Positions 1 to 64,000 of a DNA stretch of 64,000 nucleotides are shown piece by piece. Every line of letters begins with the position of its first letter. Positions within the stretch are counted from its first letter, which is position 1. Location of the stretch: the NCBI RefSeq assembly GCF_964204645.1, contig NC_134027.1, positions 19,492,560-19,556,559 on the forward strand, read 5' to 3'. The stretch is from Tubulanus polymorphus. Lineage: Eukaryota; Animalia; Nemertea. The notes under the pieces were generated by a model. That model ran no database searches, was not told where the DNA came from, and worked only from the letters and a program-made list of their open reading frames with translations. The position numbers and the translations under genes were made by a program.

Positions 1-329
1 GATACATAATTCACATATGACGTTAACAGTTAGTCCCAATACTCAACGGTTATTCATATTTTTACAGGCATAAATGGGACATTCTACTTGTGCTCTCTAT
101 ATTTTCCGATTCGAAGAACTTCTGTATTATACAGCATATTTCAATCTTTGAAATAGTTATTCAGTACTTATTATCAGTTACTTCAATAAATGACCAATTC
201 AAGCTACCTGCATGCCAGTAATAGGACATATTACATGAAATTCCATTGGCTCAATTAGCCCAAAAGACCCCACCGCGTATCTTTAGCGACTGTGATGCAG
301 GAATCTCAACTTAATCAAAGGAAATTTTT

Positions 330-1620
330 GAACAGAAAAGAAAAAAACTAATTTTTATTTTCCCAGCTGATTACAACAAAAATATTCTATTTAAGAAGCA
401 TTGAAGGTATACTTCAAATTTCTTTGATTTAACCGGTTTATAATATATGAGGGATGAGTATTTTGCTTTTTCCATGCTGTCTGTGAGAAGACAGATTTTT
501 TCCAATACTGATCTACAGGCCGAAATGTGACAAAAGAATCACCATTTGGAAGACTGCCTTCATTCTCAACAAACCAGTTCCTCTCTATTTCTTCTTTCTA
601 GTATTCCTTCCATTTACCTAACACATCATCACAGAACTGAGACACAGTCGACAAGTGTGGAACAATCATATGAGTTGTTTTAGTTCCTCTTTTAACAACA
701 GATGGAGGCATACGGCATCCCGAAGCAGGGTATTTTCCAAGGTTAGTTTCTTCAGCTGGACAGTTGCTCGGAAGAATGACTTGTTACCTCTACTGAACAG
801 CTTGTATGAAGATTCCTGCAAAGTCAATTGCTCGCCCGGTATTCTGATAGTCTTCCCTTCTAGATGGATACTTTTTGAACAAGTAGAATACATAATTCAG
901 GAAGTCATCGACTTTCCATTCCTTCACAGAAAATCCTGCCTTGAAGGAATTGTGGGCAGCATGTAGATTGCAAGAACCGGTATTTATCAGGTTACTACCA
1001 CCTTTCTCAACACACAGTTCATCCATCTTTCCCTGGACAGCTTTGTTCACATTCGGCTCATCTGAACTCAGACTGATCAGTTTCTCTAAAGACAAATTAG
1101 ATTTGCCTAGATAATCTACCAAAGCATCAAGAATAATATCTGAGCAGCATGACCCATAAAACTGTCCCTAAATATCTACTACCAATACAACCTCTGTCAA
1201 CATCCCAAAATCTAACATATAAATCCACCTGTTTTATATTTTGAGAAGTCGATTCATCGTACAGTAACGTGCAAAATGGTGCCTTGCCAACATTTGCTTG
1301 CAAGTTATTGATACAATATGGTGCAAGCCCAAATGTGATGGAATAAGCAGCTTCCGAGACTCATATATTAATAATCTTATCATCGGGAAATATATACAAT
1401 AAATACTGCAAAGAACATCACTGGTAGAAAAGGATTGGTTTTATTTGACCATACGTAAAAGGCCGATTAGTACATCGTGACAGAATCCAAAGTTTTTTTT
1501 GAGTCGGGAGTCCCACCTTTTTCAAAATGCGAAACTGGCCTGTCCCCTCATAGAATCCATCTTTTTTGCGTTGCTATCCCATTGCATGCTATCGTAAGGC
1601 ACACACTCCTTGTGTACTAA
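330..1620 (-). pseudogene. Degenerate hAT-like DNA transposase
   Basis: Fragments such as LISLSSDEPNVN, GSCNLHAAHNSFKAG and LFKKYPSRREDY resemble hAT-family motifs (SMDGPNVN, CxLH, SPARRED). Many frameshifts; boundaries approximate. Confidence 0.7.
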
Positions 1621-1879
1621 TGTTGATTTGTGCCTTGCACATCTTTTTTTTTATCTAACAATAGGGATTGTCCCTGTTATTTATTTGGCTGGTTAATTAG
1701 GGTTTTCTGTTTCTTCACAGAAAACCTTATTGATAGTCGCATGATTATTATTATTATTATCATTATTTTTTTACACACCTTTTTGTCAAAAGGCCAACTG
1801 CAACGCGAGGATCGCATCGCGTTGCAAGGCCGACCTACGTCCGGCTTTAAGTTACTGCGGAGCCCCAGAAATATCTTTT

Positions 1880-2235
1880 TTTTTTCGTTCAAAAGACCTT
1901 TCGCTTGAAAATTCTTTCGTCGAAACAAAATTTATTTCGTTCTTACCAATAATATTCTGTTCGATTGAACCAATTTGAAAAAGTCGTTAGAACAAAGTTG
2001 AACAAACTTTTTTTGTCCAAACGAAAGGTTTTTCATTTGAACAATCGTTCGATCGAACAGAATCGTTTTAATTTGAACAGAATTTTCTTGTCAGAACATT
2101 AAGTTTTTCGTTCGAACAAGTATATTGTAAAAAGTTTTTCTCCGAACCAAAAGTATTAAGTCTTTCGTTCAATCGAACAGAATTGTGTTCATTCAAACAT
2201 TCGTTCGAAAAAAAATGTTTTCGCTCAACCAAAAT
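1880..2235. repeat. Region rich in TTCG/CGAAC short repeats (possible MITE or subterminal repeats)
   Basis: Repeated ttcgttc, tcgaac and gaaca motifs in both orientations; ends not resolved. Confidence 0.35.
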
Positions 2236-2892
2236 TTTGGCCTGAGCATTGGGTCACCTTTTTCTCCAAATAACCTATAAAGATGATAGATAGTAAAATA
2301 AATGAATGTATAGTATAAAATTGAAATTTAATGTATATGAAAATTATTTTTGTTTAATCTTAAGCCGTTCATAAATCATATTCGTATGGTGATACACCTT
2401 GGTGATACATCATGCATGTCATCCTGGTTAAGTTAAATCAATTTAACCAAAAATACATAAACAGGACTATTATGTATTTTTGATATAACTGAATATAGTA
2501 GCATGTAGGGGTCTAACGAGAAAAGTGCACATTCCACGGCACGCAATACATGATAACAAAATGACTCCCCATAACCACCATTTTAGTTTTACCCTATACC
2601 CTTCATTTGTTCAATGAAATGTAATAAGATGTTTTAAAAGGTTATGAACCTAGACCGATCTGATCAACGCTATAAAAACTACATAACATATAGAAATCAA
2701 CTAAATTATATAAGAAGAAGAAGAAAAAAGATAAATTACTATTAACAGAAAATTGAATCGTTTGGAACAAATAGTCGGAAAACTTGGAAACTAATGGGAC
2801 TCCGGCACACCAGCTATCCCGTCAGAGGGCGCGCGATGATAGTACGACTCACAAACCCGGAAGTGTCTGACAAAATAGCTCGAAATTCTTCA

Positions 2893-3074
2893 ATGCCAGG
2901 CCATTGTTGTGTACCCAAATGCGTCGGAAAAGGTGGTCATCGTTTTCCAAAGGACGAAGAACTAAAAAATGGTGGATTCAAGCTGTGAAAAGGGGCGAGC
3001 CCGGTTGGCTACCGAAAGCAGCGTGTGTAAGTCCCATTTCGACGAAGGCGATTACATCTTGCAAACTAAAGAAA
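2893..3074 (+). pseudogene. THAP domain exon (transposon-derived), frameshifted
   Basis: MPGHCCVPKC..HRFPKD..WIQAVKR..VCKSHF across frames is the C2CH THAP signature; it ends at a GTAAGT donor. Confidence 0.75.
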
Positions 3075-4309
3075 GTAAGTTAAAAGAACCATTACACATG
3101 TTTTAATGTGAATACTGAATTGCCTGTATCTAAACTGCTTTTCTTATTTGCTTATTTAATTTAAAAAAGCAATCCAGCTATTGCTACGATGTGTGATGAT
3201 AGGCCTACTCTAGATTCTAGAACAAAACCTTACACTTTAACCCTCAGAAATCGATAGATCTGAGTGCAATGCCGGTTCACTATTAACCGCTGTTGCAACA
3301 TGCATCACCGCTTGAAATACTTTTTTTGCTATTAATTTATTCATTCTCAAAAAGGCAAATAAGGCCACGCAAAAATACCCTTGTTTCTCGTCAGCCTTTT
3401 TTGGAAAAGTGACGAGGGCGGCAGGTCTTTATTTTTACCTCTCTTAAAGAAAAGGAGAAATAAAAGAGGCATATTCCAAAAGTGATGAGGGCAACTAATT
3501 TTCAAATGGGGAAAATTCAGGCTGAAATACTCACCTGCCACCATGAAGAAAAGCATGAAAAAGTGTGATTAGGTTGTTTATAGGGATAGGTTGTTTATCA
3601 GGGAATGTTTTACTTATTCAAAAAAAGGGGAACAAAAACAAGATTTCTTGATGTGCGATGCGCATTTTATTTTTGTTTTTCACTGACAAACTATTTTTTG
3701 ATGAGCGCAGAAAATGAAAAACTGATGAGAAACAAGCTAGTTTTTTGCATGGCCTAATAAGGGATTATTTTTCGTTTTCATTTACTCTCAAAAAGCTAGA
3801 TAATTAGGGATTGTTTTCATTTTGTTTTGCAGAGGAGACCGCTGTTAATAAAATTTTAAAAGCTGGAGTAGTGCCACACATTTTTCCCTGGAGACAGGTT
3901 TCTTTTCTGCTGAGAAAAGAAAACAGCGATTTAAGAAAAGGTTGTTGTTTATAGAGAACAGTTCGATTGTGCCTGTGACATTGGAGCTGACATTGAAGTA
4001 ATAACTGAAACACCAGAAACTGAAGAGATAATAGAACGATAACCACACTCAAACGTGGTGAACGGATAATAAGATAAAATCCCACTATTTACAGATTAAA
4101 AGAATTTAAAAACCAGAATTTATTTATTCAATCAAAAATATATAAAAGACACGACGTTTCGATCTCACCCTAGAGATCATCATTATATTATTCGTTATAC
4201 TAGATATAATTCTAATATAACGAATACAAACTTTGTAAAAAAAACTCATAATTATTAGCCTATGCTTAATCATGCTCTTTAGTCTATTCATATAGACTCA
4301 TCAAGTCGC

Positions 4310-5900
4310 GAGAACTATCATTGATGGCTAAGTTTTCCCAATACGACCTTCTGTTCATCGGTGTAAGTAGACATAGTTTTGAGAAAATATCCTGTTTCTT
4401 TGCATCTGGTATACCTCTGTCATTTTCACGATGCTGATACATATATTGGCGGTTAAGGATCATGGCAGCAACCTTTTTTTCAGAAACTCTCCCTCATTAT
4501 ATTCTACTGAGTTGTAGGATTCTTTCCAGAAAAAATCTTAGTCGATCCAGCTTTAAACATAACGATTTTAACCGCTGCTAAGTGTGGTTTCAAAGTATAT
4601 CTTCCACTGGACATTTCATTTTCATACCTAACGAAGTCGGTATGTTGCATGACGATAGCTGTGCCATTTTTTCAATGACTGATTTGTAATCGTCGAAATC
4701 ATATACATTTTTTCGCCTTTTCATTTCTCTCTTAACTTTACTGTGGAATGTATCCGCACTCATAAATGTGTGACCTTTCTCAAGGTATTTCAAGACTACA
4801 AGTTTTGTTTTCGTCATTAATATTAACCTCTCTACACAGAGCACTATATAGGGTCCAATTCTTATTCTGACCACTACAGTTGTCACAGTAAATGATAATA
4901 TTTTCCGTATCTGGGCACGGGGCCGATCTCGGGAATGTGACGAAACAACTGGCAATATCTTCGTCATTTCTTCCACTTACTGCCTCTGTCCAAATCACAC
5001 CTGTAGGTTTCATACTCGAATGATTTGCTCCAAGTGGCGCAAAAGTCTCATTGAAGGCAACCAGTCGTCTTGTAAACAGAGCCGTCTTCGCACCAGGTAA
5101 CCGGGGTAACATTATAACCTTTTCTAAATCAGCGGATACAATCATAGTTTCACCATCATACATTTTACTGGCATATTCTTATACATACTTCTTGCTTCTT
5201 TCTTCTTTCTTCTTGCTTCTTTCACACAATCTTGGTGTTTATCATGGAATTGACATATCTGACAATCTTCCATACTGCATTGATGCTTCTTATATTCGAT
5301 ACATATTTCACATTCCTCTTCCCCCAGTTTGGAACTAATTTTCATCTCTTTTAGAATGCGGATATATGTAACATAGGAGACTTTGGAATCTGGAAAGAGT
5401 TTGTTGAAATCATCATGCATTACTGTGGCATTTACTTCTGTAGTGAGATATCGAGTATGAGGAGCGTGTTCTCTTCTGTAATGACTGATAGATGGGTTAT
5501 AGGACTCAACATGCGATTCTCATGTAGTTCTGTGGTTTTGGCATGTTTTGGAGCATGTTTTCCTCTCTTGTCTTTCGGTGGCGAAAATACATTTTGACCC
5601 TGTTGTGCTGCCAAGGTATGCGTAAGAATCCGATCGCTCTTATACCCTAAGGTCTGCAAGAAGAATGTCTGGCAAACTTCAACATCAAGAGTAGCCGTAG
5701 CCACTGGCAGATAGAATTTACGAACTTTTCTATCGCTTGCAGATTTGGAATCGCAGCACTTGACATGATAGAATACCCAAGCTTTTCGCTCACTATAATC
5801 AGTAATATTCCAAAAGCTGTCATGAATATTTCGTCTTTCGATTTCTGCACAGCTTAAAAGTAATGGATGGTCCAAAACAAGTTTTTCGTGCTGTTCAGTT
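4310..5900 (-). pseudogene. Sola1-like DDD transposase, frameshifted
   Basis: VCQTFFLQTLG, DKRGKH, ADLEKVIMLP, YCDNCSGQNKN and YLEKGHTFMSAD motifs are spread over several ORFs. Confidence 0.75.
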
Positions 5901-7071
5901 GGAGTGAGCCTTTTTTTCTTAGGGGGCGGCCTTTACGTTTTCTCTGTCGTTATGCTGAGGGTCATTTTCACCCGTTGAAGCGCTACTTTCAATTTCAACC
6001 GGTACAGTGGCTTGCGTTGAATACGCATTCAAAATTTTCTCTCCGTCATCCACAATACCTGCCTCTCAAAGGGTTCTAAAAACGTCACTAAAGTTAAGGA
6101 GGGACATCCTGAAAAGTGTAAAAATGAGAGATCGAAATTTGTAGCATTATATAGCTCTGGCCATGCTGAAAATGATAGAAATTCTGAAATTACATGGCAT
6201 AGGCCAGTTTTCAATCCAGTGATCAGTTTGCAATCCAGTGATAGGCCTTATAATAATAATGATAATGATAAAACAGTGATGAAACATCCATGCTTGGAAC
6301 AGAGGAAATTTTTCTATTATTTCGTGAAAACTTTAGATACATACCTGCAGTACTCAAGATCCAGACACTTCAAATTTATTCGTTTTTAACCTAATGCTAT
6401 CATGGATGATTGAAATAAGAATCCTAACAACATAAATTCCAACAATTAAAACTGTTTCAGTTTCAAAAAATGCATTGACAAAAGGAAGTAGGTCAGACAA
6501 TTTACCTGGCAGAAGGAAGTATGTGCGATGATCTGACAAAAAGAAGTATATCAGATGATTTATCTGACAAAACGAAGTAAGTCAGGTTACTTAGCGAAAC
6601 ATACTTCTTTTTGTCATTTGATACTTCTAGCAGTCGCTCAAACAATAGCTTACTGCATGTTGTCAGTTAATATGAGGGAAATGATAAGACATACTTCCTT
6701 TTCTCATTTTTTATCTCCCTAACGGTGAGAGATAATGATCTGAGGATTACACCAAATGAAAGAGCAGGTCCAAATCAGGTAAGATCAATCAAAACCTGAT
6801 TTTCGAAAAATTTTGACTTACACCCTTTTGTCAGAAATGGGCAAAATTATATCCAAATTCAATTATCTTTATAATCTTGTACATATAAGTAAATAAATCA
6901 TTCATTCATTCATCAATCTTTGGGGATTTTTGGGTAGAGCTTGGCACCCGGGCTTAAATGAATGGTGAGCCCCCCCCCCCCCACCTTGAAACACCTGTCT
7001 GCCACTCTGGGAGTTTTCACTTTTGGCGTATAGGGGGCGCTAAATACGGGGATTCGTAAGAAAAATCGTCA

Positions 7072-7081
7072 TATATATAAA

Positions 7082-7112
<31 letters not shown>

Positions 7113-7119
7113 GTGTGTG

Positions 7120-7164
<45 letters not shown>

Positions 7165-7212
7165 GCGTGCGTATGTGTGTGTATGTGTGTATGTATGTAT
7201 GTATGTATGTAT
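7072..7212. repeat. Compound microsatellite (TA/TATG/TG/TGCG)
   Basis: Seen directly. Confidence 0.95.
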
Positions 7213-7280
7213 AACTGACAAATATGATTCCCGTGTCTTTGCATAAACAGAAACTTAATTTCCAGCCCTGTAAAAAATAA

Positions 7281-7306
7281 ATGATTTCAAACGTTCAAAC
7301 GATTCA

Positions 7307-7390
<84 letters not shown>

Positions 7391-7418
7391 CATGAATCGT
7401 TTGAACGTTTGAAATCAT
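7281..7418. repeat. (TA)n tract flanked by ~30-bp perfect inverted repeats
   Basis: atgatttcaaacgttcaaacgattcatgca-(TA)n-tgcatgaatcgtttgaacgtttgaaatcat. Confidence 0.9.
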
Positions 7419-7639
7419 ATGAAGAATCATAATGGCCGTCATTGTTGAAACGCCGTTGCTATGACACCATAGATTTTGATGTCTCCATCCTTTCAATAAA
7501 TGGATAACCGACTTTCCTGTTGCGGTGGGACATCAACATCAAACAAATAGAATCACCATGGAAGCACATACTGTTAAAAGTTGTACTCCAACATTGTTGA
7601 CTGTCTCCATGGTAACTAAGGCCACAAATGCATGAAAAT

Positions 7640-8520
7640 ACCTATGAAATGATTTTGGTTACATCCCGATCTTGAGTTGTCACAGTGATACTGGTAGCGA
7701 TTCCTATGTTTTCGGGGTCGCTCTTCCCGTTTTTGGGCAGAGAATAAAGCGTACACTTCACAAGACCGAGTATGGCTGTACCAGCCCAAGCTTTCTTACG
7801 GACACCCCAGTGGCAAACTGGCAACTGGCCAAGCTGGTGCACTTTGACCGTTTGAAACTGTACCTAGGCGTTTGTTATGGGACCCTTCCTATCGCTACGA
7901 CGGAAGAGGAGAGAACCAGCGACCAGGAGCCCTAGACAACCTCTAGTACGTGGCAGAGTAGACGGGCTCGCCCTATAACCCGATCTCCTGAATTTCATTA
8001 AATGTAGACGATACCAACCCGGGGAAACTATGCTATATCCTTACCATCTCATCATAATCAACACAAAATCTTTTTTTGTCTATAAGGTCTCTACATAAAT
8101 GTCGAGGCTGCCGTTACGAGAATAAGAACCGAGACAGCCTCAGAAGACACGAGGAAGGGTGCTAATTGCTGGCGCACGATGGTATCGTGTTCCGATACGA
8201 AGAATACGTCACGCCCGATGCGTCACGCCCAGCGAGCCAACGGTTCCTCGAAGTGCGTCTCTCGATTGGTAATGGAGAAATGGGACAACCCGCCGGACGT
8301 CAGTATTCTAGACCCGATCCCGAAGCGGAAGTCAGTCAGTCAAGAGACGGAAAAAGAAGAGAAACCGCGTTTGGAGGAGGTTGAGTCGTCCTCGGGAGCG
8401 TCAGATGAGACGGAAATCGGAGTGGGCGAGCTGACGATAGTAGATAAATTGGAAGAGAGAGCAGGAGACAAGGTGGCGAAGCCAGCAGAGAAGGAAGAAT
8501 GAGAAAGAAACGGATGCGGA
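7640..8520 (+). mobile_element. Gypsy-like LTR retrotransposon remnant (integrase C-terminus and downstream region)
   Basis: LVHFDRLKLY motif typical of Gypsy integrase C-termini. GC-richer purine-rich sequence similar in character to 29760-30510. Confidence 0.5.
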
Positions 8521-8521
8521 G

Positions 8522-9293
8522 ATTTTATTTTTTTTAACCATTGAAATTTTGTTATAAACATAACATTAACAATATACAATGGACAACCACAAATCGTCCG
8601 GGGACATTACATGTGGTCTCGGAACGAGAAGAAAAACAAAATATTACGTAAATATAGCGGTTACATGACATATTAGTTACATGATTGTTGAAAGTCTACA
8701 TTCTACAGGTTTCAAGAATCTGAAGGTATTTTCTCATCGTATGGGTCTTAACGAAGTCGGTGACAATATAGAATAAACATGCTTAAGCCAAGAAGATAAA
8801 TGTTCAAGTAATTCATGGTCACTCAAAGACGACAATATGCTGAATAAAAGATGCGCTTATACTTATTATTTGTAGATTTACAGCATGATCAAGATTATTG
8901 CTTCCATGAATGAGGAAATTACATTTATCTTTTTGGCTTAAGTTTGAATAAATGTCATACTTCTTAGGAAAGGTGAAGGCGGTTTCTAAGGTTAACTATT
9001 GTGGGTTTACGACATTTGATAAAAAGGTGGATTGTATCAAAACGCTGACAACAAAACTCACATAAGTGAATTGCATTTTCAAAATTATGACGAAAATAGT
9101 GTGCTGGCAGCAGTAAATCCACTCGCAAGCGGTTCAGGTTTATTTCATTACTACGAGTTAAGATTGACATATCTGTAGTGCTGTAGGCTGTTTTTAGCGT
9201 ATTTGATCGAATTCTGGATTTATATCGAGACAAGGTTGGGAGCGTTCGAATTTCAGGCAAGGTGTCCATCTCGGCATTAGAGAATACATTTGG
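8522..9293 (-). mobile_element. 3' part of CR1/L2-like LINE (ORF2 C-terminus, 3' UTR, A-rich tail)
   Basis: ORF 8964-9269 NEINLNRLR..H..C..C..D..HLFIKC resembles a LINE ORF2 C-terminus; T-run at ~8524-8535; continues beyond P1 at 26250. Confidence 0.7.
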
Positions 9294-9363
9294 AGTAATT
9301 GTAAAAGTGGGGTTTCATACCAGAGTACTAGAGTACTAAACACCACTCATCACCACAAGTAAT
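9294..9363 (+). repeat. P1 left terminal inverted repeat
   Basis: Reverse complement of 26180-26249. Confidence 0.95.
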
Positions 9364-9670
9364 AATTCAATTGAGTATGAGACACCACTCATCACAGCTA
9401 GGCTCTAGTGAGAACGGACGATTGCTCTGTGACACACATATACAGTGAGTGCGCGTAACAACATCTGCGCGTGGATTGATCGATACAGTGAGTCTCTACT
9501 GAGAACGGTTATTAACGCGTGTGCTATTACTGTAGTACAGTGATTGCGTGTCAACTGTACCCGGATAAATAGATGCTGTGAGGCTTGGGTGAGAACGGTT
9601 AATAGCGCGCTTGTTATATAGGGGGAAGTAATCCCCACTCATTACCACAAGTAATTTTTTTTCCTTATAA

Positions 9671-9886
9671 ATGGAAAGGAATGATGAATACAATAAAAAA
9701 CTTATGTGGGGTTGGAAAAATTTACGGCCTTTAGAAAAGAAAGAAAATCAAATCAAATCTAATAAACTAGATTTACAGTTATATTTAGAACAGTTAACAA
9801 AGGCAAAGAAATTTATTGAATTATGGAACAATGATCCAAATAATGAACAATACGTTGAGGAATTTGATATCAAGGAACCGAAATGA
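9671..9886 (+). CDS. P1 hypothetical 71-aa protein
   Basis: TAAATG start behind the same ~105-bp leader as ORF 10022. Confidence 0.65.
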   Translation: MERNDEYNKKLMWGWKNLRPLEKKENQIKSNKLDLQLYLEQLTKAKKFIELWNNDPNNEQYVEEFDIKEPK

Positions 9887-10021
9887 CTTATCTAGACAGT
9901 TATAATTACTGCTCCTAATAGATGCTGTGAGGCTTGGGTGAGAACGGTTAATAGCGTGTTTGTTATATACAAGGGGAAGTAATCCCCACTCATCACTACA
10001 AGTAATTTCTTTTCCTAATAA

Positions 10022-10348
10022 ATGGGAGATAGAAAAGCATTCTTAGCAACAATAAATAACAGAATAAAACCAGCAAAAAAACAATTTGAAATAAAAAAGT
10101 TAGTTGATGTTACAAAAGAAATTGAACATAAAATATTGAAATTAGAAAAGATAAAAACTAAATATGGAGAGAAAGTATCAGCTAATTTAAGCTACTGTAA
10201 TGTTAGTACATCGCGAGAATTTAAAGTATTTTTACCTGATAAATGGGTTTCATTGAGTACAGAGGAATTAAAAGATTTAGAAGGATTTAAAATAATCTAT
10301 CATGGAAAAAATGAAGACGGCCATCATGATTTAGAAATTGTTGATTAA
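10022..10348 (+). CDS. P1 conserved small protein (possible OB-fold/ssDNA-binding)
   Basis: KKL..TKYGEK..VFLPDKW..YHGKN is shared with 34850-35178 and 53384-53725. Function is inferred only. Confidence 0.75.
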   Translation: MGDRKAFLATINNRIKPAKKQFEIKKLVDVTKEIEHKILKLEKIKTKYGEKVSANLSYCNVSTSREFKVFLPDKWVSLSTEELKDLEGFKIIYHGKNEDGHHDLEIVD

Positions 10349-10539
10349 ATTAAAAAAAATAAATTAATAAAAATAATGAATATCTAGAATCCGAAATGAC
10401 TTATCTGGACAATTTAATTGCTCCGCATAGATGGTGCCATAAACGGCACCCACACAGTGATAGACAAAAGTAGTGAGATATTCAATTAATATTCAATTAA
10501 TTAAAAAAAATTATTTTTTTTGCTTTTTTTCTAAAATAT

Positions 10540-10904
10540 TAATCCATTTTTTTTTATTGTCAATTTTGGAATTTCAGAAGTATTTTCATTTTTAATAGCA
10601 GTTGTTTCAGAATTATTAATATCATGAATTTTATTTGATTTCTTATACCAATTACACCCAATCAAAATGAATACAATTACAAATCCAACTGTAAAATATA
10701 AATATTTATCAAATATTCTATTATCAGAAGGAGTAAAAATAACAATATTTTCACTATTTTTATTGACATTTTTATTATTTTTTCTTTTACAGCTTTTTTA
10801 TATTCTTGTGATTTAATTCCTAATTGCCGAGACCATTCAATTTGTTTCTGTGATCTAGGTTTTTTCTTCACAGTTAATTCTTTCACTTCTTTCACCTCGC
10901 TCAT
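10540..10904 (-). pseudogene. P1 small membrane protein, frameshifted
   Basis: Homologous to intact 36263-36619 and 63212-63556 (KKKPRS.KQI.W plus TM segment). Confidence 0.75.
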
Positions 10905-11441
10905 TTATTATAGAAATATTTTTACTTTCAATATTTGAAAATGTTATAACCCCAGTTGATAATAATGTCATAAATCCGCCTAATTGAAATGATAAATATC
11001 CAATCCATTTATTTAATTCAGTCATAACTAAATAGTCATTTTTTAAATCGGAATATAATCTATTTTCATCTTCAATTGCTAGTATATAATTACATAATTT
11101 ACTATAACCTTTTACTACATTTTCTGATATCGCGTCATTAATTCTAGCTGTTCTCGCGGTTTCATAAATCTTAAATAATCTAATAATTTCATCTGATTTC
11201 ATTGTATCTAGTTCATTATAAGTTAAATTTTTACCGACAAATTTTTACATTTTCCAGATGCTATTAATATTTCTAATTGATGTTTACAATAAAGATAATA
11301 TTCATAATTATTATTTGTTGTAACATTATTTAAAGCACCATCATCTGGAATTAATTTGTTTTCTGTTATTCCTAAATCATCTAAAGTTTTTTCAATTGGA
11401 ACATCACCATTTTTAGTTTTTATTTTCTTTTCACCTACCAT
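10855..11441 (-). pseudogene. P1 conserved hypothetical protein with hydrophobic C-terminus, frameshifted
   Basis: ORFs 11223-11441 and 10855-11202; homologs at 36528-37158 and 63549-64000. Confidence 0.75.
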
Positions 11442-11457
11442 TTATATAACAAATAAA

Positions 11458-11735
11458 TTAGTTGTGTTGTTGCAACTAGAATTCAACTAGAATGTAAATA
11501 GAATTCAACTAGATTAACAAGCTAGTTGAAATATTGTTGTTTTTATTTATTTCTTGTTAAATCTAGTTAATTTTTGTTCCAACTACTAATAACTAGAATT
11601 CAACTAGAACGTAACTAGAATTAAACTAGATTAACAAGCTAGTTGAAATATTGTTAAATCTAGTTGATTTTTATTCCAACTACCAATAACTAGAATTCAA
11701 CTAGAATTCAACTAGATTAACAAGCTAGTTGAATT
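11458..11735. repeat. Intergenic AACTAG/CTAGTT repeat array of P1
   Basis: Three units of aactagaattcaactagaa..aactagattaacaagctagttgaa; also present in P2 at ~37177-37478. Confidence 0.9.
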
Positions 11736-12343
11736 TAAATAAATTCATATTTAAATGGGTGTTGTAATATAAATAGTAATTTTGATCTTTTAATATTTTT
11801 CAACTTATCCATATATTCATTATGTAAATCATGTGGAATAATATCATTTTCCACAAGTGCATTTTTCATCGATTTTCTATCTTTATTGTAGAATAAAACT
11901 AGAAATCTAATGTTTTCTCTAAAGTCTTTAACAATTGAATTATATTTTTGATTTAAAACCCAAGTTGTTATCCCAAAATGTCTGCCAGAAAAAGCTAAAT
12001 AGCATAACTCACTTTCTCTAACTTTTGAATCATGTAGATTAGCACAATCATCTATAATGAATAATGTATTTGATCCTTTATAAATATCAATTGCTATTTT
12101 AATACAATTATCTAAATTTTCTTTTACTGTATTAGGATCTAATATAATAAATTTATTATTCCTAGTAATATTTCTATCATAAGTTTGATTAAATTCATAT
12201 GTTGGACAAAATGATACTATATTATCAAAATAGTTTTCATAAACAGTTTCTAATAAATTTAATATAAAATAAGTTTTTCCACAATTTGTTACACCAGAAA
12301 TTAACATATTATGAGGCTCAAATATGAATAATTCCTTATTCAT
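11735..12343 (-). CDS. A32-like (FtsK-HerA) packaging ATPase
   Basis: Walker A GVTNCGKT, Walker B FIIDD, GRHFGI and NQKY motifs. Confidence 0.93.
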   Translation of the reverse strand: MNKELFIFEPHNMLISGVTNCGKTYFILNLLETVYENYFDNIVSFCPTYEFNQTYDRNITRNNKFIILDPNTVKENLDNCIKIAIDIYKGSNTLFIIDDCANLHDSKVRESELCYLAFSGRHFGITTWVLNQKYNSIVKDFRENIRFLVLFYNKDRKSMKNALVENDIIPHDLHNEYMDKLKNIKRSKLLFILQHPFKYEFI

Positions 12344-13472
12344 TTATATATTTTTAATTTTACTTGATAATATCCATTCATTGAATTTATCCGGCCATCC
12401 AACCCATTTTACTAAAGAATATTTTTTTCTTTTAATAGTTTTTGTTTTTAATACTTTTTCAATTTTTATTTTCTTGTTCTAGATTTTCAGTAGTTAAACT
12501 CAATTCTTCTTCATTAAAACACCCATCAACTTCTTCGCCATTTAAATCTTCTAATTTATAGACATATGGTTTTGTTGTTATTACCTTTTTTATTTTATAT
12601 ATTTCTCTAGTAAAATTTCGATCGTATCCTTTATCAAATATCTTTTTATACTTAGAAATTCTAACATTTTGACCAACTTTAAATTTAGGTTCACCAAAAT
12701 CATCTACAAGAAATGCTGCATATAAATTATTCCAAACAATTTCAGCATTTTCAGGTTTTCTAGCATCAATAGGTTTCATTCCAATAGAAGAATGATAAGA
12801 ATTATTATATCCTTCTATCAATTCTGGTAAAACATCAATCCATTTAAAAGTATTATTTGCTGTAAAATATTTCCACATTCTTGTTCTTAATGTTCTATTA
12901 AATCGTTCAACAACTGCTGCTTTTTTATCCGATTTTGTTGAAAAATATTCAATATTATGATTATCTAAGAGTTCATGAACAAGTGAATTATCAAATTCTT
13001 TTCCATCATCAAATTGTATTTTTTCTGGTTTTAGTTTATCATCCGAAAGAAATTTTCTTAAAACATTTGATGTTTGTACAGCATCTTTTCTATAAAGTGG
13101 GAAATTCCATACATAACGACTAAAAATATCAATTATATTCAATAACCACCAATAATCATCATTATCTTTCTTAACATTTTTCATATCAATTAAATCTCCT
13201 TGCCACTGTTGATCTACATAACTTACCATAGTTTTACGAGTTTTATATTTTCTAACAATTTTTTTATGTGTTGTGTATGTTGGTTGTTCTAACATAAATT
13301 CATTTATATCTTTATATTTAACTAAATTGTGTGGGATTATCTTATCTAATTTATCTTGTTTTACTTTACGCCATTTATTTTTAGTAGAAGAATAAGCAAC
13401 CGAACTCTCAGGGTTGTAATATAAATTTCTTAAATATTGTTCTTTAGTATTAGGAGTTTTTTTACCTCCCAT
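12344..13472 (-). CDS. Retroviral-like (rve) integrase with C-terminal chromodomain (frameshift near 12465)
   Basis: QWQGDLIDM, IDIFSRY, QFDDGKEF, VERFNRT; the chromodomain VKWVGWPDKFNEW lies in the shifted frame. Confidence 0.93.
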
Positions 13473-13502
13473 TTATATATCGTTAATTTTAACTTTATAT
13501 TT

Positions 13503-14656
13503 CTAATATTGAATACTATCTAACTGTGAATTTACAATATTTAATTGTGCATCAGATATAATATAAATGTGGATTTTAAAATTTTTGTCTCCTCTTTTCT
13601 TTTTTATGAATAATTGTATTCCATCTTTAGTGTTCTGTAGTTTTTTCCCAGAACCATGTAATGAATTATCCTCTGTTGTTCTAAAATCTAACCATAATGC
13701 ATATTTATTGCCGGTATAATAATCAATTTGATTAATATTACAATTTTCAAATGATTTTACTTTTTCATTCATAAAATGTTTTCTAATTTCTGGCCACTGA
13801 TCTATCATTCTCATTCCTTGACAAAATATTTTATTTGCTATTCCTTCGATAGTTATTTCTACTTTTGTTATTTCAGGATTATAATAATTATCTACCTTTA
13901 TTGCACCATTAGAATATGTTGCAATTTTAAATTTATCAATATAATCATATAATAATGAAAATCCTTGATTGTATTGAGTTTGAATTATACTAGCAATATT
14001 TTCATTAGTTACTGTGTTATATTCTAAACATATATTCGATAATTTATAACCCATATCTTTAACAACGCTAGATAACACAATTTCATTTACAGGAGCAAAT
14101 GTTATCTCAAATATAATATCTTCTTGAATTACATATTTATATAAAGGTGCATTATTATTTATCAATTCAAAGTCTAATGGAATTTTATATTTGCTTCCAT
14201 AAATCTTTTTAACAAATTATCTGTGGCACGAGTTACTATTGCGTCATTAGCTCCTGATCTTAATTTATTATGGTTTTCTGATTGGATGCCTTGAAATATC
14301 ATATTATTTCTATTTTCTTTAGTTAACCATAAATCTTTATAATGCATAAATAAATTATAATCATCTAATGAAAAAACTGTTTCTGGACCAATCTTTATAG
14401 TTAATTTTTTAATCAAATATCTTCCAACATTATCAACAACATAATTATTATCATGACCGGTTACTTTTATATCGGCTGATAAATAAATACTATTTGGAAC
14501 ATAAAAAGTATTTTGTGTTAATCGAGGGATTCTAACATATAAAGTTTCATCGGGATTAATATTTGAAGGATTATGAGTAATTATATTATGTGATCTTTCT
14601 GCTTTAATAGCATTAGATATTCTAGAAATCTTAGGACTTATATAACCCCCACTCAT
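13503..14656 (-). pseudogene. Major capsid protein (probable double jelly-roll), frameshift plus 30-aa in-frame deletion
   Basis: Beta-rich ~415-aa family (ITHNPSNI..NVGRYLIKKLTIKIG). Lacks TVTINANDEIINENINFPRRSIKGILIFFT, which is present in P3. Confidence 0.75.
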
Positions 14657-14679
14657 TTATTTAACAAAAAAATTAATTA

Positions 14680-16125
14680 TTAATTTTTTATTATTTTTTT
14701 CTTGATATTTTTTGATATCATATTCACTAACCCTAAAATAATAGCACTTACAACTGTAATTAAAAATAAAATAATATGTTCAGCAGCAAAGTTAAGAATA
14801 TTACCTGCAGATTTCAATATAAAACCAACAATTGATGCAATAATTCCTGGTAAAGCTGCAGCAGATTTTTTAGATAGTTCCCATAAATATTTTGCTAATT
14901 TCTTTAAACCATCTTTAACTTTATCTTGTATAGAATTATTATTCGGGGGTTTATCTGGTTTATTTGGAGTAGGAGTAGATTTTAAAGCATTTGATATTGC
15001 TAAACCAATTGTTGTAAATAACATAGTTACAGCTGTTATAATTGAAAGAATTGTTATTCCTTCTAACTTAAATAATAATTTTATTCTATCTTTCAATGAT
15101 ATTTCAGAATTTGGTTTTATCAATAAATCTTTAAAAATAACTTTTAATCTATTAATATTATAATCATATGATTTTAATAATAATTTAATTTCTTCTTTCT
15201 GTACTTCTAAATTATCTTTTAAATTATTAATTTCTTAATTCGTAATTCTTTTTGCCTATACTCTATTTCATCAATTACTTGATGATCTAAATCAGACTTT
15301 AGTTGTTCTATTTCTTTATTTGCATTAGTTAATTCTTTTTCCAAATACATAATTTTTTGATCTCTTATACTTTTATTATGTTCAATTTTATCAGCTTCAT
15401 TTCTTATACTAATAATTTCTCTAATTGCTTCATCAGAAAATATATCTAAATCTTCTAATTCTTGATCTGTTGCATCAATTAATCCATTCGGTAAAAGTTT
15501 TTCAATTGAAACTTTATTTGATTTAAGGTTACTATTTTTGGAAGTTATATTCTGTTCAAAAGTTGTTTCTGTTTTTGATTTCTTTTTGATTATTTCAAAT
15601 AATTCATTAATTCTTTGTTTAAATACGTCTATATTATCATCTCTTTCTTTTTGTGTAACATCAGTTTTTTTATTACTATTACTTATTCTTTTAATTCTCT
15701 GGATCTAAGTCACTCAAAGTTGATTCCGCTAATATTTTTTTTAGTTTTGTCCTTTGATTAGTGATATCAATATAATAATCACCTTTCAAACGATAATAAC
15801 ATTTACCATTATCTAAAAATTTTAATTGATATGCTAAAAGACCAACGTCTTCATCATTTATATTAAGATTAGAATTTTCAATTATACGTTCTAATTTTGG
15901 CATTTTGTTTAAATTATCTAAATTTTCTTGTACTAAACCTGGGTTTAAATTTTCAGGATTTAATTGTGATTCTGCATTTTTAATATAATCAGGCATATTT
16001 AAATTATTATTATATCCTGGCTCATTACCGTCATTAAAACTTGTTTCATCAAAATCAGGTGGTGGTTGTTCATCACTTATACCAGGTTCATCAAAAGGAT
16101 CCATTCCAAAATCTTCTACATCCAT
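14680..16125 (-). pseudogene. Coiled-coil protein with C-terminal TM helices, frameshifted
   Basis: Homolog of intact 57419-59107. Confidence 0.8.
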
Positions 16126-16139
16126 TTATATAAAAAAAA

Positions 16140-17469
16140 TTAAAATTTAAAATATAATATTCCTCCTATAACAATTCCTATACAAGTTAAAGCTAATTTA
16201 GTATTTTCATGGGATTTATTATCATCATTTAGTTTAATTATATCATGTTGAATATTATCAGTTCTAATATTTTCTGATGTATTATAATCCGGTTTAGAAT
16301 CATTATTTAATTTAATATTATTAGTTTTAGTTTCTGTTGATTGAATATGTTTTTCATTTTTTTCACCTTCCATTAATTTTGGAGCAGTAATTATCTTTTT
16401 ATTTATATCATTAAATCCAACTGAATGATTTATTGTTGCAGTTTTAATTGGATTATTATAACCAATTATGTTTCCCATCTTTAATACTAAATCATTAGAA
16501 ATAATAAATAGATTAGGGCCTATACAATAATTTAATCTAATATGTGATTTATCTAAATAATTTTGATATCTTACAATGTTTTCTGGAATCGAACTATTTT
16601 TATCATTATGAATGGAATCTTCAAATAATACTTTAAATTGTTTCTGCGCGTCAAATGAAGTACTATCATTTCCAACTATTGGTGATCTTGTTTCAACTTG
16701 CGCACCTAAAATACATATCAAATAAGTTCTAATAGATTGATTTATTCTTTGTATACCAGCTTTAGTAAAACCTTCGCTATTTTCTAAAATGAAATTAACC
16801 CAACCATTATTATTTTGTTGTTGTATATTATTATAATATTTTGGTAATTCATTCCAATTTAGTGTTCTTATATCTGTATTTATCATTATTTTTCCAAATT
16901 CTTTAGTATACAGTACTCCTAATCCACCCATTGTTCCAATTTTTGCTCTAAAATCTTTATTTGAATTAATATTAAATTCATTACATATTTTATAAAACTT
17001 AGAAAGATTAATGTTATTATCTAATTCTTTAAAATATCTAGACCCTGGTAAAGGCCATTCTAATTCATCTATTATTAATTTTATTTTATTATTATATTTA
17101 AGTATGAAATCTAAAAAGTGATAATATTAATGGTAAACTTGGTTTGTTTAAATGATCATTCCAACTAATTCCACATCCTGTTGTTGCGCAATAAACAGCA
17201 AAATTTAATTGGTTCTACCAATACTTCATATTAGATTTTAATAACCATTGTTTTGCCTCATTTAAATCTTTAAAATTAATTGTATACACATGAAATATAT
17301 TTTCCATCCTTACATGGAAATTATTACTTTCAGTAACATAAATATATAAATCAATTAATGAATTTAAAACTACATTTTTATGTGTAATATCTTTATTAAA
17401 ATCTATTGCTTGAATATTATATTTAATTGATTTATTATATTGGAAAGCTTTTGGAAAACTATCTACCAT
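16140..17469 (-). pseudogene. Conserved protein with C-terminal TM anchor, disrupted
   Basis: Homolog of intact 56014-57402. Confidence 0.8.
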
Positions 17470-17485
17470 TTATATAATTAAAAAA

Positions 17486-17924
17486 TTAATAATTTATTAA
17501 TTCTTTTAATAATTTATCTTGTTCTTCAACTGTTATATGACCATTTAAACTTATGATATAATCTAGTGTGTTCTTTAATTTATTAATTTCTTTTATATTA
17601 GTTTTAATTTTTTCTTTATTACTTTTTACATTCAATTTTGAACTTATACCAGTTAAAACACTTGAACTTAATCCTAATACACCAATTGATATAGCTAAAG
17701 GTGTTAATGGACTGAATATTGCTAGAAATGTTATTACAGAACTAATTGTAACCGAACCACTTATATATAATCAAATAATATATAATTTTACTTTTTAAAT
17801 ATTTTTTCTTTTTTATCTTTAAGTCACTTTCAAATTCTAATATTTGTTTTTCTAAATATGTTTTTAATTTAGTTTTATTTATAACATGAGGAATAATATC
17901 AATATTATCAACTTTATCTTCCAT
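17486..17924 (-). pseudogene. Two-TM small membrane protein, frameshifted
   Basis: Homolog of 55563-55997. Confidence 0.8.
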
Positions 17925-17943
17925 TTATTTAGAAAAAAAATTA

Positions 17944-18366
17944 CTAATTAGTAAATTTATATGCTACAAATATAACAATAACTGTTCCACCTAAAATCCA
18001 TATTATTTCATATTTCTGTTGTTCTTTACTTGGGGTATAATAATCTGATAATTTAGGTTTGTATAGATGTAATTTTTCTTTATTGGTTACCGCGTTATAT
18101 AAACTCATTGCATCATCAACTGATAGAAAATCTCTATGTGAAATATTCTGATCAATTAATTCTTTATTGATGTAATCCATATAGTTTTGCCTCTTTTCTC
18201 TATATTCTTCAGTTGCTTTATTGTATTCCTCTGATGCTAAGTTATGTCTTTTTTGTTCTGATAATGAACCATTTTCATCAATTTGCTTGAATAAAAAATT
18301 ACCACCTGTAAATGCCAAAGCGTTAACAATTGCTGATCCTATAATAGTTATAACTGCAGAAGCCAT
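17944..18366 (-). CDS. Conserved 140-aa protein with hydrophobic termini
   Basis: Homolog of 55121-55543; TAAATG start. Confidence 0.85.
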   Translation of the reverse strand: MASAVITIIGSAIVNALAFTGGNFLFKQIDENGSLSEQKRHNLASEEYNKATEEYREKRQNYMDYINKELIDQNISHRDFLSVDDAMSLYNAVTNKEKLHLYKPKLSDYYTPSKEQQKYEIIWILGGTVIVIFVAYKFTN

Positions 18367-18390
18367 TTATTTAGCAAAATAATTACGCAT

Positions 18391-18612
18391 TTATATGGGA
18401 GGAATATATTTTTGTTTTTCTAAATAATCAATAGTTAAATTAGATAAAGTAACTGCTAACGTTAATTTTAAAATATCATTTATATCAAATCTATCAACAT
18501 TAACACTACCCATTTTAAATACTTTTTTTAATACCATTGAATAACCAACAGTTCCAACTGATAGTAATGCTCCATTATATAATCCAGTTATTATCCACTT
18601 ATTATCACTCAT
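18391..18612 (-). CDS. Conserved 73-aa hydrophobic protein
   Basis: Nearly identical to 54875-55096. Confidence 0.85.
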   Translation of the reverse strand: MSDNKWIITGLYNGALLSVGTVGYSMVLKKVFKMGSVNVDRFDINDILKLTLAVTLSNLTIDYLEKQKYIPPI

Positions 18613-18969
18613 TTATTTATCAAAAAAATTACTATCATCAAAATATTTAGTTATCTTAGTGATGATTAATTCAACATTTATTTCATTACTAGTTTCATTT
18701 GTATATATTTCAATTATTATTTTTTTAATATCATCGATGATAAAATCTTCATCTAATTCATAAAATCTTAAAGATTCTCTAATTAAATTAGTAATCTTTT
18801 CTACATTTAAAGTTTCTTTATCTATTGTTGTTTCATACTCAAATGTTGTTTCATTAGAAAATGCAATATTTTTGATATGTGTAATTACATCATTAATGTT
18901 AAATTTCATTTCTTTCTCATGTTTAAAATCAAACCCAAAACATATACTCGGTCCAACAGATATATTCAT
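18613..18969 (-). CDS. Conserved 118-aa hypothetical protein
   Basis: Homolog of 54515-54874. Confidence 0.8.
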   Translation of the reverse strand: MNISVGPSICFGFDFKHEKEMKFNINDVITHIKNIAFSNETTFEYETTIDKETLNVEKITNLIRESLRFYELDEDFIIDDIKKIIIEIYTNETSNEINVELIITKITKYFDDSNFFDK

Positions 18970-18985
18970 TTATATAGTGAAAAAA

Positions 18986-19744
18986 TTACTCTCTACATCT
19001 TATAACTAATTCATATATCACAGAAAAATTATTCAAATCAATTAAATATACATTATGATTTCTTATTTCTAATTTAAAATTATTGAAATGTGGAATACAA
19101 GGTTTGAAATCACATTCAGTTAAATTATAATTTATTTGAGTTCCAAATTGTTTAACATTTTTTAATGGTAAAATATTTAATATACTAGAATTACATGTTG
19201 TATCTTTAGTTGCTTCGAATGTTTTTGTAGGATCGATTAAATTGCAATAAATATAAAAGTGTGTAAAAGGTATTAAGTTTGATCTACCTTCTGCGTGTGC
19301 TGTAACAATATTTGGGTTAATTCCTAACAGTTTAGCTAAAGGTTTTCTTACTGTAAATTTAAATTGTTCGTTATTATCTAACCTAATCTTTATTTTATTA
19401 GAACTATCACTTTTTAAAATTCTAATATTAAATTTAGAATCACTTCCTAATTTAGCTCGAGCTTTTCTATTAATTTCTTGTGCTAATGTATCTAAATTAT
19501 ATAATCCTGGTTTTAAATATATAAAATACCATTCATTCATTTTTTTGTAAAAGATTGAAAAAATTAAATGTTCTAGACTTTTATCCGATATATTGTAAAA
19601 TGAGTTACATAAACTTATATTAACTAATTTTAAATCAACACAATTCTTAAATTCTCTATCTATTTGTACTAGTAAATTATGTGATTTATAATTTGTAAGT
19701 TTTCTAGAATCAACAAATATTCTGTATTCTTTTGATTCTACCAT
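18986..19744 (-). CDS. Minor capsid (penton) protein
   Basis: IFVDSR..NSFYNI..PGLY..YIYCNLID..IDLNN pattern of Polinton/virophage pentons. Confidence 0.8.
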   Translation of the reverse strand: MVESKEYRIFVDSRKLTNYKSHNLLVQIDREFKNCVDLKLVNISLCNSFYNISDKSLEHLIFSIFYKKMNEWYFIYLKPGLYNLDTLAQEINRKARAKLGSDSKFNIRILKSDSSNKIKIRLDNNEQFKFTVRKPLAKLLGINPNIVTAHAEGRSNLIPFTHFYIYCNLIDPTKTFEATKDTTCNSSILNILPLKNVKQFGTQINYNLTECDFKPCIPHFNNFKLEIRNHNVYLIDLNNFSVIYELVIRCRE

Positions 19745-19812
19745 TATTTATAACATAAAAAAATTACCGCTCATCACTAAAAATTAATTTTAATAAAATT
19801 TTTCCTTAATAA

Positions 19813-21128
19813 ATGGATGAGAAGATAGCATGTGAAATTTGTGGTGAACTTCTAAGAAAAAGTAATATGGCTCGACATATGAAAAAACATGATGAAAATT
19901 ATAAACCCCCTAAAATAAACTGCCCAAAATGTAATAAATTATTCTCAAGAAATTATGTTAAAAAACATTCAGAGAAGTGTAGAATTAATGGCGCAACGGC
20001 TAATGTTGATAGTAACGAAAGTAATAGTAATTCTGCTGAAGTTGAACCTGAAGTTATTTGGAAAATACCTTTCTTATTCTATGATAAGGATAATATAAAA
20101 GATCATTTCTGTAAGCCTTGTCGAATAAAATATAGCCCTGAAAATATAGAAGAATGGGAGAATCATCAATTTCGTAAAGCACATATAGATAAAATTTCTA
20201 ATAAATTTGAAACTGAATTCAATGAAAGAAAAGATAATTTATTAGAAAAAATAAATATGAGAAAACGTTACCAGATAATAAAGAAACAGTTGAAAAGTTA
20301 GAAAAACAATATAATGAATTAACAAGAAAAACATATTATTGTAAATATTGTAAATTGATTATTACAACAAGTAATTCAAATCTACATAATAGAACAATAA
20401 AACATAAAGAAAACGTAAGAAAATACCAAGAGCTTAATGAAGATCTATTACCAATAAATTATAAACAAAAATGCCCACACTGTAGTTATGAGACCTTAAA
20501 ACAAGAAGGTACTGTGTTATTTTGTAATGAATGTGGATGGCAAAAGAATTTATGGGGTGAAGAAAAAACTAGAAATTTTCTCATAGATCCAAAATTAAAT
20601 AATCTAGATGAAATTTTTAAAATATTTTCTATAGAAGATCATACACCAGAATATAAGCAATGGCTTGAAAAAATGAAAATAATAGAAAATAGAAATGGTG
20701 AAATAACTAAAAAAGATATTATAAAAACAATTATTCCGTCAACATTTAACACAAAACAAAAGAAAATGTATTTATATTTATTATTTAACGATTATTATGA
20801 AAAACCTAAATTAACAGAAGAAGATATGGAAAATATAAAAAAAATATTTAAACAAATATTAATGTATCATTTGGAAAATAGAATAACAGATTCAATTAAT
20901 TATGAATTCTTTTTAAATGAGATTGTGAATTATTTAAACATCGATATTATAATTCCATTTGATGAATTAACAAACAAAAAGAAACAAAGAGAGCGAAATG
21001 AAATGTGGAACAAGATAGAACTTTATTTAAATGAGGAAAATGGAATGGAAGAAGAACCTGAACAATTAAATGAAAATGAAGAAGCCAATAGTGATTTCGA
21101 TTATGATGATATTGATTTTATGTTTTAA
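19813..21128 (+). CDS. Multi-Zn-finger protein fused to poxvirus A2/VLTF3-like late transcription factor (one frameshift ~20250)
   Basis: Four C2H2/C2HC-type fingers, then a CPHC..CNECG ribbon and IFKQILMYHLEN..SINYEFFLNEI..NEMWNKI, which match the VLTF3 C-terminal pattern. Confidence 0.72.
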
Positions 21129-24100
21129 TAACCATAAGGTAATGTTTTTATACCATCATCTAAAATATGCCTTTTATCATCAAATGGATTCAAACTAGTT
21201 TTTTTCAACTTCATTAATGTACATCTCGTGATCTTCTGATCTTAAACAATTCATTTTATGTTTCATTACAATTGATTTATATAAACACTTTATATAATCT
21301 TGAAATTCTATATGTTTATCAACCACATGTTTTGTTATTCCTTTTAACTTTTTAGCTTCACGATCTTTTGTTCTATAACTATACATTTTACTTCTTATTC
21401 CAACAAATTCAATCATTTCATCACCCCCTAATTCATCTTTAAATTTACCAGGAATCTTTTTATTATCATTGCTAAATAGTTCATGATCTTTTGGATAATT
21501 GCTAAAATCAAAATAATGTTTTAATGTTTTTAAGTCTTTTGTTATATCATTTGTCTTGATTTTTAGTATGTAACTATCGGTATTTTTTTGGATTAATGGG
21601 AACCCAGAATTGAATGTTCCATCATCTGTTGATAAATCATAAACATAGTCAGTTGGGTTATATATTTCAAATAAATCTTTAACTTCTTCTGTTAATTCTT
21701 TTTCTACATGCCTTAAATTAAAACAATTTGGTTTAGATTTAATTAATTCTATATTCATATTAAATCCTAATGAACTGCATAATATATTCAATCCTGATAT
21801 AGCAACTTTTCCTTTTTGAGCAAAGGATATTGTTTTGCGGTTTTGGAAACTTTTTGAACCATCTGCGGCATAGAATCCAATGAAGAACCACTTTCTTAAA
21901 TTATTTTCTGCATTTAATACATAATCTGGAACTATCTTTTCTTTTGTTGAAGTATTACTTTTCACTATTGCGTGAATATAGAATTCATCATTATATTTTA
22001 TAGCAAAATCTTTAGGATTATTTACAAGTATTCTATAAACTGCTGTTGATTTCATAACATCCATGATTCTAAATGTTTTATGTGAATAAACTTCTTCACA
22101 GAATTTCTTAATTCTTTCTAATAATTTTAAGTCTTGATTGCATAAATACCAACAATATTTATTACCCCAAACATAATTATACACACCTGCTGAACCCACA
22201 CCCATGAAAAATCCTTTGATAAAATATTCTTTTTCTTCTAATGTTTCGGGTTCTATATTATAAATATTATCAATTATTTCATCAAATGACATATGATTCA
22301 TTCTTTGGAAAAATCTTTTATGTGATAATTCATCTCCAATTTTTATATCAGTTGGTTTTATTTCATCGCCATTTCGTTTAATTAAACTATGATCTTCTGT
22401 AACATCTACAAATCCTAATTTAGTTCTAACTCTATAGATTTTCTTATTTGTTTTATGCCTAATAATATTCTTTAATTTTTTCCATCCATTTCTTGTCCAA
22501 ACATCCATTAAACCATTTATTTGTATTAATTCTTTTTCACCATATGAAATATAACATTCATTTTGTTTTGGAATTATTTCTGAAATTCTTCTTATCAATA
22601 TTTTATCATTACATTTTAATAATATTGGGGTGTCAGCTGTTACAGAATCAAAATATAATATTTCAATATGCTTTTCCCCAAAAAGTGGTTGTAAAACATT
22701 ATAATAAAAATCATACATTAATAATTTTGATATTTCTAAAACAGTTGAACCTATAAATATTGGTTTATTAAATTTCATTGAAGTTCTTTTTAATTTAACT
22801 GCTGTTAAATAATCTTCAAATCTTTTATTTCCTAAATGTGTAGGGCTTGATTGTAAATGTCTTAATCTTTCAGAATTATTTACTAATTCAATATCATTTC
22901 TATTTCTAATATTTTCACATGTTTTTCCATAAAAACTATTATTCATTAATTTGAAGAAATCTTTTTCAAAATCTGTTTTTGATATGGTTCTCTGTTGAGT
23001 ATTGAAATCTATATATTTTTCTAACCACTTCGATTGATTAAATTCAATATATCTATGTACTTTCTTTAATTTCATTCCTTGTTTTAGATAAAATTTAAAA
23101 ATTCTATAATGAACGATATAATTGTATTTATTATTTTGACTATTCAGTAAAAATTTGAGTATTCACTTAAATAACTATCATCTACAGTTAAATGTTCTGG
23201 GCAATAAGGTAAGTTTCTTGTTTTAAACTTTATATTTTCAGGATATTCTAAATCAACTACAAAGAAATAACCAATTGGTGCTTCATCTTCTAAACTCATA
23301 ATTGCGCTTTCCCAATTAGTTTTATCATCATTTTCAACTTCTGTTAATATAAAATTTTTATATGGTTGAGGTTGCATCATTGCCCAACCATATAAATTAT
23401 TGGCGTCAATATATAATAATTTATATTCATCATTTGCTTTAAAATACCTATTTCCCATAACACCACTAATTCCACCTCTAATTGATTTTTCAAATAATAA
23501 AACCATGTCTGGTTCTTTTAATAAATCTAATTCTACATTTGTATATTTTAAACCACATTGCCAGGTTAAACCAGGACTAAAGTAGCAATAACAAGGATCA
23601 ACATTAAAATGATTCAAATTAACTTCTCTAAATTTTTCAAATATGTCAGCCAATATAATAACATCTGATTTTAAATATAAATCAACTAATTCACCATGAT
23701 TTTTCATCTTAAAATGGTTCCAAATATTTAATGTTCTATTAAACACTTCGTCTTTTACATACTCCTCTTTTAATTGATCATAAAATTGATCTTTTAATAA
23801 TTCTGTTACATTAAAATCATTGTGTGTTTTATAAAATGAATAAGGAATTGCGCCTTTATATCTCAATAATTTAAAATCTTGTTCATTTGGATAATAATAT
23901 CGAGTTATAACAAAGTCATTATCAACTAAACTTTTTGATAAATTATCTTATGAACTTGCTAGAAATCTATAAGAATATAAAAATCTAATGCAACCAAATT
24001 GAAATGAAATATAATTTTCAGATGTTTTAGCTAATAGTTTAAAATCATATTTTCTTACATTTGCTTCATTCATAGCATTATATTCTTCTATTTCTTGATT

Positions 24101-26164
24101 AATTGTACCCAATTTCTTTAATAATTGTTTTATAAATAGATGGGTATCATAGCCGGATAAATTATGAAATAATATTGGAACGAAATTTACTTTTTTAGCT
24201 TGTAAATTGCAATCTTCATGAGCAGCTCCACGATATTTTGAATTTAAATGATCATGATGTCTAACTTTTTTATCAAATGAATAAAAACGTTTTTCACAAT
24301 AACAACAATGAGTTGCATAATTAAAATCAATTTCATCTTCTTTTGTCATAACTATTCTTTTAATTTTGTTTAATAATTTTGCAAAATCACTTTCTAATTC
24401 AATCATTTTATCACAAAAATCATTAACTACATTTTCACCTCTAAAAGAAATATATTGACTTTCATATAATTCAGGATAATTTGATTTTATATAAATTCCA
24501 TAAGCAGCAGCTCTTTGATGAACTTTTTTAATTGTATTTATAATTGGTGGGTCTTGTATTGTGTCTTCATTTAATTCATTTCCTTTATCCATTGATTTTA
24601 ATAATTGCTTTTTGTTATATATTTCTTTTCTATCTTGATCAGTTAATTCTTTATTCAACGATTCAAAATCCCCATAAATTACAAATGGAACAATATTCTT
24701 AAATTTATGATTAGTAAATTTCAACTTACAATCTTTTTTTGTTGGCATTATTAATTTACAAAAATCTTTATTATCGCATAATTCTTTATGTTTTAGTAAC
24801 GCATTCTCAGTCATAAATTTAGATAAACATTTTCTACATAGATAAATTTTACGATGATGATCACTTTCTGTTGTTCTAAAGAATAAATCAATTTGTTTTA
24901 ACCACATATAATGTTCATTTTCATCTTTTTTGTAATATAACAAATCTATAACATTTTCATCATCATAATATTCTGTTAAATATAAAGCTTCCAATGTATA
25001 ATCTTTAATATTTTCACCTTTTGTCTTTGGTAATTGCATTAATTCAAATACATTTATTTTTAAATTATTAACTTTTTCTATTTTAGGAATCATTTTTATA
25101 GTTACCGGATATTGATTAATTTTATATAATGTTTCATATTTCCGGTAATTTGTTATTCTAAAACTATGCGTCATATCTTCTGTTGGGTGTAAGCAACTTA
25201 TAATCGCCCACAGAAAACATTTATTATCATCATTCTGCATATTAATTACTGCATTAGTTTTAAATGGTAATTTAATATAACTTGATGCTTTCACATCCTT
25301 TTCTATTATAAAGTTTGAATCATTTTTAAACATTTTATTACTTTTTGATGTTTTATTTCTTTTTGTATTATAAACATTTAAATCTAAATATATAATTTCA
25401 TTCAATGTTAAGCCAGAACCCTCAAAATATCTTTCTTCAATATGACGTTTAAATTCATTTAATATTTTTTCTAACTTCTCTTTTATTTGTGTTTTTGAAA
25501 TTATTTCTTCAGAGAGTGTTTGAATATTATAATTCATTTTTTCTTCTGACTTTATAAAACTTACTTTCCCAGAGATACTAATTTTTGGATATTCAACATC
25601 TGTTATCAAATCTAGTATTTTTTCTATTATTTCATTAAATTTACTATAATCTTCTATTGTTGTACCTTTAAAAAATCTAAATATAATAGCTGCAGGACCA
25701 ATTTTACTATGTAATGTTTCTAAGATTTCAATTGTATCTTTTATTTCTAGTGAATCAATATAATTTCTAACATTTTCCATGTAAGGTTTATTTGAAATGG
25801 ATTTAGTTTTTGAAGTTGATTCTTTTACTTGTTGAGGTTTATCATCAAAATAATCTTTTCCTAAAACATTATTACTCAAATTTTGGTTGTGTTTTTGTGA
25901 TTCGAGATGTCTATTATAATTCCTTTTTACTATAAATTCATTACAAACTTCACATTTTATTTCATCCACATTCATATTTTCTAATCGTTCTTTTCTTTCA
26001 TTGGAATTTTCTGGGGTTTCAAAATCTATAACATTTTTTATATGATTTGAAGATTTTTCATGTTTAGATTTATTAGATTTATCGATGTATTTTTTACAAT
26101 ATTGGCAATAATATTGATTTTTATTAACATTATTGTTTTCTGTTTGGTACTCACTCTCTCCCAT
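21125..26164 (-). CDS. Protein-primed DNA polymerase B (Zn fingers, TP/vOTU-like region, EndoVII insert, intein), several frameshifts
   Basis: YGDFES, FHNLSGYD, YLKSDV, YIDANNLYGWAM, KLMNNSFYGKT and YFD|TDS motifs over ORFs 23948-26164, 23144-23866 and 21195-23075. Confidence 0.95.
21582..22646 (-). mobile_element. Intein (355 aa) with LAGLIDADG homing endonuclease in pPolB
   Basis: YFD|SVTADTPI..VTEDHSL..FIKGFFMGVGS..FFIGFYAADGS..YVYDLST..IQKN|TDS; absent from P3 pPolB (YLDTDS). Confidence 0.95.
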
Positions 26165-26866
26165 TTATTAGGAAAAAAAATTACTTGTGGTGATGAGTGG
26201 TGTTTAGTACTCTAGTACTCTGGTATGAAACCCCACTTTTACAATTACTATTTGGGATGACATAATTTTGGCAGAGGGAGTCGAAGAAAACGGGCGTCTT
26301 TCTCTCAATGCACGTACTGGAATGGACCTAAAACTATGAAAGAGGTTAGAAACATAAGGAGGACAAAGTCTGTTTGAAGCTTTGAACATATAATTCCTTT
26401 TTACTATAAATTCATTACAAACTTCACATTTTATTTCATCCACATTCATATTTTCTAATCGTTCTTTTCTTTCATTGGAATTTTCTGGGGTTTCAAAATC
26501 TATAACATTTTTTATATGATTTGAAGATTTTTCATGTTTAGATTTATTAGATTTATCGATGTATTTTTTACAATATTGGCAATAATATTGATTTTTATTA
26601 ACATTATTGTTTTCTGTTTGGTACTCACTCTCTCCCATTTATTAGGAAAAAAAATTACTTGTGGTGATGAGTGGTGTTTAGTACTCTAGTACTCTGGTAT
26701 GAAACCCCACTTTTACAATTACTATTTGGGATGACATAATTTTGGCAGAGGGAGTCGAAGAAAACGGGCGTCTTTCTCTCAATGCACGTACTGGAATGGA
26801 CCTAAAACTATGAAAGAGGTTAGAAACATAAGGAGGACAAAGTCTGTTTGAAGCTTTGAACATATA
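25915..26866. repeat. 474-bp tandem duplication covering pPolB 5' end, right TIR, TSD and LINE flank
   Basis: 25915-26388 is repeated at 26389-26862; second TIR ends at 26723 and is again followed by ATTTGG. Confidence 0.93.
26180..26249 (-). repeat. P1 right terminal inverted repeat
   Basis: Ends AATTACT followed by TSD ATTTGG. Confidence 0.95.
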
Positions 26867-29760
26867 TATATATATACTTAATCGGTCTATTCTCTGCGTT
26901 GAAAGGGTAGACCAGTTTAACGAATACAATACTTTTTCAGTATTAGAGCCATGTATACAGCCAGAAACAAGTACGGCTGCTCTGTAATGTAGCCGCTCTA
27001 ATCTATCTAGTGTTGTCTTAGGGGCACTGTGGGTACTTCTAAAGTACGAAACTACGAAATTAAGAAATATGAAACGAAATTACGAAATGCAAAACGAAAT
27101 TAAGAAATGCTAAAGTACGAAACGAAATACTATACGAAATGCTAAACTACGAAACGAAATGGTCATTTTTTCGCGGGTCCTGCTAAAGTATAAAATGTAA
27201 TACGAAACGAAAATTTTGTAATTTTTTGCGCTATAGCAGCGGATTCGTGGAGCTGGCTAAAACATGCGCACCCGGTCTAGTGTGGCAGGGTTCCGTGCCG
27301 CGACTGAGTTTAGCGATGCCATCAGGGATAATGATCTGCGCATGCTCATATACAACTGGAAGGTAGCGATTAATAAATTACGGGTTAGAGAACGAAGTGT
27401 GCCTTAAAATATATCCTGCAGTGTTTAGGCTAAAAAATTGATACCTCGTTTCTCCTCTGCTGAGGAGCTTAAAAGTTGACCCGACCGGCCGCTAATCTAC
27501 CCTGTACATTAATTTTTTCTGAGCTAAATGATCGATACTAGACAGGTTCAGATATGTCGGCCCGTGTCCAAGAACGGGATAATCCTATCGCGGTTACGAG
27601 CTCGGTGTCGCGTGAAGCGCTTGCCTTTCCTTTCAGCTACAGTCAACCCCGCATAAGTCGTCATCGAATTAGTCGTATCATCACATCTCTCGTATAATTA
27701 TTTTGGTCCCGATTTTTTTCTTCTTTAAACCTTATAAAATAATGCTTATAACTCGTACTTTATAAGTTGTATTTTCACGTAAGTCGTATCAATTATAAAT
27801 TCCAAATCGACCCTCCGCTATAACGCCAATGAAATCATACAGTCCTATTCTAACTCTTAGAAAAAACTTTCGTTATAAAACGCCAATGATGTTTGTTATG
27901 TTAATAATTGATACATGTGGTCAGCAGTATCGCACTGTATCATTTATTTTCCATTATCAAAATGAAATAAACTAAGACCTTTACCCTGTCTGGATTTTGC
28001 AAGGGATGCGGATTCGAAAAGAAAATTCACGGCCGGAATTTTTTTCAGATTGCTCGTCACTACGCTGTTAAGCGGTAAAAAGATCGTCTTGTAGTCCATG
28101 TGTAGGGCCTATCATTTCACTATGCTTTACCGCGTCTGAGTTCGTCGAAATGGCTCAGCGTATTCATTATTTATGTTTGAGAACATCCTACAAGTTTATA
28201 CTAATTGTAGACGTTCTTAAAACCCTCCAGTTTAAGAAAATAAATTCTTGAATATGGTACTTTCAAAAGATCATTTACATGCACCGCCGAGATTTTTACA
28301 GTCCCGTAGCGTTAAAACGAGCTTTGACCATAGTATGGGCGTGTGTTTGGAATGTGACCATTTCGTTTCGTATTTCGGTTCGTATTTTAGCACTACTGGC
28401 AAAAAAATTTCCATTTCGTAATTTCGTAATTTCTTAATTTCGTAGTTTCGTAATTTCGCTCCATATTTCGTAATTTCGCTCCATATTTCGTAATTTCGTT
28501 TCATATTTCGTAATTTCGTACTTTAGCAGGACCCGGGGCACTGTTGTAGATCGCGTCACAGTAGTCGAAATGGGGTCGGATGAATGACATATACATAATA
28601 TTTAGGTGTCGAGATTTAATAGGTTTACTGAGGTATTTATGAGAGGATTTGATTTGGATTGAACCTTGGATTCAAGTTCCTGAATATGAGCCGAGTAGGA
28701 CAAATTGATGTCAAGGACAAAGCCTAAATATTTATGTTTTATTTTGATAGGGATATTGTCGCCATATAACTGTAATGGTGGATAGTTTTTACATGGTTTA
28801 GATTTAAGTCCCCACGTAGTAGACCAGTCTCCTATTTTATGGAGGTCTTCCTGAGTTATAGTGTTTCCTATACGGGGATTTTTTGGATCGACTGGAATAT
28901 ATATTGACGAATTGTCGGCATGCAAAATTACCTCAGAGGATAGATTATCGGGTAGATCGTTTATGTAAAATAAAAATAAGAGTTGACCTAGTATGGAACC
29001 CTGAGGCAGACCACGGTTGATGAAATTGTCTTTGGATGGGCTAGAAAGGGACCCATTTACTGAAATCTGAATTTTCCGAGTATAGGTAACTGCCTAGGAT
29101 ATCATATAAGTTGCCGTTGATGCCGTAGGCAGACGGTTTATGTAGTAACAGGGAGTGTGCGATGGAATCAAATGCAGCTGCCACGTCCAAAAATACCGCG
29201 CGAACATTGAAATTGCGCTCAAATTGTTCATGGATGAAAGAAGTTATACACAGCATTTGGTCAGGAGAAAACGTGATTGATTCATATATAATAGATCATT
29301 AGACAACAGATGATTAAACATCGGATCAAAAATAACCTTTTCGAAAATTTTTGATATTGTACTGTGCAGACTAATGGGACGATTAGGGTCGTTTCTTTTG
29401 TCTTTTTATGTAATACAGTAATTGAATTCTCCAGATGTTAGAATTTTGTTAAATAAAGAGGCTAGGACGGGCGAGATCGCACGGGCAGACAATTTAAGCA
29501 TTTTATTCGTGATACCATCTAAACCATTGGCTTTATAATTATCTAACTTAGATATGATCTTCAGTACTTCAGCTGAGGAGGTATGTATATCAACTAATTT
29601 GCTGTTACAACGAGTAGGGAAGTGAGACATATGGGTATAAGGCTGTTTTAGGTGGTATTGGATAAAAAATTGAGAAAAAGTTCGGATTTTTCAAAATAAG
29701 TTTCGCATATTTTATCAGTTACCGGGTCAACCATAGATGGTATATTTACAACAAATAGCT
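26724..29760 (-). mobile_element. CR1/L2-like LINE reverse transcriptase pseudogene, interrupted by a MITE
   Basis: KANGLDGITNKMLK, AVFLDVAAAFDSI, LPQGSILG, INDLP..LHADN and KYLGFVLD motifs; stops and frameshifts. Confidence 0.85.
27031..28534. mobile_element. Non-autonomous TIR element (1504 bp) with 10-bp TSD, Mutator/foldback-like
   Basis: TSD GGGGCACTGT at 27021-27030 and 28535-28544; imperfect TIRs GGGT..CTAAAGTACGAAA built from ACGAAAT repeats. Confidence 0.85.
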
Positions 29761-30511
29761 TTACCCCCCGTCTCGCAACCTTCGGTCGGTCGGACATCGC
29801 CGCTGAGCAGCTCGCTGGTCGCAGTCTCTTCATTACGTTTCTTGTCAGCCACCCCCTTTGAAAAATCCTAGATCCGACCCTAGAATTGGCCCGATGGGAG
29901 ATACAAACGGGGGAAAAAGGTTCGAGCAGAGAAGGAGAGTGCTTGTAAAGCGAAGCCTAGAATTATCAAGATGTGCCCGCGAAAAAATATTCAGCCGAGG
30001 CGAAGGAAGCATTGAGGCAGCGGCTGAGTATGGGAGGAAGGTTGAGGAAGAAGAGGAGGTGAAGAGAGGAAACGTTTGGAGAAGAGGAAGTCGGAGTTGG
30101 ACCAGTTGGAGAAGAAGAGGGATGAGAAAGAGAACGATATCACCCCGTATTCACCCGAAGATCTGGGGACGCAGTATCAGAATAGGTGGGGAAATCTAAC
30201 ACTTACATATGTACCTACCGCCTTACCGATGCGAGCCAACCACAGATCGTACAGTCACCGGTTTTGAACTCGGACGAGCCACGTCCAGTGAAAGAGGCCC
30301 GACGCCTTCCAACCTCGCAGCAGGTATTAGCGCATGTACATCCAACCATTCGCGGCCGTCCAGCAACATTCCGCATACACCCACTGGAGACGGGCGATAT
30401 GCGTATATTTGATTCGATGACGCCTCTGTAGACCATGTCGCCCGTTTAATCGAAGAACATTAAGGAGATACAAGATCACGAGAAGACTGAAGATTTATAG
30501 GGAGGGGGTGA
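29761..30511 (+). mobile_element. 3' internal remnant of LTR retrotransposon ending in a polypurine tract
   Basis: AGGGAGGGGG lies immediately before TGTAGT. Confidence 0.6.
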
Positions 30512-31231
30512 TGTAGTAAAAGTTTCCGGTTTCGCCAAAATTTGGCGCTAATTTTGAATCACCTTTCTCCCGGATTTCACTGGCCAATATTTCTATTAAC
30601 TAATTTTAAGACTGTAAATACACTATTTTATGGCTGTACATTTTATTATATCGGGAACGGCCGGTTCTACTGTTATAACCCGTTTTTGGTTGATGTTCCG
30701 GCTGCGGCTGGGTAATTTCCGGGTCTCCTGAATACTATTAACCCCTTTTCTCGAATTGTATTTTTTAATATTTTATCATCCTTGTCGCGCACGTAGGGTT
30801 CGAATCCTTTTAACTCCGGGAATTCTTATATGTCTATTTTGTTTAGTATTGAACGTTACCATAGTCGGTAATGTTTATTATTTATCTCCGTTCGCGTGTC
30901 CGCGGTGACCTTTTTAGCCGGCGTGCGGTTGCCCGGTCCCGCTCTCATTGTTGCTGGAATGAAGCCAACTGTGAAGTCATGTGACACGCGCGGCCAATCA
31001 CGCGTGTCCGGACTTTTGTTCCAGCCAATGAGAGCGAGTCCCGGGCAGCCGCGGGCTATTAAAGGCGCGCAGCGCGTGAGTTTGGGGAGAAAGCTCCTGC
31101 GCTCATCCGCTGAACTTTCAAAGTCACTTTGTAGTGTTCACTAGCATATAGATTGAAGATGTAAGAACCAAATCGTTTTGGCGGGTGTCCGTGCCTGGAC
31201 AGTAAATTGTCTGTATATCCCTGACACTACA
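30512..31231 (+). repeat. LTR (720 bp), Gypsy-like 3' LTR
   Basis: TGTAGT...ACTACA ends, upstream PPT, two CCAAT boxes, TATTAAA at ~31057, AGTAAA at 31201. Confidence 0.8.
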
Positions 31232-32299
31232 TTAATAAGTAAATTAAACGATACTTACCTGGGTAAGGAGAAGTTTGACCATGTTTATTTAAACAAGTCA
31301 AATTCAAAATAAGTCGAAATGATCCATCTTTTTTCGGAACGAGGAAAATATTAGATAAAAATTGACCTTTTTCAGGTGAGGCCAATTCAATAATTCCACG
31401 ACTCAAAAAATCTGATTATAGTGAGTCAATAGCAGAAGTTCCAACCTCATTAAAGTGCCGAGTTCCATTCAATGTTATAACCCAAAACCAAATTCAAAAT
31501 TAATTTGTCAGAAGTTAAAGTCTCCAAAAAATGTTTAATTCGGCCAGCAACAGAAGAAGAAACAGGGGGTAATTGGGAACTTACTATATCCTCTGATGTT
31601 GACCTCTTATTCAAAAATCCTGTTTTGGAAAATTGGAAGAAGCAGGCCTTCTATAAGGCTGGAATCGCCTGTTTCCATAAACCTCTAGATCGGTAGTTCC
31701 CACGACCCCGATCTACCATTTTCGTGACCATGCGACTTGACCTTTCTATGTCACGCAACTCGTCGTCAAGTGGATCTCCAAAAAGATCCTTTCCAATACG
31801 GGATATCGACAAATTCAAGTTCTTGAATTACTCGTTCGATGGCGCTAGTCAGAACCGGAAATTGGAACCTAAATCCGCCATGTTCTAGTTCTCTCGCTTC
31901 AAGTTTTTGGTTAGCGATATTTTACTTACTATACAACGGCACGCATAATCCTTTGAGTATGATATCCTGACAATGTGTTGAATTCGATAAAACCCCACTT
32001 CGAACGCTAAAGATTACTAGAAATGTAAAAAAACTACCAAAAAATACAAATTTAGCGATGACGCTCGAAGCAGCTAACGGAAGTAATGACTGGTGCCGGG
32101 TGTCATCACTTTGTTGGTGAGTTCAAAGGCGTTTTTATTTATGATACGCGCGTATGCCGACAGCAAATTTTCCATTTATTTAACCAACTCGCCTAATCTG
32201 CGTATACAAATCGTCGCATTTATTTAACATACTTGCATACATGCGTATCATACGCAACCAACTCGTTGTTTAAGACGCGTTGCTGTCGCGTTAAGCAAG

Positions 32300-33912
32300 A
32301 TGGCGGATCCGGTGCGCGTGAGGTACGGTGTTAAAGAAACAAATTATTTTGTGAATAAGATGATGAAATCATGAGATACGTTTCTGAAAGTTGTTCACGT
32401 GTGTTGTACTTGTTTACTTATTACGGCAGTAATGCTCTGGAAATCTCACCAGTGACGTATTCTTGGTGAAAAGCGGTTTTAGTGTGTAACTAGTCAATCC
32501 TGTCTGTGTAGTAGTGTGTGTACTGAGTAGGCCTACCACAGGCACCCACACAAGGACTCATCTCGTTTGACAGTGCCGTGAGGTCGCCAATTCCCAAATT
32601 AATACTGAATTGGCGACTTCAATCAACTAATCAATCATGATTTTTTATGATACTTCAGTGAAGGCATACGTTTCTTACTTTTTTACAGTACATGCAGTGG
32701 AACTGCGAGCTGTGTTTCTGACGATGAGGGGTTAACAGTCACATTGGATATGGGTGATGCCCTTGCGACGTTCACGGTGGACAGGGCCACATATGTGGCA
32801 GTAGTGGAAAATAATGGTAGGTAGGCCTGTTTTCGTCATTACTTGCAATGCTACTTTCATTCCAGATCTATCTCATTTGAATCTCATTCATGTCATGTGA
32901 ATGATAATAATAGCAATATTTGTTAGGCTTATTCATATTTCATCTATGATGATACATGAAAATTCATTTGAATTTTATATTTTTGTAGATGAGGAAGAAA
33001 TAAAAAGCTCAAGGATGCTTATCGTAGACAGACAGGCGGATCAATTGCAATTGTTGAAAGTAAATCAAATGCCAAAGGTGTGTGGTCTTCAATATACAAT
33101 AAACCTTGATTGTGTTCTTCCCAATAATTTGATGTTTTTTGGAATCAAATGGATCCTAAAAAATCTTGAACCTTAATGTAATACTTTGATGATTTTGGGC
33201 TATGTGACCTGCAAGGGGTGGATGAAATCGGTTGTATTTATTCTCAGAGAAAATTTTGAATAATAGGTAAACTATGTTTTATGATTTCTACAATTCATTT
33301 TTCAGCTGATGCAATGTCACGTGCTGCCGTGTTGTGCCTTATTGATCTTTATAGTAAAAATGCAACTAAGATGGCTGATAAAAAACTGTGAAGAAAAAAG
33401 TATGGAATGATATTGCTACAGAAATGAAAAAGCAGGGACATTTTTTTGAGTGGTTTCAACTAAAGAATAAATTTAGTAATCTTCTGCGTTACTATCGGAG
33501 CGTAAAAGACCACAACAACAAAACTGGCAGAGAACCCAAAACATGTCCTTATTTTGAGGAGTTGGACAATATTTTTGGTGCGAAACAAAACACCCATCCA
33601 GATTTCATTTCGGATTCATTTTCGGATGAACCAAATGATAGAGGGTCTTCTACTGACACCGAAAATGATCTGTTTGATAGTTTGCCCGCTTCGTATAAAC
33701 GTAAAAGTGTCCAAACACCAAAGAAATCAAAAGTATTGAAATCACTCGAAAGTTTCCATCAACAGAAATTGGAGGAAAATGAGAAATTATCTCATCAAAT
33801 GGAAACGCAACATCAACAGATCATGGAGATTGAAAAACAAAAATTAGATTTGCTGAGGGCAACAGAGGTGAGAAAGTTAGACCACCTTCAAAAACTAGTA
33901 GATAAATTCTAA
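32300..33912 (+). CDS. Spliced Myb/SANT-like (trihelix/MADF) DNA-binding protein gene, Harbinger ORF2-like; possibly disrupted
   Basis: KKKVWNDIA..QLKNKFSNL..VKDHNNKTG..CPYFEELDNIF; candidate exons 32300-32322, 32689-32816, 32989-33077, 33306-33912; frameshift near 33385. Confidence 0.7.
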
Positions 33913-34849
33913 AAAAGAGAAAGTGAAATAGGACCAAGTATCAGTTTTGTATTTTAATGCAGATGTTAGCATTTTATGAATTATATTTTCAGTGCGAGCG
34001 TAAGCATTTTGTTAGTTAAATTTTCTGTTCAAGTGACCTCTAGAATTTTAAATTTTTATATATATTTTATCTGTATATTATATGGGACGACCGATTGTCT
34101 TTCAAACACAATGCAGGTTCATCTTGTCTAGAAACAAGAAAAATAAAGTTGATTTGAGTAATTCGATGTAGTAAAATTCAGTCATTTATTAGGTTCTATC
34201 CTTAAAATCATGGTCCCTTTGTTGACAGCTATTAGCCTCAATCCGTCCAATTGTAGTTTCTTTCGTGGCCGTATATTTACTAAGAGGATCATCATTCCTG
34301 GAATCCAGGAAGCAAGGGATTTGGTGTGTTAAGGGAGAGGAATCTAATTTAGTCTTGAGCTGCTTCATATTCTGTACTACATGCAGCTAATTACATATAT
34401 GTATCAATGATAAATATACCCCGAAATCAAATTTAGATCAGGATTTACATGGAGAGCTAATCACTTAACATGGGATTATTTTCCCTGTTTTCAACACGCT
34501 GTACTCAGTAGATTTCCCTCAAACCTAAAATACACTCAACTTGGCAAATCATTAATATTTTTCCTGTCTCCTATGTTTTCTATAGAACCCTCGAACTCAA
34601 AATCCATTTAACCGAATGATTTTGTAATCAGCTTTCGCCATTCAATTTGAGCTGACGGGAGTCTACTGTATTACTGCAAGTCTCCACCACATGCAAAATG
34701 GAAAAGAAAATCTGTGTAATTTGGAAGAGAGCATTGTATTTTCATACATTGTATCATAATCATTAAGTAATAGGAAAAGTAGGCTTTCATACCAGAGGTC
34801 GAGAGGTCGAGACACCACTCATCACCACAAGTAATTTTTTTCCTTATAA

Positions 34850-35178
34850 ATGGGAGATAGAAAAGCATTCTTAGCAACAATAAATAACAGAATAAAACGA
34901 GCAAAAAAACAACTTGAAATAAAAAAAAGTTAATTGATGTTACTAAAGAAATTGAACATAAAATATTGAAATTAGAAAAGATAAAAACTAAATATAGAGA
35001 GAAAGTATCATCGAATTTAAGCTACTGTAATTTTAGTACATCGCGAGAATTTAAAGTATTTTTACCTGATAAATGGGTTTCATTGAGTACAGAGGAATTA
35101 ACAGATTTAGAAGGATTTAAAATAATCTATCATGGAAAAAATGAAGACGGTCATCATGATTTAGAAATTGTTGATTAA
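34850..35178 (+). pseudogene. P2 copy of 108-aa protein, frameshifted
   Basis: Near-identical to 10022-10348. Confidence 0.85.
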
Positions 35179-35204
35179 ATAAAAAATAAAAATAATGAAT
35201 ATCT

Positions 35205-36080
35205 GAAAATGACCTTAGTCGTTTTACGAACAACTACAATCATACAGCCAAACATCTGTTACATGTTATTATAAGAGAGTGCTTCATTTGAATATTGATC
35301 GATCAAACAGGTGTTGCAATTCAACGTTGTTGTTATATTGGATAGCTAGCAGTTATATAATAAGCACGCAATACATACAACACACACAGGACAGGATACA
35401 TTCTCTCTCTCGTGATTAAAAGGAATATTTCAGTGTTTTTAAGGTAAGTTTTAGCAAAACCACCCGACTTGACTCGCAGAGTTTTTAGGGGATGAGGATC
35501 CCGTTATTGAGAGGCGCCACGAGATACATATCCCCAAGCATTTCTACTTACACCCCTGTGACCCACACCCTCACTAATTCTCCTTCAATGGTTGACAGGA
35601 AACACATTATATTAAAGGCGCCTAATGCATTTCCTATCAACCCCTTACCCCCGAAAGGAGGATCGAAAGTCGAAACTGAAGGAGAACCACGGAGGGTGGA
35701 CAAAGGTGCATTTTCGAAATGCCCCTGCAAGCCAAGCCCGGCGGCACTCCAGTGGTCGAATGAATTGCCTTATATACTTAGCTAAAACACCGAAGTAAAT
35801 GTTGCTGGTGTTTACTAAAGAAATATGTGAAATTTGAAATTATAAATTATTCCGAATGAAAAGAATATAGGAATGAAAACTGATAAATGAATTATGGATT
35901 TTTAACTTAATTATGATATAATTTTTAATCAAATTAGTTATCAATTATCCATGTTAATTGATTAACAAATTCAAATTCAAATATTCATTTTAGCATCACA
36001 CCCAGTGCTGCCATCTTTCAATTTAAGAAAAAACTAATGATAAGAAACGACTGTAATACAATATTCAAGTAAAAACTTCA
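35205..36080. mobile_element. Unclassified ~0.9-kb insertion in P2
   Basis: Absent from P1; flanked by a duplicated aaataatgaatatct block; GC-richer core at ~35460-35790. Confidence 0.6.
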
Positions 36081-36262
36081 AATTAAAAAACAAAATAAAT
36101 TAATAAAAATAATGAATATCTAGAATCCGAAATGACTTATCTGGACAATTTAATTGCTCCGCATAGATAGACAAAAGTAGTGAGATGGTGCCGTATGGCA
36201 CCCACATGGTGATATTCAATTAATTTAAAAAAATTATTTTTTTTTGCTTTTTTTCTAAAATA

Positions 36263-36619
36263 TTATTCCATTTTTTTTATTGCCAATTTTGGAATTTCAG
36301 CATTATTTTCATTTTTGATAGCAGTTGTTTCAGAATTATTAATATCATGAATTTTATTTGATTTCTTATACCAATTACACCCAATCAAAATGAATACAAT
36401 TACAAATCCAACTGTAAAATATAGACGTTTATCAAATATTCTATTATTAGAAGGAGTAGAAATAACAATATTTTCACCATTTTTATTACTTATTTTTTCT
36501 TTTACAGCTTTTTTATATTCTTGTGATTTAATTCCTAATTGCCGAGACCATTCCATTTGTTTCTGAGTTCTCGGTTTTTTCTTCACAGTTAATTCCTTCA
36601 CTTCTTCCACCTCGCTCAT
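36263..36619 (-). CDS. P2 small membrane protein
   Basis: TM segment LYFTVGFVIVFILIGC; homologs in P1 and P3. Confidence 0.8.
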   Translation of the reverse strand: MSEVEEVKELTVKKKPRTQKQMEWSRQLGIKSQEYKKAVKEKISNKNGENIVISTPSNNRIFDKRLYFTVGFVIVFILIGCNWYKKSNKIHDINNSETTAIKNENNAEIPKLAIKKME

Positions 36620-37158
36620 TTATTATAGAAAAATTTTTACTTTCAATATTTGAAAATGTTATAACTCCAGTTGATAATAATGTCATAAATCCGCCTAATT
36701 GAAATGATAAATATCCAATCCATTTATTTAATTCAGTCATAACTAAATAATCATTTTTTAAATCGGAATATAATCTATTTTCATCTTCAATTGGTACTAT
36801 ATAATTACATAATTTACTATAACCTTTTACTACATTTTCTGATATTGCGTCATTAATTCTAGCTGTTCTCGCGGCTTCATAAATCTTAAATAATCTAATA
36901 ATTTCATCTGATTTCATTGTATCTAATTCATTATAAGTTAAATTTTTACCGATAAAATTTTTACATTTTCCAGATGCTATTAATATTTCTAATTGATGTT
37001 AACAATAAAGATAATATTCATAATTATTATTTTTTGTAACATTATTTAAAGCACCATCATCTGGAGTTAATTTTGTTTCTGTTATTCCTAAATCATCTAA
37101 CCTTTTTTTCAATTGGAACATCACCATTTTTAGATTTTATTTTCTTTTCACCTCCCAT
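36528..37158 (-). pseudogene. P2 conserved hypothetical protein, disrupted
   Basis: Homolog of 10855-11441. Confidence 0.75.
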
Positions 37159-37176
37159 TTATATAACAAAAAAAAT

Positions 37177-37478
37177 TAGTTGCGATGTTGCAACTAGAAT
37201 TCAACTAGAATGTAACTAGAATTCAACTATATTAACAAGCTAGTTGAAATATTGTTGTTTTTAATTTCTTGTTAAATCTAGTTGATTTTTGTTCCAACTA
37301 CCAATAACTAGAATTCAACTAGAATGTAACTAAAAATATACTAGATTAACAAGCTAGTTAAAATATTGCTATTTGATTTGATGAAAATATTTTATTTGAT
37401 TTTTGTTTCAAATACCAATAACTAGAATTCAACTCGAATGTAACTAAATATGTAATAAATTAACAAACCTGTTGAATT
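37177..37478. repeat. AACTAG repeat array of P2
   Basis: Diverged counterpart of 11458-11735. Confidence 0.85.
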
Positions 37479-38083
37479 TATTTAAATTCATATTTAAATG
37501 GGTGTTGTAATCTAAATAGTAATTTTGATCTTTTAATATTTTTCAACTTATCCATATATTCATTATGTAAATCATGTGGAATTATATCATTTTCCTCAAG
37601 TGCATTTTTCATCGATTTTCTATCTTTATTGTAGAATAAAACTAGAAATCTAATGTTTTCTCTAAAGTCTTTAACAATTGAATTATATTTTTGATTTAAA
37701 ACCCAAGTTGTTATCCCAAAATGTCTGCCAGAAAAAGCTAAATAACATAACTCACTCTCTCTAATTTTTGAATCATGTAAATTTGCACAATCATCTATAA
37801 TGAATAATGTATTTGATCCTTTATAAATATCTATTGCTATTTTAATACAATTATCTAAATTTTCTTTTACTGTTTTAGGATCTAATATAATAAATTTATT
37901 ATTTCAAGTTATATTTCTATCATAAGTTTGATTAAATTCATATGTTGGACAAAATAATACTATATTATCAAAATAGTTTTCATAAACAGTTTCTAATAAA
38001 TTTAATATAAAATAAGTTTTTCCACAATTTGTTACACCAGAAATTAACATATTATGAGGCTCAATAAATAATTCCTTATTCAT
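37478..38083 (-). pseudogene. P2 packaging ATPase, disrupted
   Basis: DNA nearly colinear with 11735-12343 but no intact ORF. Confidence 0.88.
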
Positions 38084-39208
38084 TTATATATTTTTAATTT
38101 TACTTGATAATGTCCATTCATTGAATTTATCCGGCCATCCAACCCATTTTACTAAAGAATATTTTTTTCTTTTAATAGTTTTTGTCTTTAATACTTTTTC
38201 AATTTTATATTCTTGTTCTAGATTTTCAGTAGTTAAACTTAATTCTTCTTCGTAAAAGTAGCCATCAACTTCTTCACCATCTAAATCTTCTAATTTATAG
38301 ACATATGGTTTTGTTGTTATTACCTTTTTTATTTTATATATTTCTCTAGTAAAATTTCGATCGTATCCTTTATCAAATATCTTTTTATACTTAGAAATTC
38401 TAACATTTTGACCAACTTTAAATTTAGGTTCACCAAAATCATCTACAAGAAATGCTGCATATAAATTATTCCAAACAATTTCAGCATTTTCAGGTTTTCT
38501 AGCATCAATAGGTTTCATTCCAATAGAAGAATGATAAGAATTGTTATATCCTTCTATCAATTTTGGTAAAACATCAATCCATTTAAAAGTATTATTTGCT
38601 GTAAAATATTTCCACATTCTTGTTCTTAATGTTCTATTAAATCGTTCAACAACTGCTGCTTTTTTATCCGATTTTGTTGAAAAATATTTAATATTATGAT
38701 TGTCTTAGAGTTCATGAACAAGTGAATTATCAAATTCTTTTCCATCATCAAATTGTATTTTTTCTGGCTTTAGTTTATCATCCGAAAGAAATTTTCTTAA
38801 AACATTTTTGATGTTTGTACAGCATCTTTTCTATAAAGTGGGAAACTCCATACATAACGACTAAAAATATCAATTATATTCAATATCCACCAATAATCAT
38901 CATTATCTTTCTTAACATTTTTCATATCAATTAAATCTCCTTGCCACTGTCTGTTGATCTACATAACTTACCATAGTTTTACGAGTTTTATATTTTCTAA
39001 CAATTTTTTTATGTGTTGTGTATGTAAGTTGTTCTAACATAAATTCATTTATATCTTTAAATTTAACTAAATTTTGTGGGATTATCTTATCTTGTTTTAC
39101 TTGACGCCATATATTTTTGGTAGAAGAATAAGCAACCGAACTCTCAGGGTTGTAATATAAATTTCTTAAATATTGTTCTTTAGTATTGGGAGTTTTTTTA
39201 CCGCCCAT
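38084..39208 (-). pseudogene. P2 integrase-chromodomain, frameshifted
   Basis: ORFs 38927-39208 and 38084-38617 match the P1 integrase. Confidence 0.9.
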
Positions 39209-39238
39209 TTATATATCCTTAATTTTAACTTTATATTT

Positions 39239-39291
39239 CTAATATTGAATACTATCTAATTGTGAATTTACAATATTTAATTGTGCGTCAG

Positions 39292-39382
<91 letters not shown>

Positions 39383-40533
39383 TTTTTCATGAATAATTGT
39401 ATTCCATCTTTAGTGTTCTGTAGTTTTTTTCCAGAACCATGTAATGAATTATCCTCTGTTGTTCTAAAATCTAACCATAATGCATATTTATTACCGGCAT
39501 AATAATCAATTTGATTAATATTACAATTTTCAGATGATTTTACTTTTTCATTCATAAAATTTTTTCTAATTTCTGGCCATTGATCTATCATTCTCATTCC
39601 TTGACAAAATATTTTATTTGCTATTCCTTCGATAGTTATTTCTACTTTTGTTATTTCAGGATTAAAATAATTATCTACCTTTATTGCACCATAAGAATAT
39701 GTTGCAATGGTAAAAAATATGAATATACCTTTAATAGATCTTCTTGGGAAGTTGATAGTTCTCATTGATTATTTCATCATTTGCATTAATAGTTACAGTT
39801 TTAAATTTATCAATACAATCATATAATAATGAAAATCCTTGATTGTGTTGAGTTTGAATTGTGTTAGCAATATTTTCATTAGTTACTGTCATATTCTAAA
39901 CATATATTCGATAATTTATAACCCATATCTTTAACAACGCTAGATAATACAATTTCATTTACAGGAGCAAATGTTATCTCAAATATAATATCTTCTTGAA
40001 TTACATATTTATATAAAGGTGCATTATTATTTATCAATTCATAGTGTAATGGAATTTTATATTTGCTTCCATAAATCTTTTTAATCAAATTATCTACATC
40101 ATTAGTTACTATTGCGTTATCAGAGTCTGATCTTAATTTATTTTGGTTTTCTGATTGGATTCCTTGAAATATCATATTATTTCTATTTTCTTTAATTAAC
40201 CATAAATCTTTATAATGCATAAATAAATTATAATCATCTAATGAGTAAACTTTTTCTGGACCAATCTTTATAGTTAATTTTTTTAATCAAATATCTTCCA
40301 ACATTATCAACAACATAATTATTATTATTACCGGTTACTTTTATATCGGCTGATAAATAAATACTATTTGGAACATAAAAAGTAGTTTGTGTTAATCGAG
40401 GAATTCTAACATATAAAGTTTCATCAGGATTAATATTAGAAGGGTTATGAGTAATTATATGAGGAGATCTTTCTGCTTTAATAGCATTAGATATTCTATG
40501 ATTCTCAGAAGGATTGATATAACGCCCACTCAT
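39239..40533 (-). pseudogene. P2 major capsid protein, frameshifted, with (TA)n tract at ~39297-39380
   Basis: Three ORF fragments match the P1/P3 MCP. Confidence 0.78.
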
Positions 40534-40647
40534 TTATTTAACTAGAAAATTAATCATTTATTTTTTATCATGTTTACTTGATAAAATAATATGTTCAGCA
40601 GCAAAGTTGATAATGTTTCCTGCAGATTTCAATATAAAACCAACAAT

Positions 40648-41069
40648 TGTTCTAAATCGACGAAACGAATCCTCGAAAATCTATTGAACACGAAAGCACA
40701 GCTACATTTCAAACTCAGCGTGTTTATTTTAACAACTAACGATGCTGCACTATGCCATATAATGCCGGTTTGCTACAAATATGAAAATATATATATAAGT
40801 AATCAATTCAATTTATGCAAAGAAAACTAACCCACAGCAAATCTAAAAATTCGTTACTTACAATTACTGTAGCTCCTCGAGCAAGTTTCTACGAAAATGA
40901 CCAATGCTCAACTGTGAGATATTCAATATATACTGTATATATAATGTACTAGACTTAGTAACAACAAAGCATGGAGAGGTTCAATGATGGGTTACAAATC
41001 CTACAGTACTAAAGCTAAACTCGACTACAATAAAATTCTATAGCAGCAACCGGACTTCAATTTACAACA
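40648..41069 (-). repeat. BEL/Pao 3' LTR
   Basis: 422 bp; by eye two substitutions and one indel relative to the other LTR. Confidence 0.95.
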
Positions 41070-41220
41070 CAGCACCTCCTAAACATCCGTATCAGACGGT
41101 GTTTGAAAATATAACGATATCATATTACAAAGATTACATGATTACTTCAAATACATATTATTGTCGTATCAAATATAAGTAATTATCTCGCACATACAAA
41201 TACAAATTTAATCAAGATAA

Positions 41221-44200
41221 TTATACAATACTCTCTTCCAATACGCAAAGCTTAACTACTGGTCGAACATATTCTGACGAAGAGGTTTTTACTTTTACCG
41301 AACGAATTCGTCCATCATTAGGACTAGCATAAACTTCAATAGAACGACCCAATGGCCATTGACCACGAGGAATGTCTTTGTCTTTGATTAACACTAAGTC
41401 ACCTAATTTGACATTTTCTGTATTTTCTAGCCACTTGCTTCTCATGGTTAAGGGTGGCAAATACTCTTTCAGCCAGCGACGCCAAAAGTGGTCTGCCAGA
41501 ACCTGGGACTGACGCCATCTTTTTCTACTGTTGATTTCACGCTCATGAAATACTCCAAGGGCCACGACAGAACTAGCACCCCCGTGTAAAAAGTGGTTTG
41601 GTGTAATGGGTGTAAAATCTGCAGGATCCACGCTATTATAAGTTAAAGGTCGACTATAAACAGATGCTTCCACCTCTATAAGCGTTGTTCGCAGCACGTT
41701 TTCAGGAAATGGTTGTCCTTTAAGGACTGATTTGATAGCCGCCTTTACCGTTCGAACCAATCTCTCCCAAACCCCACCAAAATGGGGGGCACAGGGACTA
41801 TTAAAGGTCCATTTAATACCCTTTTCATGACAAAAATTAGAAATACGAGATTGATTTAATTGTGTTAAACATTCTCTTAACTCTCTCTCAGCTCCAACTA
41901 AGTTGGAACCATTGTCACTATAAATATGACTCGGCTGACCACGTCGCCCAATGAAATTCCTCAGAATTAGTAAAAATGTGTCAGTTTCCATTGAGTCAGC
42001 TACTTCCAAATGTACTGCACGAGTTACTAAACACGTGAATAAGCAAACCCATACTTTGATTGTAGAACGCCCTCTTTTGATGAATAAAGGGCCAAAATAG
42101 TCTACCCCACTAAATTGAAAGGGTCTGCAATGGCTAGTAATTCTATGTGCGGGTAAATCCGACATAAAAGGAACTCTAGACTTAGCTAATCGACGACGAC
42201 AACCGAAGCACCGCGAAATCGCACGCTTTGCGACAGATCTAGCTTTAATTGGCCAGTACTTTTGACGAACTAATGAAATCAAGTGCTCTGGACCAGCATG
42301 GAAATGAATAAGGTGTTCTTTTCGTACAAGAAGCTCCGTGATATGATGAGAGAAAGGGAGAAGCAACTGATGGCGCGCCTCTACGGAAACATTTGGAGCA
42401 TTGTGAATCCTTCCACCTACTCTGATACAGGAGCCATCAAAAACTGGATCAAGACAGCGCAAAGAACTATGATCCTTTAACTTCCCCTTTTTAAGGAAAG
42501 AGAACTCCTCTGGGAATGAGTCAGGTTGGGCTTGAGAAACTAAGCATGTTTCCGCAAAATCAAAATCTTCCACTGTCAAAGTTTTTGCTTTTACAGCTGT
42601 ATATCCCAAACGTGGAACGTGTGAGGCAAAATTCCTGATAGCCCTTAAAATCCAAGCTGTTCTGCGTAACAAAGGGTACCAACGAGAATAATCCTCCGGC
42701 TGTACAAGACCCGTTAAGTCAATGACTGGCTCAGCCTGAGGAAATGCTAAGACTTTATTCACTACCTTAGTTTTCTTGAGATTTTCATCTATATCTGAAA
42801 TGATACCTAGATCAGGCTGAGACGGCCATTGCTTTTCAGGAACACGGAGAAATTCGGGACCTGCAAACCAACGATGCGAAAAAGTCAGATCAGAAGCTAA
42901 AAGCCCCCTTGAGCAATCGTCCGCAGGATTCGACTCGGATGCAATATACATCCACTGATTAACCGATGATATTTCACGAATTTCCCCCACTCTATTGGCT
43001 ACAAAAATCTTGAATCTTTTTTTTTCATTACGAATATATCGTAAAACAGTTTGTGAGTCAGTCCAATAAGAGACTTCAATGTCACAAATTTCTGACAGTT
43101 CTCGCTTCAAAACCTCACCCAAACGAACCGACATAACTGCACCTTGCAGCTCCAATTTCGGCATGGTTAAAGGATGTTTTGTAGGAGCTAAGTGAGTTTT
43201 TGAAGCGAGAAAGGTAGTTTGAAATGAACTATCAATCAAATAACGCAAATATGCTACACTACCAAATGCCCTCTCGGACGCGTCACTAAACAAATGCAAC
43301 TGTACATTACTAACAGAAGGAGAAAACAACTCATGGTGACGAGGAATTTTCAGCTCATGCAACAACTTCAACTCATTTTGCCATTCATCCCAGGTTACCA
43401 ATAAGTCCCCAGAAATATCTTCATCCCATTCGAACCCAGACCGCCATATATCTTGAATCAAACACTTGGCCCTAAGTATGAATGGTGATAGGAAACCTAA
43501 TGGATCAAAAATGGATGAGACAGCGCTTATGATACCTCGTTTAGTAAGTTTAACATCTTTGATAACAGGTTTAAATACAAAGGAATCATTCTGAGCGTTC
43601 CATTTCACACCTAAAGTCCGTTCTACTGATAAGTCACCTAAGTCTAGGTCTAACGAAGGGTTAGCAAGTTCTTCAGGGTGAATTTGGGATAGGACCCATT
43701 TACTTGATGACATCCACTTTGTGAGATGGAAACCTCCTTTAGCAAGAATATCTTTTACCTCATAAGCTAATTGCAACGCTTTGCTATCACCAGGAACTGA
43801 CTTGAGAAAATCATCCACATAGAAATTTCGCAAGACAGAATTTACAGCGATGCTACTAAAACAATCAATGTTATCACGAGCTGATCTTTTTAGAGCGTAA
43901 TTCGCACAACAAGGCGAGTCTCGAGCACCGAAAATGTGCACCAACATCTTAAAAACCTCCGGAGAACCATATGAGCCATCTGGCCGCCAAAGGAATCTCA
44001 ATGTTTCAGATTCGCTTTCAGAGGTTCTCACTTGATGAAACATCGCTTGTATGTCCGCAACAAGCGCTGTTTCAAATAAACGAAATCTTTGTAAGACACC
44101 AAACAAACTATTTAACAGATCAGGGCCTGTCATTAGTAAGTTGTTTAACGAAGAACCCCTGAACTGCGAAGCTGCATCAAACACTACCCGAAATTTACCC

Positions 44201-44958
44201 GGCTTGTTCGGGTTCAAAACGCAATGGTGAGGGAGATACCAAGTTCTAGGTGTCGAAATAATTTCTTCCTCCGGAGTCAACTTTCGAGCATACCCAGCGG
44301 AAATATAGCCATTAAGTGTATCACAATAGCCATTTTTAATTACAGAATCTTTACACAGGCGGTTTGTTAGCAAGTCAAATCTTCTCTTAGCTAATGGAAA
44401 GTTATTTGGTAAAACACTATTTTCATCTCTCCATAGCATACCTACTTGATAATGATCACCCACAAGTTGGGTTGTTTCTTCAAGAATTTTAAGAGCTCTT
44501 TGATCTTCAACCGATCCAATCTTATCAGGGTAAGTTACACCAAAGGATTCTGTTGACCAAAAGTTCTCAATTTGTCGTGAGAGTGAATTTTCATCAACAA
44601 GAGAGCATTCCGAAACAATTGAATGGACGTGAACATCGCACAAGTCATTTGACATGTTCCCAAACAAACACCACCCTAATCTAGTCCGAATAGCTAAGGG
44701 CTGATTTGATGTCCCTTCCCTTACCTCTAATTGTATATGTGCTCTAGGTACATTTGCACCCAAAAGTACTTTAACCTGACGTGGGAATGTATCAGGAAAT
44801 CGCAGACCCTCTAAATGTTTCAACTTATGAGGAGAAAATTCATTATATTTCTGAAGTGGACAACTGATATTACCAGATGTAGTCATGCTTGGGACACATG
44901 AATGACAAAGGATCATTGCTTCGAACGGTAAAGGAAACACGGCGAGATAACTGTGCAT
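41221..44958 (-). CDS. pol: BEL/Pao Pol (RT, RNase H, integrase)
   Basis: WYLPHH, RVVFDAA, FYVDD, FSDAS, MPKLEL, GVDYFGP, SDNGSN, WERLV motifs. Confidence 0.95.
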   Translation of the reverse strand: MHSYLAVFPLPFEAMILCHSCVPSMTTSGNISCPLQKYNEFSPHKLKHLEGLRFPDTFPRQVKVLLGANVPRAHIQLEVREGTSNQPLAIRTRLGWCLFGNMSNDLCDVHVHSIVSECSLVDENSLSRQIENFWSTESFGVTYPDKIGSVEDQRALKILEETTQLVGDHYQVGMLWRDENSVLPNNFPLAKRRFDLLTNRLCKDSVIKNGYCDTLNGYISAGYARKLTPEEEIISTPRTWYLPHHCVLNPNKPGKFRVVFDAASQFRGSSLNNLLMTGPDLLNSLFGVLQRFRLFETALVADIQAMFHQVRTSESESETLRFLWRPDGSYGSPEVFKMLVHIFGARDSPCCANYALKRSARDNIDCFSSIAVNSVLRNFYVDDFLKSVPGDSKALQLAYEVKDILAKGGFHLTKWMSSSKWVLSQIHPEELANPSLDLDLGDLSVERTLGVKWNAQNDSFVFKPVIKDVKLTKRGIISAVSSIFDPLGFLSPFILRAKCLIQDIWRSGFEWDEDISGDLLVTWDEWQNELKLLHELKIPRHHELFSPSVSNVQLHLFSDASERAFGSVAYLRYLIDSSFQTTFLASKTHLAPTKHPLTMPKLELQGAVMSVRLGEVLKRELSEICDIEVSYWTDSQTVLRYIRNEKKRFKIFVANRVGEIREISSVNQWMYIASESNPADDCSRGLLASDLTFSHRWFAGPEFLRVPEKQWPSQPDLGIISDIDENLKKTKVVNKVLAFPQAEPVIDLTGLVQPEDYSRWYPLLRRTAWILRAIRNFASHVPRLGYTAVKAKTLTVEDFDFAETCLVSQAQPDSFPEEFSFLKKGKLKDHSSLRCLDPVFDGSCIRVGGRIHNAPNVSVEARHQLLLPFSHHITELLVRKEHLIHFHAGPEHLISLVRQKYWPIKARSVAKRAISRCFGCRRRLAKSRVPFMSDLPAHRITSHCRPFQFSGVDYFGPLFIKRGRSTIKVWVCLFTCLVTRAVHLEVADSMETDTFLLILRNFIGRRGQPSHIYSDNGSNLVGAERELRECLTQLNQSRISNFCHEKGIKWTFNSPCAPHFGGVWERLVRTVKAAIKSVLKGQPFPENVLRTTLIEVEASVYSRPLTYNSVDPADFTPITPNHFLHGGASSVVALGVFHEREINSRKRWRQSQVLADHFWRRWLKEYLPPLTMRSKWLENTENVKLGDLVLIKDKDIPRGQWPLGRSIEVYASPNDGRIRSVKVKTSSSEYVRPVVKLCVLEESIV

Positions 44959-46705
44959 CGCTTGAGTGAAGTGTGTTGATAGTCAATACTTGTTTTTTAC
45001 CAGACAACCCTAAATCAATAGCCAGATCTTCACGGATTAATGTCACGTCACTCCCAGAATCCAGCAGACCATACGTCGATATACGTCTTCCGTTAGCACC
45101 CTGAACCACAATCGGCAAAACCTGAAAATACACGTCAGAACAATTACTATCGAGACCAAGAACTATATTGCGTTCTATTGCGCTAGGTGCTACACCTTGA
45201 CTACTACTGGCTTGCGATTCACTATTACAAGTGTCTAGATTCTGAGTTTGATTCTTTTGTTCAATATCATTAATTTTGATTTTACGTTTAACATGAAGCA
45301 GTGTATGATGTCTCTTGCCACACCCTGGTTCTTTACAGCAAGAAAGAGATTTGCAAGTCGCAATGAAATGACCAGGTGACAAACAATTAATACACAAACG
45401 TAATCTCTTGACTAGAGCAAATCTTTCATCTACCGATTTATCAATGAAATCTCCACAATTACTCACAGAATGACTACCTGAACAAATAACACATTCAAAT
45501 ATTTTCCCACCTGACACGCAACTGCTAGACATCTGTTTCGTGGAATTATTCACATTGATTTTCCGTGATCCTAAAGCATTACTAGAAAAATTATTACGTT
45601 TCAATTTCAACCTATTTTGTTGTAATGAAAATGGACCGAAGTCAGCGTCAACACAATCTTTGAGCCAACTTTCTAGATCAAACAATGTAGGATCTCGTTT
45701 TCGAGATATACGTCTAACGAATTCGTTCCATTTTGAACGCTTGTCAATCGGGATACGTTTTACAACTTTCTGTAATAAATCACTACTGCCAATTTCAGAA
45801 AGATAATTCATTTGTTTTAGAGTAATTAAGCAATCTCTCACACTAATGTAAAAGGAACGTAATGATATTGAATCATATGAATTTGTGGGTGGACCGTTCG
45901 TAATTGATTCAATATAAGCCCTAGCTACGTGTACTCTGTGTCCAAACACAAACTTTAGCTCCTTAAGGGAGCGTGCATAATTACAACCACTAAACCCAAG
46001 ACCTTGAATGAGCTCTCTGGCCTCACCTTTCACATGCGACTGCAGAAGGTCTTGACGTCTGGAATCTTTGATCCCGGGACGATTATGTACTTGCACATAA
46101 AACTGCTCAATGAACCTTGGCCATACAAGTGGTGAACCGTCGAACATCGGGAGACCAACTTTCGGTAAATCTCGATCAATCTCCATCTTGATAACGGCTT
46201 CTTCCAGGGAGGTTGATGATTCCACATTTACTATAGTTTCGACTCCTTCGACCAAATCATCGATCCACGCATCAATGGTCCTAAGCGACGAGTTGTTTAC
46301 AGCATTCGTCACGACATTCTCTGAAAGATCCTCTGCAACTGGATGCGACACGGAAGATGTAGACGACGCTTGGAAAACGGGTGCATTCGGATCAAGAGAC
46401 GAGTCTCTTTTAGCAAAATTGTCTAACCTTTCTAAAGCAACCATAGCTTTATCGAAATAACACTCCATCCAACGCCCAGCGGTTTCGATTTCTTCTTCAT
46501 TCTCGAGTACAGACATGAACTTGTCGTGAGCAGTTTGCAGATTTTGCAAACATCCAGTGATACGTTGCTTTGCCGGTTCAACAGCCGCCGATATGCGAAC
46601 TGAATCCGCAGCATCAATAGCACGAGTAAGCCAACCAGCGAGACTTGTACGAGTGGCTTTCAACGACTTACTTTTACTAGTATTTGAATCTTCGTTATCG
46701 GTCAT
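44870..46705 (-). CDS. gag: BEL/Pao Gag-protease
   Basis: LPMFDGSPL.W, three Cys/His knuckles ending GCGKRHHTLLH, protease LLDSGS; out of frame with pol. Confidence 0.93.
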   Translation of the reverse strand: MTDNEDSNTSKSKSLKATRTSLAGWLTRAIDAADSVRISAAVEPAKQRITGCLQNLQTAHDKFMSVLENEEEIETAGRWMECYFDKAMVALERLDNFAKRDSSLDPNAPVFQASSTSSVSHPVAEDLSENVVTNAVNNSSLRTIDAWIDDLVEGVETIVNVESSTSLEEAVIKMEIDRDLPKVGLPMFDGSPLVWPRFIEQFYVQVHNRPGIKDSRRQDLLQSHVKGEARELIQGLGFSGCNYARSLKELKFVFGHRVHVARAYIESITNGPPTNSYDSISLRSFYISVRDCLITLKQMNYLSEIGSSDLLQKVVKRIPIDKRSKWNEFVRRISRKRDPTLFDLESWLKDCVDADFGPFSLQQNRLKLKRNNFSSNALGSRKINVNNSTKQMSSSCVSGGKIFECVICSGSHSVSNCGDFIDKSVDERFALVKRLRLCINCLSPGHFIATCKSLSCCKEPGCGKRHHTLLHVKRKIKINDIEQKNQTQNLDTCNSESQASSSQGVAPSAIERNIVLGLDSNCSDVYFQVLPIVVQGANGRRISTYGLLDSGSDVTLIREDLAIDLGLSGKKQVLTINTLHSSDAQLSRRVSFTVRSNDPLSFMCPKHDYIW

Positions 46706-46734
46706 GATGAGCTTTCGAGTAATTCAAACTATAA

Positions 46735-47157
46735 TGTTCTAAATCGACGAAACGAATCCTCGAAAATCTATTGAACACGAAAGCACAGCTACATTTCAAA
46801 CTCAGCGTGTTTATTTTAGCAACTAACGATGCTGCACTATGCCATATAATGCCGGTTTGCTACAAATATGAAAATATATATATAAGTAATCAATTCAATT
46901 TATGCAAAGAAAACTAACCCACAGCAAATCTAAAAATTCGTTACTTACAATTACTGTAGCTCCTCGAGCAAGTTTCTACGAAAATGACCAATGCTCAACT
47001 GTGAGATATTCAATATATACTGTATATATAATGTACTAGACTTAGTAACAACAAAGCATGGAGAGGTTCAATGAAGGGTTACAAATCCTACAGTACTAAA
47101 GCTAAACTCGACTACAATAAAATTCTATAGCAGCAAACCGGACTTCAATTTACAACA
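46735..47157 (-). repeat. BEL/Pao 5' LTR
   Basis: 423-bp direct repeat. Confidence 0.95.
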
Positions 47158-48466
47158 ACAATTGACGCAATAATTCCTGGTAAAGCTGCAGCAGATTTTT
47201 TAGATAGTTCCCATAAATATTTTGCTAATTTCTTTAAACCATCTTTAACTTTATCTTGTATAGAATTATTATCATTCGGGGGTTTATCCGGTTTATTGGG
47301 AGTAGGAGTAGATTTTAAAGAATTTGATATTGCTAAACCAATTGTTGTAAATAACATAGTTACAGCTGTTAGAATTGAAAGAATTGTTATTCCTTCTAAT
47401 TTAAATAATAATTTTATTCTATCTTTCAATGATATTTCAGAATTTGGTTTTATCAACAAATTTTTAAAAATAACTTTTAATCTATTAATATTATAATCAT
47501 ATGATTTTAATAATATATCTCTTTCACCTTTTTGTACTTCTAAATTATCTTTTAAATTATTAATTTCTTTTTCTAAACGTAATTCTTTTTGCCTATATTC
47601 CATTTCATCAAATGCTTGATGGTCTAAATCAGACTTTAGTTGTTCTATTTCTTTATTTTTATCAGTTAATTCTTTTTCTAAAGTTCTAATTTTAATATCT
47701 CTTATACTTTTATTATGCGCAATTTTATCAGCTTCATTTCTTATACTAATAATTTCTCTAATTGCTTCATCAGAAAATATATTTAAATCTTCTAATTCTT
47801 GATCTGTTGCATCAAGTAACCCATTTTGTAAAAGTTTTTCAGTTTGAACTTCGGTTGATTTAACTTTACTAGTTTTAGAATTATCAGCTTCTTTAGGAAT
47901 TGTTTCTGGCTCTAAATTTTCATTAATCATCTTCAAAAAATTAACATTTCTTAGATTAAATTCTTTTCTATTTAGAATTATATCTTGTTCTTTAACATCA
48001 GTTATAACATCATTAATGATTTTCTTAATTCTAGATTGTTCTAATTTAATTAAAGTTGGTTTTGTTATTATTTTATCAGGACTTTTATTAAAGAAATCTT
48101 AAAATAATAGTCATCTTTCAATTTCCAATAATAATCACCATTTAAATATTTCAAATCTTTTACTAAATAATTCATACCTTTATTTGTTATATTGAAACCA
48201 GATCTTTTTAACATTGGTTTAAATTCATGAATAATTTCATTATATTTGTATTCTTTTTCTGTTATTTCTGTAACTTCATTTTCAATATTTATCTTTGAAC
48301 GTGTTTTATCAATATATTCATTAGTATCAGGTGAAGTTAAATTAGAATTACGTCCTAGCTCATTACCGTCATTAAAACTTGTTTCACCAATATCAGGCGG
48401 TTGTTCATCACTTATTCCAGGTTCATCTGAAGGATCCAACTGAATATCTACTCCACCTTCTGCCAT
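47158..48466 (-). pseudogene. P2 coiled-coil/TM gene, split by BEL insertion (3' end at 40558-40647)
   Basis: IIASIV|GFILK junction at the TSD; homolog of 57419-59107. Confidence 0.85.
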
Positions 48467-48482
48467 TTATATAATAAAAAAA

Positions 48483-48867
48483 TTAAAATTTAAAATATAA
48501 TATTCCTCCAATTACAATTCCTATAAAAATTAAAGCTAATTTAGCATTTTCATGGGATTTATTATCATCATTTAGTTTAATTATTTCATGTTGAATATTA
48601 TCAGTTTTAATATTTTCTGTAGTATTATAATCCGGTTTAGAATCATTATTTAATTTAATATTCTTAGTTTTAGTTTCTGTTGATTGAATATGATTTTTAT
48701 TTTTTTCACCTTCCATTAATTTTGGAGCAGTAATAATCTTTTTATTTATATCATTTAATCCAAACGAATTATTTATTGTTGCAGTTTTAATTAGATTATT
48801 ATAACCATTTATATTTCCCATCTTTAATGCTAAATCATTAGAAATAATTAATAGATTAGGGCCTATA
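48483..48867 (-). pseudogene. 3' part of P2 462-aa-family gene, cut by P3
   Basis: Homology to P1 stops at gggcctata|agtaat. Confidence 0.85.
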
Positions 48868-49253
48868 AGTAATAGGGGTAATAGGCTTTCATACCAAAGG
48901 TCGAACGGTCGAGCCCATTAAAAAACAAAATATTAAAAAACTATAATATATTTTCATAACCGCGTGCATTTTATATCAAAACTAAGTATTTATTCTAAGA
49001 TATCAATAATATAAAAAGCATATTGTATTAAATCAATTGGTCGCTCCACTTCGCTACCGCTCCGCTCCGCGACCAATTGATTTAATTACAATACACAAAT
49101 TCAAATAATCAAATATATTCAAATGATAATAATTATTCTATTATTCAACTGAAATGCACGCGGTTATGAAAATATATTATAGTTTTTTAATATATGTTAT
49201 TAATGAACTCGATCATTAAACCTTTGATATGAAAGCCCATTACCCCTATTACT
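48868..49253. repeat. 386-bp imperfect palindrome at P3 left end
   Basis: agtaataggggtaat...attacccctattact outer arms; inner arms taaatcaattggtcgc/gcgaccaattgattta. Confidence 0.93.
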
Positions 49254-49335
49254 CTTAAAATATTCATATATATATGAATAACATTTAAATCATTGAACTT
49301 CTAAAATCAATTTTAATAAAAAATATAGTATTAAA

Positions 49336-52300
49336 ATGGAAGCAAATAAATACTACTGCCCAACATGTAATATCGATATAGATAAATCCTAAAAAGCAAG
49401 ACACAATAAAACTAGAACACATTTAGAGAATAAATTGAAACTAGAATATAAAGATGATATATTAGAAACTAAATTAGAAGAATTAAAGAATGAAAAAGAA
49501 ACATATAAATGTGATACATGTAATCAATCATTCAGTGATAAAAGATATTATAAAGAACATTTAAAATCTATAAGTCATATTAGAAATAAGAATAATGATA
49601 TTTTAGGTGAAGATTATTTTGATAATGATAACGATAAGAAACAGAAGACAATTAAAAGAATAAAAAATAAATTAAACAATAAAAGACCATATATGGAAGA
49701 TGTAAGAAATTATATTAATTCATTAGATAATAAAAAAGATATAGAGATAACCGAAGCATTTAAAAGTGATATTGGTCCAGCAGCTATCGAGTTTAAATTT
49801 CATAATGGAAAAACATTAGAAGAAAATAAAAAACATTTAGAAAATATGAAAGAAATAATAGAAATAATTACAGATGTTGAATATCCTAAAATTAGTATAT
49901 CAGTTAAAGTAAAGTTTATAAAATCTGAAGATAAACCAATATATAATATAAATTCTCATTCACAACATATTATATCTAAACAACATATAGATGATAAATT
50001 AAATAAATGTTATAATGAAATAAAAACTAAAATAGAAGAGAAATATTTTGAAGGATCTGGTTTAATATTTGATGAGATAATATTTATAACTTTACATGTT
50101 TATAACACAAAATATAATAAGTTAACTAAATCAAAACCAATTGATGAAAATAATTTATCATATTATAAAGAACCAGATATTGAAGCATCGAGTTATATTA
50201 AACTACCATTTAAAACTAATGCTGTAATAAATATACAAAATGAAGATGATAAATGTTTTCTATGGGCTATAATAAGTTGTTTACATCCAACAGAAGATAT
50301 TACACATAGTTTTAGATTAACTCATTATAAACAATTTGAAAGTAATTATAAGATAGATAAGTATCCTGTTAGAATTAAAAATATCCCAAAAATAGAAAGA
50401 GATAATAATTTAAAGATAAATGTATTTGATTTAATCAAATTACCAAATACAAAAGGAAATAATATTAAACATTATACATTAGAACCTTTATATCTATCAA
50501 AAGATTATGATTCAAATGATGTTATAGATATACTATATTATGAGAATCATTATATGTGGATTAAACTAATCGATTTATTTTTTAGAACAGAAAGTGATCA
50601 CCATAATAAAATATATCTATGTAGAAAATGTTTACATAAATTCAGTAATGAAAGTACATTATTAAATCATAAACAAATATGTGATAATCATGATTATTGT
50701 AAATTAGTTTTACCAAATGAAAAAGATAAAATATTAGAATTCAAAAAATATGATTACAAAAATAAAGTACCATTTGTAATATATGGAGATTTTGAATCAT
50801 TAAATAAAGAATTAACAGATAAAGATAGAAAAGATATATATTATAAAAGAAAGAAATTAAATTCTAATGAAAGTGATTATTCAGATGAACCACCAATAAC
50901 AAATACAATTAAAAAGATTCATCAATCAGCTGCAGCTTTCGGGATATATATTAAATCTGATTATCCAGAACTAATTGAAAGTGAATATTATCAGTATAGA
51001 AATGAAAATGTTATTAATCATTTTTGTGACTTATTAATTGAATATGAAATAAGATTTAATGAAAAGTTGAATACAAATAAAGAAATAATTATGACAGAAG
51101 AAGATAAAGAAGTATTTGCGTTTGCAGATAAATGTTATTATTGTGAAAAGATATTTAATTATAAAGTTAAAAAAGTAAGAGACCATGATCATTTGAATGG
51201 AAAGTTTAGAGGCGCTGCACATGAGAATTGTAATTTGCAAGCCAAAAAAGTAAATTTTGTCCCCATTATATTTCACAATTTATCGGGGTATGACGCGCAT
51301 TTATTCATTAAGCAACTGTGTCATAAAATAGAAGAAATTAATAATGAAATAGAAATATTAAATTCAAATAAATCAAAAGATAAAATACCAACGAATGTTA
51401 GCTAAAACATCTGAGAATTATATATCATTCCAATTTGGTTGTCTAGATTTATAGATTCATATAGATTTCTAGCAAGTTCATTAGATAATTTATCAAAATC
51501 ATTAGTTGATGATGAATTAAAGATATTAAAAGAATATTACCCAAATTATGATGATTTTAAATTAATGAGATATAAAGGCGCAATTCCATATTCTTTCTAT
51601 AAAAATCATAATGATTTTAAAATAACTGAATTATTGAAAGAACAATTCTATGATGAATTAAAAAATGAATATGTTAAAGATGAAGTCTATAATAGAACAT
51701 TGAATATTTGGAATCATTTCAAAATAGAAAATCATGGACAATTAGTAGATTTATATTTAAAATCAGATGTATTATTATTAACCGATATATTCGAAAGGTT
51801 TAGAGATGTAAACCTAAAATATTTCAATATTGATCCTTGTCATTGTTATTCTAGCCCAGGATTAACATGGGATTGTGGTTTAAAATTTACAGATATAAAA
51901 ATGGATTTGTTAACAAATATAGATCAATTACTATTATTTGAAAAATCTATAAGAGGAGGTGTTTCAGGTGTATTGGGTGATAGATATTTCAATGTAAATG
52001 ATAATCCTGGATATAAATTATTATACATAGATGCAAATAATCTTTATGGTTGGGCAATGATGGAACCACAACCTTATGGGATGTTTGAAATAACTGAAGT
52101 TTTACAAATTGATAAATTTGATTGGAAGAAAAGAATCCTAGATATTGCAGATGATTCAGATACTGGTTACTTCTTTGTTGTAGATTTAGAATACCCTGAA
52201 AATATTAAATTCAAATCTAGAAATCTAGCATATTGTCCCGAACATAAAACTGTTAAACATGAAGAATTATCAAATTATCAAAAAAGAATTAAACCTGAAA

Positions 52301-53355
52301 ATCATATTCATACAGAAAAGTTAATGGTAACTCAAGAAGATAAATATAATTATGTAGTACATTATAGAATGTTGAAGTTTTATTTGAATCAAGGAATGAT
52401 ATTAAAAAAAGTACATAGATATATTTCATTTAATCAATCTAAGTGGTTAGAAAAATATATAGATTTTAACACCAAACAGAGAACTGAAGCTAAAACAGAT
52501 TTTGAGAAGGATTTTTTTAAATTGATGAATAATGCATTTTATGGAAAAACATGTGAAAATATTAGAAATAGAAATGATATTGAGTTAGTTAGTAATGGTA
52601 AAAGAATTAGACATTTGCAATCGTATCCGAAATTCATAGGTAATAGAATATTCGATGAAAATTTAGCTGCAGTTAAATTAAAAAGAACTTCTATGAAGTT
52701 CAATAAACCTATTTATGTTGGAGCTGCAGTTTTAGAAATTTCAAAGCTATTGATGTATCAATTTTATTATAATGTTTTACAACCCCATTTTGGGGAAAAA
52801 CATATAGAAATCTTATATCTAGATACAGATTCTTACATATTAAAGATAAAAAGTGATAACATAACAAAAGACTTAAAAATATTAAAACACCATTTTGATT
52901 TCAGTAACTATCCAAAAAATCATGAACTATTTAACAATGATAATAAAAAAGTTTCTGGGAAGTTTAAGGATGAATTAGGTGGTGAAGAAATGATAGAGTT
53001 CATTGGTATTAGATCTAAAATGTATTCATATAAAACTAAAGAACATGAAGCTAAAAAGTTAAAAGGAATTACCAAAAGCGTTGTTGAAAAGAATATTCAT
53101 TTCAAAGATTACATCAATTGTATATTTAATGAAGAAGTTAGAAAACATAAAATGAAATGTTTAAGATCTGAAGATCATGAAATGTATATTGAAGAGATAG
53201 AGACGATAAGTCTAAACCCATTTGATGATAAAAGATATATTTTAGATGATGGAATCCACACAGTCGCCTATGGTTGCAATTTAGATGAATATATAAAATT
53301 CAAAAGAGAAGAAACAAAAGAAAATGAGATTATGAAAAGGATTCTAGCGTGTTAA
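49336..53355 (+). CDS. P3 protein-primed DNA polymerase B, intein-free (stop ~49390, frameshift ~51390)
   Basis: DDKCFLWAI, YGDFES, RDHDHLNGKFRGAAHENCN, YIDANNLYG, KLMNNAFYGK, YLDTDS. Confidence 0.95.
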
Positions 53356-53383
53356 TCAATTTCAATAAAAATTTGTATAATAA

Positions 53384-53725
53384 ATGGAGAGTAAACAAGT
53401 ACACAGTGAATTCTTAGATAGAATTAAAGATACTTCAAGCGTCAAATCTGTAGATTATAAATTCAAAAAGTTAACAGAATTAACAATTCACAAGAAATAT
53501 TTAATTACTAACATTGAAACAATTACTAATAAATATGGAGATAAATTAATAATTCATTTAGAATATGAAGGATTAAAAGGAAATAAATATAAATTCAGAA
53601 CATATTTACCAGATAGATTTCATAGATTATCAAGTGAAGATCTAGAAGAATTATGTTCTGGAGATTTCTATTTCGTATACAAAGGTAAGAATGAAAAAGG
53701 GCACCATGAAATAGATTTCGAATAA
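53384..53725 (+). CDS. P3 small conserved protein (possible OB-fold)
   Basis: Divergent homolog of 10022-10348. Confidence 0.75.
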   Translation: MESKQVHSEFLDRIKDTSSVKSVDYKFKKLTELTIHKKYLITNIETITNKYGDKLIIHLEYEGLKGNKYKFRTYLPDRFHRLSSEDLEELCSGDFYFVYKGKNEKGHHEIDFE

Positions 53726-53742
53726 GAAAATATATAAAATAA

Positions 53743-54498
53743 ATGGTGGAATTAAAAGAATACAGAATATTTATAGATTCTAGAAGGCTTACAAATTATA
53801 AATCACATAATTTATTAGTACAATTAGACAGAGAATTTAAGAATTGTGTAGATTTAAAATTAGTTAATATAAGTTTATGTAATTCTTTTTACAATGTATC
53901 GGATAAAACTTTTGAACATAGAGGGTTTATGATTTATATGAGAAATAAAGATAAATGGTTTCATATATTTTTAAAACCAGGATTATATAATTTAGAATCA
54001 TTAGCACAGGAAATTAATAGAAGAGCTCGGTTGAAAATCGGGGGCACTTCTGTATTTGAAATTAAATTTAATAAAATTGATAGTACTAATAAAATAAGAA
54101 TAAAGATATCTAATGAACAACATAAATTTATGGTAAACAAACCACTGGCTAAAATGTTAGGAATTAAACCACTTACAGTTACTGGAAACGCAGAAGGCAG
54201 CTCAAATATAATACCTTTTACACACTTTTATATTTATTGCAATTTAATCGATCCTACAAAAACATTCGAAGCAACTAAAGAAACAATTTGTAGTTCTAGT
54301 ATACTAAATATTTTACCGCTAAAAAATGTTAAACAATTTGGAACTCAAATAAATTATAATTTAACAGAATGTGATTTTAAACCTTGCATTCCTAAATTTA
54401 ATAATTTTAAATTAGAAATAAGAAATCATAATGGATACTTAATTGATTTAAATAACTTTCCTGTGATATATGAATTAGTTATAAGATGTAGAGAGTAA
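53743..54498 (+). CDS. P3 minor capsid (penton) protein
   Basis: Homolog of 18986-19744. Confidence 0.8.
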   Translation: MVELKEYRIFIDSRRLTNYKSHNLLVQLDREFKNCVDLKLVNISLCNSFYNVSDKTFEHRGFMIYMRNKDKWFHIFLKPGLYNLESLAQEINRRARLKIGGTSVFEIKFNKIDSTNKIRIKISNEQHKFMVNKPLAKMLGIKPLTVTGNAEGSSNIIPFTHFYIYCNLIDPTKTFEATKETICSSSILNILPLKNVKQFGTQINYNLTECDFKPCIPKFNNFKLEIRNHNGYLIDLNNFPVIYELVIRCRE

Positions 54499-54514
54499 TT
54501 TTTTTGATATATAA

Positions 54515-54874
54515 ATGAATATAACTGTTGGACCAAGTATATGTTTTGGATTTGATTTTAAACATGAGAAAGAAATGAAATTTAATATTAATGATGTAAT
54601 TACACATATCAAAAATATTGCATTTTCTAATGAAACAACATTTGAGTATGAAACAACAATAGATAAAGAAACTTTAAATGTAGAAAAGATTACTAATTTA
54701 ATTAGAGAATCTTTAAGATTTTATGAATTAGATGAAGATTTTATCATCGATGATATTAAAAACATATTATCCAAAATATATGATAATCATAAAACTAGTA
54801 ATGAAATAAATGTTGAATTAATCATAAATAAGTTAACTAAATATTTTGAAGATAGTAATTTTTTTGATAAATAA
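54515..54874 (+). CDS. P3 119-aa hypothetical protein
   Basis: Homolog of 18613-18969. Confidence 0.8.
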   Translation: MNITVGPSICFGFDFKHEKEMKFNINDVITHIKNIAFSNETTFEYETTIDKETLNVEKITNLIRESLRFYELDEDFIIDDIKNILSKIYDNHKTSNEINVELIINKLTKYFEDSNFFDK

Positions 54875-55096
54875 ATGAGTGATATTAAGTGGATAATAAC
54901 TGGATTATATAATGGCGCATTACTATCAGTTGGAACTGTTGGTTATTCAATGGTATTAAAAAAAGTATTCAAAATGGGAAGTGTTAATGTTGATAGATTT
55001 GATATAAATGATATTTTAAAGTTAACATTAGCAGTTACTTTATCTAATTTAACTATTGATTATTTGGAAAAACAAAAATATATTCCTCCCATATAA
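54875..55096 (+). CDS. P3 73-aa hydrophobic protein
   Basis: Homolog of 18391-18612. Confidence 0.85.
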   Translation: MSDIKWIITGLYNGALLSVGTVGYSMVLKKVFKMGSVNVDRFDINDILKLTLAVTLSNLTIDYLEKQKYIPPI

Positions 55097-55120
55097 ATAC
55101 ATAATTTTTTTGCTAAATAA

Positions 55121-55543
55121 ATGGCTTCTGCAATTATAACTATTATAGGATCAGCAATTGTTAACGCTTTAGGATTTACTGGTGGTGGTTATTTATTTAA
55201 ACATATTGATAAAAATAGTTCATTAGGAGAACAAAGAAGACATAACTTAGCGTTAGAGAAATATAATAAAGCTGCAGAAGAATATAGAGAAAAGAGACAA
55301 AACTATATGGATTACATCAATAAAGAATTATATGATCAGAAGATTTCACACAGAGATTTTCAATCAGTTGATGATGCAATGAGTTTATATAACGCAGTAA
55401 CCAATAAAGAAAAATTACATCTATACAAACCTAAATTATCAGATTATTATACCCCGAGTAAAGAACAACAGAAATATGAAATAATTTGGATTTTAGGTGG
55501 AACTGTTATTGTTATATTTGTTGCTTATAAGTTTACTAATTAG
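55121..55543 (+). CDS. P3 140-aa membrane-associated protein
   Basis: Hydrophobic N- and C-termini; homolog of 17944-18366. Confidence 0.85.
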   Translation: MASAIITIIGSAIVNALGFTGGGYLFKHIDKNSSLGEQRRHNLALEKYNKAAEEYREKRQNYMDYINKELYDQKISHRDFQSVDDAMSLYNAVTNKEKLHLYKPKLSDYYTPSKEQQKYEIIWILGGTVIVIFVAYKFTN

Positions 55544-55562
55544 TAATTTTTATTCTAAATAA

Positions 55563-55997
55563 ATGGAAGATAAAGTTGATAGTATTGATATTATTCCTCA
55601 TGATATAAATAAAACTAAATTAAAAACATATTTAGAAAAACAAATATTAGAATTTGAAAGTGACTTAAAGATAAAAAAGAAAAAATATTTAAAAAGTAAA
55701 ATTATATATTATTTGATTATAAGTGGTTCGGTTACAATTAGTTCTGTAATAACATTTCTAGCAATATTCAGCCCATTAACACCTTTAGCTATATCAATTG
55801 GTGTATTAGGATTAAGTTCAAGTGTTTTAACTGGTATAAGTTCAAAATTAAATATAAAAAGTAATAAAGAAAAAATAAAATCTAATATAAAAGAAATTAA
55901 TAAATTAAAGAACACACTAGATTATATAATAAGTTTAAATGGTCATATAACAGTTGAAGAACAAGATAAATTATTAAAAGAATTAATAAATTATTAA
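55563..55997 (+). CDS. P3 144-aa two-TM protein
   Basis: Central hydrophobic hairpin between helical segments. Confidence 0.85.
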   Translation: MEDKVDSIDIIPHDINKTKLKTYLEKQILEFESDLKIKKKKYLKSKIIYYLIISGSVTISSVITFLAIFSPLTPLAISIGVLGLSSSVLTGISSKLNIKSNKEKIKSNIKEINKLKNTLDYIISLNGHITVEEQDKLLKELINY

Positions 55998-56013
55998 TTT
56001 TTTAATTATATAA

Positions 56014-57402
56014 ATGGCAGATAGTTTTCCAAAAGCTTTCCAATATAATAAATCAATTAAATATAATATTCCAGCAATAGATTTTAATAAAGATATTACA
56101 TATAGAAATGAAGTTTTAGATTCATTAACTAATTTAGAAATTTATGTTACTGAAACTAATAATTTTAATGCAAAGATGGAAAATATATTTCATGTATATT
56201 TAATTAATTTTAAAAAATTGAAAGATGAAAAACAATGGTTATTAAAATCTAATATGAAGTATTGGCAGAACCAATTAAATTTTGCTGTTTATTGTGCAAC
56301 AACAGGATGTGGAATAAGTTGGAATGATCATTTGAATAATTCTAAATATAAACTAATTCAAAGTTTATTTAGATTTCATACATACTTTCAAATCAGAATA
56401 ATATTAAATGAATTAGAGTGTGCTTTACCAGGATCTAGATATTTTAAAGAATTAGATAATAATATTAATTTATCAAAGTTTTATAAAATTTGTAATGAAT
56501 TTAATATAGATATAAATAATTCTGATTTTAGAACAAAAATTGGAACAATAAGATCACTTCCTTGCCCTAAAAAGATTGCAGAATATTGTGCACTTCCCAT
56601 ACCATCTAATAGTTTTTATAATATCTATAATAAAAAATTAGGTTATGGTAAAATAGAAACAAAGGATTTAGAAACATTAAATTTCAATAAATTACCAAAA
56701 TTTTATGATAATTTAAAACAAGAAAACAATAATGGTTGGGTTTATTTTATTTTAGAAAATAGTGAAGGTTTTACTAAATCAGGTATAGAAAGAATAAATC
56801 AATCTATTAGAACTTATTTGATTTGTATTCTAGGATCACAAGTTGAAACAAGATCACCGATAATTGGAAATTTGAATACATCATTCGATGCGCAGAAACA
56901 GTTTAAAGTTTTATTTGAAGATTCAATTCATAATGATAAAAATAGATCGATTCCAGAAAACATTATAAGATATCAAAATTATTTAGATAAATCTCATGTA
57001 AGACTTAATTATTGTATAGGCCCTAATCTATTAATTATTTCTAATGATTTAGTATTGAAGATGGGAAACATAATTGGTTATAATAATCTAATTAAAACTG
57101 CAACAATAAATAATTCATTTGGATTAAATGATATAAATAAAAAGATTATTACTGCTCCAAAATTAATGGAAGGTGAAAAAAATAAAAAACATATTCAATC
57201 AACAGAAACTAAAACTAAGAATATTAAATTGGATAATGATTCTAAAATAAAAGATTACAATACATCAGAAAATAATAGAACTGATAAAATTCAACATGAT
57301 ATAATTAAACTAAATGATGATAATAAATCCCATGAAAATACTAAATTAGCTATAACTTGTATAGGAATTGTAATCGGAGGAATATTATATTTTAAATTTT
57401 AA
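56014..57402 (+). CDS. P3 462-aa conserved protein with C-terminal TM anchor
   Basis: WQNQLNFAVYCATTGCG core; LAITCIGIVIGGILYF tail. Confidence 0.88.
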   Translation: MADSFPKAFQYNKSIKYNIPAIDFNKDITYRNEVLDSLTNLEIYVTETNNFNAKMENIFHVYLINFKKLKDEKQWLLKSNMKYWQNQLNFAVYCATTGCGISWNDHLNNSKYKLIQSLFRFHTYFQIRIILNELECALPGSRYFKELDNNINLSKFYKICNEFNIDINNSDFRTKIGTIRSLPCPKKIAEYCALPIPSNSFYNIYNKKLGYGKIETKDLETLNFNKLPKFYDNLKQENNNGWVYFILENSEGFTKSGIERINQSIRTYLICILGSQVETRSPIIGNLNTSFDAQKQFKVLFEDSIHNDKNRSIPENIIRYQNYLDKSHVRLNYCIGPNLLIISNDLVLKMGNIIGYNNLIKTATINNSFGLNDINKKIITAPKLMEGEKNKKHIQSTETKTKNIKLDNDSKIKDYNTSENNRTDKIQHDIIKLNDDNKSHENTKLAITCIGIVIGGILYFKF

Positions 57403-57418
57403 TTTTTTTATTATGTAA

Positions 57419-59107
57419 ATGGATGTAGAAGGTGGAGAAAATATTCCATTGGATGACATGGGAAATGATAATGAAGGATATATTGATGATGATTATAATG
57501 ATGCAGGTGCTAATATTGATAATAATGATGAATCAGCATATAATACTAATTTAGGTGAAGATGATGATTATGATGATGGAATTAATACCGAAGTACGTGA
57601 AAAAATAAATAAATATTTAGAAGCTCTTGAAAGTGGTAAAATTTCAACTAGAACAGAAAGAAAAGAATTCATGGAACTATTAGTAAAACAAGAAGAAAAA
57701 TATCCTAATGAACGTTTGGAATTATATAAAATGAAATCTAGAGTAACAGATACAATTGTTAACGAATTACTACCAATAGCTCTAATACATGAAATTGATC
57801 CAAAAGGTGTTGTAGAACAAATTTTGAAAGATGACCCATATTTCATGAATAATTTAGAATTTAAAAATGATGCATGGTATTATAATCTTGATTTAAATAA
57901 CAAAATTGTATCAATTCAATTATCTAAAATGGGTCAAGAAAATATTTATGAACCTGAAATGCGAGCATTATCTACAATTGAACATTCAAAAGGTGGCACA
58001 GAATTTCTCAGAATTATATGGAATGCACTCGATAGAATAAATGAAAAAGAACCAATTCCTAAAATTGATATAAACAAATATTCACCATTTAAAAATCCAT
58101 TTAAAAATCCAAATCCAAATCCTACTGATTTTGATCCAGAAATGGAAGAGAATAGAAATCGATTAGATGGATTAAGATCTTCAACACCCGAAACATCTAG
58201 AAGAGACACTCAACAAATTGATAATGATTCAAGTAAATTACAATTAGAAAAACAAATTGATAGATTAAGAGATTCAGAAGAACTGATGAATAGTGCTGGA
58301 ATAAATCGAATACAATCTTTACTAGAAAAAGGATTATTTGATTTAACTGATGATGAATTAGAAGCATTTCCTGAACAAGCACGTAGAGAAATTAAAGGTA
58401 TGCAAGAATCAGCTGATAAAATTGCGCATGAAAAAAGTAAAAGAGATATTAAAATTAGATTTTTAGAAAAAGATAGAACTGATAAAAATAAAGAAATAGA
58501 ACAATTAAAATTAGATAGAGATAATAAAGTTATTGAAGAAATTGAATTTAAAAAAAGAAATGCATATTTAGAAAAAGAAATTGATGATTTAGAATATAAC
58601 ATAGAATTACAAAAAGAAGAAATTAAATTATTATTAAAATCATATGATTATAATATTAATAGATTAAAAGTTATTTTTAAAGATTTGTTGATTAAACCAA
58701 ATTCTGAAATATCATTAAAAGACAGAATAAAGTTATTATTTAAATTAGAAGGAATAACAATTCTTTCAATTCTAACATCTGTTACTATGTTATTTACAAC
58801 AATTGGTTTAGCTATATCAAATGCTTTGAAATCTACTCCTACTCCCAATAAACCAGATAAACCCCCAGGTAATAATTCTATACAAGATAAAGTTAAAGAT
58901 GGTTTAAAGAAATTAGCAAAATATTTATGGGAACTATCTAAAAAATCTGCTGCAGCTTTACCAGGAGTTATTGCATCAATTGTTGGTTTTATATTGAAAT
59001 CTGCAGGAAACATTATTAACTTTGCTGCTGAACATATTATTTTATTTTTAATTACAGTTGTAAGTGCTATTATTTTTAGTTTAGTGAATATGATTAAAAA
59101 TAAATAA
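57419..59107 (+). CDS. P3 562-aa acidic/coiled-coil protein with C-terminal TM helices
   Basis: Intact ORF; hydrophobic segments near the C-terminus. Confidence 0.88.
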   Translation: MDVEGGENIPLDDMGNDNEGYIDDDYNDAGANIDNNDESAYNTNLGEDDDYDDGINTEVREKINKYLEALESGKISTRTERKEFMELLVKQEEKYPNERLELYKMKSRVTDTIVNELLPIALIHEIDPKGVVEQILKDDPYFMNNLEFKNDAWYYNLDLNNKIVSIQLSKMGQENIYEPEMRALSTIEHSKGGTEFLRIIWNALDRINEKEPIPKIDINKYSPFKNPFKNPNPNPTDFDPEMEENRNRLDGLRSSTPETSRRDTQQIDNDSSKLQLEKQIDRLRDSEELMNSAGINRIQSLLEKGLFDLTDDELEAFPEQARREIKGMQESADKIAHEKSKRDIKIRFLEKDRTDKNKEIEQLKLDRDNKVIEEIEFKKRNAYLEKEIDDLEYNIELQKEEIKLLLKSYDYNINRLKVIFKDLLIKPNSEISLKDRIKLLFKLEGITILSILTSVTMLFTTIGLAISNALKSTPTPNKPDKPPGNNSIQDKVKDGLKKLAKYLWELSKKSAAALPGVIASIVGFILKSAGNIINFAAEHIILFLITVVSAIIFSLVNMIKNK

Positions 59108-59127
59108 TTAATTTTTTTGTTAAATAA

Positions 59128-60377
59128 ATGAGTGGGAGTTATATCAATCCTTCTAAGAATCATAGAATATCTAATGCTATTAAAGCAGAAAGATCACATC
59201 ATATAATTACTCATAACCCTTCAAATATTAATCCCGATGAAACTTTATACGTTAGAATTCCTAGATTAACACAAAATACTTTTTATGTTCCAAATAGTAT
59301 TTATTTATCAGCTGATATAAAAGTAATCGGTAATAATAATAATTATGTTGTCGATAATGTTGGAAGATATTTGATTAAAAAGTTAACAATAAAGATTGGT
59401 CCAGAAACAGTTTTCTCATTAGATGATTATAATTTATTTATGCACTATAAAGATTTATGGTTAACTAAAGAAAATAGAAATAATATGATATTTCAAGGAA
59501 TCCAATCAGAAAACCAAAATAAATTAAGATCAGAAGCTAATAGCGCAATATTAACAAATGATGTAGATAAATTGATAAAAAGTATATATGGAAGCAAATA
59601 TAAAATTCCATTAGACTTTGAATTGATAAATAATAATGCACCTTTATATAAATACGCAATTCAAGAAGATGTTATATTCGAAATAACATTTGCTCCTGTA
59701 AATGAAATTGTAATATCTAGCGTTAATAAAGATATGAGTTATAAATTATCGAATATATGTTTAGAATATGATACAGTAACTGATGAAAATATTTCAAGTA
59801 TAATTCAAACTAAATACAATCAAGGATTTTCATTATTATATGATTATATTGATAAATTTAAAACTGTAACTATTAATGCAAATGATGAAATAATAAATGA
59901 GAATATTAACTTTCCTAGAAGATCTATTAAAGGTATATTAATATTTTTTACTATTGGAACGTATACTAATGGCGCAATAAATGTTGATAATTATTATAAT
60001 CCTGAAATAACAAAAGTAGAAATAACTATCGAAGGTATAGCGAATAAAATATTTTGTCAAGGAATGAGAATGATAGATCAATGGGTAGAAATTAAAAAAC
60101 ATTTTATGAATGAAAAAGTAAAATCATTTGAAAATTGTAACATTAATCAAATTGATATTATTATACCGGTAATAAATATGCATTATGGTTAGATTTTAGA
60201 ACAACTGAAGATAACTTATTACATGGTTCTGGAAAAAAACTACAGAACACTAAAGATGGAATACAATTATTCATGATAAAGAAAAAAGGAATCAAAAATT
60301 TTAAAATGCACATTTATATTATATCTGATGCGCAATTAAATATTGTAAATTCACAATTAGATAGTGTTATGTATTAA
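59128..60377 (+). CDS. P3 major capsid protein (frameshift ~60160)
   Basis: ORF 59128-60192 plus shifted C-terminus KYALWLDFRT..LDSVMY. Confidence 0.78.
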
Positions 60378-60409
60378 AATTGTAACTTTAATAAAAATAT
60401 ATATAATAA

Positions 60410-61357
60410 ATGGAAGGAGGTAAAGTATATAAACATATTCCATACATCGATACACATGAAAATAATGATGGTTTATATTATGTAATACCTTGTAATATAG
60501 CTTTGATATTTGATCCTATTTTTAGAAATTATAAAACTAAACTGATAGAAATCGATAATAATAAAAGTGGTGTTGTTAATAATAGTGTAATTGATAATAA
60601 TGTAATACCTACTACTACATCTGTAATACCTACTACTACATCTGTAATACCTTCTACATCTGTAATACCTACTACATCTGTAATACCTACTACTACATCT
60701 GTAATACCTACTACATCAAATAATGTAATACCTTCTACATCTAATAATGCAATAATATTAAATGTTAGTGAAAATAGAAATTATTGTGGTTATTGTAATG
60801 GTGAATTTTCAAACGCTCCATCAAATTGGAATAAACATATGAATACAAATTCACATATTACTAATGTTATAGAACGTGTTGGTTTAAAAGAATTTATAGA
60901 ACACCCATTTAGATATGTTACAAAGTTTGTTTCAAATAAAAAAGTAAATGGTAAAGAATTATATGAAGATTTTTTATTAACAACACCTAATAAAGATGAA
61001 TTAGATTTAACTGATGCTAATGAAATATTAGGATCAAACACTGTAAATGAAATATTAGGAGCAAACACTAATAAAGATGATAATGAAAATGATGCCATAC
61101 ACCCACATGATGATATAGTTACAGTTAAACATATTGATAATAAAGATTCTATAAAACTTAAAGTAGAAAATAATGATAAATTTGATTGGATGAATAAGTT
61201 TAAAAATGAAACAACTATTGATGATTTGGTAAAAAAGGTGAAAAAGGTGAAAAAAAATTATAAAGATGTTGATGTAGATTCGGTAGAGCATTTAAATATG
61301 TTGTTAGCGTCTGATAGTGAAAGTGATTCAGAAATTGATTATCTAAAACTCGAATAA
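60410..61357 (+). CDS. P3-specific protein with VIPT(T)TS repeats and one C2H2-like Zn finger
   Basis: 18/21-bp tandem repeats at ~60600-60740; YCGYC..WNKHMNTNSH. Confidence 0.8.
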   Translation: MEGGKVYKHIPYIDTHENNDGLYYVIPCNIALIFDPIFRNYKTKLIEIDNNKSGVVNNSVIDNNVIPTTTSVIPTTTSVIPSTSVIPTTSVIPTTTSVIPTTSNNVIPSTSNNAIILNVSENRNYCGYCNGEFSNAPSNWNKHMNTNSHITNVIERVGLKEFIEHPFRYVTKFVSNKKVNGKELYEDFLLTTPNKDELDLTDANEILGSNTVNEILGANTNKDDNENDAIHPHDDIVTVKHIDNKDSIKLKVENNDKFDWMNKFKNETTIDDLVKKVKKVKKNYKDVDVDSVEHLNMLLASDSESDSEIDYLKLE

Positions 61358-61424
61358 TAAAGGTTGAAAATTGTATAAAATAATAGTAAATAAAAAAAGG
61401 GTTTTAATTATTTAAGGTATCTAA

Positions 61425-61493
61425 TAGGGTATCAGGTATTAGGGTATCAGGTATTAGGGTATCAGGTATTAGGGTATTAGGTATTAGGGTATC
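61425..61493 (+). repeat. 15-bp tandem repeat TAGGGTATCAGGTAT (~4.6 copies)
   Basis: Seen directly between convergent genes. Confidence 0.92.
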
Positions 61494-61515
61494 TAATACA
61501 TAGGTATACAAATAG

Positions 61516-62127
61516 TTATTTTATAAATTTATATTCATATGGAAATTGTAATCTCATAAGTAATTTGGAACCTTTATTATTTTTTAATTTATTCATATAC
61601 TCATCGTGTAATTCAGTAGGTATAATTTGATTTTCTTCCAATGATTGTTGCATAGATTTTCTATCTTTGTTGTAGAATAAAACTAGAAATCTTATATTCT
61701 CTCTAAAATCTTTCACAATTGAATTATATTTCTGATTTAAAACCCAAGTTGTTATCCCAAAATGTCTACCAGAGAAAGCTAAATAACATAACTCACTTTC
61801 TCTAATTTTAGAATCATGTAAATTTGCGCAATCATCAATAATAAATAATGTATTTGATCCTTTATAAATATCTAATGCAATTTTTATACAATTATCTAAA
61901 TTTTCTTTTACTGTTTTAGGGTCTAATATAATAAACTTTTTTATCTTAACTATATCTCTATTATATGTTTTATTCATTTCATAAGTAGGACAGAATAATA
62001 TTATATTATCAAAATGATTCTTATAAATAGTTTCTAACAAATCTAATATGAAATGTGTTTTACCACAATTGGTTACTCCAGTAACTAACATATTATGCGG
62101 TTCAAATATAAATAAATCTTTATTCAT
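61516..62127 (-). CDS. P3 A32-like packaging ATPase
   Basis: GVTNCGKT, FIIDD, GRHFGI. Confidence 0.93.
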   Translation of the reverse strand: MNKDLFIFEPHNMLVTGVTNCGKTHFILDLLETIYKNHFDNIILFCPTYEMNKTYNRDIVKIKKFIILDPKTVKENLDNCIKIALDIYKGSNTLFIIDDCANLHDSKIRESELCYLAFSGRHFGITTWVLNQKYNSIVKDFRENIRFLVLFYNKDRKSMQQSLEENQIIPTELHDEYMNKLKNNKGSKLLMRLQFPYEYKFIK

Positions 62128-63208
62128 TTATTCTTTTAATTTTACTAGATAAAATCCATTCATTAAATTTATCATCATATCCTTTATATTTCACCAAAGA
62201 ATACTTTTTTCCTTTAAGAGTTTTTGTTTTCAATACTTTTTCTATTTTGTATTCTATTTCATCTGGATTTGGTACTAATGATAATTCTTGTTCATAAAAA
62301 TAACCTAATATTTCTTCATCTTTTAAATCAAACAATTTATAAACAAATGGTTTAGTTAATATTATCTTTTTAATTTTAAATATTTCTTCTGTAAAATTAG
62401 GGGTATAACCTTTATAAAATGTTTTTCGATATTTAGAAATTCTAACATGTTGTCCTATTTTAAATTTAGGTTCTCCAAAATCATGTGTAACAAATGCTCC
62501 ATATAAATTATTCCAAACTATTTCTGAATTTTCTTCTTTTCTAGCTTGTATAGGTTTCATATTTATAGAACTATGTTTAGAATTATTATAACCTTTCATT
62601 AAATCATCTAACACATCGATATATTTATATGTTTCATTAGCAGTAAAATATTTCCACATTCTAGTTTTCAATGTTTTATTAAATCTTTCTATAACAGATG
62701 CTTTTTTATCTGAATGTGTTGAAAAATATTCTACATCGTTATCAGATAATAGTTTTTTAAAATGTTTGTTATAAAATTCTTTACCTTCATCAAATTGTAT
62801 CTTATCTGGAATAGCTTCTTTAAATATTAATTTGAAAACATTTGTTACTTCTATACCAGTTTTATTTTTAATCGGGATACTCCATGCGTATCTACTGAAT
62901 ATATCTATAACATTTAGTATCCAAAAATATCCTTTGTTGTATTCTTCTAAGTTTTTCATATCAATTAAATCTGCTTGCCATTGTTGATCAATATATGAAA
63001 CCATTACTTTTCTTGTTAAATATTTTTTATCCATCTTTTTATGAATTTGATATGTGGGTTGATTTTGTAACCATGATTTTAATTCACTATATTTTATTTT
63101 TTCTTTATCAGATTTAATTTTATCCCATAATTCCGAAACACTTGAATATGATACTTCACTTTCTGGGTTATAATATAACTCTCTTAAATATTGTTCTTTT
63201 TTCATCAT
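62120..63208 (-). CDS. P3 rve integrase with chromodomain, intact
   Basis: QWQADLIDM, QFDEGKEF, IERFNKT, YKIEKVL..VKYKGYDDKFNEWI. Confidence 0.95.
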   Translation of the reverse strand: MMKKEQYLRELYYNPESEVSYSSVSELWDKIKSDKEKIKYSELKSWLQNQPTYQIHKKMDKKYLTRKVMVSYIDQQWQADLIDMKNLEEYNKGYFWILNVIDIFSRYAWSIPIKNKTGIEVTNVFKLIFKEAIPDKIQFDEGKEFYNKHFKKLLSDNDVEYFSTHSDKKASVIERFNKTLKTRMWKYFTANETYKYIDVLDDLMKGYNNSKHSSINMKPIQARKEENSEIVWNNLYGAFVTHDFGEPKFKIGQHVRISKYRKTFYKGYTPNFTEEIFKIKKIILTKPFVYKLFDLKDEEILGYFYEQELSLVPNPDEIEYKIEKVLKTKTLKGKKYSLVKYKGYDDKFNEWILSSKIKRINE

Positions 63209-63211
63209 ATT

Positions 63212-63556
63212 TTAATCCATTAATAATAATTTAGATTTAGTTTCATTTGATTTATTTTCTGGTATAATATGTTTATCATCATCGGAATCATCTTTATCGT
63301 CAGATTTGATTTTATATTTATATATTACACCAGAGAATATAATAACTGTGATTAACCCAATTGTAATATATAATTTATTATTACTTCCAACATTATAAGA
63401 ATTAGATGGATTATTATTTGAATCAATATCAGATTCATTTATATCAGTTAATTTCTTTTTCTTAGCTTTTTTTAATTCTGAAGATCTTTTACCTAATTCT
63501 CTTGCCCATTTAATTTGTTTCTCGGATCTAGCTTTTTTCTTAACTCCATCACTCAT
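63212..63556 (-). CDS. P3 small membrane protein
   Basis: Homolog of 36263-36619. Confidence 0.8.
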   Translation of the reverse strand: MSDGVKKKARSEKQIKWARELGKRSSELKKAKKKKLTDINESDIDSNNNPSNSYNVGSNNKLYITIGLITVIIFSGVIYKYKIKSDDKDDSDDDKHIIPENKSNETKSKLLLMD

Positions 63557-64000
63557 TTATTTTAGTTAATTTTTGTTCTGATTCATTTTCTGTTTCGATG
63601 TTTTGTTGTAGTACATCTGTTTCGTTCTTACCTGATTTATATTCCATAGGCTTGATGTTCGAAAATGTTATGACACCAGTAGAAATTAATGTCATAACCG
63701 ATCCTAATTGAAATGAAACATATCCAACCCATTTTTGTAATTCAGTCATAACTAAATAGTCATTTTTCAAATCATTATATAATTTATTTTCATCATCAAT
63801 TGGTATTAACTGGTTACATAACTTAGAATAACATTTAACAATACCATCACTTATAGAGTCGTTTATTCTAGCTAATCTTGCCTCTTCATAAATTTTAAAA
63901 TATTTTATTACTTTATCGGGTTTCATAGAGTCTAGTTCTTGAAAAGTTATTATTTTTCCTAAGAAGTCCTTAGATTTCCCGCCAGCAATTAATAATTCAA
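63549..64000 (-). CDS. P3 conserved hypothetical protein (5' end outside window)
   Basis: Homolog of 10855-11441. Confidence 0.8.
   Translation of the reverse strand, partial: ELLIAGGKSKDFLGKIITFQELDSMKPDKVIKYFKIYEEARLARINDSISDGIVKCYSKLCNQLIPIDDENKLYNDLKNDYLVMTELQKWVGYVSFQLGSVMTLISTGVITFSNIKPMEYKSGKNETDVLQQNIETENESEQKLTKINE

Follow-up and report, generated by a model that had tools for sequence, protein, structure and literature searches.

The 64,000-nucleotide stretch of Tubulanus polymorphus DNA analyzed here (the window) carries three related Polinton-type elements, P1, P2, and P3, whose genes begin at the motif TAAATG. The question raised by this locus is whose RNA polymerase reads these genes. 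According to the original prediction, the elements belong to an endogenous satellite virus of a poxvirus-like helper.

Three Polinton-type elements in the window

P1 is complete, P2 is disrupted, and P3 is represented by its left 15 kb only. The elements have a GC content of 23 to 24%, versus 37 to 39% for host DNA. When intact relatives were aligned to the capsid, PolB, and VLTF3 genes, no gap of intron size was found, only frame breaks. These data confirm the prediction of three related, AT-rich, intronless elements. P1 and P2 are about 92% alike across most of their shared length, and P1 and P3 are 74 to 91% alike by block, with the ATPase-integrase block flipped relative to the capsid block. 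Frameshifts or stops are present in all three copies, and intergenic gaps are frequently 3 to 25 nt.

P1 (9294..26249; 16,956 bp) was delimited by terminal inverted repeats (TIRs), a target site duplication (TSD), and an empty site. The 70-bp left TIR (9294..9363, plus strand) begins AGTAAT and is a 100% inverted match to the right TIR (26180..26249, minus strand), which leads straight into the PolB gene's T run and TAAATG. The 6-bp TSD, ATTTGG, lies at 9288-9293 and 26250-26255, and the empty site, joining 9287 to 26250, is present in runs X1 and X2. The target was the 3' end of a LINE-like reverse transcriptase (RT) frame, and an RT-like frame was found on either flank. The insertion of P1 is recent. 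A 474-bp tandem duplication of the right end and flank (25915..26862, 100% identity) is an assembly artifact or a local duplication. The P1 family is abundant and its insertions are polymorphic, as seen from the empty site in X1 and X2 and from several flanks in run X4.

The gene map of P1 opens on the plus strand with a 71-aa ORF (9671..9886; TAAATG), likely an HNH endonuclease remnant, which matches at 55% over 51 aa a 171-aa protein of relative L002 that itself has a weak HNH match. A conserved 108-aa ORF (10022..10348, plus strand; TAAATG; 74% to L001; dN/dS 0.38) is one that we take to be possibly an OB-fold protein. The minus strand then carries the A32-like packaging ATPase in an open frame (11735..12343; Pox_A32, E 8e-12; TAAATG with the A-rich upstream type), the rve integrase (12459..13472; E 5e-10; TAAATG), whose frame is broken ahead of the chromodomain end, and the double-jelly-roll (DJR) major capsid gene in pieces (13503..14656; weak Capsid_N match; TAAATG and T run). 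This capsid gene is colinear with the intact P0159, and its Atlas neighbors carry DJR families. Six conserved genes of no assigned function follow (14680..18969, minus strand), several of them broken and all with TAAATG and a T run; two are large with predicted membrane ends, one is SLATT-like by weak matches, and three are small. The 442/462-aa protein gave a predicted fold with a pLDDT of 31. The gene at 18986..19744 (minus strand; start context TAAATAATG) is likely the minor capsid (penton) gene, judging from size and position; its 251-aa ORF has a weak DUF5901 match (E 0.004). The VLTF3-like gene (19813..21128, plus strand) has a broken frame and a TAAATG start with both A-rich and T-run features. 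Protein-primed PolB (pPolB) occupies several frames (21128..26164, minus strand; DNA_pol_B_2, E 2e-8; TAAATG; colinear with P0002) and contains an intein (21582..22646, minus strand; 355 aa).

P2 (34766..48867) consists of fragments only, namely, the left TIR and the pieces 34766-35204, 36080-40647, and 47158-48867. It is interrupted by a BEL/Pao LTR retrotransposon outside the family (40648..47157, minus strand; LTRs 99.3% alike; 5-bp TSD ACAAT) and cut off by P3.

P3 (48868..64000) belongs to a second subfamily and continues past the window; six unlike flanks precede 48868 in run X4. Neither an intein nor, within the portion inside the window, VLTF3 was found. Its left end is an imperfect palindrome (48868..49253, 386 bp) with a DNA fold of -102 kcal/mol, versus -23 ± 3 kcal/mol for 30 mononucleotide shuffles. 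A broken pPolB gene (49336..53355, plus strand) starts at TAAAATG with an A-rich upstream region. The next block (53384..61357, plus strand) comprises ten genes with TAAATG at each start, in the order 113-aa ORF, likely penton, 119, 73, 140, SLATT-like 144, 462, and 562 aa, major capsid (beginning at 59128 and broken close to its end), and 315 aa. The A32 ATPase and the rve integrase with chromodomain (61516..63208, minus strand) are both open frames (Pox_A32, E 1e-11; rve, E 4e-9; Chromo, E 8e-5); the ATPase starts at TAAATG and the integrase at TAAAATATG.

The family has these features of Maverick-Polintons: TIRs, a 6-bp TSD, protein-primed PolB, rve integrase, A32 ATPase, and a DJR major capsid protein. 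No RNA polymerase gene and no protease gene were found in the complete element, and no poxvirus RNA polymerase subunit was matched by Pfam, NCBIfam, or PHROG among the family's ORFs. Adenain/Ulp1 cysteine protease, which most group 1 Maverick-Polintons carry, had no match among 41 proteins or the relatives' ORFs, a search that divergent forms could escape. Profile searches of the window and the relatives' ORFs matched no virophage family and no protease, and Rfam had no match in the window.

A total of 98 capsid relatives were found, and one relative encodes a deoxynucleoside kinase. Scanning IMG/VR for the capsid, VLTF3, and the ATPase returned no relative, and neither did a GTDB scan; a phage collection held no relative of P0125, and run X5 (presumed RNA) gave three partial matches only. 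Across 14 gene pairs, dN/dS ranged from 0.04 to 0.49, and the family genes are under purifying selection.

Start motifs and upstream architecture

TAAATG was present at 34 of the 37 homology-defined starts in the window; the background, equal for P1 and P3, is 8.1% of ATGs overall. Each of the 18 gene families in the window has it in at least one copy, and the three remaining starts still have TAAAT or TAAAAT no more than 6 nt from the ATG. Metagenomic relatives L001 to L007 showed TAAATG at 37/40 starts, one of the three misses being an empty row, and 22 of 23 gene families have the motif. Under a mechanical ORF rule, the motif was found at 34/39 starts for family loci, 12/142 for other pPolB elements, and 11/64 for giant-virus metagenome-assembled genome (MAG) loci. 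The predicted sharing of TAAATG starts was borne out, and the motif extends across the clade but is not a feature of the other pPolB elements examined. A control stretch of a 232-kb poxvirus-type record had TAAATG at 9/20 starts, and the control element L011, of equal GC (22%), had it at 1/11. At position -3, T is fixed in the family motif, whereas the pPolB controls prefer A (76/142). The exact extended promoter pattern had two matches in IMG/VR, which were phage-like and were judged to be chance.

A run of at least four Ts lies upstream in 15/23 families, compared with 14/77 internal TAAATG sites (p 4e-5), and its modal spacer to TAAAT is 6 nt. T occurs at -12 at a frequency of 0.90, and A occurs at -18 and -17 at 0.85 and 0.79. 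A second upstream type has an A-rich variant in place of the T run. Both come near the consensus published for late and intermediate promoters of vaccinia, in which a T-containing core lies 5 to 7 bp ahead of TAAAT(G/A) (PMC5294985), late promoters have a conserved T about 10 nt upstream, and intermediate promoters have an AT-rich block 15 to 19 nt upstream (PMC11980589). Between the family's upstream profile and the poxvirus (entomopox) control, which comprised 9 starts only, there was no correlation (r 0.11, p 0.6). AATAAA occurs at 4 to 5 per kb in family coding strands, undepleted, versus 0.2 in the Pao element, a weak test since no control set was depleted and an AT-rich non-TAAATG element had 5.3 per kb. 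Counts of T5NT, splice sites, and CpG gave no clear signal. The predicted pox-type promoters are strengthened by the clade-wide motif, by the T run at vaccinia spacing, and by a VLTF3 whose best matches are poxviral.

The VLTF3-like gene and the PolB intein

VLTF3 acts with viral polymerases. The P1 protein has zinc fingers, a zinc ribbon, and the VLTF3 helical domain, and its gene is colinear with the intact relative P0122. A direct Pfam scan gave no match, but sequence features and the predicted fold identify the protein, as do a transitive HMMER link and a profile comparison (match 96.6%). The P1 gene is a true VLTF3 homolog, as predicted. With the query trimmed to pox-like length, a BFVD fold search ranked poxviral matches first, third, and fourth (cowpox, TMq 0.61, and two entomopoxviruses; the remaining top-four match is unnamed) and asfarvirus B385R 20th. 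The margin is small (E 6e-7 to 3e-5, versus 4e-5 to 5e-4 for other nucleocytovirus VLTF3s), and the best fold matches suggest a poxviral affinity. Among 1.84 billion representatives there were four VLTF3 relatives; one alone has a Pox_VLTF3 match, and it is 63% identical to the VLTF3 of the 232-kb poxvirus-type record. A word-index search with the VLTF3 domain and PDB searches by sequence and by fold returned nothing (for PDB, nothing significant).

The insertion in PolB is a real intein, with N-terminal Ser, C-terminal Asn, Thr at +1, and Hint and LAGLIDADG domains at the D|TDS site; in the P1 copy, one of the endonuclease motifs appears degenerate. It is missing from P3 PolB, and a joint skipping it is present in run X1. 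Outside Polintons, its nearest hosts are giant-virus MAG contigs, which make up 33 of the best 80 intein loci, including the top 17, and T4-like polymerases. The intein tree was a quick one (105 rows) that left out matches aligning over less than 300 aa, with noisy motif labels and host classes taken from Pfam. Because this intein type is common to giant-virus MAG contigs and T4-like phage polymerases, it speaks for contact with large DNA viruses but not with poxviruses. Other pPolBs and phages have the intein too, so that it may be an older, separate gain.

A candidate pox-like helper and known systems

On balance, the sequence evidence favors an integrating Polinton-type satellite that probably depends for its transcription on the RNA polymerase of a cytoplasmic, pox-like helper. 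Near-universal pox-style starts together with VLTF3 make it likely that the family parasitizes a pox-like virus. The helper polymerase would transcribe the element in the cytoplasm, much as the late machinery of a helper serves its virophages, with transcription beginning inside TAAAT and slippage yielding a 5' poly(A) leader. T-run promoters, found on most structural-block genes, would be of the late type, and A-rich promoters (ATPase, P1 integrase, P3 PolB, and others) of the intermediate type; exceptions to this split are P1 PolB and the kinase, which are of the T-run type, and the P3 penton gene, which is A-rich. The element's VLTF3 might draw the helper polymerase toward the promoters of the element or compete with the helper's factor. 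A virion-borne integrase would put copies in the nucleus, to remain silent until a helper infects. There is precedent for such a parasite in the Polinton-like viruses (PLVs) of entomopoxvirus occlusion bodies (PMC11296320) and for helper-matched promoters in EMALEs (10.1101/2025.10.09.676808). Poxviruses have been described solely from vertebrates and arthropods (PMC6831550). Many copies with polymorphic insertions require repeated germline access, an observation that counts against a satellite.

Elements that integrate, carry a chromodomain integrase, and are abundant and polymorphic could instead be autonomous nuclear Polintons, read by host RNA polymerase II, with TAAATG serving as a compact promoter or start signal peculiar to the family and VLTF3 as their own activator. 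Coral polintoviruses, some with VLTF3, are reported as expressed in ordinary RNA-seq with no known helper (PMC11131425), and TATAAAT doubles as a TATA-box consensus (PMC5294985). We nevertheless consider this reading unlikely: by polymerase II geometry (PMC5294985), a TATA box that overlaps the ATG would put transcript starts within the ORF, and the fixed T at -3, the short intergenic gaps, the undepleted AATAAA (a weak test), and the association of VLTF3 with viral polymerases also speak against it. A little less probable still is a different cytoplasmic helper, whether asfarvirus-like, another nucleocytovirus, or a linear cytoplasmic plasmid that encodes a polymerase. The asfarvirus late TATATA is part of TATATAAATG, the reading of many starts; the late promoters of African swine fever virus likewise have two parts and are AT-rich, and TAAAAT initiators are used by virus-like elements of yeast (PMC6831550, PMC5294985). 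The giant-virus MAG contigs that share the intein point the same way, but TAAATG is rare at giant-virus MAG starts, B385R ranks well below the poxviruses by fold, and the intein may have been gained separately.

The three broken copies and the lack of VLTF3 in the visible part of P3 would fit promoters that are a relic of ancestral helper dependence in what is now a transposon with leaky expression. This is improbable, as the motif is retained in genes diverged to dS 0.6 to 0.8 and in relatives at 51% capsid identity, redundant TAA triplets are retained past a real stop, and selection is purifying. Stop-start coupling or AT content as the source of TAAATG is scarcely credible and already largely refuted. 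TAA is indeed the upstream gene's stop at the 73-aa gene of P1 and P3 and at the L001 ATPase, but most starts are gapped or have no same-strand upstream gene (VLTF3, PolB, kinase, and first genes), and the ATG background and L011 show how rare the motif is by composition.

On the whole, the original prediction is supported in part: the promoters and VLTF3 stand, helper dependence is a probable reading, and the intein does not link the family to poxviruses. The proposed inducible antiviral reserve found no support, and all three copies are broken; protection of the host against viruses is no more than possible. We regard as possible, though doubtful, an endogenous "poxvirus virophage" clade of invertebrates, in which integrase-bearing Polintons, silent in the nucleus, would be activated by a pox-like virus through a two-stage program of intermediate and late promoters and a captured poxviral late factor, and could blunt that infection. 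The family-wide pox-type promoter offers a sharp, cheap handle on the helper dependence of animal Polintons. If the satellite reading is true, the virophage strategy extends to integrating elements of animals, pox-like viruses are implied in a host from which possibly none is known, and promoter motifs and logos of animal endogenous elements can predict unseen helper viruses.

Published work already includes animal Polintons with VLTF3 and PLVs associated with poxviruses, so the element's own transcription factor is not the novelty that was predicted; the literature searches made here turned up no integrase-bearing animal Polinton with pox-type promoters. Coral polintoviruses (PMC11131425), MELD viruses, and Zephyr PLVs share the VLTF3 homolog; the coral ones are animal-integrated Polintons, and the paper on them has no promoter analysis, the word "promoter" being absent from it. 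With Maverick-Polintons/adintoviruses (Polintoviricetes; PMC8502044, 10.64898/2026.06.19.733378), the P1 family shares AG-starting TIRs, the 6-bp TSD, pPolB, rve integrase, A32 ATPase, DJR capsid, and an animal host. It differs in its TAAATG promoters and intein, in having no cysteine protease found in P1, and in a capsid without an IMG/VR relative. The entomopoxvirus PLVs AHEV_PLV1/2, CBEV_PLV1, and Ca_PLV1 are likewise proposed poxvirus parasites and small DJR viruses with terminal repeats; compared by description only, they have no detected rve or have a tyrosine recombinase, and the main text of that paper does not mention promoter, TAAAT, VLTF, or intein (PMC11296320). Mavirus/EMALE endogenous virophages and Tetraselmis PLVs (10.1101/2025.10.09.676808) also have integrated copies and helper-type late promoters, and Mavirus also has rve and pPolB. 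What sets these systems apart from the P1 family is that they live in protists, have different helpers and motifs and a virophage capsid, and have been shown to reactivate. Vaccinia late and intermediate promoters (PMC11980589, PMC5294985, PMC4542343) share the start-overlapping TAAAT(G), the T-rich core 5 to 7 nt upstream, and the A-rich variant. Unlike in vaccinia, no early-type motif lies near the starts of the P1 family, and the TAAATG motif stands on almost every gene of a 17-kb element that has no polymerase of its own.

Element anatomy, insertion, and copies

Three stretches of the window have a GC content of 23 to 24%, versus 37 to 39% elsewhere, and correspond to the Polinton-type elements P1, P2, and P3. 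P1 is complete (9294-26249), with 70-bp inverted ends starting AGTAAT and with ATTTGG at each flank. P1 interrupts a LINE-like RT frame and its empty site is present in two public runs, which marks a recent, polymorphic insertion. P2 begins at 34766, ends at the start of P3, and is split by a young BEL/Pao retrotransposon (40648-47157) with long open frames and LTRs 99.3% alike; P1 and P2 are about 92% alike across most shared blocks. P3 starts at 48868 and continues past the window edge, and its terminus was confirmed by six unlike flanks in public run X4. It opens with a 386-bp imperfect palindrome (48868-49253), both arms of which are closed by the terminal AGTAAT sequence; this is a terminus able to form a hairpin or else a mini-element.

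Pfam matches in the family comprised an A32 ATPase, an rve integrase with a chromodomain, protein-primed PolB (pPolB), and, weakly, a capsid; an intact capsid relative was grouped with double-jelly-roll clusters by the Atlas. Neither a protease gene nor an RNA polymerase subunit was found among the family proteins of the window and its relatives. All three copies contain frameshifts or stops, and despite these broken copies, dN/dS was 0.04 to 0.49 across 14 gene pairs. The summed contig depth of the family in public runs far exceeds that of the flank, which suggests many copies, the figure itself being no copy number.

An exact 474-bp tandem duplication (25915-26862) of the P1 right end and 140 bp of flank is likely an assembly artefact or a local duplication. 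A subterminal stretch of P1 (9364-9670 and 9886-10021) is GC richer, with repeated blocks, and the promoter cassette of the P1 TIR is also found ahead of three different genes. In each element, a tandem repeat array lies next to the end of the ATPase gene, with units of 11 nt (11420-11733), 114 nt (37138-37485), and 15 nt (61425-61504). Host DNA holds a Myb/SANT ORF (33424-33912) and what we take to be a THAP-like motif (2900-3083); with the Pao and LINE sequences, these fit an animal host. The 55% capsid relatives (P0203 cluster), whose database entries are Bartonella hypothetical proteins from contigs 0.5 to 1.6 kb long, are probably contamination from an animal host.

TAAATG and the sequence upstream of gene starts

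Homology defines 37 gene starts in the window, and TAAATG was found at 34 of them, versus 8.1% of all ATGs, in agreement with the original prediction of such starts in all three elements. Because the three copies are not independent, gene families were also counted, and 22 of 23 carried TAAATG (majority call, relatives included). In seven metagenomic loci with capsids 51 to 76% alike, the motif was present at 37 of 40 starts; one of the misses, L005, is an empty row with TAAATG 4 nt upstream, and the others still have TAAAT or TAAAAT within 6 nt. When family and control loci were compared by one mechanical rule for starts, TAAATG occurred at 34/39 family starts. Among controls distant from the family, the counts were 12/142 in sixteen IMG/VR elements with related pPolB (28 to 44%) and 11/64 in 33 giant-virus MAG loci (of the 80 best intein loci). 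Loci L013 and L014, the sole controls resembling insect-type Mavericks, which by look we take them to be, had TAAATG at 0 of 13 starts. A 232-kb, 18% GC record carrying VLTF3, an A2L ribbon, NAD ligase, and AP-endonuclease/Pol beta is presumably of entomopoxvirus type; one stretch of it has TAAATG at 9 of 20 starts. Stop-start coupling (TAA-ATG) accounts only for a 73-aa gene and some ATPase copies. The promoter evidence for the family is strong.

Fifteen of 23 families have a run of at least four T's upstream, whereas internal TAAATG sites have one in 14 of 77 cases (p 4e-5); the spacer is most often 6 nt. Upstream base frequencies reach 0.90 for T at -12 and, for A, 0.85 at -18 and 0.79 at -17. 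Published work describes vaccinia late promoters with a T-containing core 5 to 7 bp before TAAAT(G/A) (PMC5294985) and a T conserved some 10 nt upstream, intermediate promoters AT-rich 15 to 19 nt upstream (both PMC11980589), and initiation within TAAAT, where slippage yields a 5' poly(A) leader (PMC4542343). Within the structural block, 13 of 16 starts in P3 and metagenomic locus L001 are of the T-run type. The ATPase, P1 integrase, P3 PolB, and two other genes have an A-rich type, and the VLTF3 start combines both; P1 PolB, the kinase, and the penton are exceptions to this split. Against the resemblance to poxvirus promoters, no correlation was seen between the family's upstream profile and that of nine poxvirus starts (r 0.11).

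The VLTF3-like gene and the PolB intein

The VLTF3-like protein of P1 had no direct Pfam match. The Atlas gave Pox_VLTF3 at 0.96 in 27 of 30 matches to it, with a recognition value below the Atlas's own threshold. HMMER against 1.84 billion representatives returned four relatives: P0122 (intact, from an L001-type element), P0125, and two others. P0125 carries Pox_VLTF3 and an A2L ribbon and is 63% identical to the VLTF3 of the 232-kb record, to which the P1 protein is 38% identical over 74 aa, with a profile match of 96.6%. A fold search with the VLTF3 model (pLDDT 83) placed cowpox, one unnamed entry, and two entomopoxviruses at the top and other nucleocytoviruses next, by small margins. These data establish the predicted P1 gene as VLTF3, with an affinity that is probably poxviral. 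The gene is placed differently in P1 and L001, and P3 may have one past the window edge. In L001, the VLTF3-like gene adjoins a deoxynucleoside kinase gene (10340-10981; E 2e-31) whose TAAATG start is of the T-run type. The distant VLTF3-like protein P0124 and the 56% capsid relative P0180 may share one element, since the longest contig recorded for each is 12,994 bases.

The intein predicted in P1 PolB is present (355 aa, Ser...Asn|Thr, D|TDS site) and is missing from P3 and from some other copies. Its closest relatives lie in other pPolBs (62, 49, and 47%), followed by RNA-primed PolBs near 40%. A quick tree placed it in an eight-member clade of pPolB-type proteins (support 99), adjoining giant-virus-type and T4-like polymerases, and the best 17 of the best 80 IMG/VR intein loci were all giant-virus MAG contigs. 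This shows traffic with large DNA viruses and not with poxviruses: the giant-virus kinship claimed for the intein stands, and its use in support of a poxvirus-like helper does not. The same intein family occurs at the D|TDS site of at least seven other pPolB-type proteins (among P0002-P0010 and P0013-P0017) and in giant-virus-type PolBs, T4-like PolBs, and topoisomerase II. The literature searched yielded nothing on inteins in Polinton polymerases.

A proposed helper-dependent cycle, its alternatives, and known systems

The family has no RNA polymerase and so must borrow one. As read from sequence, the TAAATG initiator, the upstream spacing, and VLTF3 are all indicative of a pox-like polymerase in the cytoplasm, and we lean slightly toward a virophage-like cycle dependent on a pox-like cytoplasmic helper. 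An element would integrate into the host genome by its own integrase, stay silent in the nucleus, and be expressed and replicated in the helper's factory, where its VLTF3 might redirect the helper polymerase or compete.

Transcription in the nucleus by Pol II appears unlikely. AATAAA is undepleted in the family (4 to 5 per kb of coding strand), a weak test because the controls are undepleted as well. We rate a cytoplasmic helper other than a pox-like one as quite improbable. The promoter feature itself is real, and there is very little chance that the TAAATG promoters are relics.

The literature searched (main texts without supplements, few subscription journals) yielded no pox-type promoters in a Polinton; related elements may stand in supplements of published work. 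The family's own transcription factor had been put forward as new. VLTF3 is already reported from coral polintoviruses (PMC11131425), a MELD virus (PMC8502044), and PLV groups (10.64898/2026.06.19.733378). EMALEs are described as having promoters matched to their helper (10.1101/2025.10.09.676808). PLVs have been found with entomopoxviruses; as described in the main text of that report they lack rve, and their promoters are not analysed there (PMC11296320), whereas the P1/P3 family encodes an rve integrase.

Follow-up and report, generated by a model that had tools for sequence, protein, structure and literature searches.

A broken gene in a Polinton-type element of Tubulanus polymorphus unites four zinc fingers with a core of the kind found in the poxvirus late transcription factor VLTF3, and it probably encodes, in its intact form, the element's own transcription factor for promoters of the TAAATG type. 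The gene occupies positions 19813–21128 on the plus strand of the window, the 64,000-nucleotide stretch of DNA that was analysed and to which all coordinates refer. VLTF3 is regarded as a hallmark of giant viruses; here, a VLTF3-type core is found in a classic Polinton with a protein-primed DNA polymerase B (pPolB) and an integrase, and factor and promoter are paired in one small element. Two questions are thereby made testable, namely whether Polintons are transcribed by the host polymerase, by the polymerase of a helper or otherwise, and whether the late transcription module of giant viruses is shared by descent with Polintons.

The window alternates DNA of 35–44% GC with three blocks of about 23% GC, P1, P2 and P3, which are copies of one Polinton/Maverick-like family. 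P1 (9294–26866, 23% GC) carries the gene. Its inverted terminal repeats of 53–70 nt pair 9294–10032 with 26151–26723 and are 86–100% complementary. P1 also contains an A32-like ATPase (11735–12343; Pox_A32, E 8.4e-12), an rve integrase (12459–13472; rve, E 4.9e-10), capsid-gene pieces that match weakly (13503–15123; Capsid_N, E 0.0011 on a fragment; DUF5901, E 0.0008–0.004), and a pPolB on the minus strand (21195–26164; DNA_pol_B_2, E 1.4e-10), which is divided into three ORFs and contains an intein and a LAGLIDADG insert. With pPolB, rve integrase and terminal inverted repeats present, the carrier is classified by its sequence as a Polinton/Maverick; its combination of pPolB, rve integrase and A32 ATPase is not the core-gene setting of the Nucleocytoviricota. 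Among the 39 element ORFs scanned, no RNA polymerase or D5 family was detected, nor any protease family at the thresholds used, and several of these ORFs matched no family at all. From the ATPase (11735) to the pPolB (26164), the factor gene is the sole plus-strand gene of P1. On one side, it has a divergent promoter region of 68 bp in common with a DUF5901-like gene; on the other, it converges with the pPolB.

P2 (34766–40650 and 47141–48867) is partial and split by a retrotransposon, and P3, inverted relative to P1, extends from about 48.9 kb to the end of the window and encodes an integrase with both rve and Chromo domains (chromodomain E 7.8e-5). In the higher-GC DNA lie a MADF-like ORF and an LTR retrotransposon of the BEL/Pao type (41221–46705; Peptidase_A17, E 9e-45; DUF5641, DUF1759, rve), a class that to our knowledge is known only from animals.

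The original prediction had joined two ORFs through one frameshift in an A-run into a protein of about 438 residues, and this reconstruction holds. ORF1 (19813–20301, plus strand) encodes 162 aa as it stands, while a second frame on the same strand is open from 20238 to 21128 (296 codons plus stop). The two stand in a −1 relation and overlap by 64 bases (20238–20301), within which the A-run at 20246–20251 is the only long one; joined there, they form a gene of about 438 codons. Because two uninterrupted homologues, P0001 and P0002, align colinearly with both halves, ORF1 and the second frame are the two halves of a single gene. Residues 2–57 and 78–149 of ORF1, in which Pfam finds a zf-C2H2 match (E 1.5e-4), align to residues 10–65 and 186–263 of P0001 (E 4e-15 and 1e-20), and residues 25–292 of the second frame align to its residues 278–546 (E 2e-66), which places the junction of the halves between P0001 residues 263 and 278. 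Two independent genes were rejected as an explanation, since the second frame has neither a promoter motif nor an ATG of its own upstream of 20673 and the relatives are fused. An intron was likewise dismissed, as the frames overlap without a gap and the relatives align straight across.

Short reads across the break reveal both states of the A-run. In X5, a raw Illumina DNA run under the same species label of which about 12% was read, the A-run is one letter off the window in 101 of the 184 reads across position 20252 and has the window's length in the remaining 83, a count that argues against an assembly error. The one-letter variant at 20252 also occurs in Logan contigs of three older runs (depth 12932/25911 in X1, 130/130 in X2 and 714/714 in X3). 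The frame break is real, specific to certain copies and common to part of the family, and the other state of the A-run exists as well. The window copy would accordingly be a pseudogene that yields nothing but a 162-aa finger fragment.

Four zinc fingers and a CxxC ribbon had been proposed, and the translations confirm this count. ORF1 contributes a C2H2 finger (C7-x2-C-x11-H-x3-H; 19831–19890), a C2HC finger (C37-x2-C-x11-H-x3-C; 19921–19980) and a third of the form C100-x2-C-x14-H-x5-H (20110–20184). The fourth, of U1/matrin type, is encoded in the second frame (C34-x2-C-x11-H-x5-H; 20331–20426) and exceeds the Pfam zf-U1 cut-off of 22 with 30.4 bits (E 3.2e-7). It is followed by a zinc ribbon, C78-x2-C-x13-C-x2-C (20472–20534), whose four cysteines are invariant in 4/4 family members and which is modelled as three short strands; the ribbon falls inside the span that aligns to poxvirus VLTF3 models. 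The predicted helical core (20583–21041) comprises seven helices in the model and includes the Pox_VLTF3 match at 20802–21017. The acidic and hydrophobic C-terminal tail, NEENGMEEEPEQLNENEEANSDFDYDDIDFMF (21030–21125), is variable among copies, with length variants at 21053–21060 in reads and contigs alike.

The assignment of the core to VLTF3 is carried mainly by structure. An AlphaFold2 model was built from a four-member family alignment, A1, which contained no annotated VLTF3; it reached a mean pLDDT of 83.4 and a pTM of 0.71 and folded into a three-stranded ribbon and seven helices. A model from the single sequence was set aside (pLDDT 42.8; no Foldseek match at E≤0.001, TM 0.11–0.17). Searched with Foldseek against BFVD, whose targets are predicted and not solved structures, the alignment-based model gave six matches at E≤0.001. 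Cowpox VLTF3, which we take to be the orthologue of A2, ranks first among them (E 2.8e-6, probability 1.00, TM 0.58/0.53, 203 columns, 224-aa target). Two entomopoxvirus VLTF3 homologues follow (E 2.0e-5 and 5.7e-5), and a VLTF3-like protein of the Megaviridae is also among the six. Of the best 35 rows, 19 bear the name VLTF3 or late transcription factor; B385R of African swine fever virus is listed too. Identity in the structural alignments amounts to 14–25% overall and to 18% for cowpox VLTF3. The rmsd of 10–13 Å alongside TM values of 0.5–0.6 indicates that the packing of the domains differs or is poorly modelled, and, together with the low identity, it marks the protein as a distant member of VLTF3. 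Against the PDB, the same model found nothing at E≤0.001 with Foldseek; VIA-align to solved chains reached Z 5–6.3 only, mostly to cyclin-fold proteins, and sequence searches of the PDB, with the single sequence as well as with a profile, returned finger or ribbon bits only.

In profile searches, the support is marginal. The whole second-frame ORF gave no Pox_VLTF3 match at E≤1, but two trimmed slices exceed the Pfam cut-off of 25 bits, namely 20790–21035 (26.0 bits, E 8.6e-6) and 20760–21050 (25.6 bits, E 1.1e-5). Overall, Pox_VLTF3 was found by four of ten queries covering 20802–21017, of which these two reach the cut-off, and was missed by six. The match always spans profile positions 83/84 to 160/161 of 168, that is, the C-terminal half. 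P0001, P0002 and P0003 show no Pox_VLTF3 match, either whole (0/3) or trimmed to about 200 aa (0/3). PF08792 (A2L_zn_ribbon) is absent at E≤10, where other ribbon families are listed, and the ribbon itself is in the right place. Language-model features in the ESM Atlas gave a score of 0.78 for the whole second half, which serves as a lead only; with residues 72–270, the top clusters scored 0.96, 0.95 and 0.95, and the Pox_VLTF3 set accounts for 27 of the 30 matches listed, one of them commonest in Preplasmiviricota. The VLTF3 identity is supported by the cowpox match and the trimmed slices, but not by the whole ORF, and the outcome that had been named beforehand as refuting it, the lack of any significant profile or structural match, did not occur. 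Taken together, the model supports a fold of ribbon and helical core shared with the VLTF3 proteins of poxviruses and giant viruses.

Relatives of the gene are few. A HMMER scan with the second half against 1.84 billion representatives retrieved four proteins at E≤0.001, three of which count as relatives: P0001 (697 aa, E 1.1e-59), P0002 (446 aa, E 1.1e-29) and P0003 (281 aa, E 4.6e-6), the last of which consists of the ribbon and helical part only. P0004 was rejected as an unrelated multi-ribbon protein that matches through its ribbon alone. A word-indexed protein search returned no match with the C-terminal half and none with its residues 72–265 at E≤10; with alignment A1, it recovered P0003 again and nothing further. 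No locus emerged from IMG/VR when it was scanned with the factor, with the ATPase or with a P3 protein of 562 aa, and tblastn of phage records gave chance matches only (E 8–9). The first metagenome scan was empty, while a second one with A1 yielded two contigs, L001 and L002. L001, a 6.5-kb contig from another record, encodes a 697-aa homologue whose gene converges with that of an intact pPolB (1336 aa, 67% identity to the pPolB of P1), an arrangement common to P1 and L001.

Nearly all genes of these elements begin in a similar sequence context. About 30 gene starts in the elements sit in TAATTTTTTT-N-ATAAATG, and nearly every real element gene start conforms to TAATTTTTTT-N(3-6)-(A/T)ATAAATG(G/A) at fixed spacing. 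Counting first-ATG ORFs of at least 60 aa, TAAATG forms the start in 16/26 of P1, 14/25 of P3 and 3/10 of P2 compared to 1/31 in host DNA. The background in P1 and P3 is 110 TAAATG among 1362 ATGs, and the binomial p is 3e-20. The ORFs that start outside TAAATG seem for the most part to be antisense ORFs or internal fragments of broken genes. In a subset that includes the ATPase, the integrase and some small genes, an A-rich stretch replaces the T-run. An extra upstream CTCATCAC box precedes the pPolB, the terminal small ORFs and the factor gene, where the spacer is 10 bases longer. The 68-bp divergent intergenic region in front of the factor gene (19745–19812) contains this box at 19770–19777, the T-run and a TAAATG at 19810–19815, inside which lies the start codon of the gene, and may serve as its promoter. 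The same organization extends beyond the window, as 3/3 visible gene starts of L001 and L002 sit in TAAATG and the region upstream of the L001 homologue closely resembles the pattern of the window gene.

By their sequence, the element gene starts resemble poxvirus late promoters. In excerpts of PMC11980589, poxvirus late promoters are described as carrying TAAATG at the start codon and a T-rich region upstream, intermediate promoters as carrying TAAA and an A-rich region upstream, and A2L is listed as a late transcription factor of the intermediate class. In our literature search, TAAATG and polinton were not paired, the sole co-mention being unrelated, and the motif finding is new here.

These features suggest how the factor may act. 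Nucleic-acid binding would fall to the four N-terminal fingers and contact with an RNA polymerase to the VLTF3 core, and the acidic tail could provide an activation region. Made from a promoter class common to pPolB, the factor would then switch on the genes with T-run and TAAATG, in the manner of vaccinia A2, which is the product of an intermediate gene and which TAAATG late promoters require. We infer this link of the factor to the promoters, and P3 keeps the same promoters without the gene; copies of the P3 type would have to obtain the factor in trans. Going further, we raise as a speculation, to which we assign a low probability, that these Polintons, resident in the genome of an animal-type host, use late transcription in the style of poxviruses, with a VLTF3-class factor and with T-run/TAAATG promoters whose initiator includes the start codon, while lacking a polymerase gene. 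Such elements would either parasitize, in the way of virophages, a pox-like or other giant virus of this host that uses TAAATG, or preserve a module ancestral to the late system of giant viruses, with P1-type copies supplying the factor and P3-type copies using it in trans.

The gene had been described as absent from the matching position and the visible part of P3, and our searches agree. By tblastn, it is present once in the window, and P3 yields only a weak finger match (49351–49524, E 0.017). P1 19750–21130 has no P3 counterpart between 53275 and 53737; the matching slot, flanked by the same neighbours, holds a 113-aa ORF on the other strand without a family match. The slot between these neighbours is variable among copies. 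In X5, the factor gene is covered at about 200x with many variable sites. A comparison of depths gives 230–265x over the gene, similar to the pPolB at 160–320x and lower than the capsid-side genes at 400–790x, with 27–35x over the left flank. The depth of about 200x together with the many variable sites indicates a multi-copy family, and assuming that the left flank is single copy, the factor gene amounts to roughly 6–9 copy equivalents at a likeness of at least 90%. The 37 best-supported of about 128 variant sites comprise 10 synonymous and 27 non-synonymous changes (p 0.22), and wrong-frame controls at the same 37 sites gave 13/24 and 11/26. Purifying selection among genomic copies left no signal at these 37 listed sites. 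The pattern resembles neutral change, which is what decay after integration would produce, and it provides no evidence for or against a function of the active form.

Could the frame change itself be used? If transcription or translation slipped at the A-run, both the finger protein of 162 aa and the complete factor would result. Both A-run lengths occur in many reads, in numbers beyond those of a single copy if the flank at 27–35x is single copy, and this is compatible with such a scheme. We nevertheless regard it as very improbable, given that P0001 and P0002 are uninterrupted and that, judged by eye, the A-run as it lies in frame does not form a canonical X XXY YYZ slip site. Moreover, other P1 genes are broken as well, with the pPolB in three ORFs and the capsid gene in pieces, and several further one-letter length differences from the read majority in P1 fit ordinary decay in a sub-lineage whose copying followed the mutation. 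A different objection concerns the core, whose likeness to VLTF3 might reflect common helical packing in a generic zinc-finger nucleic-acid binder, for example an accessory of the polymerase in replication or at the terminal repeats. The gene always adjoins pPolB (in P1 and L001), the pPolB itself starts with U1-type fingers similar to those of the factor gene, the Pfam support is marginal, and the VIA-align scores to solved chains given above stay low. However, this explanation is unlikely in view of the VLTF3 names in the best BFVD rows, whose alignments cover ribbon and helices of whole poxvirus proteins of 213–224 aa, the independent language-model features that indicate the Pox_VLTF3 family, and the trimmed slices, on which Pox_VLTF3 is the best non-finger Pfam family.

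More weight, albeit still well short of an even chance, is due to a virophage-style reading, according to which the element depends on a poxvirus-like or NCLDV helper and mimics its late promoters, and the factor redirects or competes with the late machinery of the helper. The likeness of the gene starts to poxvirus late promoters, the lack of an RNA polymerase gene in the scanned set of 39 element ORFs, the GC content of 23% against 35–44% in the flanks, and the poxvirus and entomopoxvirus VLTF3 proteins as top structural matches are all in line with it. Further, a start codon inside the initiator would fit poorly with a TATA box that precedes a Pol II start by about 30 bases, and this misfit keeps the helper-virus reading alive. 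A precedent is mavirus, an integrating virophage with pPolB and rve integrase that pairs this integrase with the late promoter motif of its helper. The elements described here share with mavirus-type virophages the small integrating pPolB/rve architecture and a uniform short promoter resembling a giant-virus late promoter, but their flanks contain an animal-type retrotransposon, no helper is known for them, and we know of no VLTF3 gene in mavirus. The window contains neither helper sequence nor a helper gene. In addition, the chromodomain of the P3 integrase and the partly decayed copies nested among host retrotransposons are what would be expected of germline-resident Polintons, and P3-type copies retain the promoters without the gene. 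We consequently favour the reading of the gene as the element's own putative transcription factor.

Compared with poxvirus VLTF-3 (A2 of vaccinia and cowpox; Pox_VLTF3, PF04947), the factor shows the same succession of a CxxC...CxxC ribbon and a helical domain of about 170 residues, and its putative target genes start in TAAATG as poxvirus late genes do. In contrast, its carrier is a pPolB/rve Polinton instead of a giant virus, four C2H2/U1-type fingers lie in an N-terminal extension of about 215 residues, an acidic tail is present as well, and no viral RNA polymerase gene lies beside it.

VLTF3 in polintoviruses is already in print, and the gene described here is a divergent, zinc-finger-fused variant. 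Excerpts of the respective publications place VLTF3 in stony-coral polintoviruses (PMC11131425, citing Krupovic and Koonin 2016), in about 30% of clusters VC123/VC126 (preprint 10.64898/2026.06.19.733378), in the figure legend of an adintovirus paper (PMC8502044) and as isolated copies in a sea-anemone genome (PMC5294986), while a passage of PMC11253617 calls VLTF3 homologues undetectable outside the giant-virus phylum Nucleocytoviricota. As in polintoviruses and polinton-like viruses, VLTF3-like accessory cargo occurs here in a subgroup of Polinton-type elements; the finger fusion and the promoter motif set the present gene apart from the excerpted descriptions.

The succession of a zinc ribbon and a cyclin-like helical repeat also recalls the TFIIB/Brf family, although the factor has only one repeat. 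VIA-align to the TFIIB/Brf cores 5iy6_M, 5wh1_A, 3h4c_A and 8ity_V and to cyclins gave Z 5.0–6.1 overall and 5.0–6.0 for the four named cores, over 86–94 residues at an rmsd of 3.2–4.6 Å; these Z values are below the level that the tool calls meaningful for helical proteins. A VLTF3 core composed of a ribbon and a cyclin-like repeat is a lead that emerges from the model.

The Polinton/Maverick-like copy that carries the factor gene, P1, bears at its right end a tandem duplication of ~474 bp (25915-26392 and 26389-26866, 100% identical), which covers the promoter of the protein-primed DNA polymerase B (pPolB), the first 144 pPolB codons, in which the U1-type finger lies, and a portion of the terminal repeat. 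P1 also shows further length differences of one to four letters relative to 40-75% of the family's reads (at 10547, 11238, 12463, 17762, 21199, and other positions), some of which fall at gene ends; these differences are consistent with partial decay of P1.

A BEL/Pao LTR retrotransposon (41221-46705) interrupts the partial copy P2 (34766-48867), which borders directly on the third copy, P3; thus, the insertions are nested. The ATPase-integrase module has a like orientation in P1 (11739-13286) and P3 (61523-63061), while the remainder of P3 is inverted, and therefore the P1 and P3 types differ by an internal inversion. The integrase of P3 has a chromodomain at its C-terminus (E 7.8e-5). In P3, the slot of the P1 factor gene is occupied by an ORF of 113 aa that starts in TAAATG (53384-53725, + strand) and for which a family search returned no match.

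The pPolB of P1 contains an intein with a LAGLIDADG domain (21195-23075, - strand), instead of which an Endonuclease VII-like insert is found in the pPolB of P3 and in the 1336-aa pPolB of L001, a metagenome contig with a factor-gene homologue. At 23948-26164 (- strand), 49351-49524 (+ strand), and L001:2141-6148 (- strand), the protein-primed polymerases open with U1/C2H2-type zinc fingers, which are weakly similar to the fingers of the factor gene. For the helical core of the factor (model of 20454-21050), the best neighbours among solved structures are cyclin-fold proteins, namely cyclins, the Rb pocket, and the TFIIB and Brf cores, at Z 5-6.3, which lies under the safe level.

Across P1, P2, and P3, ~30 gene starts sit in the same promoter-like motif, TAATTTTTTT-N(3-6)-ATAAATG, whose ATG is the start codon. 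Examples are the starts at 14656, 16125, 17924, 18612, and 26164 on the - strand as well as 54515, 56014, and 59128 on the + strand. Variants of the motif are A-rich or contain a CTCATCAC box. This Polinton gene-start motif resembles poxvirus late and intermediate promoters.

Follow-up and report, generated by a model that had tools for sequence, protein, structure and literature searches.

Polinton P1 and its broken polymerase

The window, i.e., the whole 64-kb stretch of DNA that was analyzed, contains a Polinton/Maverick element, P1, with the following features.

9294..9363 (+): left TIR of P1, 70 bp, begins 5'-AGT; a 6-bp TSD stands before it at 9288-9293
11735..12343 (-): A32-type packaging ATPase of P1 (Pox_A32, E 8e-12)
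12459..13472 (-): retroviral-type integrase of P1 (rve, E 5e-10)
13503..14656 (-): fragmented major-capsid-like gene of P1, with 72-88% identity to ORF 59128-60192
21131..26164 (-): host protein-primed PolB of P1, with one in-frame stop and two frameshifts; ORF pieces 23948-26164, 23144-23707 and 21195-23075
26180-26249: second copy of the right TIR, part of a 478-bp tandem duplication
26654..26723 (-): right TIR of P1, 100% match to the left TIR; the same 6 bp stand after it at 26724-26729

The protein-primed polymerase (pPolB; PF03175) and the integrase (rve) both match their profiles above cutoff and are hallmarks of Polintons/Mavericks. The TIRs of these elements start with 5'-AG and are accompanied by a 6-bp TSD, a rule with which the TIRs and the TSD of P1 agree. 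As the perfect 70-bp TIRs and the 6-bp TSD lie within host repeat DNA, P1 is a Polinton of ~17 kb integrated in a chromosome, and its GC content is ~20-26% compared to mostly 32-47% in the flanks. On our reading of the adjacent fragments, the TSD of P1 appears to sit in a LINE remnant. The counterpart of the capsid-like gene in the neighboring Polinton P3, ORF 59128-60192, gave a weak Capsid_N match below cutoff (E 0.01), and no protease gene was identified among the window ORFs scanned with Pfam.

Three lesions disrupt the P1 polymerase, and two in-frame stops likewise disrupt that of P3. By inference, the P1 polymerase is assigned to the EndoVII/HNH-insert class, which is Beta-like; Pfam places an EndoVII/HNH-type insert upstream in the P3 polymerase and in its relatives. 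At the right end of P1 a perfect 478-bp tandem duplication (25915-26866), either real or an assembly artefact, includes host flank as well as the TSD, the TIR and the beginning of the polymerase. Moreover, in front of a small left-end ORF (10022-10348) lie degenerate internal copies (9568-10025) of a TIR segment, the same one that is found before the start codon of the polymerase.

A predicted class-1 intein in the active site of the P1 polymerase

The polymerase is interrupted at motif C by an insert with the following parts (a slash within a motif marks the splice junction).

21582..22646 (-): intein, 355 aa, from Ser1 to Lys-Asn, inserted at YFD/TDS (motif C) of the protein-primed PolB
22317..22646 (-): N-terminal Hint (splicing) region, ~residues 1-110, with Ser1 and block B Thr83/His86
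21708..22286 (-): two-domain LAGLIDADG homing endonuclease, ~residues 121-313, second motif intact
21582..21686 (-): C-terminal Hint region, ~residues 321-355, with block F Asp337, the penultimate Lys and the terminal Asn

An in-frame insert of 1065 bp splitting YFD/TDS had been proposed in the original prediction, and this is confirmed by the frame and by alignment: the insert (21582-22646, minus strand) is stop-free over 355 residues from SVTADTPI to QKN and in frame with ORF 21195-23075, while its flanks are 81% (144 aa) and 76% (127 aa) identical to the intein-free P3 polymerase (51565-53355) and abut there at YxD/TDS. The DNA alignment of P1 and P3 halts at 22647 and restarts at 21583, so that exactly the insert is omitted. 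The canonical residues of a class-1 intein are present, namely Ser1, Thr83 and His86 in block B (TEDH), Asp337 in block F (YVYDL), Asn355 and the +1 Thr, and the motifs noted earlier (Ser1, TEDH, two LAGLIDADG-like helices of which the first lacks its acid, YVYDL, KN/T) are all as claimed. Thr83 and His86 are invariant in an alignment of 36 rows. The penultimate residue is Lys354 instead of the usual His and is His, Lys or Ser in relatives; inteins without a penultimate His can splice. The first LAGLIDADG motif of the window copy lacks the acidic residue and the second keeps its acid.

The profile search that had been suggested for the Hint and LAGLIDADG domains gave matches above cutoff for TIGR01445 (intein_Nterm of NCBIfam; 30.9 bits, cutoff 24.5) and for LAGLIDADG_3 of Pfam (23.3 bits, cutoff 22.5), whereas Intein_splicing of Pfam matched with E 9e-7, yet under its cutoff (29.2 vs 35.8). 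An AlphaFold model built on the 36-row alignment (mean pLDDT 90.3, pTM 0.90) has a Hint and a LAGLIDADG fold, and its best Foldseek matches in the PDB are structures of intein-homing endonucleases (E 6e-16, TM 0.66); profile, model and Foldseek agree on two LAGLIDADG helices and an I-DmoI-like fold. PI-PkoII, TliVMA, PhoVMA, PI-PfuI and PI-SceI (PDB 2cw7, 7qsu, 7qst, 1dq3, 1vde) share the Hint and the two-domain LAGLIDADG architecture (Foldseek E 6e-16 to 1e-9, TM <=0.66), but they are 10-17% identical and reside in other host proteins or at other sites.

Residues and fold identify the insert as a class-1 LAGLIDADG intein at the known PolB motif-C site, for which splicing is predicted. The polymerase would be translated as a single precursor including the intein; judging from the conserved residues and the fold, an N-O shift at Ser1 aided by block B would be followed by attack of the +1 Thr and cyclization of the terminal Asn, rebuilding YxDTDS. 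Without splicing, the catalytic aspartates would lie 355 residues apart. A fusion of Hint and nuclease domains that does not splice would resemble the HNH or VSR domains of Polinton polymerases, which are known to tolerate inserts of nuclease domains, as described in the relevant passages of 10.1101/2023.08.22.554363. We regard this as highly improbable here as the insert splits the catalytic DTD, carries each of the four canonical residues at its junctions, sits where the PolB inteins of archaea and giant viruses sit and has a precise empty form.

Two further candidates were rejected. A Hint domain of the Hedgehog/Hog type does not agree with the nuclease, with an Asn at the end or with the existence of an empty allele. 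An assembly artefact is ruled out because reads span the whole insert and the precise empty form also occurs in reads.

The empty site in P3 and the element P2

52816..52833 (+): empty motif-C site YLD/TDS in the polymerase of P3, junction 52824/52825; the polymerase has two internal in-frame stops

The expectation of an intein-free YLDTDS ~30 kb away in the P3 pPolB was correct, the precise junction (52824/52825) lying 30.2 kb from the intein. Regarding the role of P3 as a homing target, the empty site itself stands. Direct homing from the window copy to the P3 site is unlikely, given that the motif 1 acid is lost, both polymerases are pseudogenes and the P1 and P3 sites match at 24 of 30 nt.

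The packaging and structural proteins of P1 and P3 are 78-89% identical and the polymerase pieces 63-67%, an unevenness which suggests that modules have been exchanged between Polinton lineages. At the DNA level (P1 10347-25883 vs P3 49584-63061) the structural genes are 87-91%, the polymerase 74-78% and integrase/ATPase 78% identical, and the orientation of genes differs. A third, partial Polinton, P2 (34815-48867), has no polymerase match in the window and is split by a BEL/Pao retrotransposon (~40648-47157), the 423-bp LTRs of which are 99.3% identical.

Occupied and empty alleles in genomic reads

As a stand-in for the proposed genome-wide count of intein-positive and intein-free copies, occupancy was estimated from read depth in X5, a 2026 genomic read run, 12% of which was read and whose species label is the same as that of four runs of one study holding 44-51% of the sampled words. 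At 90% likeness, the depth is ~180 over the intein and 200-260 in neighboring bins of the polymerase; at 80% likeness, it is 146-265 in 21 intein bins (mean ~216) compared to 529-733 in four flank bins. At the latter likeness 66 reads (44 + 22) skip exactly 1065 nt and eight more skip 1071-1076 nt. The drop in depth together with the 1065-nt skips shows that occupied and empty alleles coexist; roughly 30-40% of the polymerase copies at least 80% alike in X5 are occupied. With about two thirds of the related copies in X5 being empty, homing is far from saturating there.

At the codon lacking the first nuclease acid, 247 of 250 X5 reads differ from the window, i.e., the loss of the motif 1 acid is private to the window copy, which is a dead integrant, a fossil with a nuclease lesion of its own. 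Synonymy was classed for 14 of the 16 intein variants among 40 of the 84 rows of the variant table. Among variants at 61-81% read share, eight of the ten listed are synonymous compared to 19% expected; at a read share of at least 88%, three of the four listed are non-synonymous. This fits purifying selection on the intein while the family multiplied, and decay after the window copy had integrated.

The host of the elements

No conserved cellular gene was found in the 64-kb window, the flanks consisting of decayed repeats and microsatellites; two of 11 ORF fragments from the flanks have a Pfam match, both to reverse transcriptase. The excerpted text of PMC3118150 describes BEL/Pao as a metazoan subclass. 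Of 120 long P3-polymerase relatives listed, P0318, a coral adintovirus PolB, alone has a eukaryote-derived name. With a BEL/Pao element in the neighboring Polinton and a coral adintovirus as relative, the repeats and relatives indicate that the host is very probably an animal.

If the host were not an animal, or if the element were co-assembled sequence of a free virus or a cobiont, the intein would merely be a new viral one. The window's want of a conserved cellular gene agrees with this, but integration is evident from the TIRs and the 6-bp TSD, which are surrounded by host repeats, BEL/Pao is metazoan according to the same part of PMC3118150, the only eukaryote-derived name among the listed relatives is that of the coral adintovirus, and a genomic run that bears this species label gives high depth. 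We therefore consider a non-animal or co-assembled source quite unlikely.

An intein family across Polinton polymerases

Sequence searches found many inteins at the same site in protein-primed polymerases. Unbroken intein-bearing precursors of 1476-1693 aa are encoded by P0061, P0085, P0086, P0088, P0092 and P0093, and intein-pPolB clusters count 136 and 121 members, some on contigs up to 1 Mb. At least seven Polinton polymerase lineages carry the intein, at 41-66% intein identity. The phylogenetic comparison of inteins and exteins, as had been suggested, places all pPolB-hosted inteins in one clade (SH-aLRT 100 with 114 rows; 100/100 with 48 rows and with 55 rows), while occupancy is scattered over the polymerase tree. 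A one-off or recent transfer into this genome is thus not borne out, as at least seven Polinton lineages share the one intein clade. The intein is nevertheless a minority trait: of 120 long P3-polymerase relatives listed, one carries it. The motif 1 acid is kept in 46 of the 47 pPolB-hosted inteins covering it, the exception being the window copy, and the motif 2 acid in 31 of 32 once a spurious pattern match is set aside, many rows being near-copies in both counts.

The same intein family also occurs at other D/TD motifs, in type II topoisomerases (DQD/TDG) and in ADP-ribosylglycohydrolase (GGD/TDT) (P0090, P0193-P0196, P0203, P0118), pointing to possible jumps of the family between unrelated genes. 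A motif-C intein of the same family is present in P0178, which bears the name of a DNA polymerase delta from the green alga Chloropicon primus.

Origin of the Polinton inteins

The nearest outside relatives of the Polinton inteins are motif-C inteins of RNA-primed PolBs. Metagenomic giant-virus PolB inteins at YGD/TDS are 40-45% identical over the full length and some of them end in G(F/Y)PLIVKN as the Polinton intein does; by tblastn, giant-virus contigs show 36-41% identity to the intein and have the C-terminal ending GFPLIVKN in common with it. Among the genes beside these giant-virus-type inteins are those for PCNA, a ubiquitin hydrolase and SET and RING proteins, in keeping with giant viruses. 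The nearest outside group also includes the small PolBs P0096, P0097 and P0100, in which Pfam finds DNA_pol_B only and which we take to be T4-like phage enzymes. Among annotated phage genomes there was one weak match (26%) in an unannotated record. Prokaryote genomes yielded mostly distant archaeal inteins; the nearest four full-length ones (L118-L121) fall among the giant-virus type and are either genuine or mis-binned. Two of them, L118:4001-5008 and L119:4001-5008, belong to PolBs of archaeal MAGs (one Promethearchaeota), and their inteins group with the giant-virus type, not with the Thermococcus/DPANN type.

With archaeal motif-C inteins as the root, the best trees place the Polinton clade inside a radiation dominated by giant viruses. 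Support for the Polinton clade and the nearest group as sisters is 93 in the 114-row tree, below 80 in the 55-row tree and 88 in the tree of the AU test, and a placement of the Polinton inteins outside the giant-virus radiation is not rejected by this test (p 0.35). The trees suggest that the intein probably came from a large DNA virus, in an old entry; a single entry out of the giant-virus-dominated pool of PolB motif-C inteins would likely account for the one Polinton clade, the direction of transfer being presumed from the tree. The original prediction named a co-infecting nucleocytovirus as the donor. Giant-virus PolB inteins are indeed among the nearest outside relatives (40-45%), whereas the nucleocytovirus is not pinned as the donor, with phage-type PolBs in the nearest group and p 0.35 in the AU test.

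Possible footprints of homing

After splicing, the freed intein would cut the uninterrupted motif-C site in another Polinton polymerase gene of the same nucleus, and repair on the occupied copy would transfer the intein together with some flank. The pattern to be explained in this way would be that both alleles coexist at high copy number, that occupancy is scattered, and that in one family the differences cluster at the site.

Occupancy changes nine times on a polymerase tree of 47 rows (16 occupied; empty rows thinned at 80% identity), and seven of these changes are forced by strong branches. Counting against homing, scattered occupancy also fits one gain with many precise losses, or ordinary recombination. 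An intein that splices and no longer homes would have entered once, in an ancestral Polinton polymerase, and descended vertically as the elements multiplied, its patchiness being due to such losses and to recombination. Within the EndoVII class the intein subclades do roughly track the polymerase clades, many empty copies persist alongside occupied ones in the X5 reads, and Polinton modules recombine anyway, as judged from the P1/P3 identities given above. Against this, both nuclease acids are kept across inteins 41-66% identical, which decay would not leave, P0088 demands at least one jump between polymerase classes, and two further observations, described below, are predictions of homing: the tract at the site in the P0086 cluster and the odd motif C of empty clade-B copies. 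Vertical descent without homing is therefore unlikely in our view.

The polymerase of P0088 has a strong PF03175 match and differs in class from the other intein hosts; in the sense of the relevant section of PMC8502044 it is assigned to Alpha. Its flanking polymerase is 22-29% identical to the other eight and its intein 41-49%, and the intein groups beside the window intein with support of 97/90 (48 rows) and 100/91 (55 rows). A tree excluding P0088 from the EndoVII-class inteins is not rejected by the AU test (p 0.086). On these trees, P0088 needs at least one putative jump of the intein between polymerase classes.

Twenty members of the P0086 cluster, from another host, were retrieved, and the 15 that exceed 1000 aa with the intein discounted were aligned; seven are occupied and eight empty, and occupied and empty copies are 94-99% identical. 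Of the 11 residues that separate the two groups, ten fall between -7 and +43 relative to the site, in an alignment of 1193 columns (Fisher p 2e-13, taking columns as independent although the copies are related). The occupied flank shares 31-32 of 46 residues with P0087/P0009, a sister subfamily, compared to 28 of 46 with its own empty sisters, and the N-terminal side is mixed. Such a tract is the footprint expected of co-conversion during homing, and would have arisen in this way; counting against homing, the clustered differences could also be a recombination patch. When the eight empty copies are compared with one another, the segment surrounding the site is tied for the most variable of the protein.

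Motif C reads DCDS, DTDA or DTGS instead of DTDS in 22 of 24 empty polymerases of clade B, the clade of P0086. The same shift is found in one of 85 polymerases of the clade in which no intein was seen, in none of nine in clade C and in one of nine in the window's clade. DCDS or DTDA, as seen in intein-free clade-B polymerases (e.g., P0218, P0222, P0244, P0474-P0479), are unusual for family B polymerases. These variants may represent escape from cutting; clades A and C lack the shift although they, too, bear inteins, and a few hosts may account for the clade-B rows. Resistant alleles and co-conversion have a precedent in an archaeal intein, as described in the pertinent passages of PMC10643990.

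A variant of the homing explanation differs in where the cut happens: homing would occur only while free viruses or excised copies replicate in co-infected cells, and the integrated P1 and P3 would be neither donor nor target. Widely common intein variants are mostly synonymous and the near-private ones of the integrated copy mostly non-synonymous (three of the four listed), and selection would therefore have acted before integration; moreover, the polymerases of P1 and P3, both integrated, are pseudogenes. However, cutting of integrated empty sites is nowhere excluded, and an endonuclease in the nucleus would meet many of them. We take this restriction to free replication as a serious contender, with somewhat less than even credence.

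Taken together, we consider it probable that the insert is a class-1 LAGLIDADG intein in the polymerase of an integrated Polinton, predicted to splice itself, and that intact members of the family are likely to home into intein-free Polintons in a likely animal host. Tentatively, and with clearly less confidence, the Polinton inteins might be viewed as a natural homing gene drive among endogenous copies in animal genomes, comprising one old capture from giant viruses, spread over Polinton lineages, a jump from one polymerase class to the other, conversion of empty copies together with their flanks, and escape of empty copies from cutting by a change of the otherwise fixed catalytic DTDS to DCDS or DTDA.

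Relation to known inteins and significance

Archaeal PolB motif-C inteins (Thermococcus, DPANN; L123-L159) share the site YxD/TD and the start SV(T/S)G with the Polinton inteins, but their identity is ~23-29% in the best segments, they have ~390 aa, and they form an outgroup far from the Polinton clade. Their site is presumably the one labelled pol-c. The PolB inteins of Mimivirus and other giant viruses, as far as covered by the excerpt of PMC549080 and with Mimivirus likened by description, are of the same type with Ser1, Asn and +1 Thr, ~350 aa, LAGLIDADG and a PolB host. In contrast to giant-virus PolBs, the Polinton host is protein-primed (flanks 21-30% identical) and belongs to a 17-kb element of high copy number that is integrated into a eukaryotic chromosome.

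Polinton/Maverick (adintovirus) pPolBs with HNH/VSR inserts concern the same kind of element and polymerase (passages of 10.1101/2023.08.22.554363, PMC11071308 and PMC8502044). The inserts described in these passages are without a reported Hint domain, whereas the insert in the window is a full intein that splits the active site and of which empty alleles exist. A passage of PMC11071308 suggests that the known nuclease inserts of pPolBs result from intein invasions. Chilo iridescent virus and other invertebrate iridoviruses have inteins as well (sections of PMC549080 and PMC5784728). As these are viruses of animal cells, splicing in animal cells has a natural precedent; in the terms of those sections, iridoviruses are free large DNA viruses, whereas the Polinton intein lies in an integrated element.

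In its relevant part, the survey of eukaryotic inteins in PMC5784728 names giant viruses, fungi, algae and some protists as bearers of inteins and lists neither a metazoan nuclear intein nor a Polinton host, and inteins are mostly limited to prokaryotes and unicellular eukaryotes according to a passage of PMC7765530. No Hint intein in a pPolB is described in the intein passages of PMC11071308, PMC12220804, PMC3671162 and PMC5718144. The word "intein" is absent from the main text of PMC11131425, PMC13215967 and 10.1101/2025.04.19.649669 and, by text-search counts, from PMC8502044, PMC8097293 and 10.1101/2023.08.22.554363. No prior report of an intein in Polintons or animal chromosomes was found in the literature searched, mainly open-access main texts. 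The novelty is the host, i.e., integrated multi-copy Polinton pPolBs in likely animal genomes with both alleles and putative homing footprints; mechanism and site were already known.

A selected homing intein in Polinton polymerases would mean that self-splicing and self-spreading elements reside in many copies in (likely) animal chromosomes. Intein-bearing polymerases will be missed or truncated by Polinton annotation. Occupied and empty alleles at 94-99% identity provide a countable system for homing, co-conversion and target escape. Finally, the intein would be a trace of genes passing between Polintons and large DNA viruses or phages, a point relevant to the question of Polintons replicating as viruses and sharing cells with other viruses.

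What the first reader, a model, noticed from the sequence alone, without database searches (positions are those of the whole stretch)
53350..60412. T-run + ~6-nt spacer + TAAATG late-promoter grammar, and a second promoter class for non-structural genes
By my count 15 of 16 P1 genes and 12 of 14 visible P3 starts have TAAATG exactly. Structural genes show TTTTTT(T)-gatata/gctaaa/aattata/attatg/gttaaa-TAAATG (54515, 55121, 56014, 57419, 59128), the layout of strong vaccinia late promoters. Genes at 49336 (pPolB), 53384, 60410 and 19813 (VLTF3) instead have TTT(T/C)AATAAAA followed ~10 nt later by TAAA(A)TG, reminiscent of poxvirus intermediate promoters. This suggests a two-stage cascade.
Basis: partly seen in the sequence, partly recalled or inferred. 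Interest (0 to 1): 0.78.

Follow-up and report, generated by a model that had tools for sequence, protein, structure and literature searches.

The report
Poxvirus-style promoters on Maverick genes
Nearly every gene of these AT-rich Maverick/Polinton virus copies in an animal genome, and of their metagenomic relatives, begins with TAAATG preceded at a fixed distance by a T-run or an A-run, a layout that matches poxvirus late and intermediate promoters and so likely means the elements are transcribed gene by gene by a poxvirus-type polymerase, probably lent by a helper virus.

Summary
In the 23% GC Maverick/Polinton copies of the window, 31 of 38 gene starts are TAAATG against 93 of 1534 other ATGs. 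TAA-T5+-N3-9-TAAATG occurs 18 times against 0.25 in shuffles.

The trait belongs to a clade, not to base composition. In 16 metagenome loci whose capsid gene is at least 49% identical, 53 of 64 ORF starts are TAAATG. In 56 more distant loci, 4 of 193 are, including AT-rich ones.

Two fixed geometries exist: a T-run 5-8 nt before TAAATG and an A-run 9-11 nt before it.

The layout matches published poxvirus late promoters (T-rich core, 5-7 bp spacer, TAAAT(G/A)) and intermediate promoters (AT-rich core, spacer, TAAA).

The two classes do not follow gene function. The penton gene carries class 2, one pPolB copy carries a T-run, and some capsid genes carry the A-run. The VLTF3 label has no support. 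A two-stage cascade is therefore unproven.

No RNA data could be laid, so initiation at TAAAT and a poxvirus-like helper are inferences. Held papers hold no description of this grammar in Polintons.

The parts
53361..53386 (+). Class 2 cassette of gene 53384 (113 aa, unknown): A-rich core TTCAATAAAAA 53361-53371, 9-nt spacer, TAAATG 53381-53386
53717..53745 (+). Degenerate class-2-like core (TTCGAATAAGAAAA) and TAAATG 53740-53745 of gene 53743-54498, the penton (minor capsid) protein
   Evidence: fold: (mavirus penton 6g41, E 9e-8)
54496..54517 (+). Class 1 cassette of gene 54515: TAA (stop of the penton gene), T7 54499-54505, GATATA, TAAATG 54512-54517
54856..54877 (+). Class 1 cassette of gene 54875. 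TAA-T7 lies inside the end of ORF 54515-54874; here the TAA of TAAATG is the stop of the upstream ORF
55102..55123 (+). Class 1 cassette of gene 55121: TAA, T7 55105-55111, GCTAAA, TAAATG
55544..55565 (+). Class 1 cassette of gene 55563: TAA, T5ATT, spacer, TAAATG (the P1 copy has T8)
55995..56016 (+). Class 1 cassette of gene 56014 (462 aa): TAA, T6 55998-56003, AATTATA, TAAATG
57400..57421 (+). Class 1 cassette of gene 57419 (562 aa): TAA, T7 57403-57409, ATTATG, TAAATG
59109..59130 (+). Class 1 cassette of the major capsid protein gene 59128-60192. This copy ends at 354 aa; relatives have 408-419 aa
60387..60412 (+). Class 2 cassette of gene 60410-61357 (315 aa, unknown): TTTAATAAAAA 60387-60397, spacer, TAAATG 60407-60412. 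Class 2 in all 4 family members
49312..49338 (+). Class 2 core TTTAATAAAAAA and TAAAATG at the start of the P3 pPolB reading frame, which has in-frame stops in this copy
19745..19815 (.). Divergent intergenic region of P1: class 2 core and TAAATG for 19813 (+; C2H2 zinc-finger protein), TAA-T7 and TAAATAATG for the penton gene 19744 (-)
9986..26866 (-). Copy P1 of the Maverick/Polinton. It holds an A32-like ATPase (11738-12343), rve integrase (12462-13472), capsid gene fragments, pPolB fragments (21198-26164) and a 474-bp perfect tandem duplication at 25915-26866. 14 of 16 gene starts are TAAATG
61516..63208 (-). A32-like packaging ATPase (61516-62127) and rve integrase (62120-63208) of the neighbouring copy. 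The ATPase start is a TAAATG embedded in the integrase coding end, with no T-run

Best explanation
The cassette before each gene is a compact two-part signal, a T-run 5-8 nt or an A-run 9-11 nt upstream of a TAAAT that overlaps the start codon, and it likely works as a poxvirus-type promoter. In that reading the run is the core element and TAAAT is the initiator. Each gene would be transcribed on its own, from within TAAAT, by a poxvirus-like (nucleocytoviral) RNA polymerase that the element does not encode. That enzyme would probably come from a co-infecting entomopoxvirus-like helper. The mRNAs would have no templated 5' leader and would be predicted to carry a slipped 5' poly(A) head.

Shown: the sequence grammar, its fixed geometry, its restriction to one capsid clade, and its independence from base composition and from upstream stop codons. 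Inferred: that it is a promoter, where transcription starts, which polymerase reads it, and that a helper virus exists.
For: 1. Enrichment. 31 of 38 starts are TAAATG against 93 of 1534 other ATGs. The composite motif occurs 18 times against 0.25 in shuffles.

2. Independent relatives. 53 of 64 ORF starts are TAAATG in 16 loci with capsid identity of 49% or more, including 9 of 11 in loci of 36-44% GC. In 56 more distant loci the figure is 4 of 193, and 1 of 32 in the AT-rich ones (L015, L024, L029, L031, L032, L035, L042). On a capsid tree of 22 rows, one starred clade of 14 holds all 13 TAAATG rows plus L012, which has TGAATG.

3. Position-locked upstream signal against a matched control, start TAAATG against non-start TAAATG in the same contigs: T at -12 in 45/50 against 30/91, A at -18 in 38/50 against 24/91, A at -4 in 42/50 against 34/91. 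Spacers: T5+ runs lie 5-8 nt away in 38 of 49 runs, with the mode at 6. A5+ runs lie 9-11 nt away in 16 of 30 runs.

4. It is not a 3' signal. Of 19 downstream stretches printed (convergent and last genes, some internal ones), none opens with a T-run directly after the stop. The cassette is present before first genes of divergent pairs (19744/19813, L009, L011, L001_10981).

5. It is not stop-start coupling. The upstream ORF ends in the TAA of TAAATG in 4 of 85 cases, and 42 of 85 have no upstream ORF end within 60 nt.

6. Coding starts at this ATG. An in-frame TAA precedes it, and G3 of the capsid protein is nearly invariant. A start site 30 nt downstream of a TATA-like box is therefore excluded.

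7. Match to published poxvirus promoters.
- Late: T-containing core, 5-7 bp spacer, TAAAT(G/A), no 5' UTR (PMC5294985, passages).
- Intermediate: AT-rich core at -26 to -13, 12-bp spacer, TAAA at -1 to +3 read directly by the polymerase core (PMC12917281, passages).
- The G8R initiator is TAAAAT, and 5' poly(A) leaders arise by polymerase sliding at the initiator (PMC12722222, passages).
- Entomopoxviruses use TAAATG as their late signal (PMC3061580, passages).

8. Context. The host is an animal, probably an arthropod: a BEL/Pao retrotransposon is inserted in copy P2, and its nearest Atlas clusters are mostly Arthropoda (a lead). Polinton-like viruses have been found inside entomopoxvirus occlusion bodies (PMC11296320, abstract and passages). 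Virophages carry the late promoter of their giant virus (PMC8547959, passages).

9. No RNA polymerase or capping enzyme family was hit in the elements.
Against: - No transcript data. No start site, no poly(A) head and no dependence on any virus is shown.
- These are full Mavericks with their own pPolB and rve integrase. They sit in the nuclear genome in very many copies: 9942 contigs of DNA run X1 match the 7-kb stretch. That fits a germline transposon or an autonomous nuclear virus as well as a satellite.
- No helper virus sequence was seen. No gene shared with poxviruses was found, and my searches for one were limited.
- The geometry of class 2 is close to the vaccinia intermediate promoter but not identical. 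The core lies at about -22 to -11 from the presumed +1, against -26 to -13. The spacer is 9-11 nt against 12.
- Seventeen of 50 relatives' starts and 10 of 31 window starts have TAAATG without a run of 5 or more.
- The published entomopoxvirus-associated PLVs carry primase-helicase and tyrosine recombinase, not pPolB and rve. They are a different lineage.
- The hexamer from -5 to the A of ATG reads AATAAA or TATAAA, which are also poly(A)-signal and TATA-box words.
Confidence: 0.5

Rival explanations
1. The cassette is a promoter, but a nuclear one. Host RNA polymerase II would initiate at TAAAT next to the ATG, perhaps with TBP on the (A/T)ATAAA word and an element-encoded zinc-finger factor. 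The element would then be an autonomous adintovirus-like virus or transposon with no helper. The resemblance to poxvirus promoters would reflect shared ancestry of Polintons and nucleocytoviruses, or convergence.
For: - The elements have their own pPolB, integrase, ATPase, capsid and penton genes.
- Copy number in the genome is very high.
- They encode C2H2 or U1-type zinc-finger proteins: 19813 and the N-terminus of the pPolB gene.
- The vaccinia late and intermediate elements are reported as TBP targets (title of reference 56 in PMC5294985, seen only as a reference).
Against: - Intergenic spaces of about 16 nt leave no room for a usual Pol II promoter plus a poly(A) site per gene.
- A Pol II start site at -2 from the ATG would give leaderless mRNAs, which scanning ribosomes translate poorly (established knowledge).
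- More distant relatives of the same capsid family do not use TAAATG.
- Two ORF starts of the BEL/Pao element in the same genome are not TAAATG: 0 of 2.
Confidence: 0.25
2. The signal acts on RNA, not DNA. A few long polycistronic transcripts would be made, and the unstructured U-run/A-rich stretch with an in-frame UAA before each AUG would promote internal initiation or termination-reinitiation of ribosomes.
For: Genes are packed head to tail on one strand with gaps of 13-28 nt. In 7 of 85 cases the upstream stop lies exactly at -19.
Against: - The cassette is equally present before first genes with no upstream ORF: 42 of 85 have none ending within 60 nt.
- It is also present before both genes of divergent pairs.
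- The distance from the upstream stop varies from -60 to +11.
- T at -3 is a poor context for scanning ribosomes (established knowledge).
Confidence: 0.08
3. The conserved word is a 3'-end signal of the upstream gene. (A/T)ATAAA before the ATG and AATAAA inside the class 2 core would be poly(A) signals, and the T-run would be a terminator or a U-rich element.
For: Positions -5 to 0 read AATAAA or TATAAA in most starts. The class 2 core contains AATAAA. T7 contains the poxvirus early stop TTTTTNT (word as quoted in PMC3061580).
Against: - The motif abuts the ATG exactly, which a 3' signal has no reason to do.
- It is present before first genes.
- None of the 19 stops printed, terminal and convergent genes among them, is followed by TAA-T-run.
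- About half of the relatives have T at -5, giving TATAAA, a rare poly(A) variant in animals (recalled).
Confidence: 0.07
4. It is an artefact of AT-rich composition and of calling the first ATG after a stop as the start.
For: The elements are 77% A+T. TAA is the commonest stop. An ATG with an in-frame TAA before it is by definition the first ATG.
Against: - Shuffles give 0.25 composite motifs where 18 are seen.
- Off-frame internal ATGs are TAAATG in 46 of 434 cases.
- AT-rich relatives outside the clade: 1 of 32. Relatives of 36-44% GC inside it: 9 of 11.
- The matched control of non-start TAAATG lacks the upstream pattern.
Confidence: 0.02

Closest known systems
Poxvirus late promoters (vaccinia; entomopoxviruses use the same TAAATG signal)
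   Same: T-containing core, spacer of 5-7 bp and a TAAAT initiator usually followed by G, so that TAAATG joins the transcription and translation starts with no templated 5' UTR (PMC5294985 and PMC3061580, passages). Here: T5-T8 run, spacer with mode 6 nt, and TAAATG at 31 of 38 starts.
   Different: The genes sit on a pPolB/rve Maverick integrated in an animal genome, not on a poxvirus. The core here is a short T-run preceded by a conserved (T)AA at -19 to -17. Nothing is known about start sites, poly(A) heads or factors.
Vaccinia intermediate promoters
   Same: Two-part layout: AT-rich core, spacer of about one helical turn, TAAA at the start site. The G8R initiator is TAAAAT (PMC12917281 and PMC12722222, passages). 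Here: an A-run core 9-11 nt before TAA(A)ATG. The P3 pPolB start has TAAAATG.
   Different: The core lies about 2-4 nt closer to the initiator than in vaccinia. The core here has a repeated word, TT(T/C)AATAAAA, whereas the vaccinia core is said to lack a consensus. The class does not follow gene function.
Virophage and polinton-like virus promoters that copy the late promoter of their giant virus (mavirus and EMALEs with the CroV TCTA motif)
   Same: Small integrated capsid-encoding DNA viruses without an RNA polymerase, with one short conserved motif before most genes (PMC8547959, passages).
   Different: The motif here is of poxvirus type, the host is an animal rather than a protist, and no helper has been seen.
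Polinton-like viruses found in entomopoxvirus occlusion bodies (Barth et al. 2024, PMC11296320)
   Same: Small capsid-encoding elements tied to insects and proposed as hyperparasites of poxviruses. One is integrated in a beetle genome (abstract and passages).
   Different: Those carry primase-helicase and tyrosine recombinase, or no integrase, not pPolB and rve. That paper's text has no occurrence of 'promoter', 'TAAAT', 'motif' or 'transcription'. I could not fetch their sequences, so relatedness and shared grammar are untested.
Yeast cytoplasmic virus-like elements (linear pPolB plasmids)
   Same: [quoted passage not shown]
   Different: They encode their own polymerase and capping enzyme, have no capsid genes and do not integrate. 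Their upstream motif differs (recalled, not checked here).

Membership tests
Poxvirus-type late promoter | TAAAT initiator, usually TAAATG, overlapping the start codon | tested here: met
   31 of 38 window starts and 53 of 64 starts in close relatives
Poxvirus-type late promoter | T-rich core separated by about 5-7 bp from TAAAT | tested here: met
   18 of 31 window TAAATG starts have a T5+ run 3-9 nt upstream, against 6 of 93 non-start TAAATG; spacer mode 6. In window plus relatives, 38 of 49 T5+ runs lie at 5-8 nt
Poxvirus-type late promoter | Transcription starts inside TAAAT and the mRNA carries a non-templated 5' poly(A) leader | not testable with these tools
   No RNA holder listed. The one RNA-guess run laid gave a single 35-nt piece
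Poxvirus-type late promoter | Read by the poxviral multisubunit RNA polymerase with late factors | not testable with these tools
   No polymerase, capping enzyme or VLTF family hit in the elements. No helper sequence at hand
Poxvirus-type intermediate promoter | AT-rich core at about -26 to -13, spacer of about 12 bp, TAAA at -1 to +3 | tested here: inconclusive
   The A-run core ends 9-11 nt before TAA(A)ATG. From the presumed +1 the core is at about -22 to -11, which is close but shifted
Virophage-like promoter mimicry of a helper virus | The same motif precedes the late genes of the helper virus | not testable with these tools
   The helper is unknown. The link to entomopoxviruses rests on published TAAATG use and on context
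Maverick/Polinton | Protein-primed family B DNA polymerase | tested here: met
   DNA_pol_B_2 at 41.2 bits in P1 23147-23866. The P3 frame 49336-53355 is 74-78% identical in DNA to the P1 gene and is interrupted by stops
Maverick/Polinton | Retroviral-type (rve) integrase | tested here: met
   rve at 37.2 and 40 bits, above the cut-off of 32.6
Maverick/Polinton | Capsid module: double jelly-roll major capsid protein, penton, A32-like packaging ATPase | tested here: met
   Pox_A32 at 44.9 and 45.5 bits. Penton fold for 53743 (model pLDDT 60.6, TM 0.3, so moderate). For the major capsid protein: Capsid_N only at 19 bits, below the cut-off, Atlas neighbours with Capsid_N, and 101 homologues of about 415 aa
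Maverick/Polinton | Adenain-like maturation protease | tested here: not met
   No protease family at E up to 0.01 in 40 ORFs. Several ORFs remain unassigned, so it may be hidden or lost
Eukaryotic poly(A) signal | AAUAAA-type hexamer downstream of a gene, at no fixed distance to the next start | tested here: not met
   The word abuts the ATG exactly and also precedes first genes
   No such hit at E up to 5; the best hit is zf-C2H2 at E 1.5e-4. The fold was not tested

The most novel reading that the evidence does not exclude
A whole clade of Mavericks living in arthropod genomes is wired, gene by gene, to the post-replicative transcription system of poxviruses. These would be endogenous virophages of entomopoxviruses: silent in the germline in thousands of copies and switched on only when a poxvirus brings a polymerase that reads TAAAT. 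The two core types (T-run and A-run) would tap the late and intermediate stages. They would be the first true Polintons shown to depend on a poxvirus. They could also act as a heritable, inducible anti-poxvirus defence in animals, as mavirus does in Cafeteria.
Probability: 0.3. Interest if true: 0.88.

Novelty: new variant of a known kind. Interest (0 to 1): 0.72.

Why it matters
How animal Mavericks and Polintons are expressed is unknown, and so is whether any of them needs a helper virus. A promoter grammar otherwise known from poxviruses gives a concrete and cheap test: 5' ends at TAAAT, poly(A) heads, and induction by entomopoxvirus infection.

If the test holds, the virophage lifestyle extends from protists to animals and from mimivirus-like helpers to poxviruses. 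It would also link the recently found polinton-like viruses in entomopoxvirus occlusion bodies to the large Maverick load of arthropod genomes.

The result bears on evolution too. The poxvirus late and intermediate promoter design may be older than poxviruses and shared with pPolB elements, as it is in yeast linear plasmids.

Practically, the motif marks true gene starts, so it can be used to annotate these elements.

Tried and rejected
- RNA evidence: no RNA holder listed. Laying the one run guessed to be RNA (X5) gave a single 35-nt piece. Expression is therefore untested.
- No whole genome is held. Earlier scan notes hold nothing for this genome, these words or this capsid.
- IMG/VR: single-protein scans with the capsid protein and the ATPase, and a profile scan with the capsid alignment, found no relative.
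This looks like chance in AT-rich contigs, and no contig shown had repeated cassettes. I did not examine those loci further.
- Ciliate code: the pPolB frame of P3 has in-frame TAA, but table 6 destroys the gene map while the standard code gives tightly packed ORFs that end in TAA or TAG. I read the stops as decay of this copy.
- Fold of the 60410 family: pLDDT 38.5, unusable, so not searched.
- VLTF3: no Pfam hit.
- Splice-acceptor reading of the T-run: by eye, no AG before the ATG in the class 1 cassettes of P3 (54515-59128) printed.
- T5NT avoidance inside genes: T5+ runs are 12 against 52 A5+ runs on the coding strand of ten P3 genes. The A>T skew of the coding strand can explain this, so I draw nothing from it.
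- Papers not held: PMC3196450, PMC241297 and PMC3438937. The primary vaccinia promoter papers were therefore not read, and what I say about them comes from passages of the later papers named in this report.
- Literature search for prior description. 'TAAATG' with 'polinton' gave one unrelated paper. No listed paper with 'maverick' or 'polinton' had 'TAAAT'. The adintovirus paper PMC8502044 has no occurrence of 'promoter' (listing only).
- Supplements were not opened. Supplementary tables of PMC11296320 may hold gene lists that bear on relatedness.

Full report
What the window is.

The window alternates between DNA of 35-44% GC and blocks of 22-24% GC. The AT-rich blocks are copies of one Maverick/Polinton-type element:
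- P1 at about 9986-26866, with genes mostly on the minus strand.
- P2 at 34766-40648 plus 47157-48867.
- P3 at about 48900-61400 on the plus strand.
- A fragment of a further copy at 61500-64000.

The copies are 75-92% identical to each other. P2 is split by an LTR retrotransposon at 40648-47157 whose proteins carry Peptidase_A17, DUF1759 and DUF5641, which marks a BEL/Pao element. From recall, that family is known only from animals. Its nearest Atlas clusters are mostly Arthropoda (a lead only).

Pfam gives these assignments:
- An A32-like packaging ATPase (61519-62127 and 11738-12343).
- An rve integrase (62123-63208 and 12462-13472).
- A protein-primed family B polymerase (P1 23147-23866).
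- A weak Capsid_N hit for the P1 homologue of gene 59128.

Gene 59128 has 101 homologues, mostly of 408-419 aa, and capsid-like Atlas neighbours. Gene 53743 folds as a penton protein. Its best matches are the mavirus penton 6g41 at E 9e-8, then Sputnik, PBCV-1 and adenovirus pentons. The model is moderate, with pLDDT 60.6.

The standard genetic code gives tightly packed ORFs, and the ciliate code does not. Several genes in these copies are interrupted or shortened, so the copies are decaying. One DNA run of the same organism holds 9942 contigs that match the 7-kb stretch. The family is therefore very abundant in that genome.

The observation.

Of the 49 first ATGs that I listed, 31 are TAAATG. 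I removed 11 rows that are internal ATGs of broken copies, which leaves 31 of 38. Other ATGs in the elements are TAAATG in 93 of 1534 cases, and off-frame ATGs inside the genes in 46 of 434.

Against 300 dinucleotide-preserving shuffles of the element regions:
- T5-N4-9-TAAATG occurs 24 times against 3.3 expected.
- TAAT5-N3-9-TAAATG occurs 18 times against 0.25 expected.

Among TAAATG words, 18 of 31 at starts have a T5+ run 3-9 nt upstream, against 6 of 93 elsewhere. Two of those six are starts of short copies that I had not listed. The spacer is 6 nt in 10 of 18 cases and 5-7 nt in 16 of 18. Because the copies are paralogues, I also counted by gene family: 16 of 16 families have TAAATG or TAAAATG in at least one copy.

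Independent sequences.

A profile of capsid homologues retrieved 72 metagenome loci.
- In the 16 loci whose capsid is at least 49% identical to the window's, 53 of 64 ORF starts are TAAATG, against 97 of 2323 other ATGs.
- In the 56 more distant loci, 4 of 193 starts are TAAATG, against 90 of 5687 other ATGs.

Composition does not explain this. Loci of 36-44% GC inside the clade keep the motif (9 of 11 starts). AT-rich loci outside it lack it (1 of 32).

I built a capsid tree of 22 rows, using only loci where my rule found a capsid ORF of 300 aa or more; L001 was lost by that rule. One starred clade of 14 rows holds all 13 TAAATG rows plus L012, which has TGAATG.

In 50 TAAATG starts of 15 relatives (L003 dropped as a near-copy of L002) the upstream profile is position-locked: AA at -18/-17, T at -15 to -12, A at -6 and -4, and G at +4. 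Set against the 91 non-start TAAATG words of the same contigs, T at -12 is 45/50 against 30/91. A at -18 is 38/50 against 24/91, and A at -4 is 42/50 against 34/91.

Two geometries.

Pooling window and relatives, T5+ runs end 5-8 nt before TAAATG in 38 of 49 runs, with the mode at 6. A5+ runs end 9-11 nt before it in 16 of 30 runs.

TT(T/C)AATAAAA occurs 20 times in the window and 15 relatives, and 9 of these are followed by TAA(A)ATG at exactly +10 or +11. Alone, the word is no more frequent than in shuffles (3 against 3.0). With the downstream TAA(A)ATG it is 3 against 0.05.

By class:
- Window: 17 T-run, 3 A-run, 1 both and 10 neither, of 31.
- Relatives: 21 T-run, 12 A-run and 17 neither, of 50.

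What it is not.

- Stop-start coupling. The upstream ORF ends in the TAA of TAAATG in 4 of 85 cases. Its stop lies anywhere from -60 to +11, and 42 of 85 starts have no upstream ORF end within 60 nt.
- A general 3' signal. Of 19 downstream stretches printed (convergent and last genes, some internal ones), none has a T-run directly after the stop. First genes of divergent pairs do carry the cassette.
- A TATA box for a start site 30 nt downstream. An in-frame TAA precedes the ATG, and protein conservation begins at residue 3 of the capsid protein.
- A splice acceptor. By eye, the class 1 cassettes of P3 (54515-59128) have no AG before the ATG.
- A start context for scanning ribosomes. This is unlikely because T at -3 is disfavoured in eukaryotes (established knowledge). 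I could not test ordinary host genes. The two ORF starts of the BEL/Pao element are not TAAATG.

How it most likely works.

The layout equals that described for vaccinia late promoters: a core with T residues, a spacer of about 5-7 bp, and TAAAT usually followed by G or A, with no 5' UTR (PMC5294985, passages). Entomopoxviruses use the same TAAATG signal (PMC3061580, passages).

The A-run type is close to the vaccinia intermediate promoter. That promoter has an AT-rich core at -26 to -13, a 12-bp spacer, and TAAA at -1 to +3, which the polymerase core reads directly (PMC12917281, passages). The G8R initiator is TAAAAT, the word found at the P3 pPolB start. Post-replicative poxvirus mRNAs get non-templated 5' poly(A) leaders by sliding of the polymerase at the initiator (PMC12722222, passages).

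I therefore read the cassette as a core element plus a TAAAT initiator. Transcription would start next to the ATG, and the mRNAs would have no templated leader. The elements encode no polymerase that Pfam can see, so the enzyme would come from elsewhere.

The most likely source is a poxvirus-like helper, for four reasons:
- Virophages carry the late promoter of their giant virus (PMC8547959, passages).
- Polinton-like viruses have been found in entomopoxvirus occlusion bodies (PMC11296320, abstract and passages).
- The host appears to be an arthropod.
- From recall, entomopoxviruses are about as AT-rich as these elements.

All steps from 'promoter' onward are inference. No transcript was seen.

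The cascade idea.

The two classes do not sort by function:
- The penton gene, which is structural, has class 2 in L001, a degenerate class 2 in P3, and a T-run in P1, L010 and L025.
- pPolB has class 2 in P3 and a T-run in P1.
- The 53384 family is mixed.
- Capsid genes of L008 and L014 carry the A-run type.
- Only the 60410 family is class 2 in all four members, two of them near-identical. Its function is unknown because the fold failed.
- The ATPase start has neither run and lies inside the integrase coding end.
- Gene 19813 is a C2H2 zinc-finger protein with no VLTF3 hit at E up to 5.

Two promoter types therefore exist, but a two-stage programme tied to gene function is not shown.

Novelty.

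I found no paper in the held library that mentions TAAATG together with 'polinton' (one unrelated hit). No listed paper with 'maverick' or 'polinton' contains 'TAAAT'. The entomopoxvirus-PLV paper contains none of 'promoter', 'TAAAT', 'motif' or 'transcription'. The adintovirus paper has no 'promoter' (listing).

Promoter mimicry by virophages is known, and so is the poxvirus grammar. A pPolB/rve Maverick clade in an animal genome that carries this grammar at nearly every gene appears to be new. I rate it a new variant of a known kind.

Verdict.

The poxvirus-like reading is well founded as a resemblance and plausible as a mechanism. The structural/non-structural cascade is not supported. The decisive data are 5' ends of the transcripts and their dependence on infection.

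Noticed in passing
window 48868-49253: A large imperfect palindrome sits between the truncated end of copy P2 and the start of the P3 pPolB frame. It has arms of 85 nt at 74% complementarity, inner arms of 55 nt at 89%, and a perfect 18-nt hairpin at 49027-49086. It could be a foldback insertion or a rebuilt element end.
   Followed up: partly
window 40648-47157: A BEL/Pao LTR retrotransposon is inserted in the capsid region of copy P2. Its ORFs of 611 and 1245 aa are intact and its 423-bp LTRs are 99.3% identical, so the insertion is recent.
   Followed up: partly
window 21198-23075 and 49435-51402: The polymerase gene carries homing-type inserts. P1 has weak Intein_splicing and LAGLIDADG_3 hits, and P3 has a weak Endonuclease_7 hit at residues 554-602. 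All are below the Pfam cut-offs.
   Followed up: no
window 61425-61504; 11473-11513; 37191-37466; also L002 and L004 behind the ATPase gene: Each copy has its own short tandem array just downstream of the ATPase gene, at the point where gene directions converge. The units are 15 nt (TAGGGTATCAGGTAT) in one copy and 11 nt (CAACTAGAATT) in others. The position is conserved and the sequence is not.
   Followed up: no
window 25915-26866: A perfect 474-bp tandem duplication covers the start of the P1 pPolB gene with its TAA-T8-TAAATG cassette. The same cassette and gene start recur in inverted form near 10022 and 34850, that is, inside the terminal inverted repeats.
   Followed up: partly
L024, L031, L032, L042 (29-32% GC); L016, L017, L019, L045, L050, L058: More distant relatives of the capsid family lack TAAATG but have their own words near the start. 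TATAG or ATATA-type words abut the ATG in the first group. ATTTAAAG lies about 30 nt upstream of the capsid gene in the second. This suggests lineage-specific promoter types.
   Followed up: partly
window 53350-60412 laid on run X1: 9942 contigs of one DNA run match this 7-kb stretch at 85-100% identity, with many internal deletions and rearranged joints. The family is present in a very large number of diverged and broken copies.
   Followed up: no
window 53384-61357, coding strand: Inside ten P3 genes, A5+ runs outnumber T5+ runs 52 to 12, and TTTTTNT occurs only 4 times. This may be codon and skew bias or avoidance of T-runs.
   Followed up: no
window 60596-60754: A 21-nt tandem repeat of about 7 copies lies inside gene 60410, so it is in frame as a 7-residue repeat. 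This may explain the length differences (277-431 aa) in that family.
   Followed up: no
L009 2018-2045, L010, L011: Divergent gene pairs are separated by only about 28 nt. The space is built as CATTTA...T-run/A-run...TAAATG, so a single run serves as T-run for one gene and A-run for the other.
   Followed up: partly
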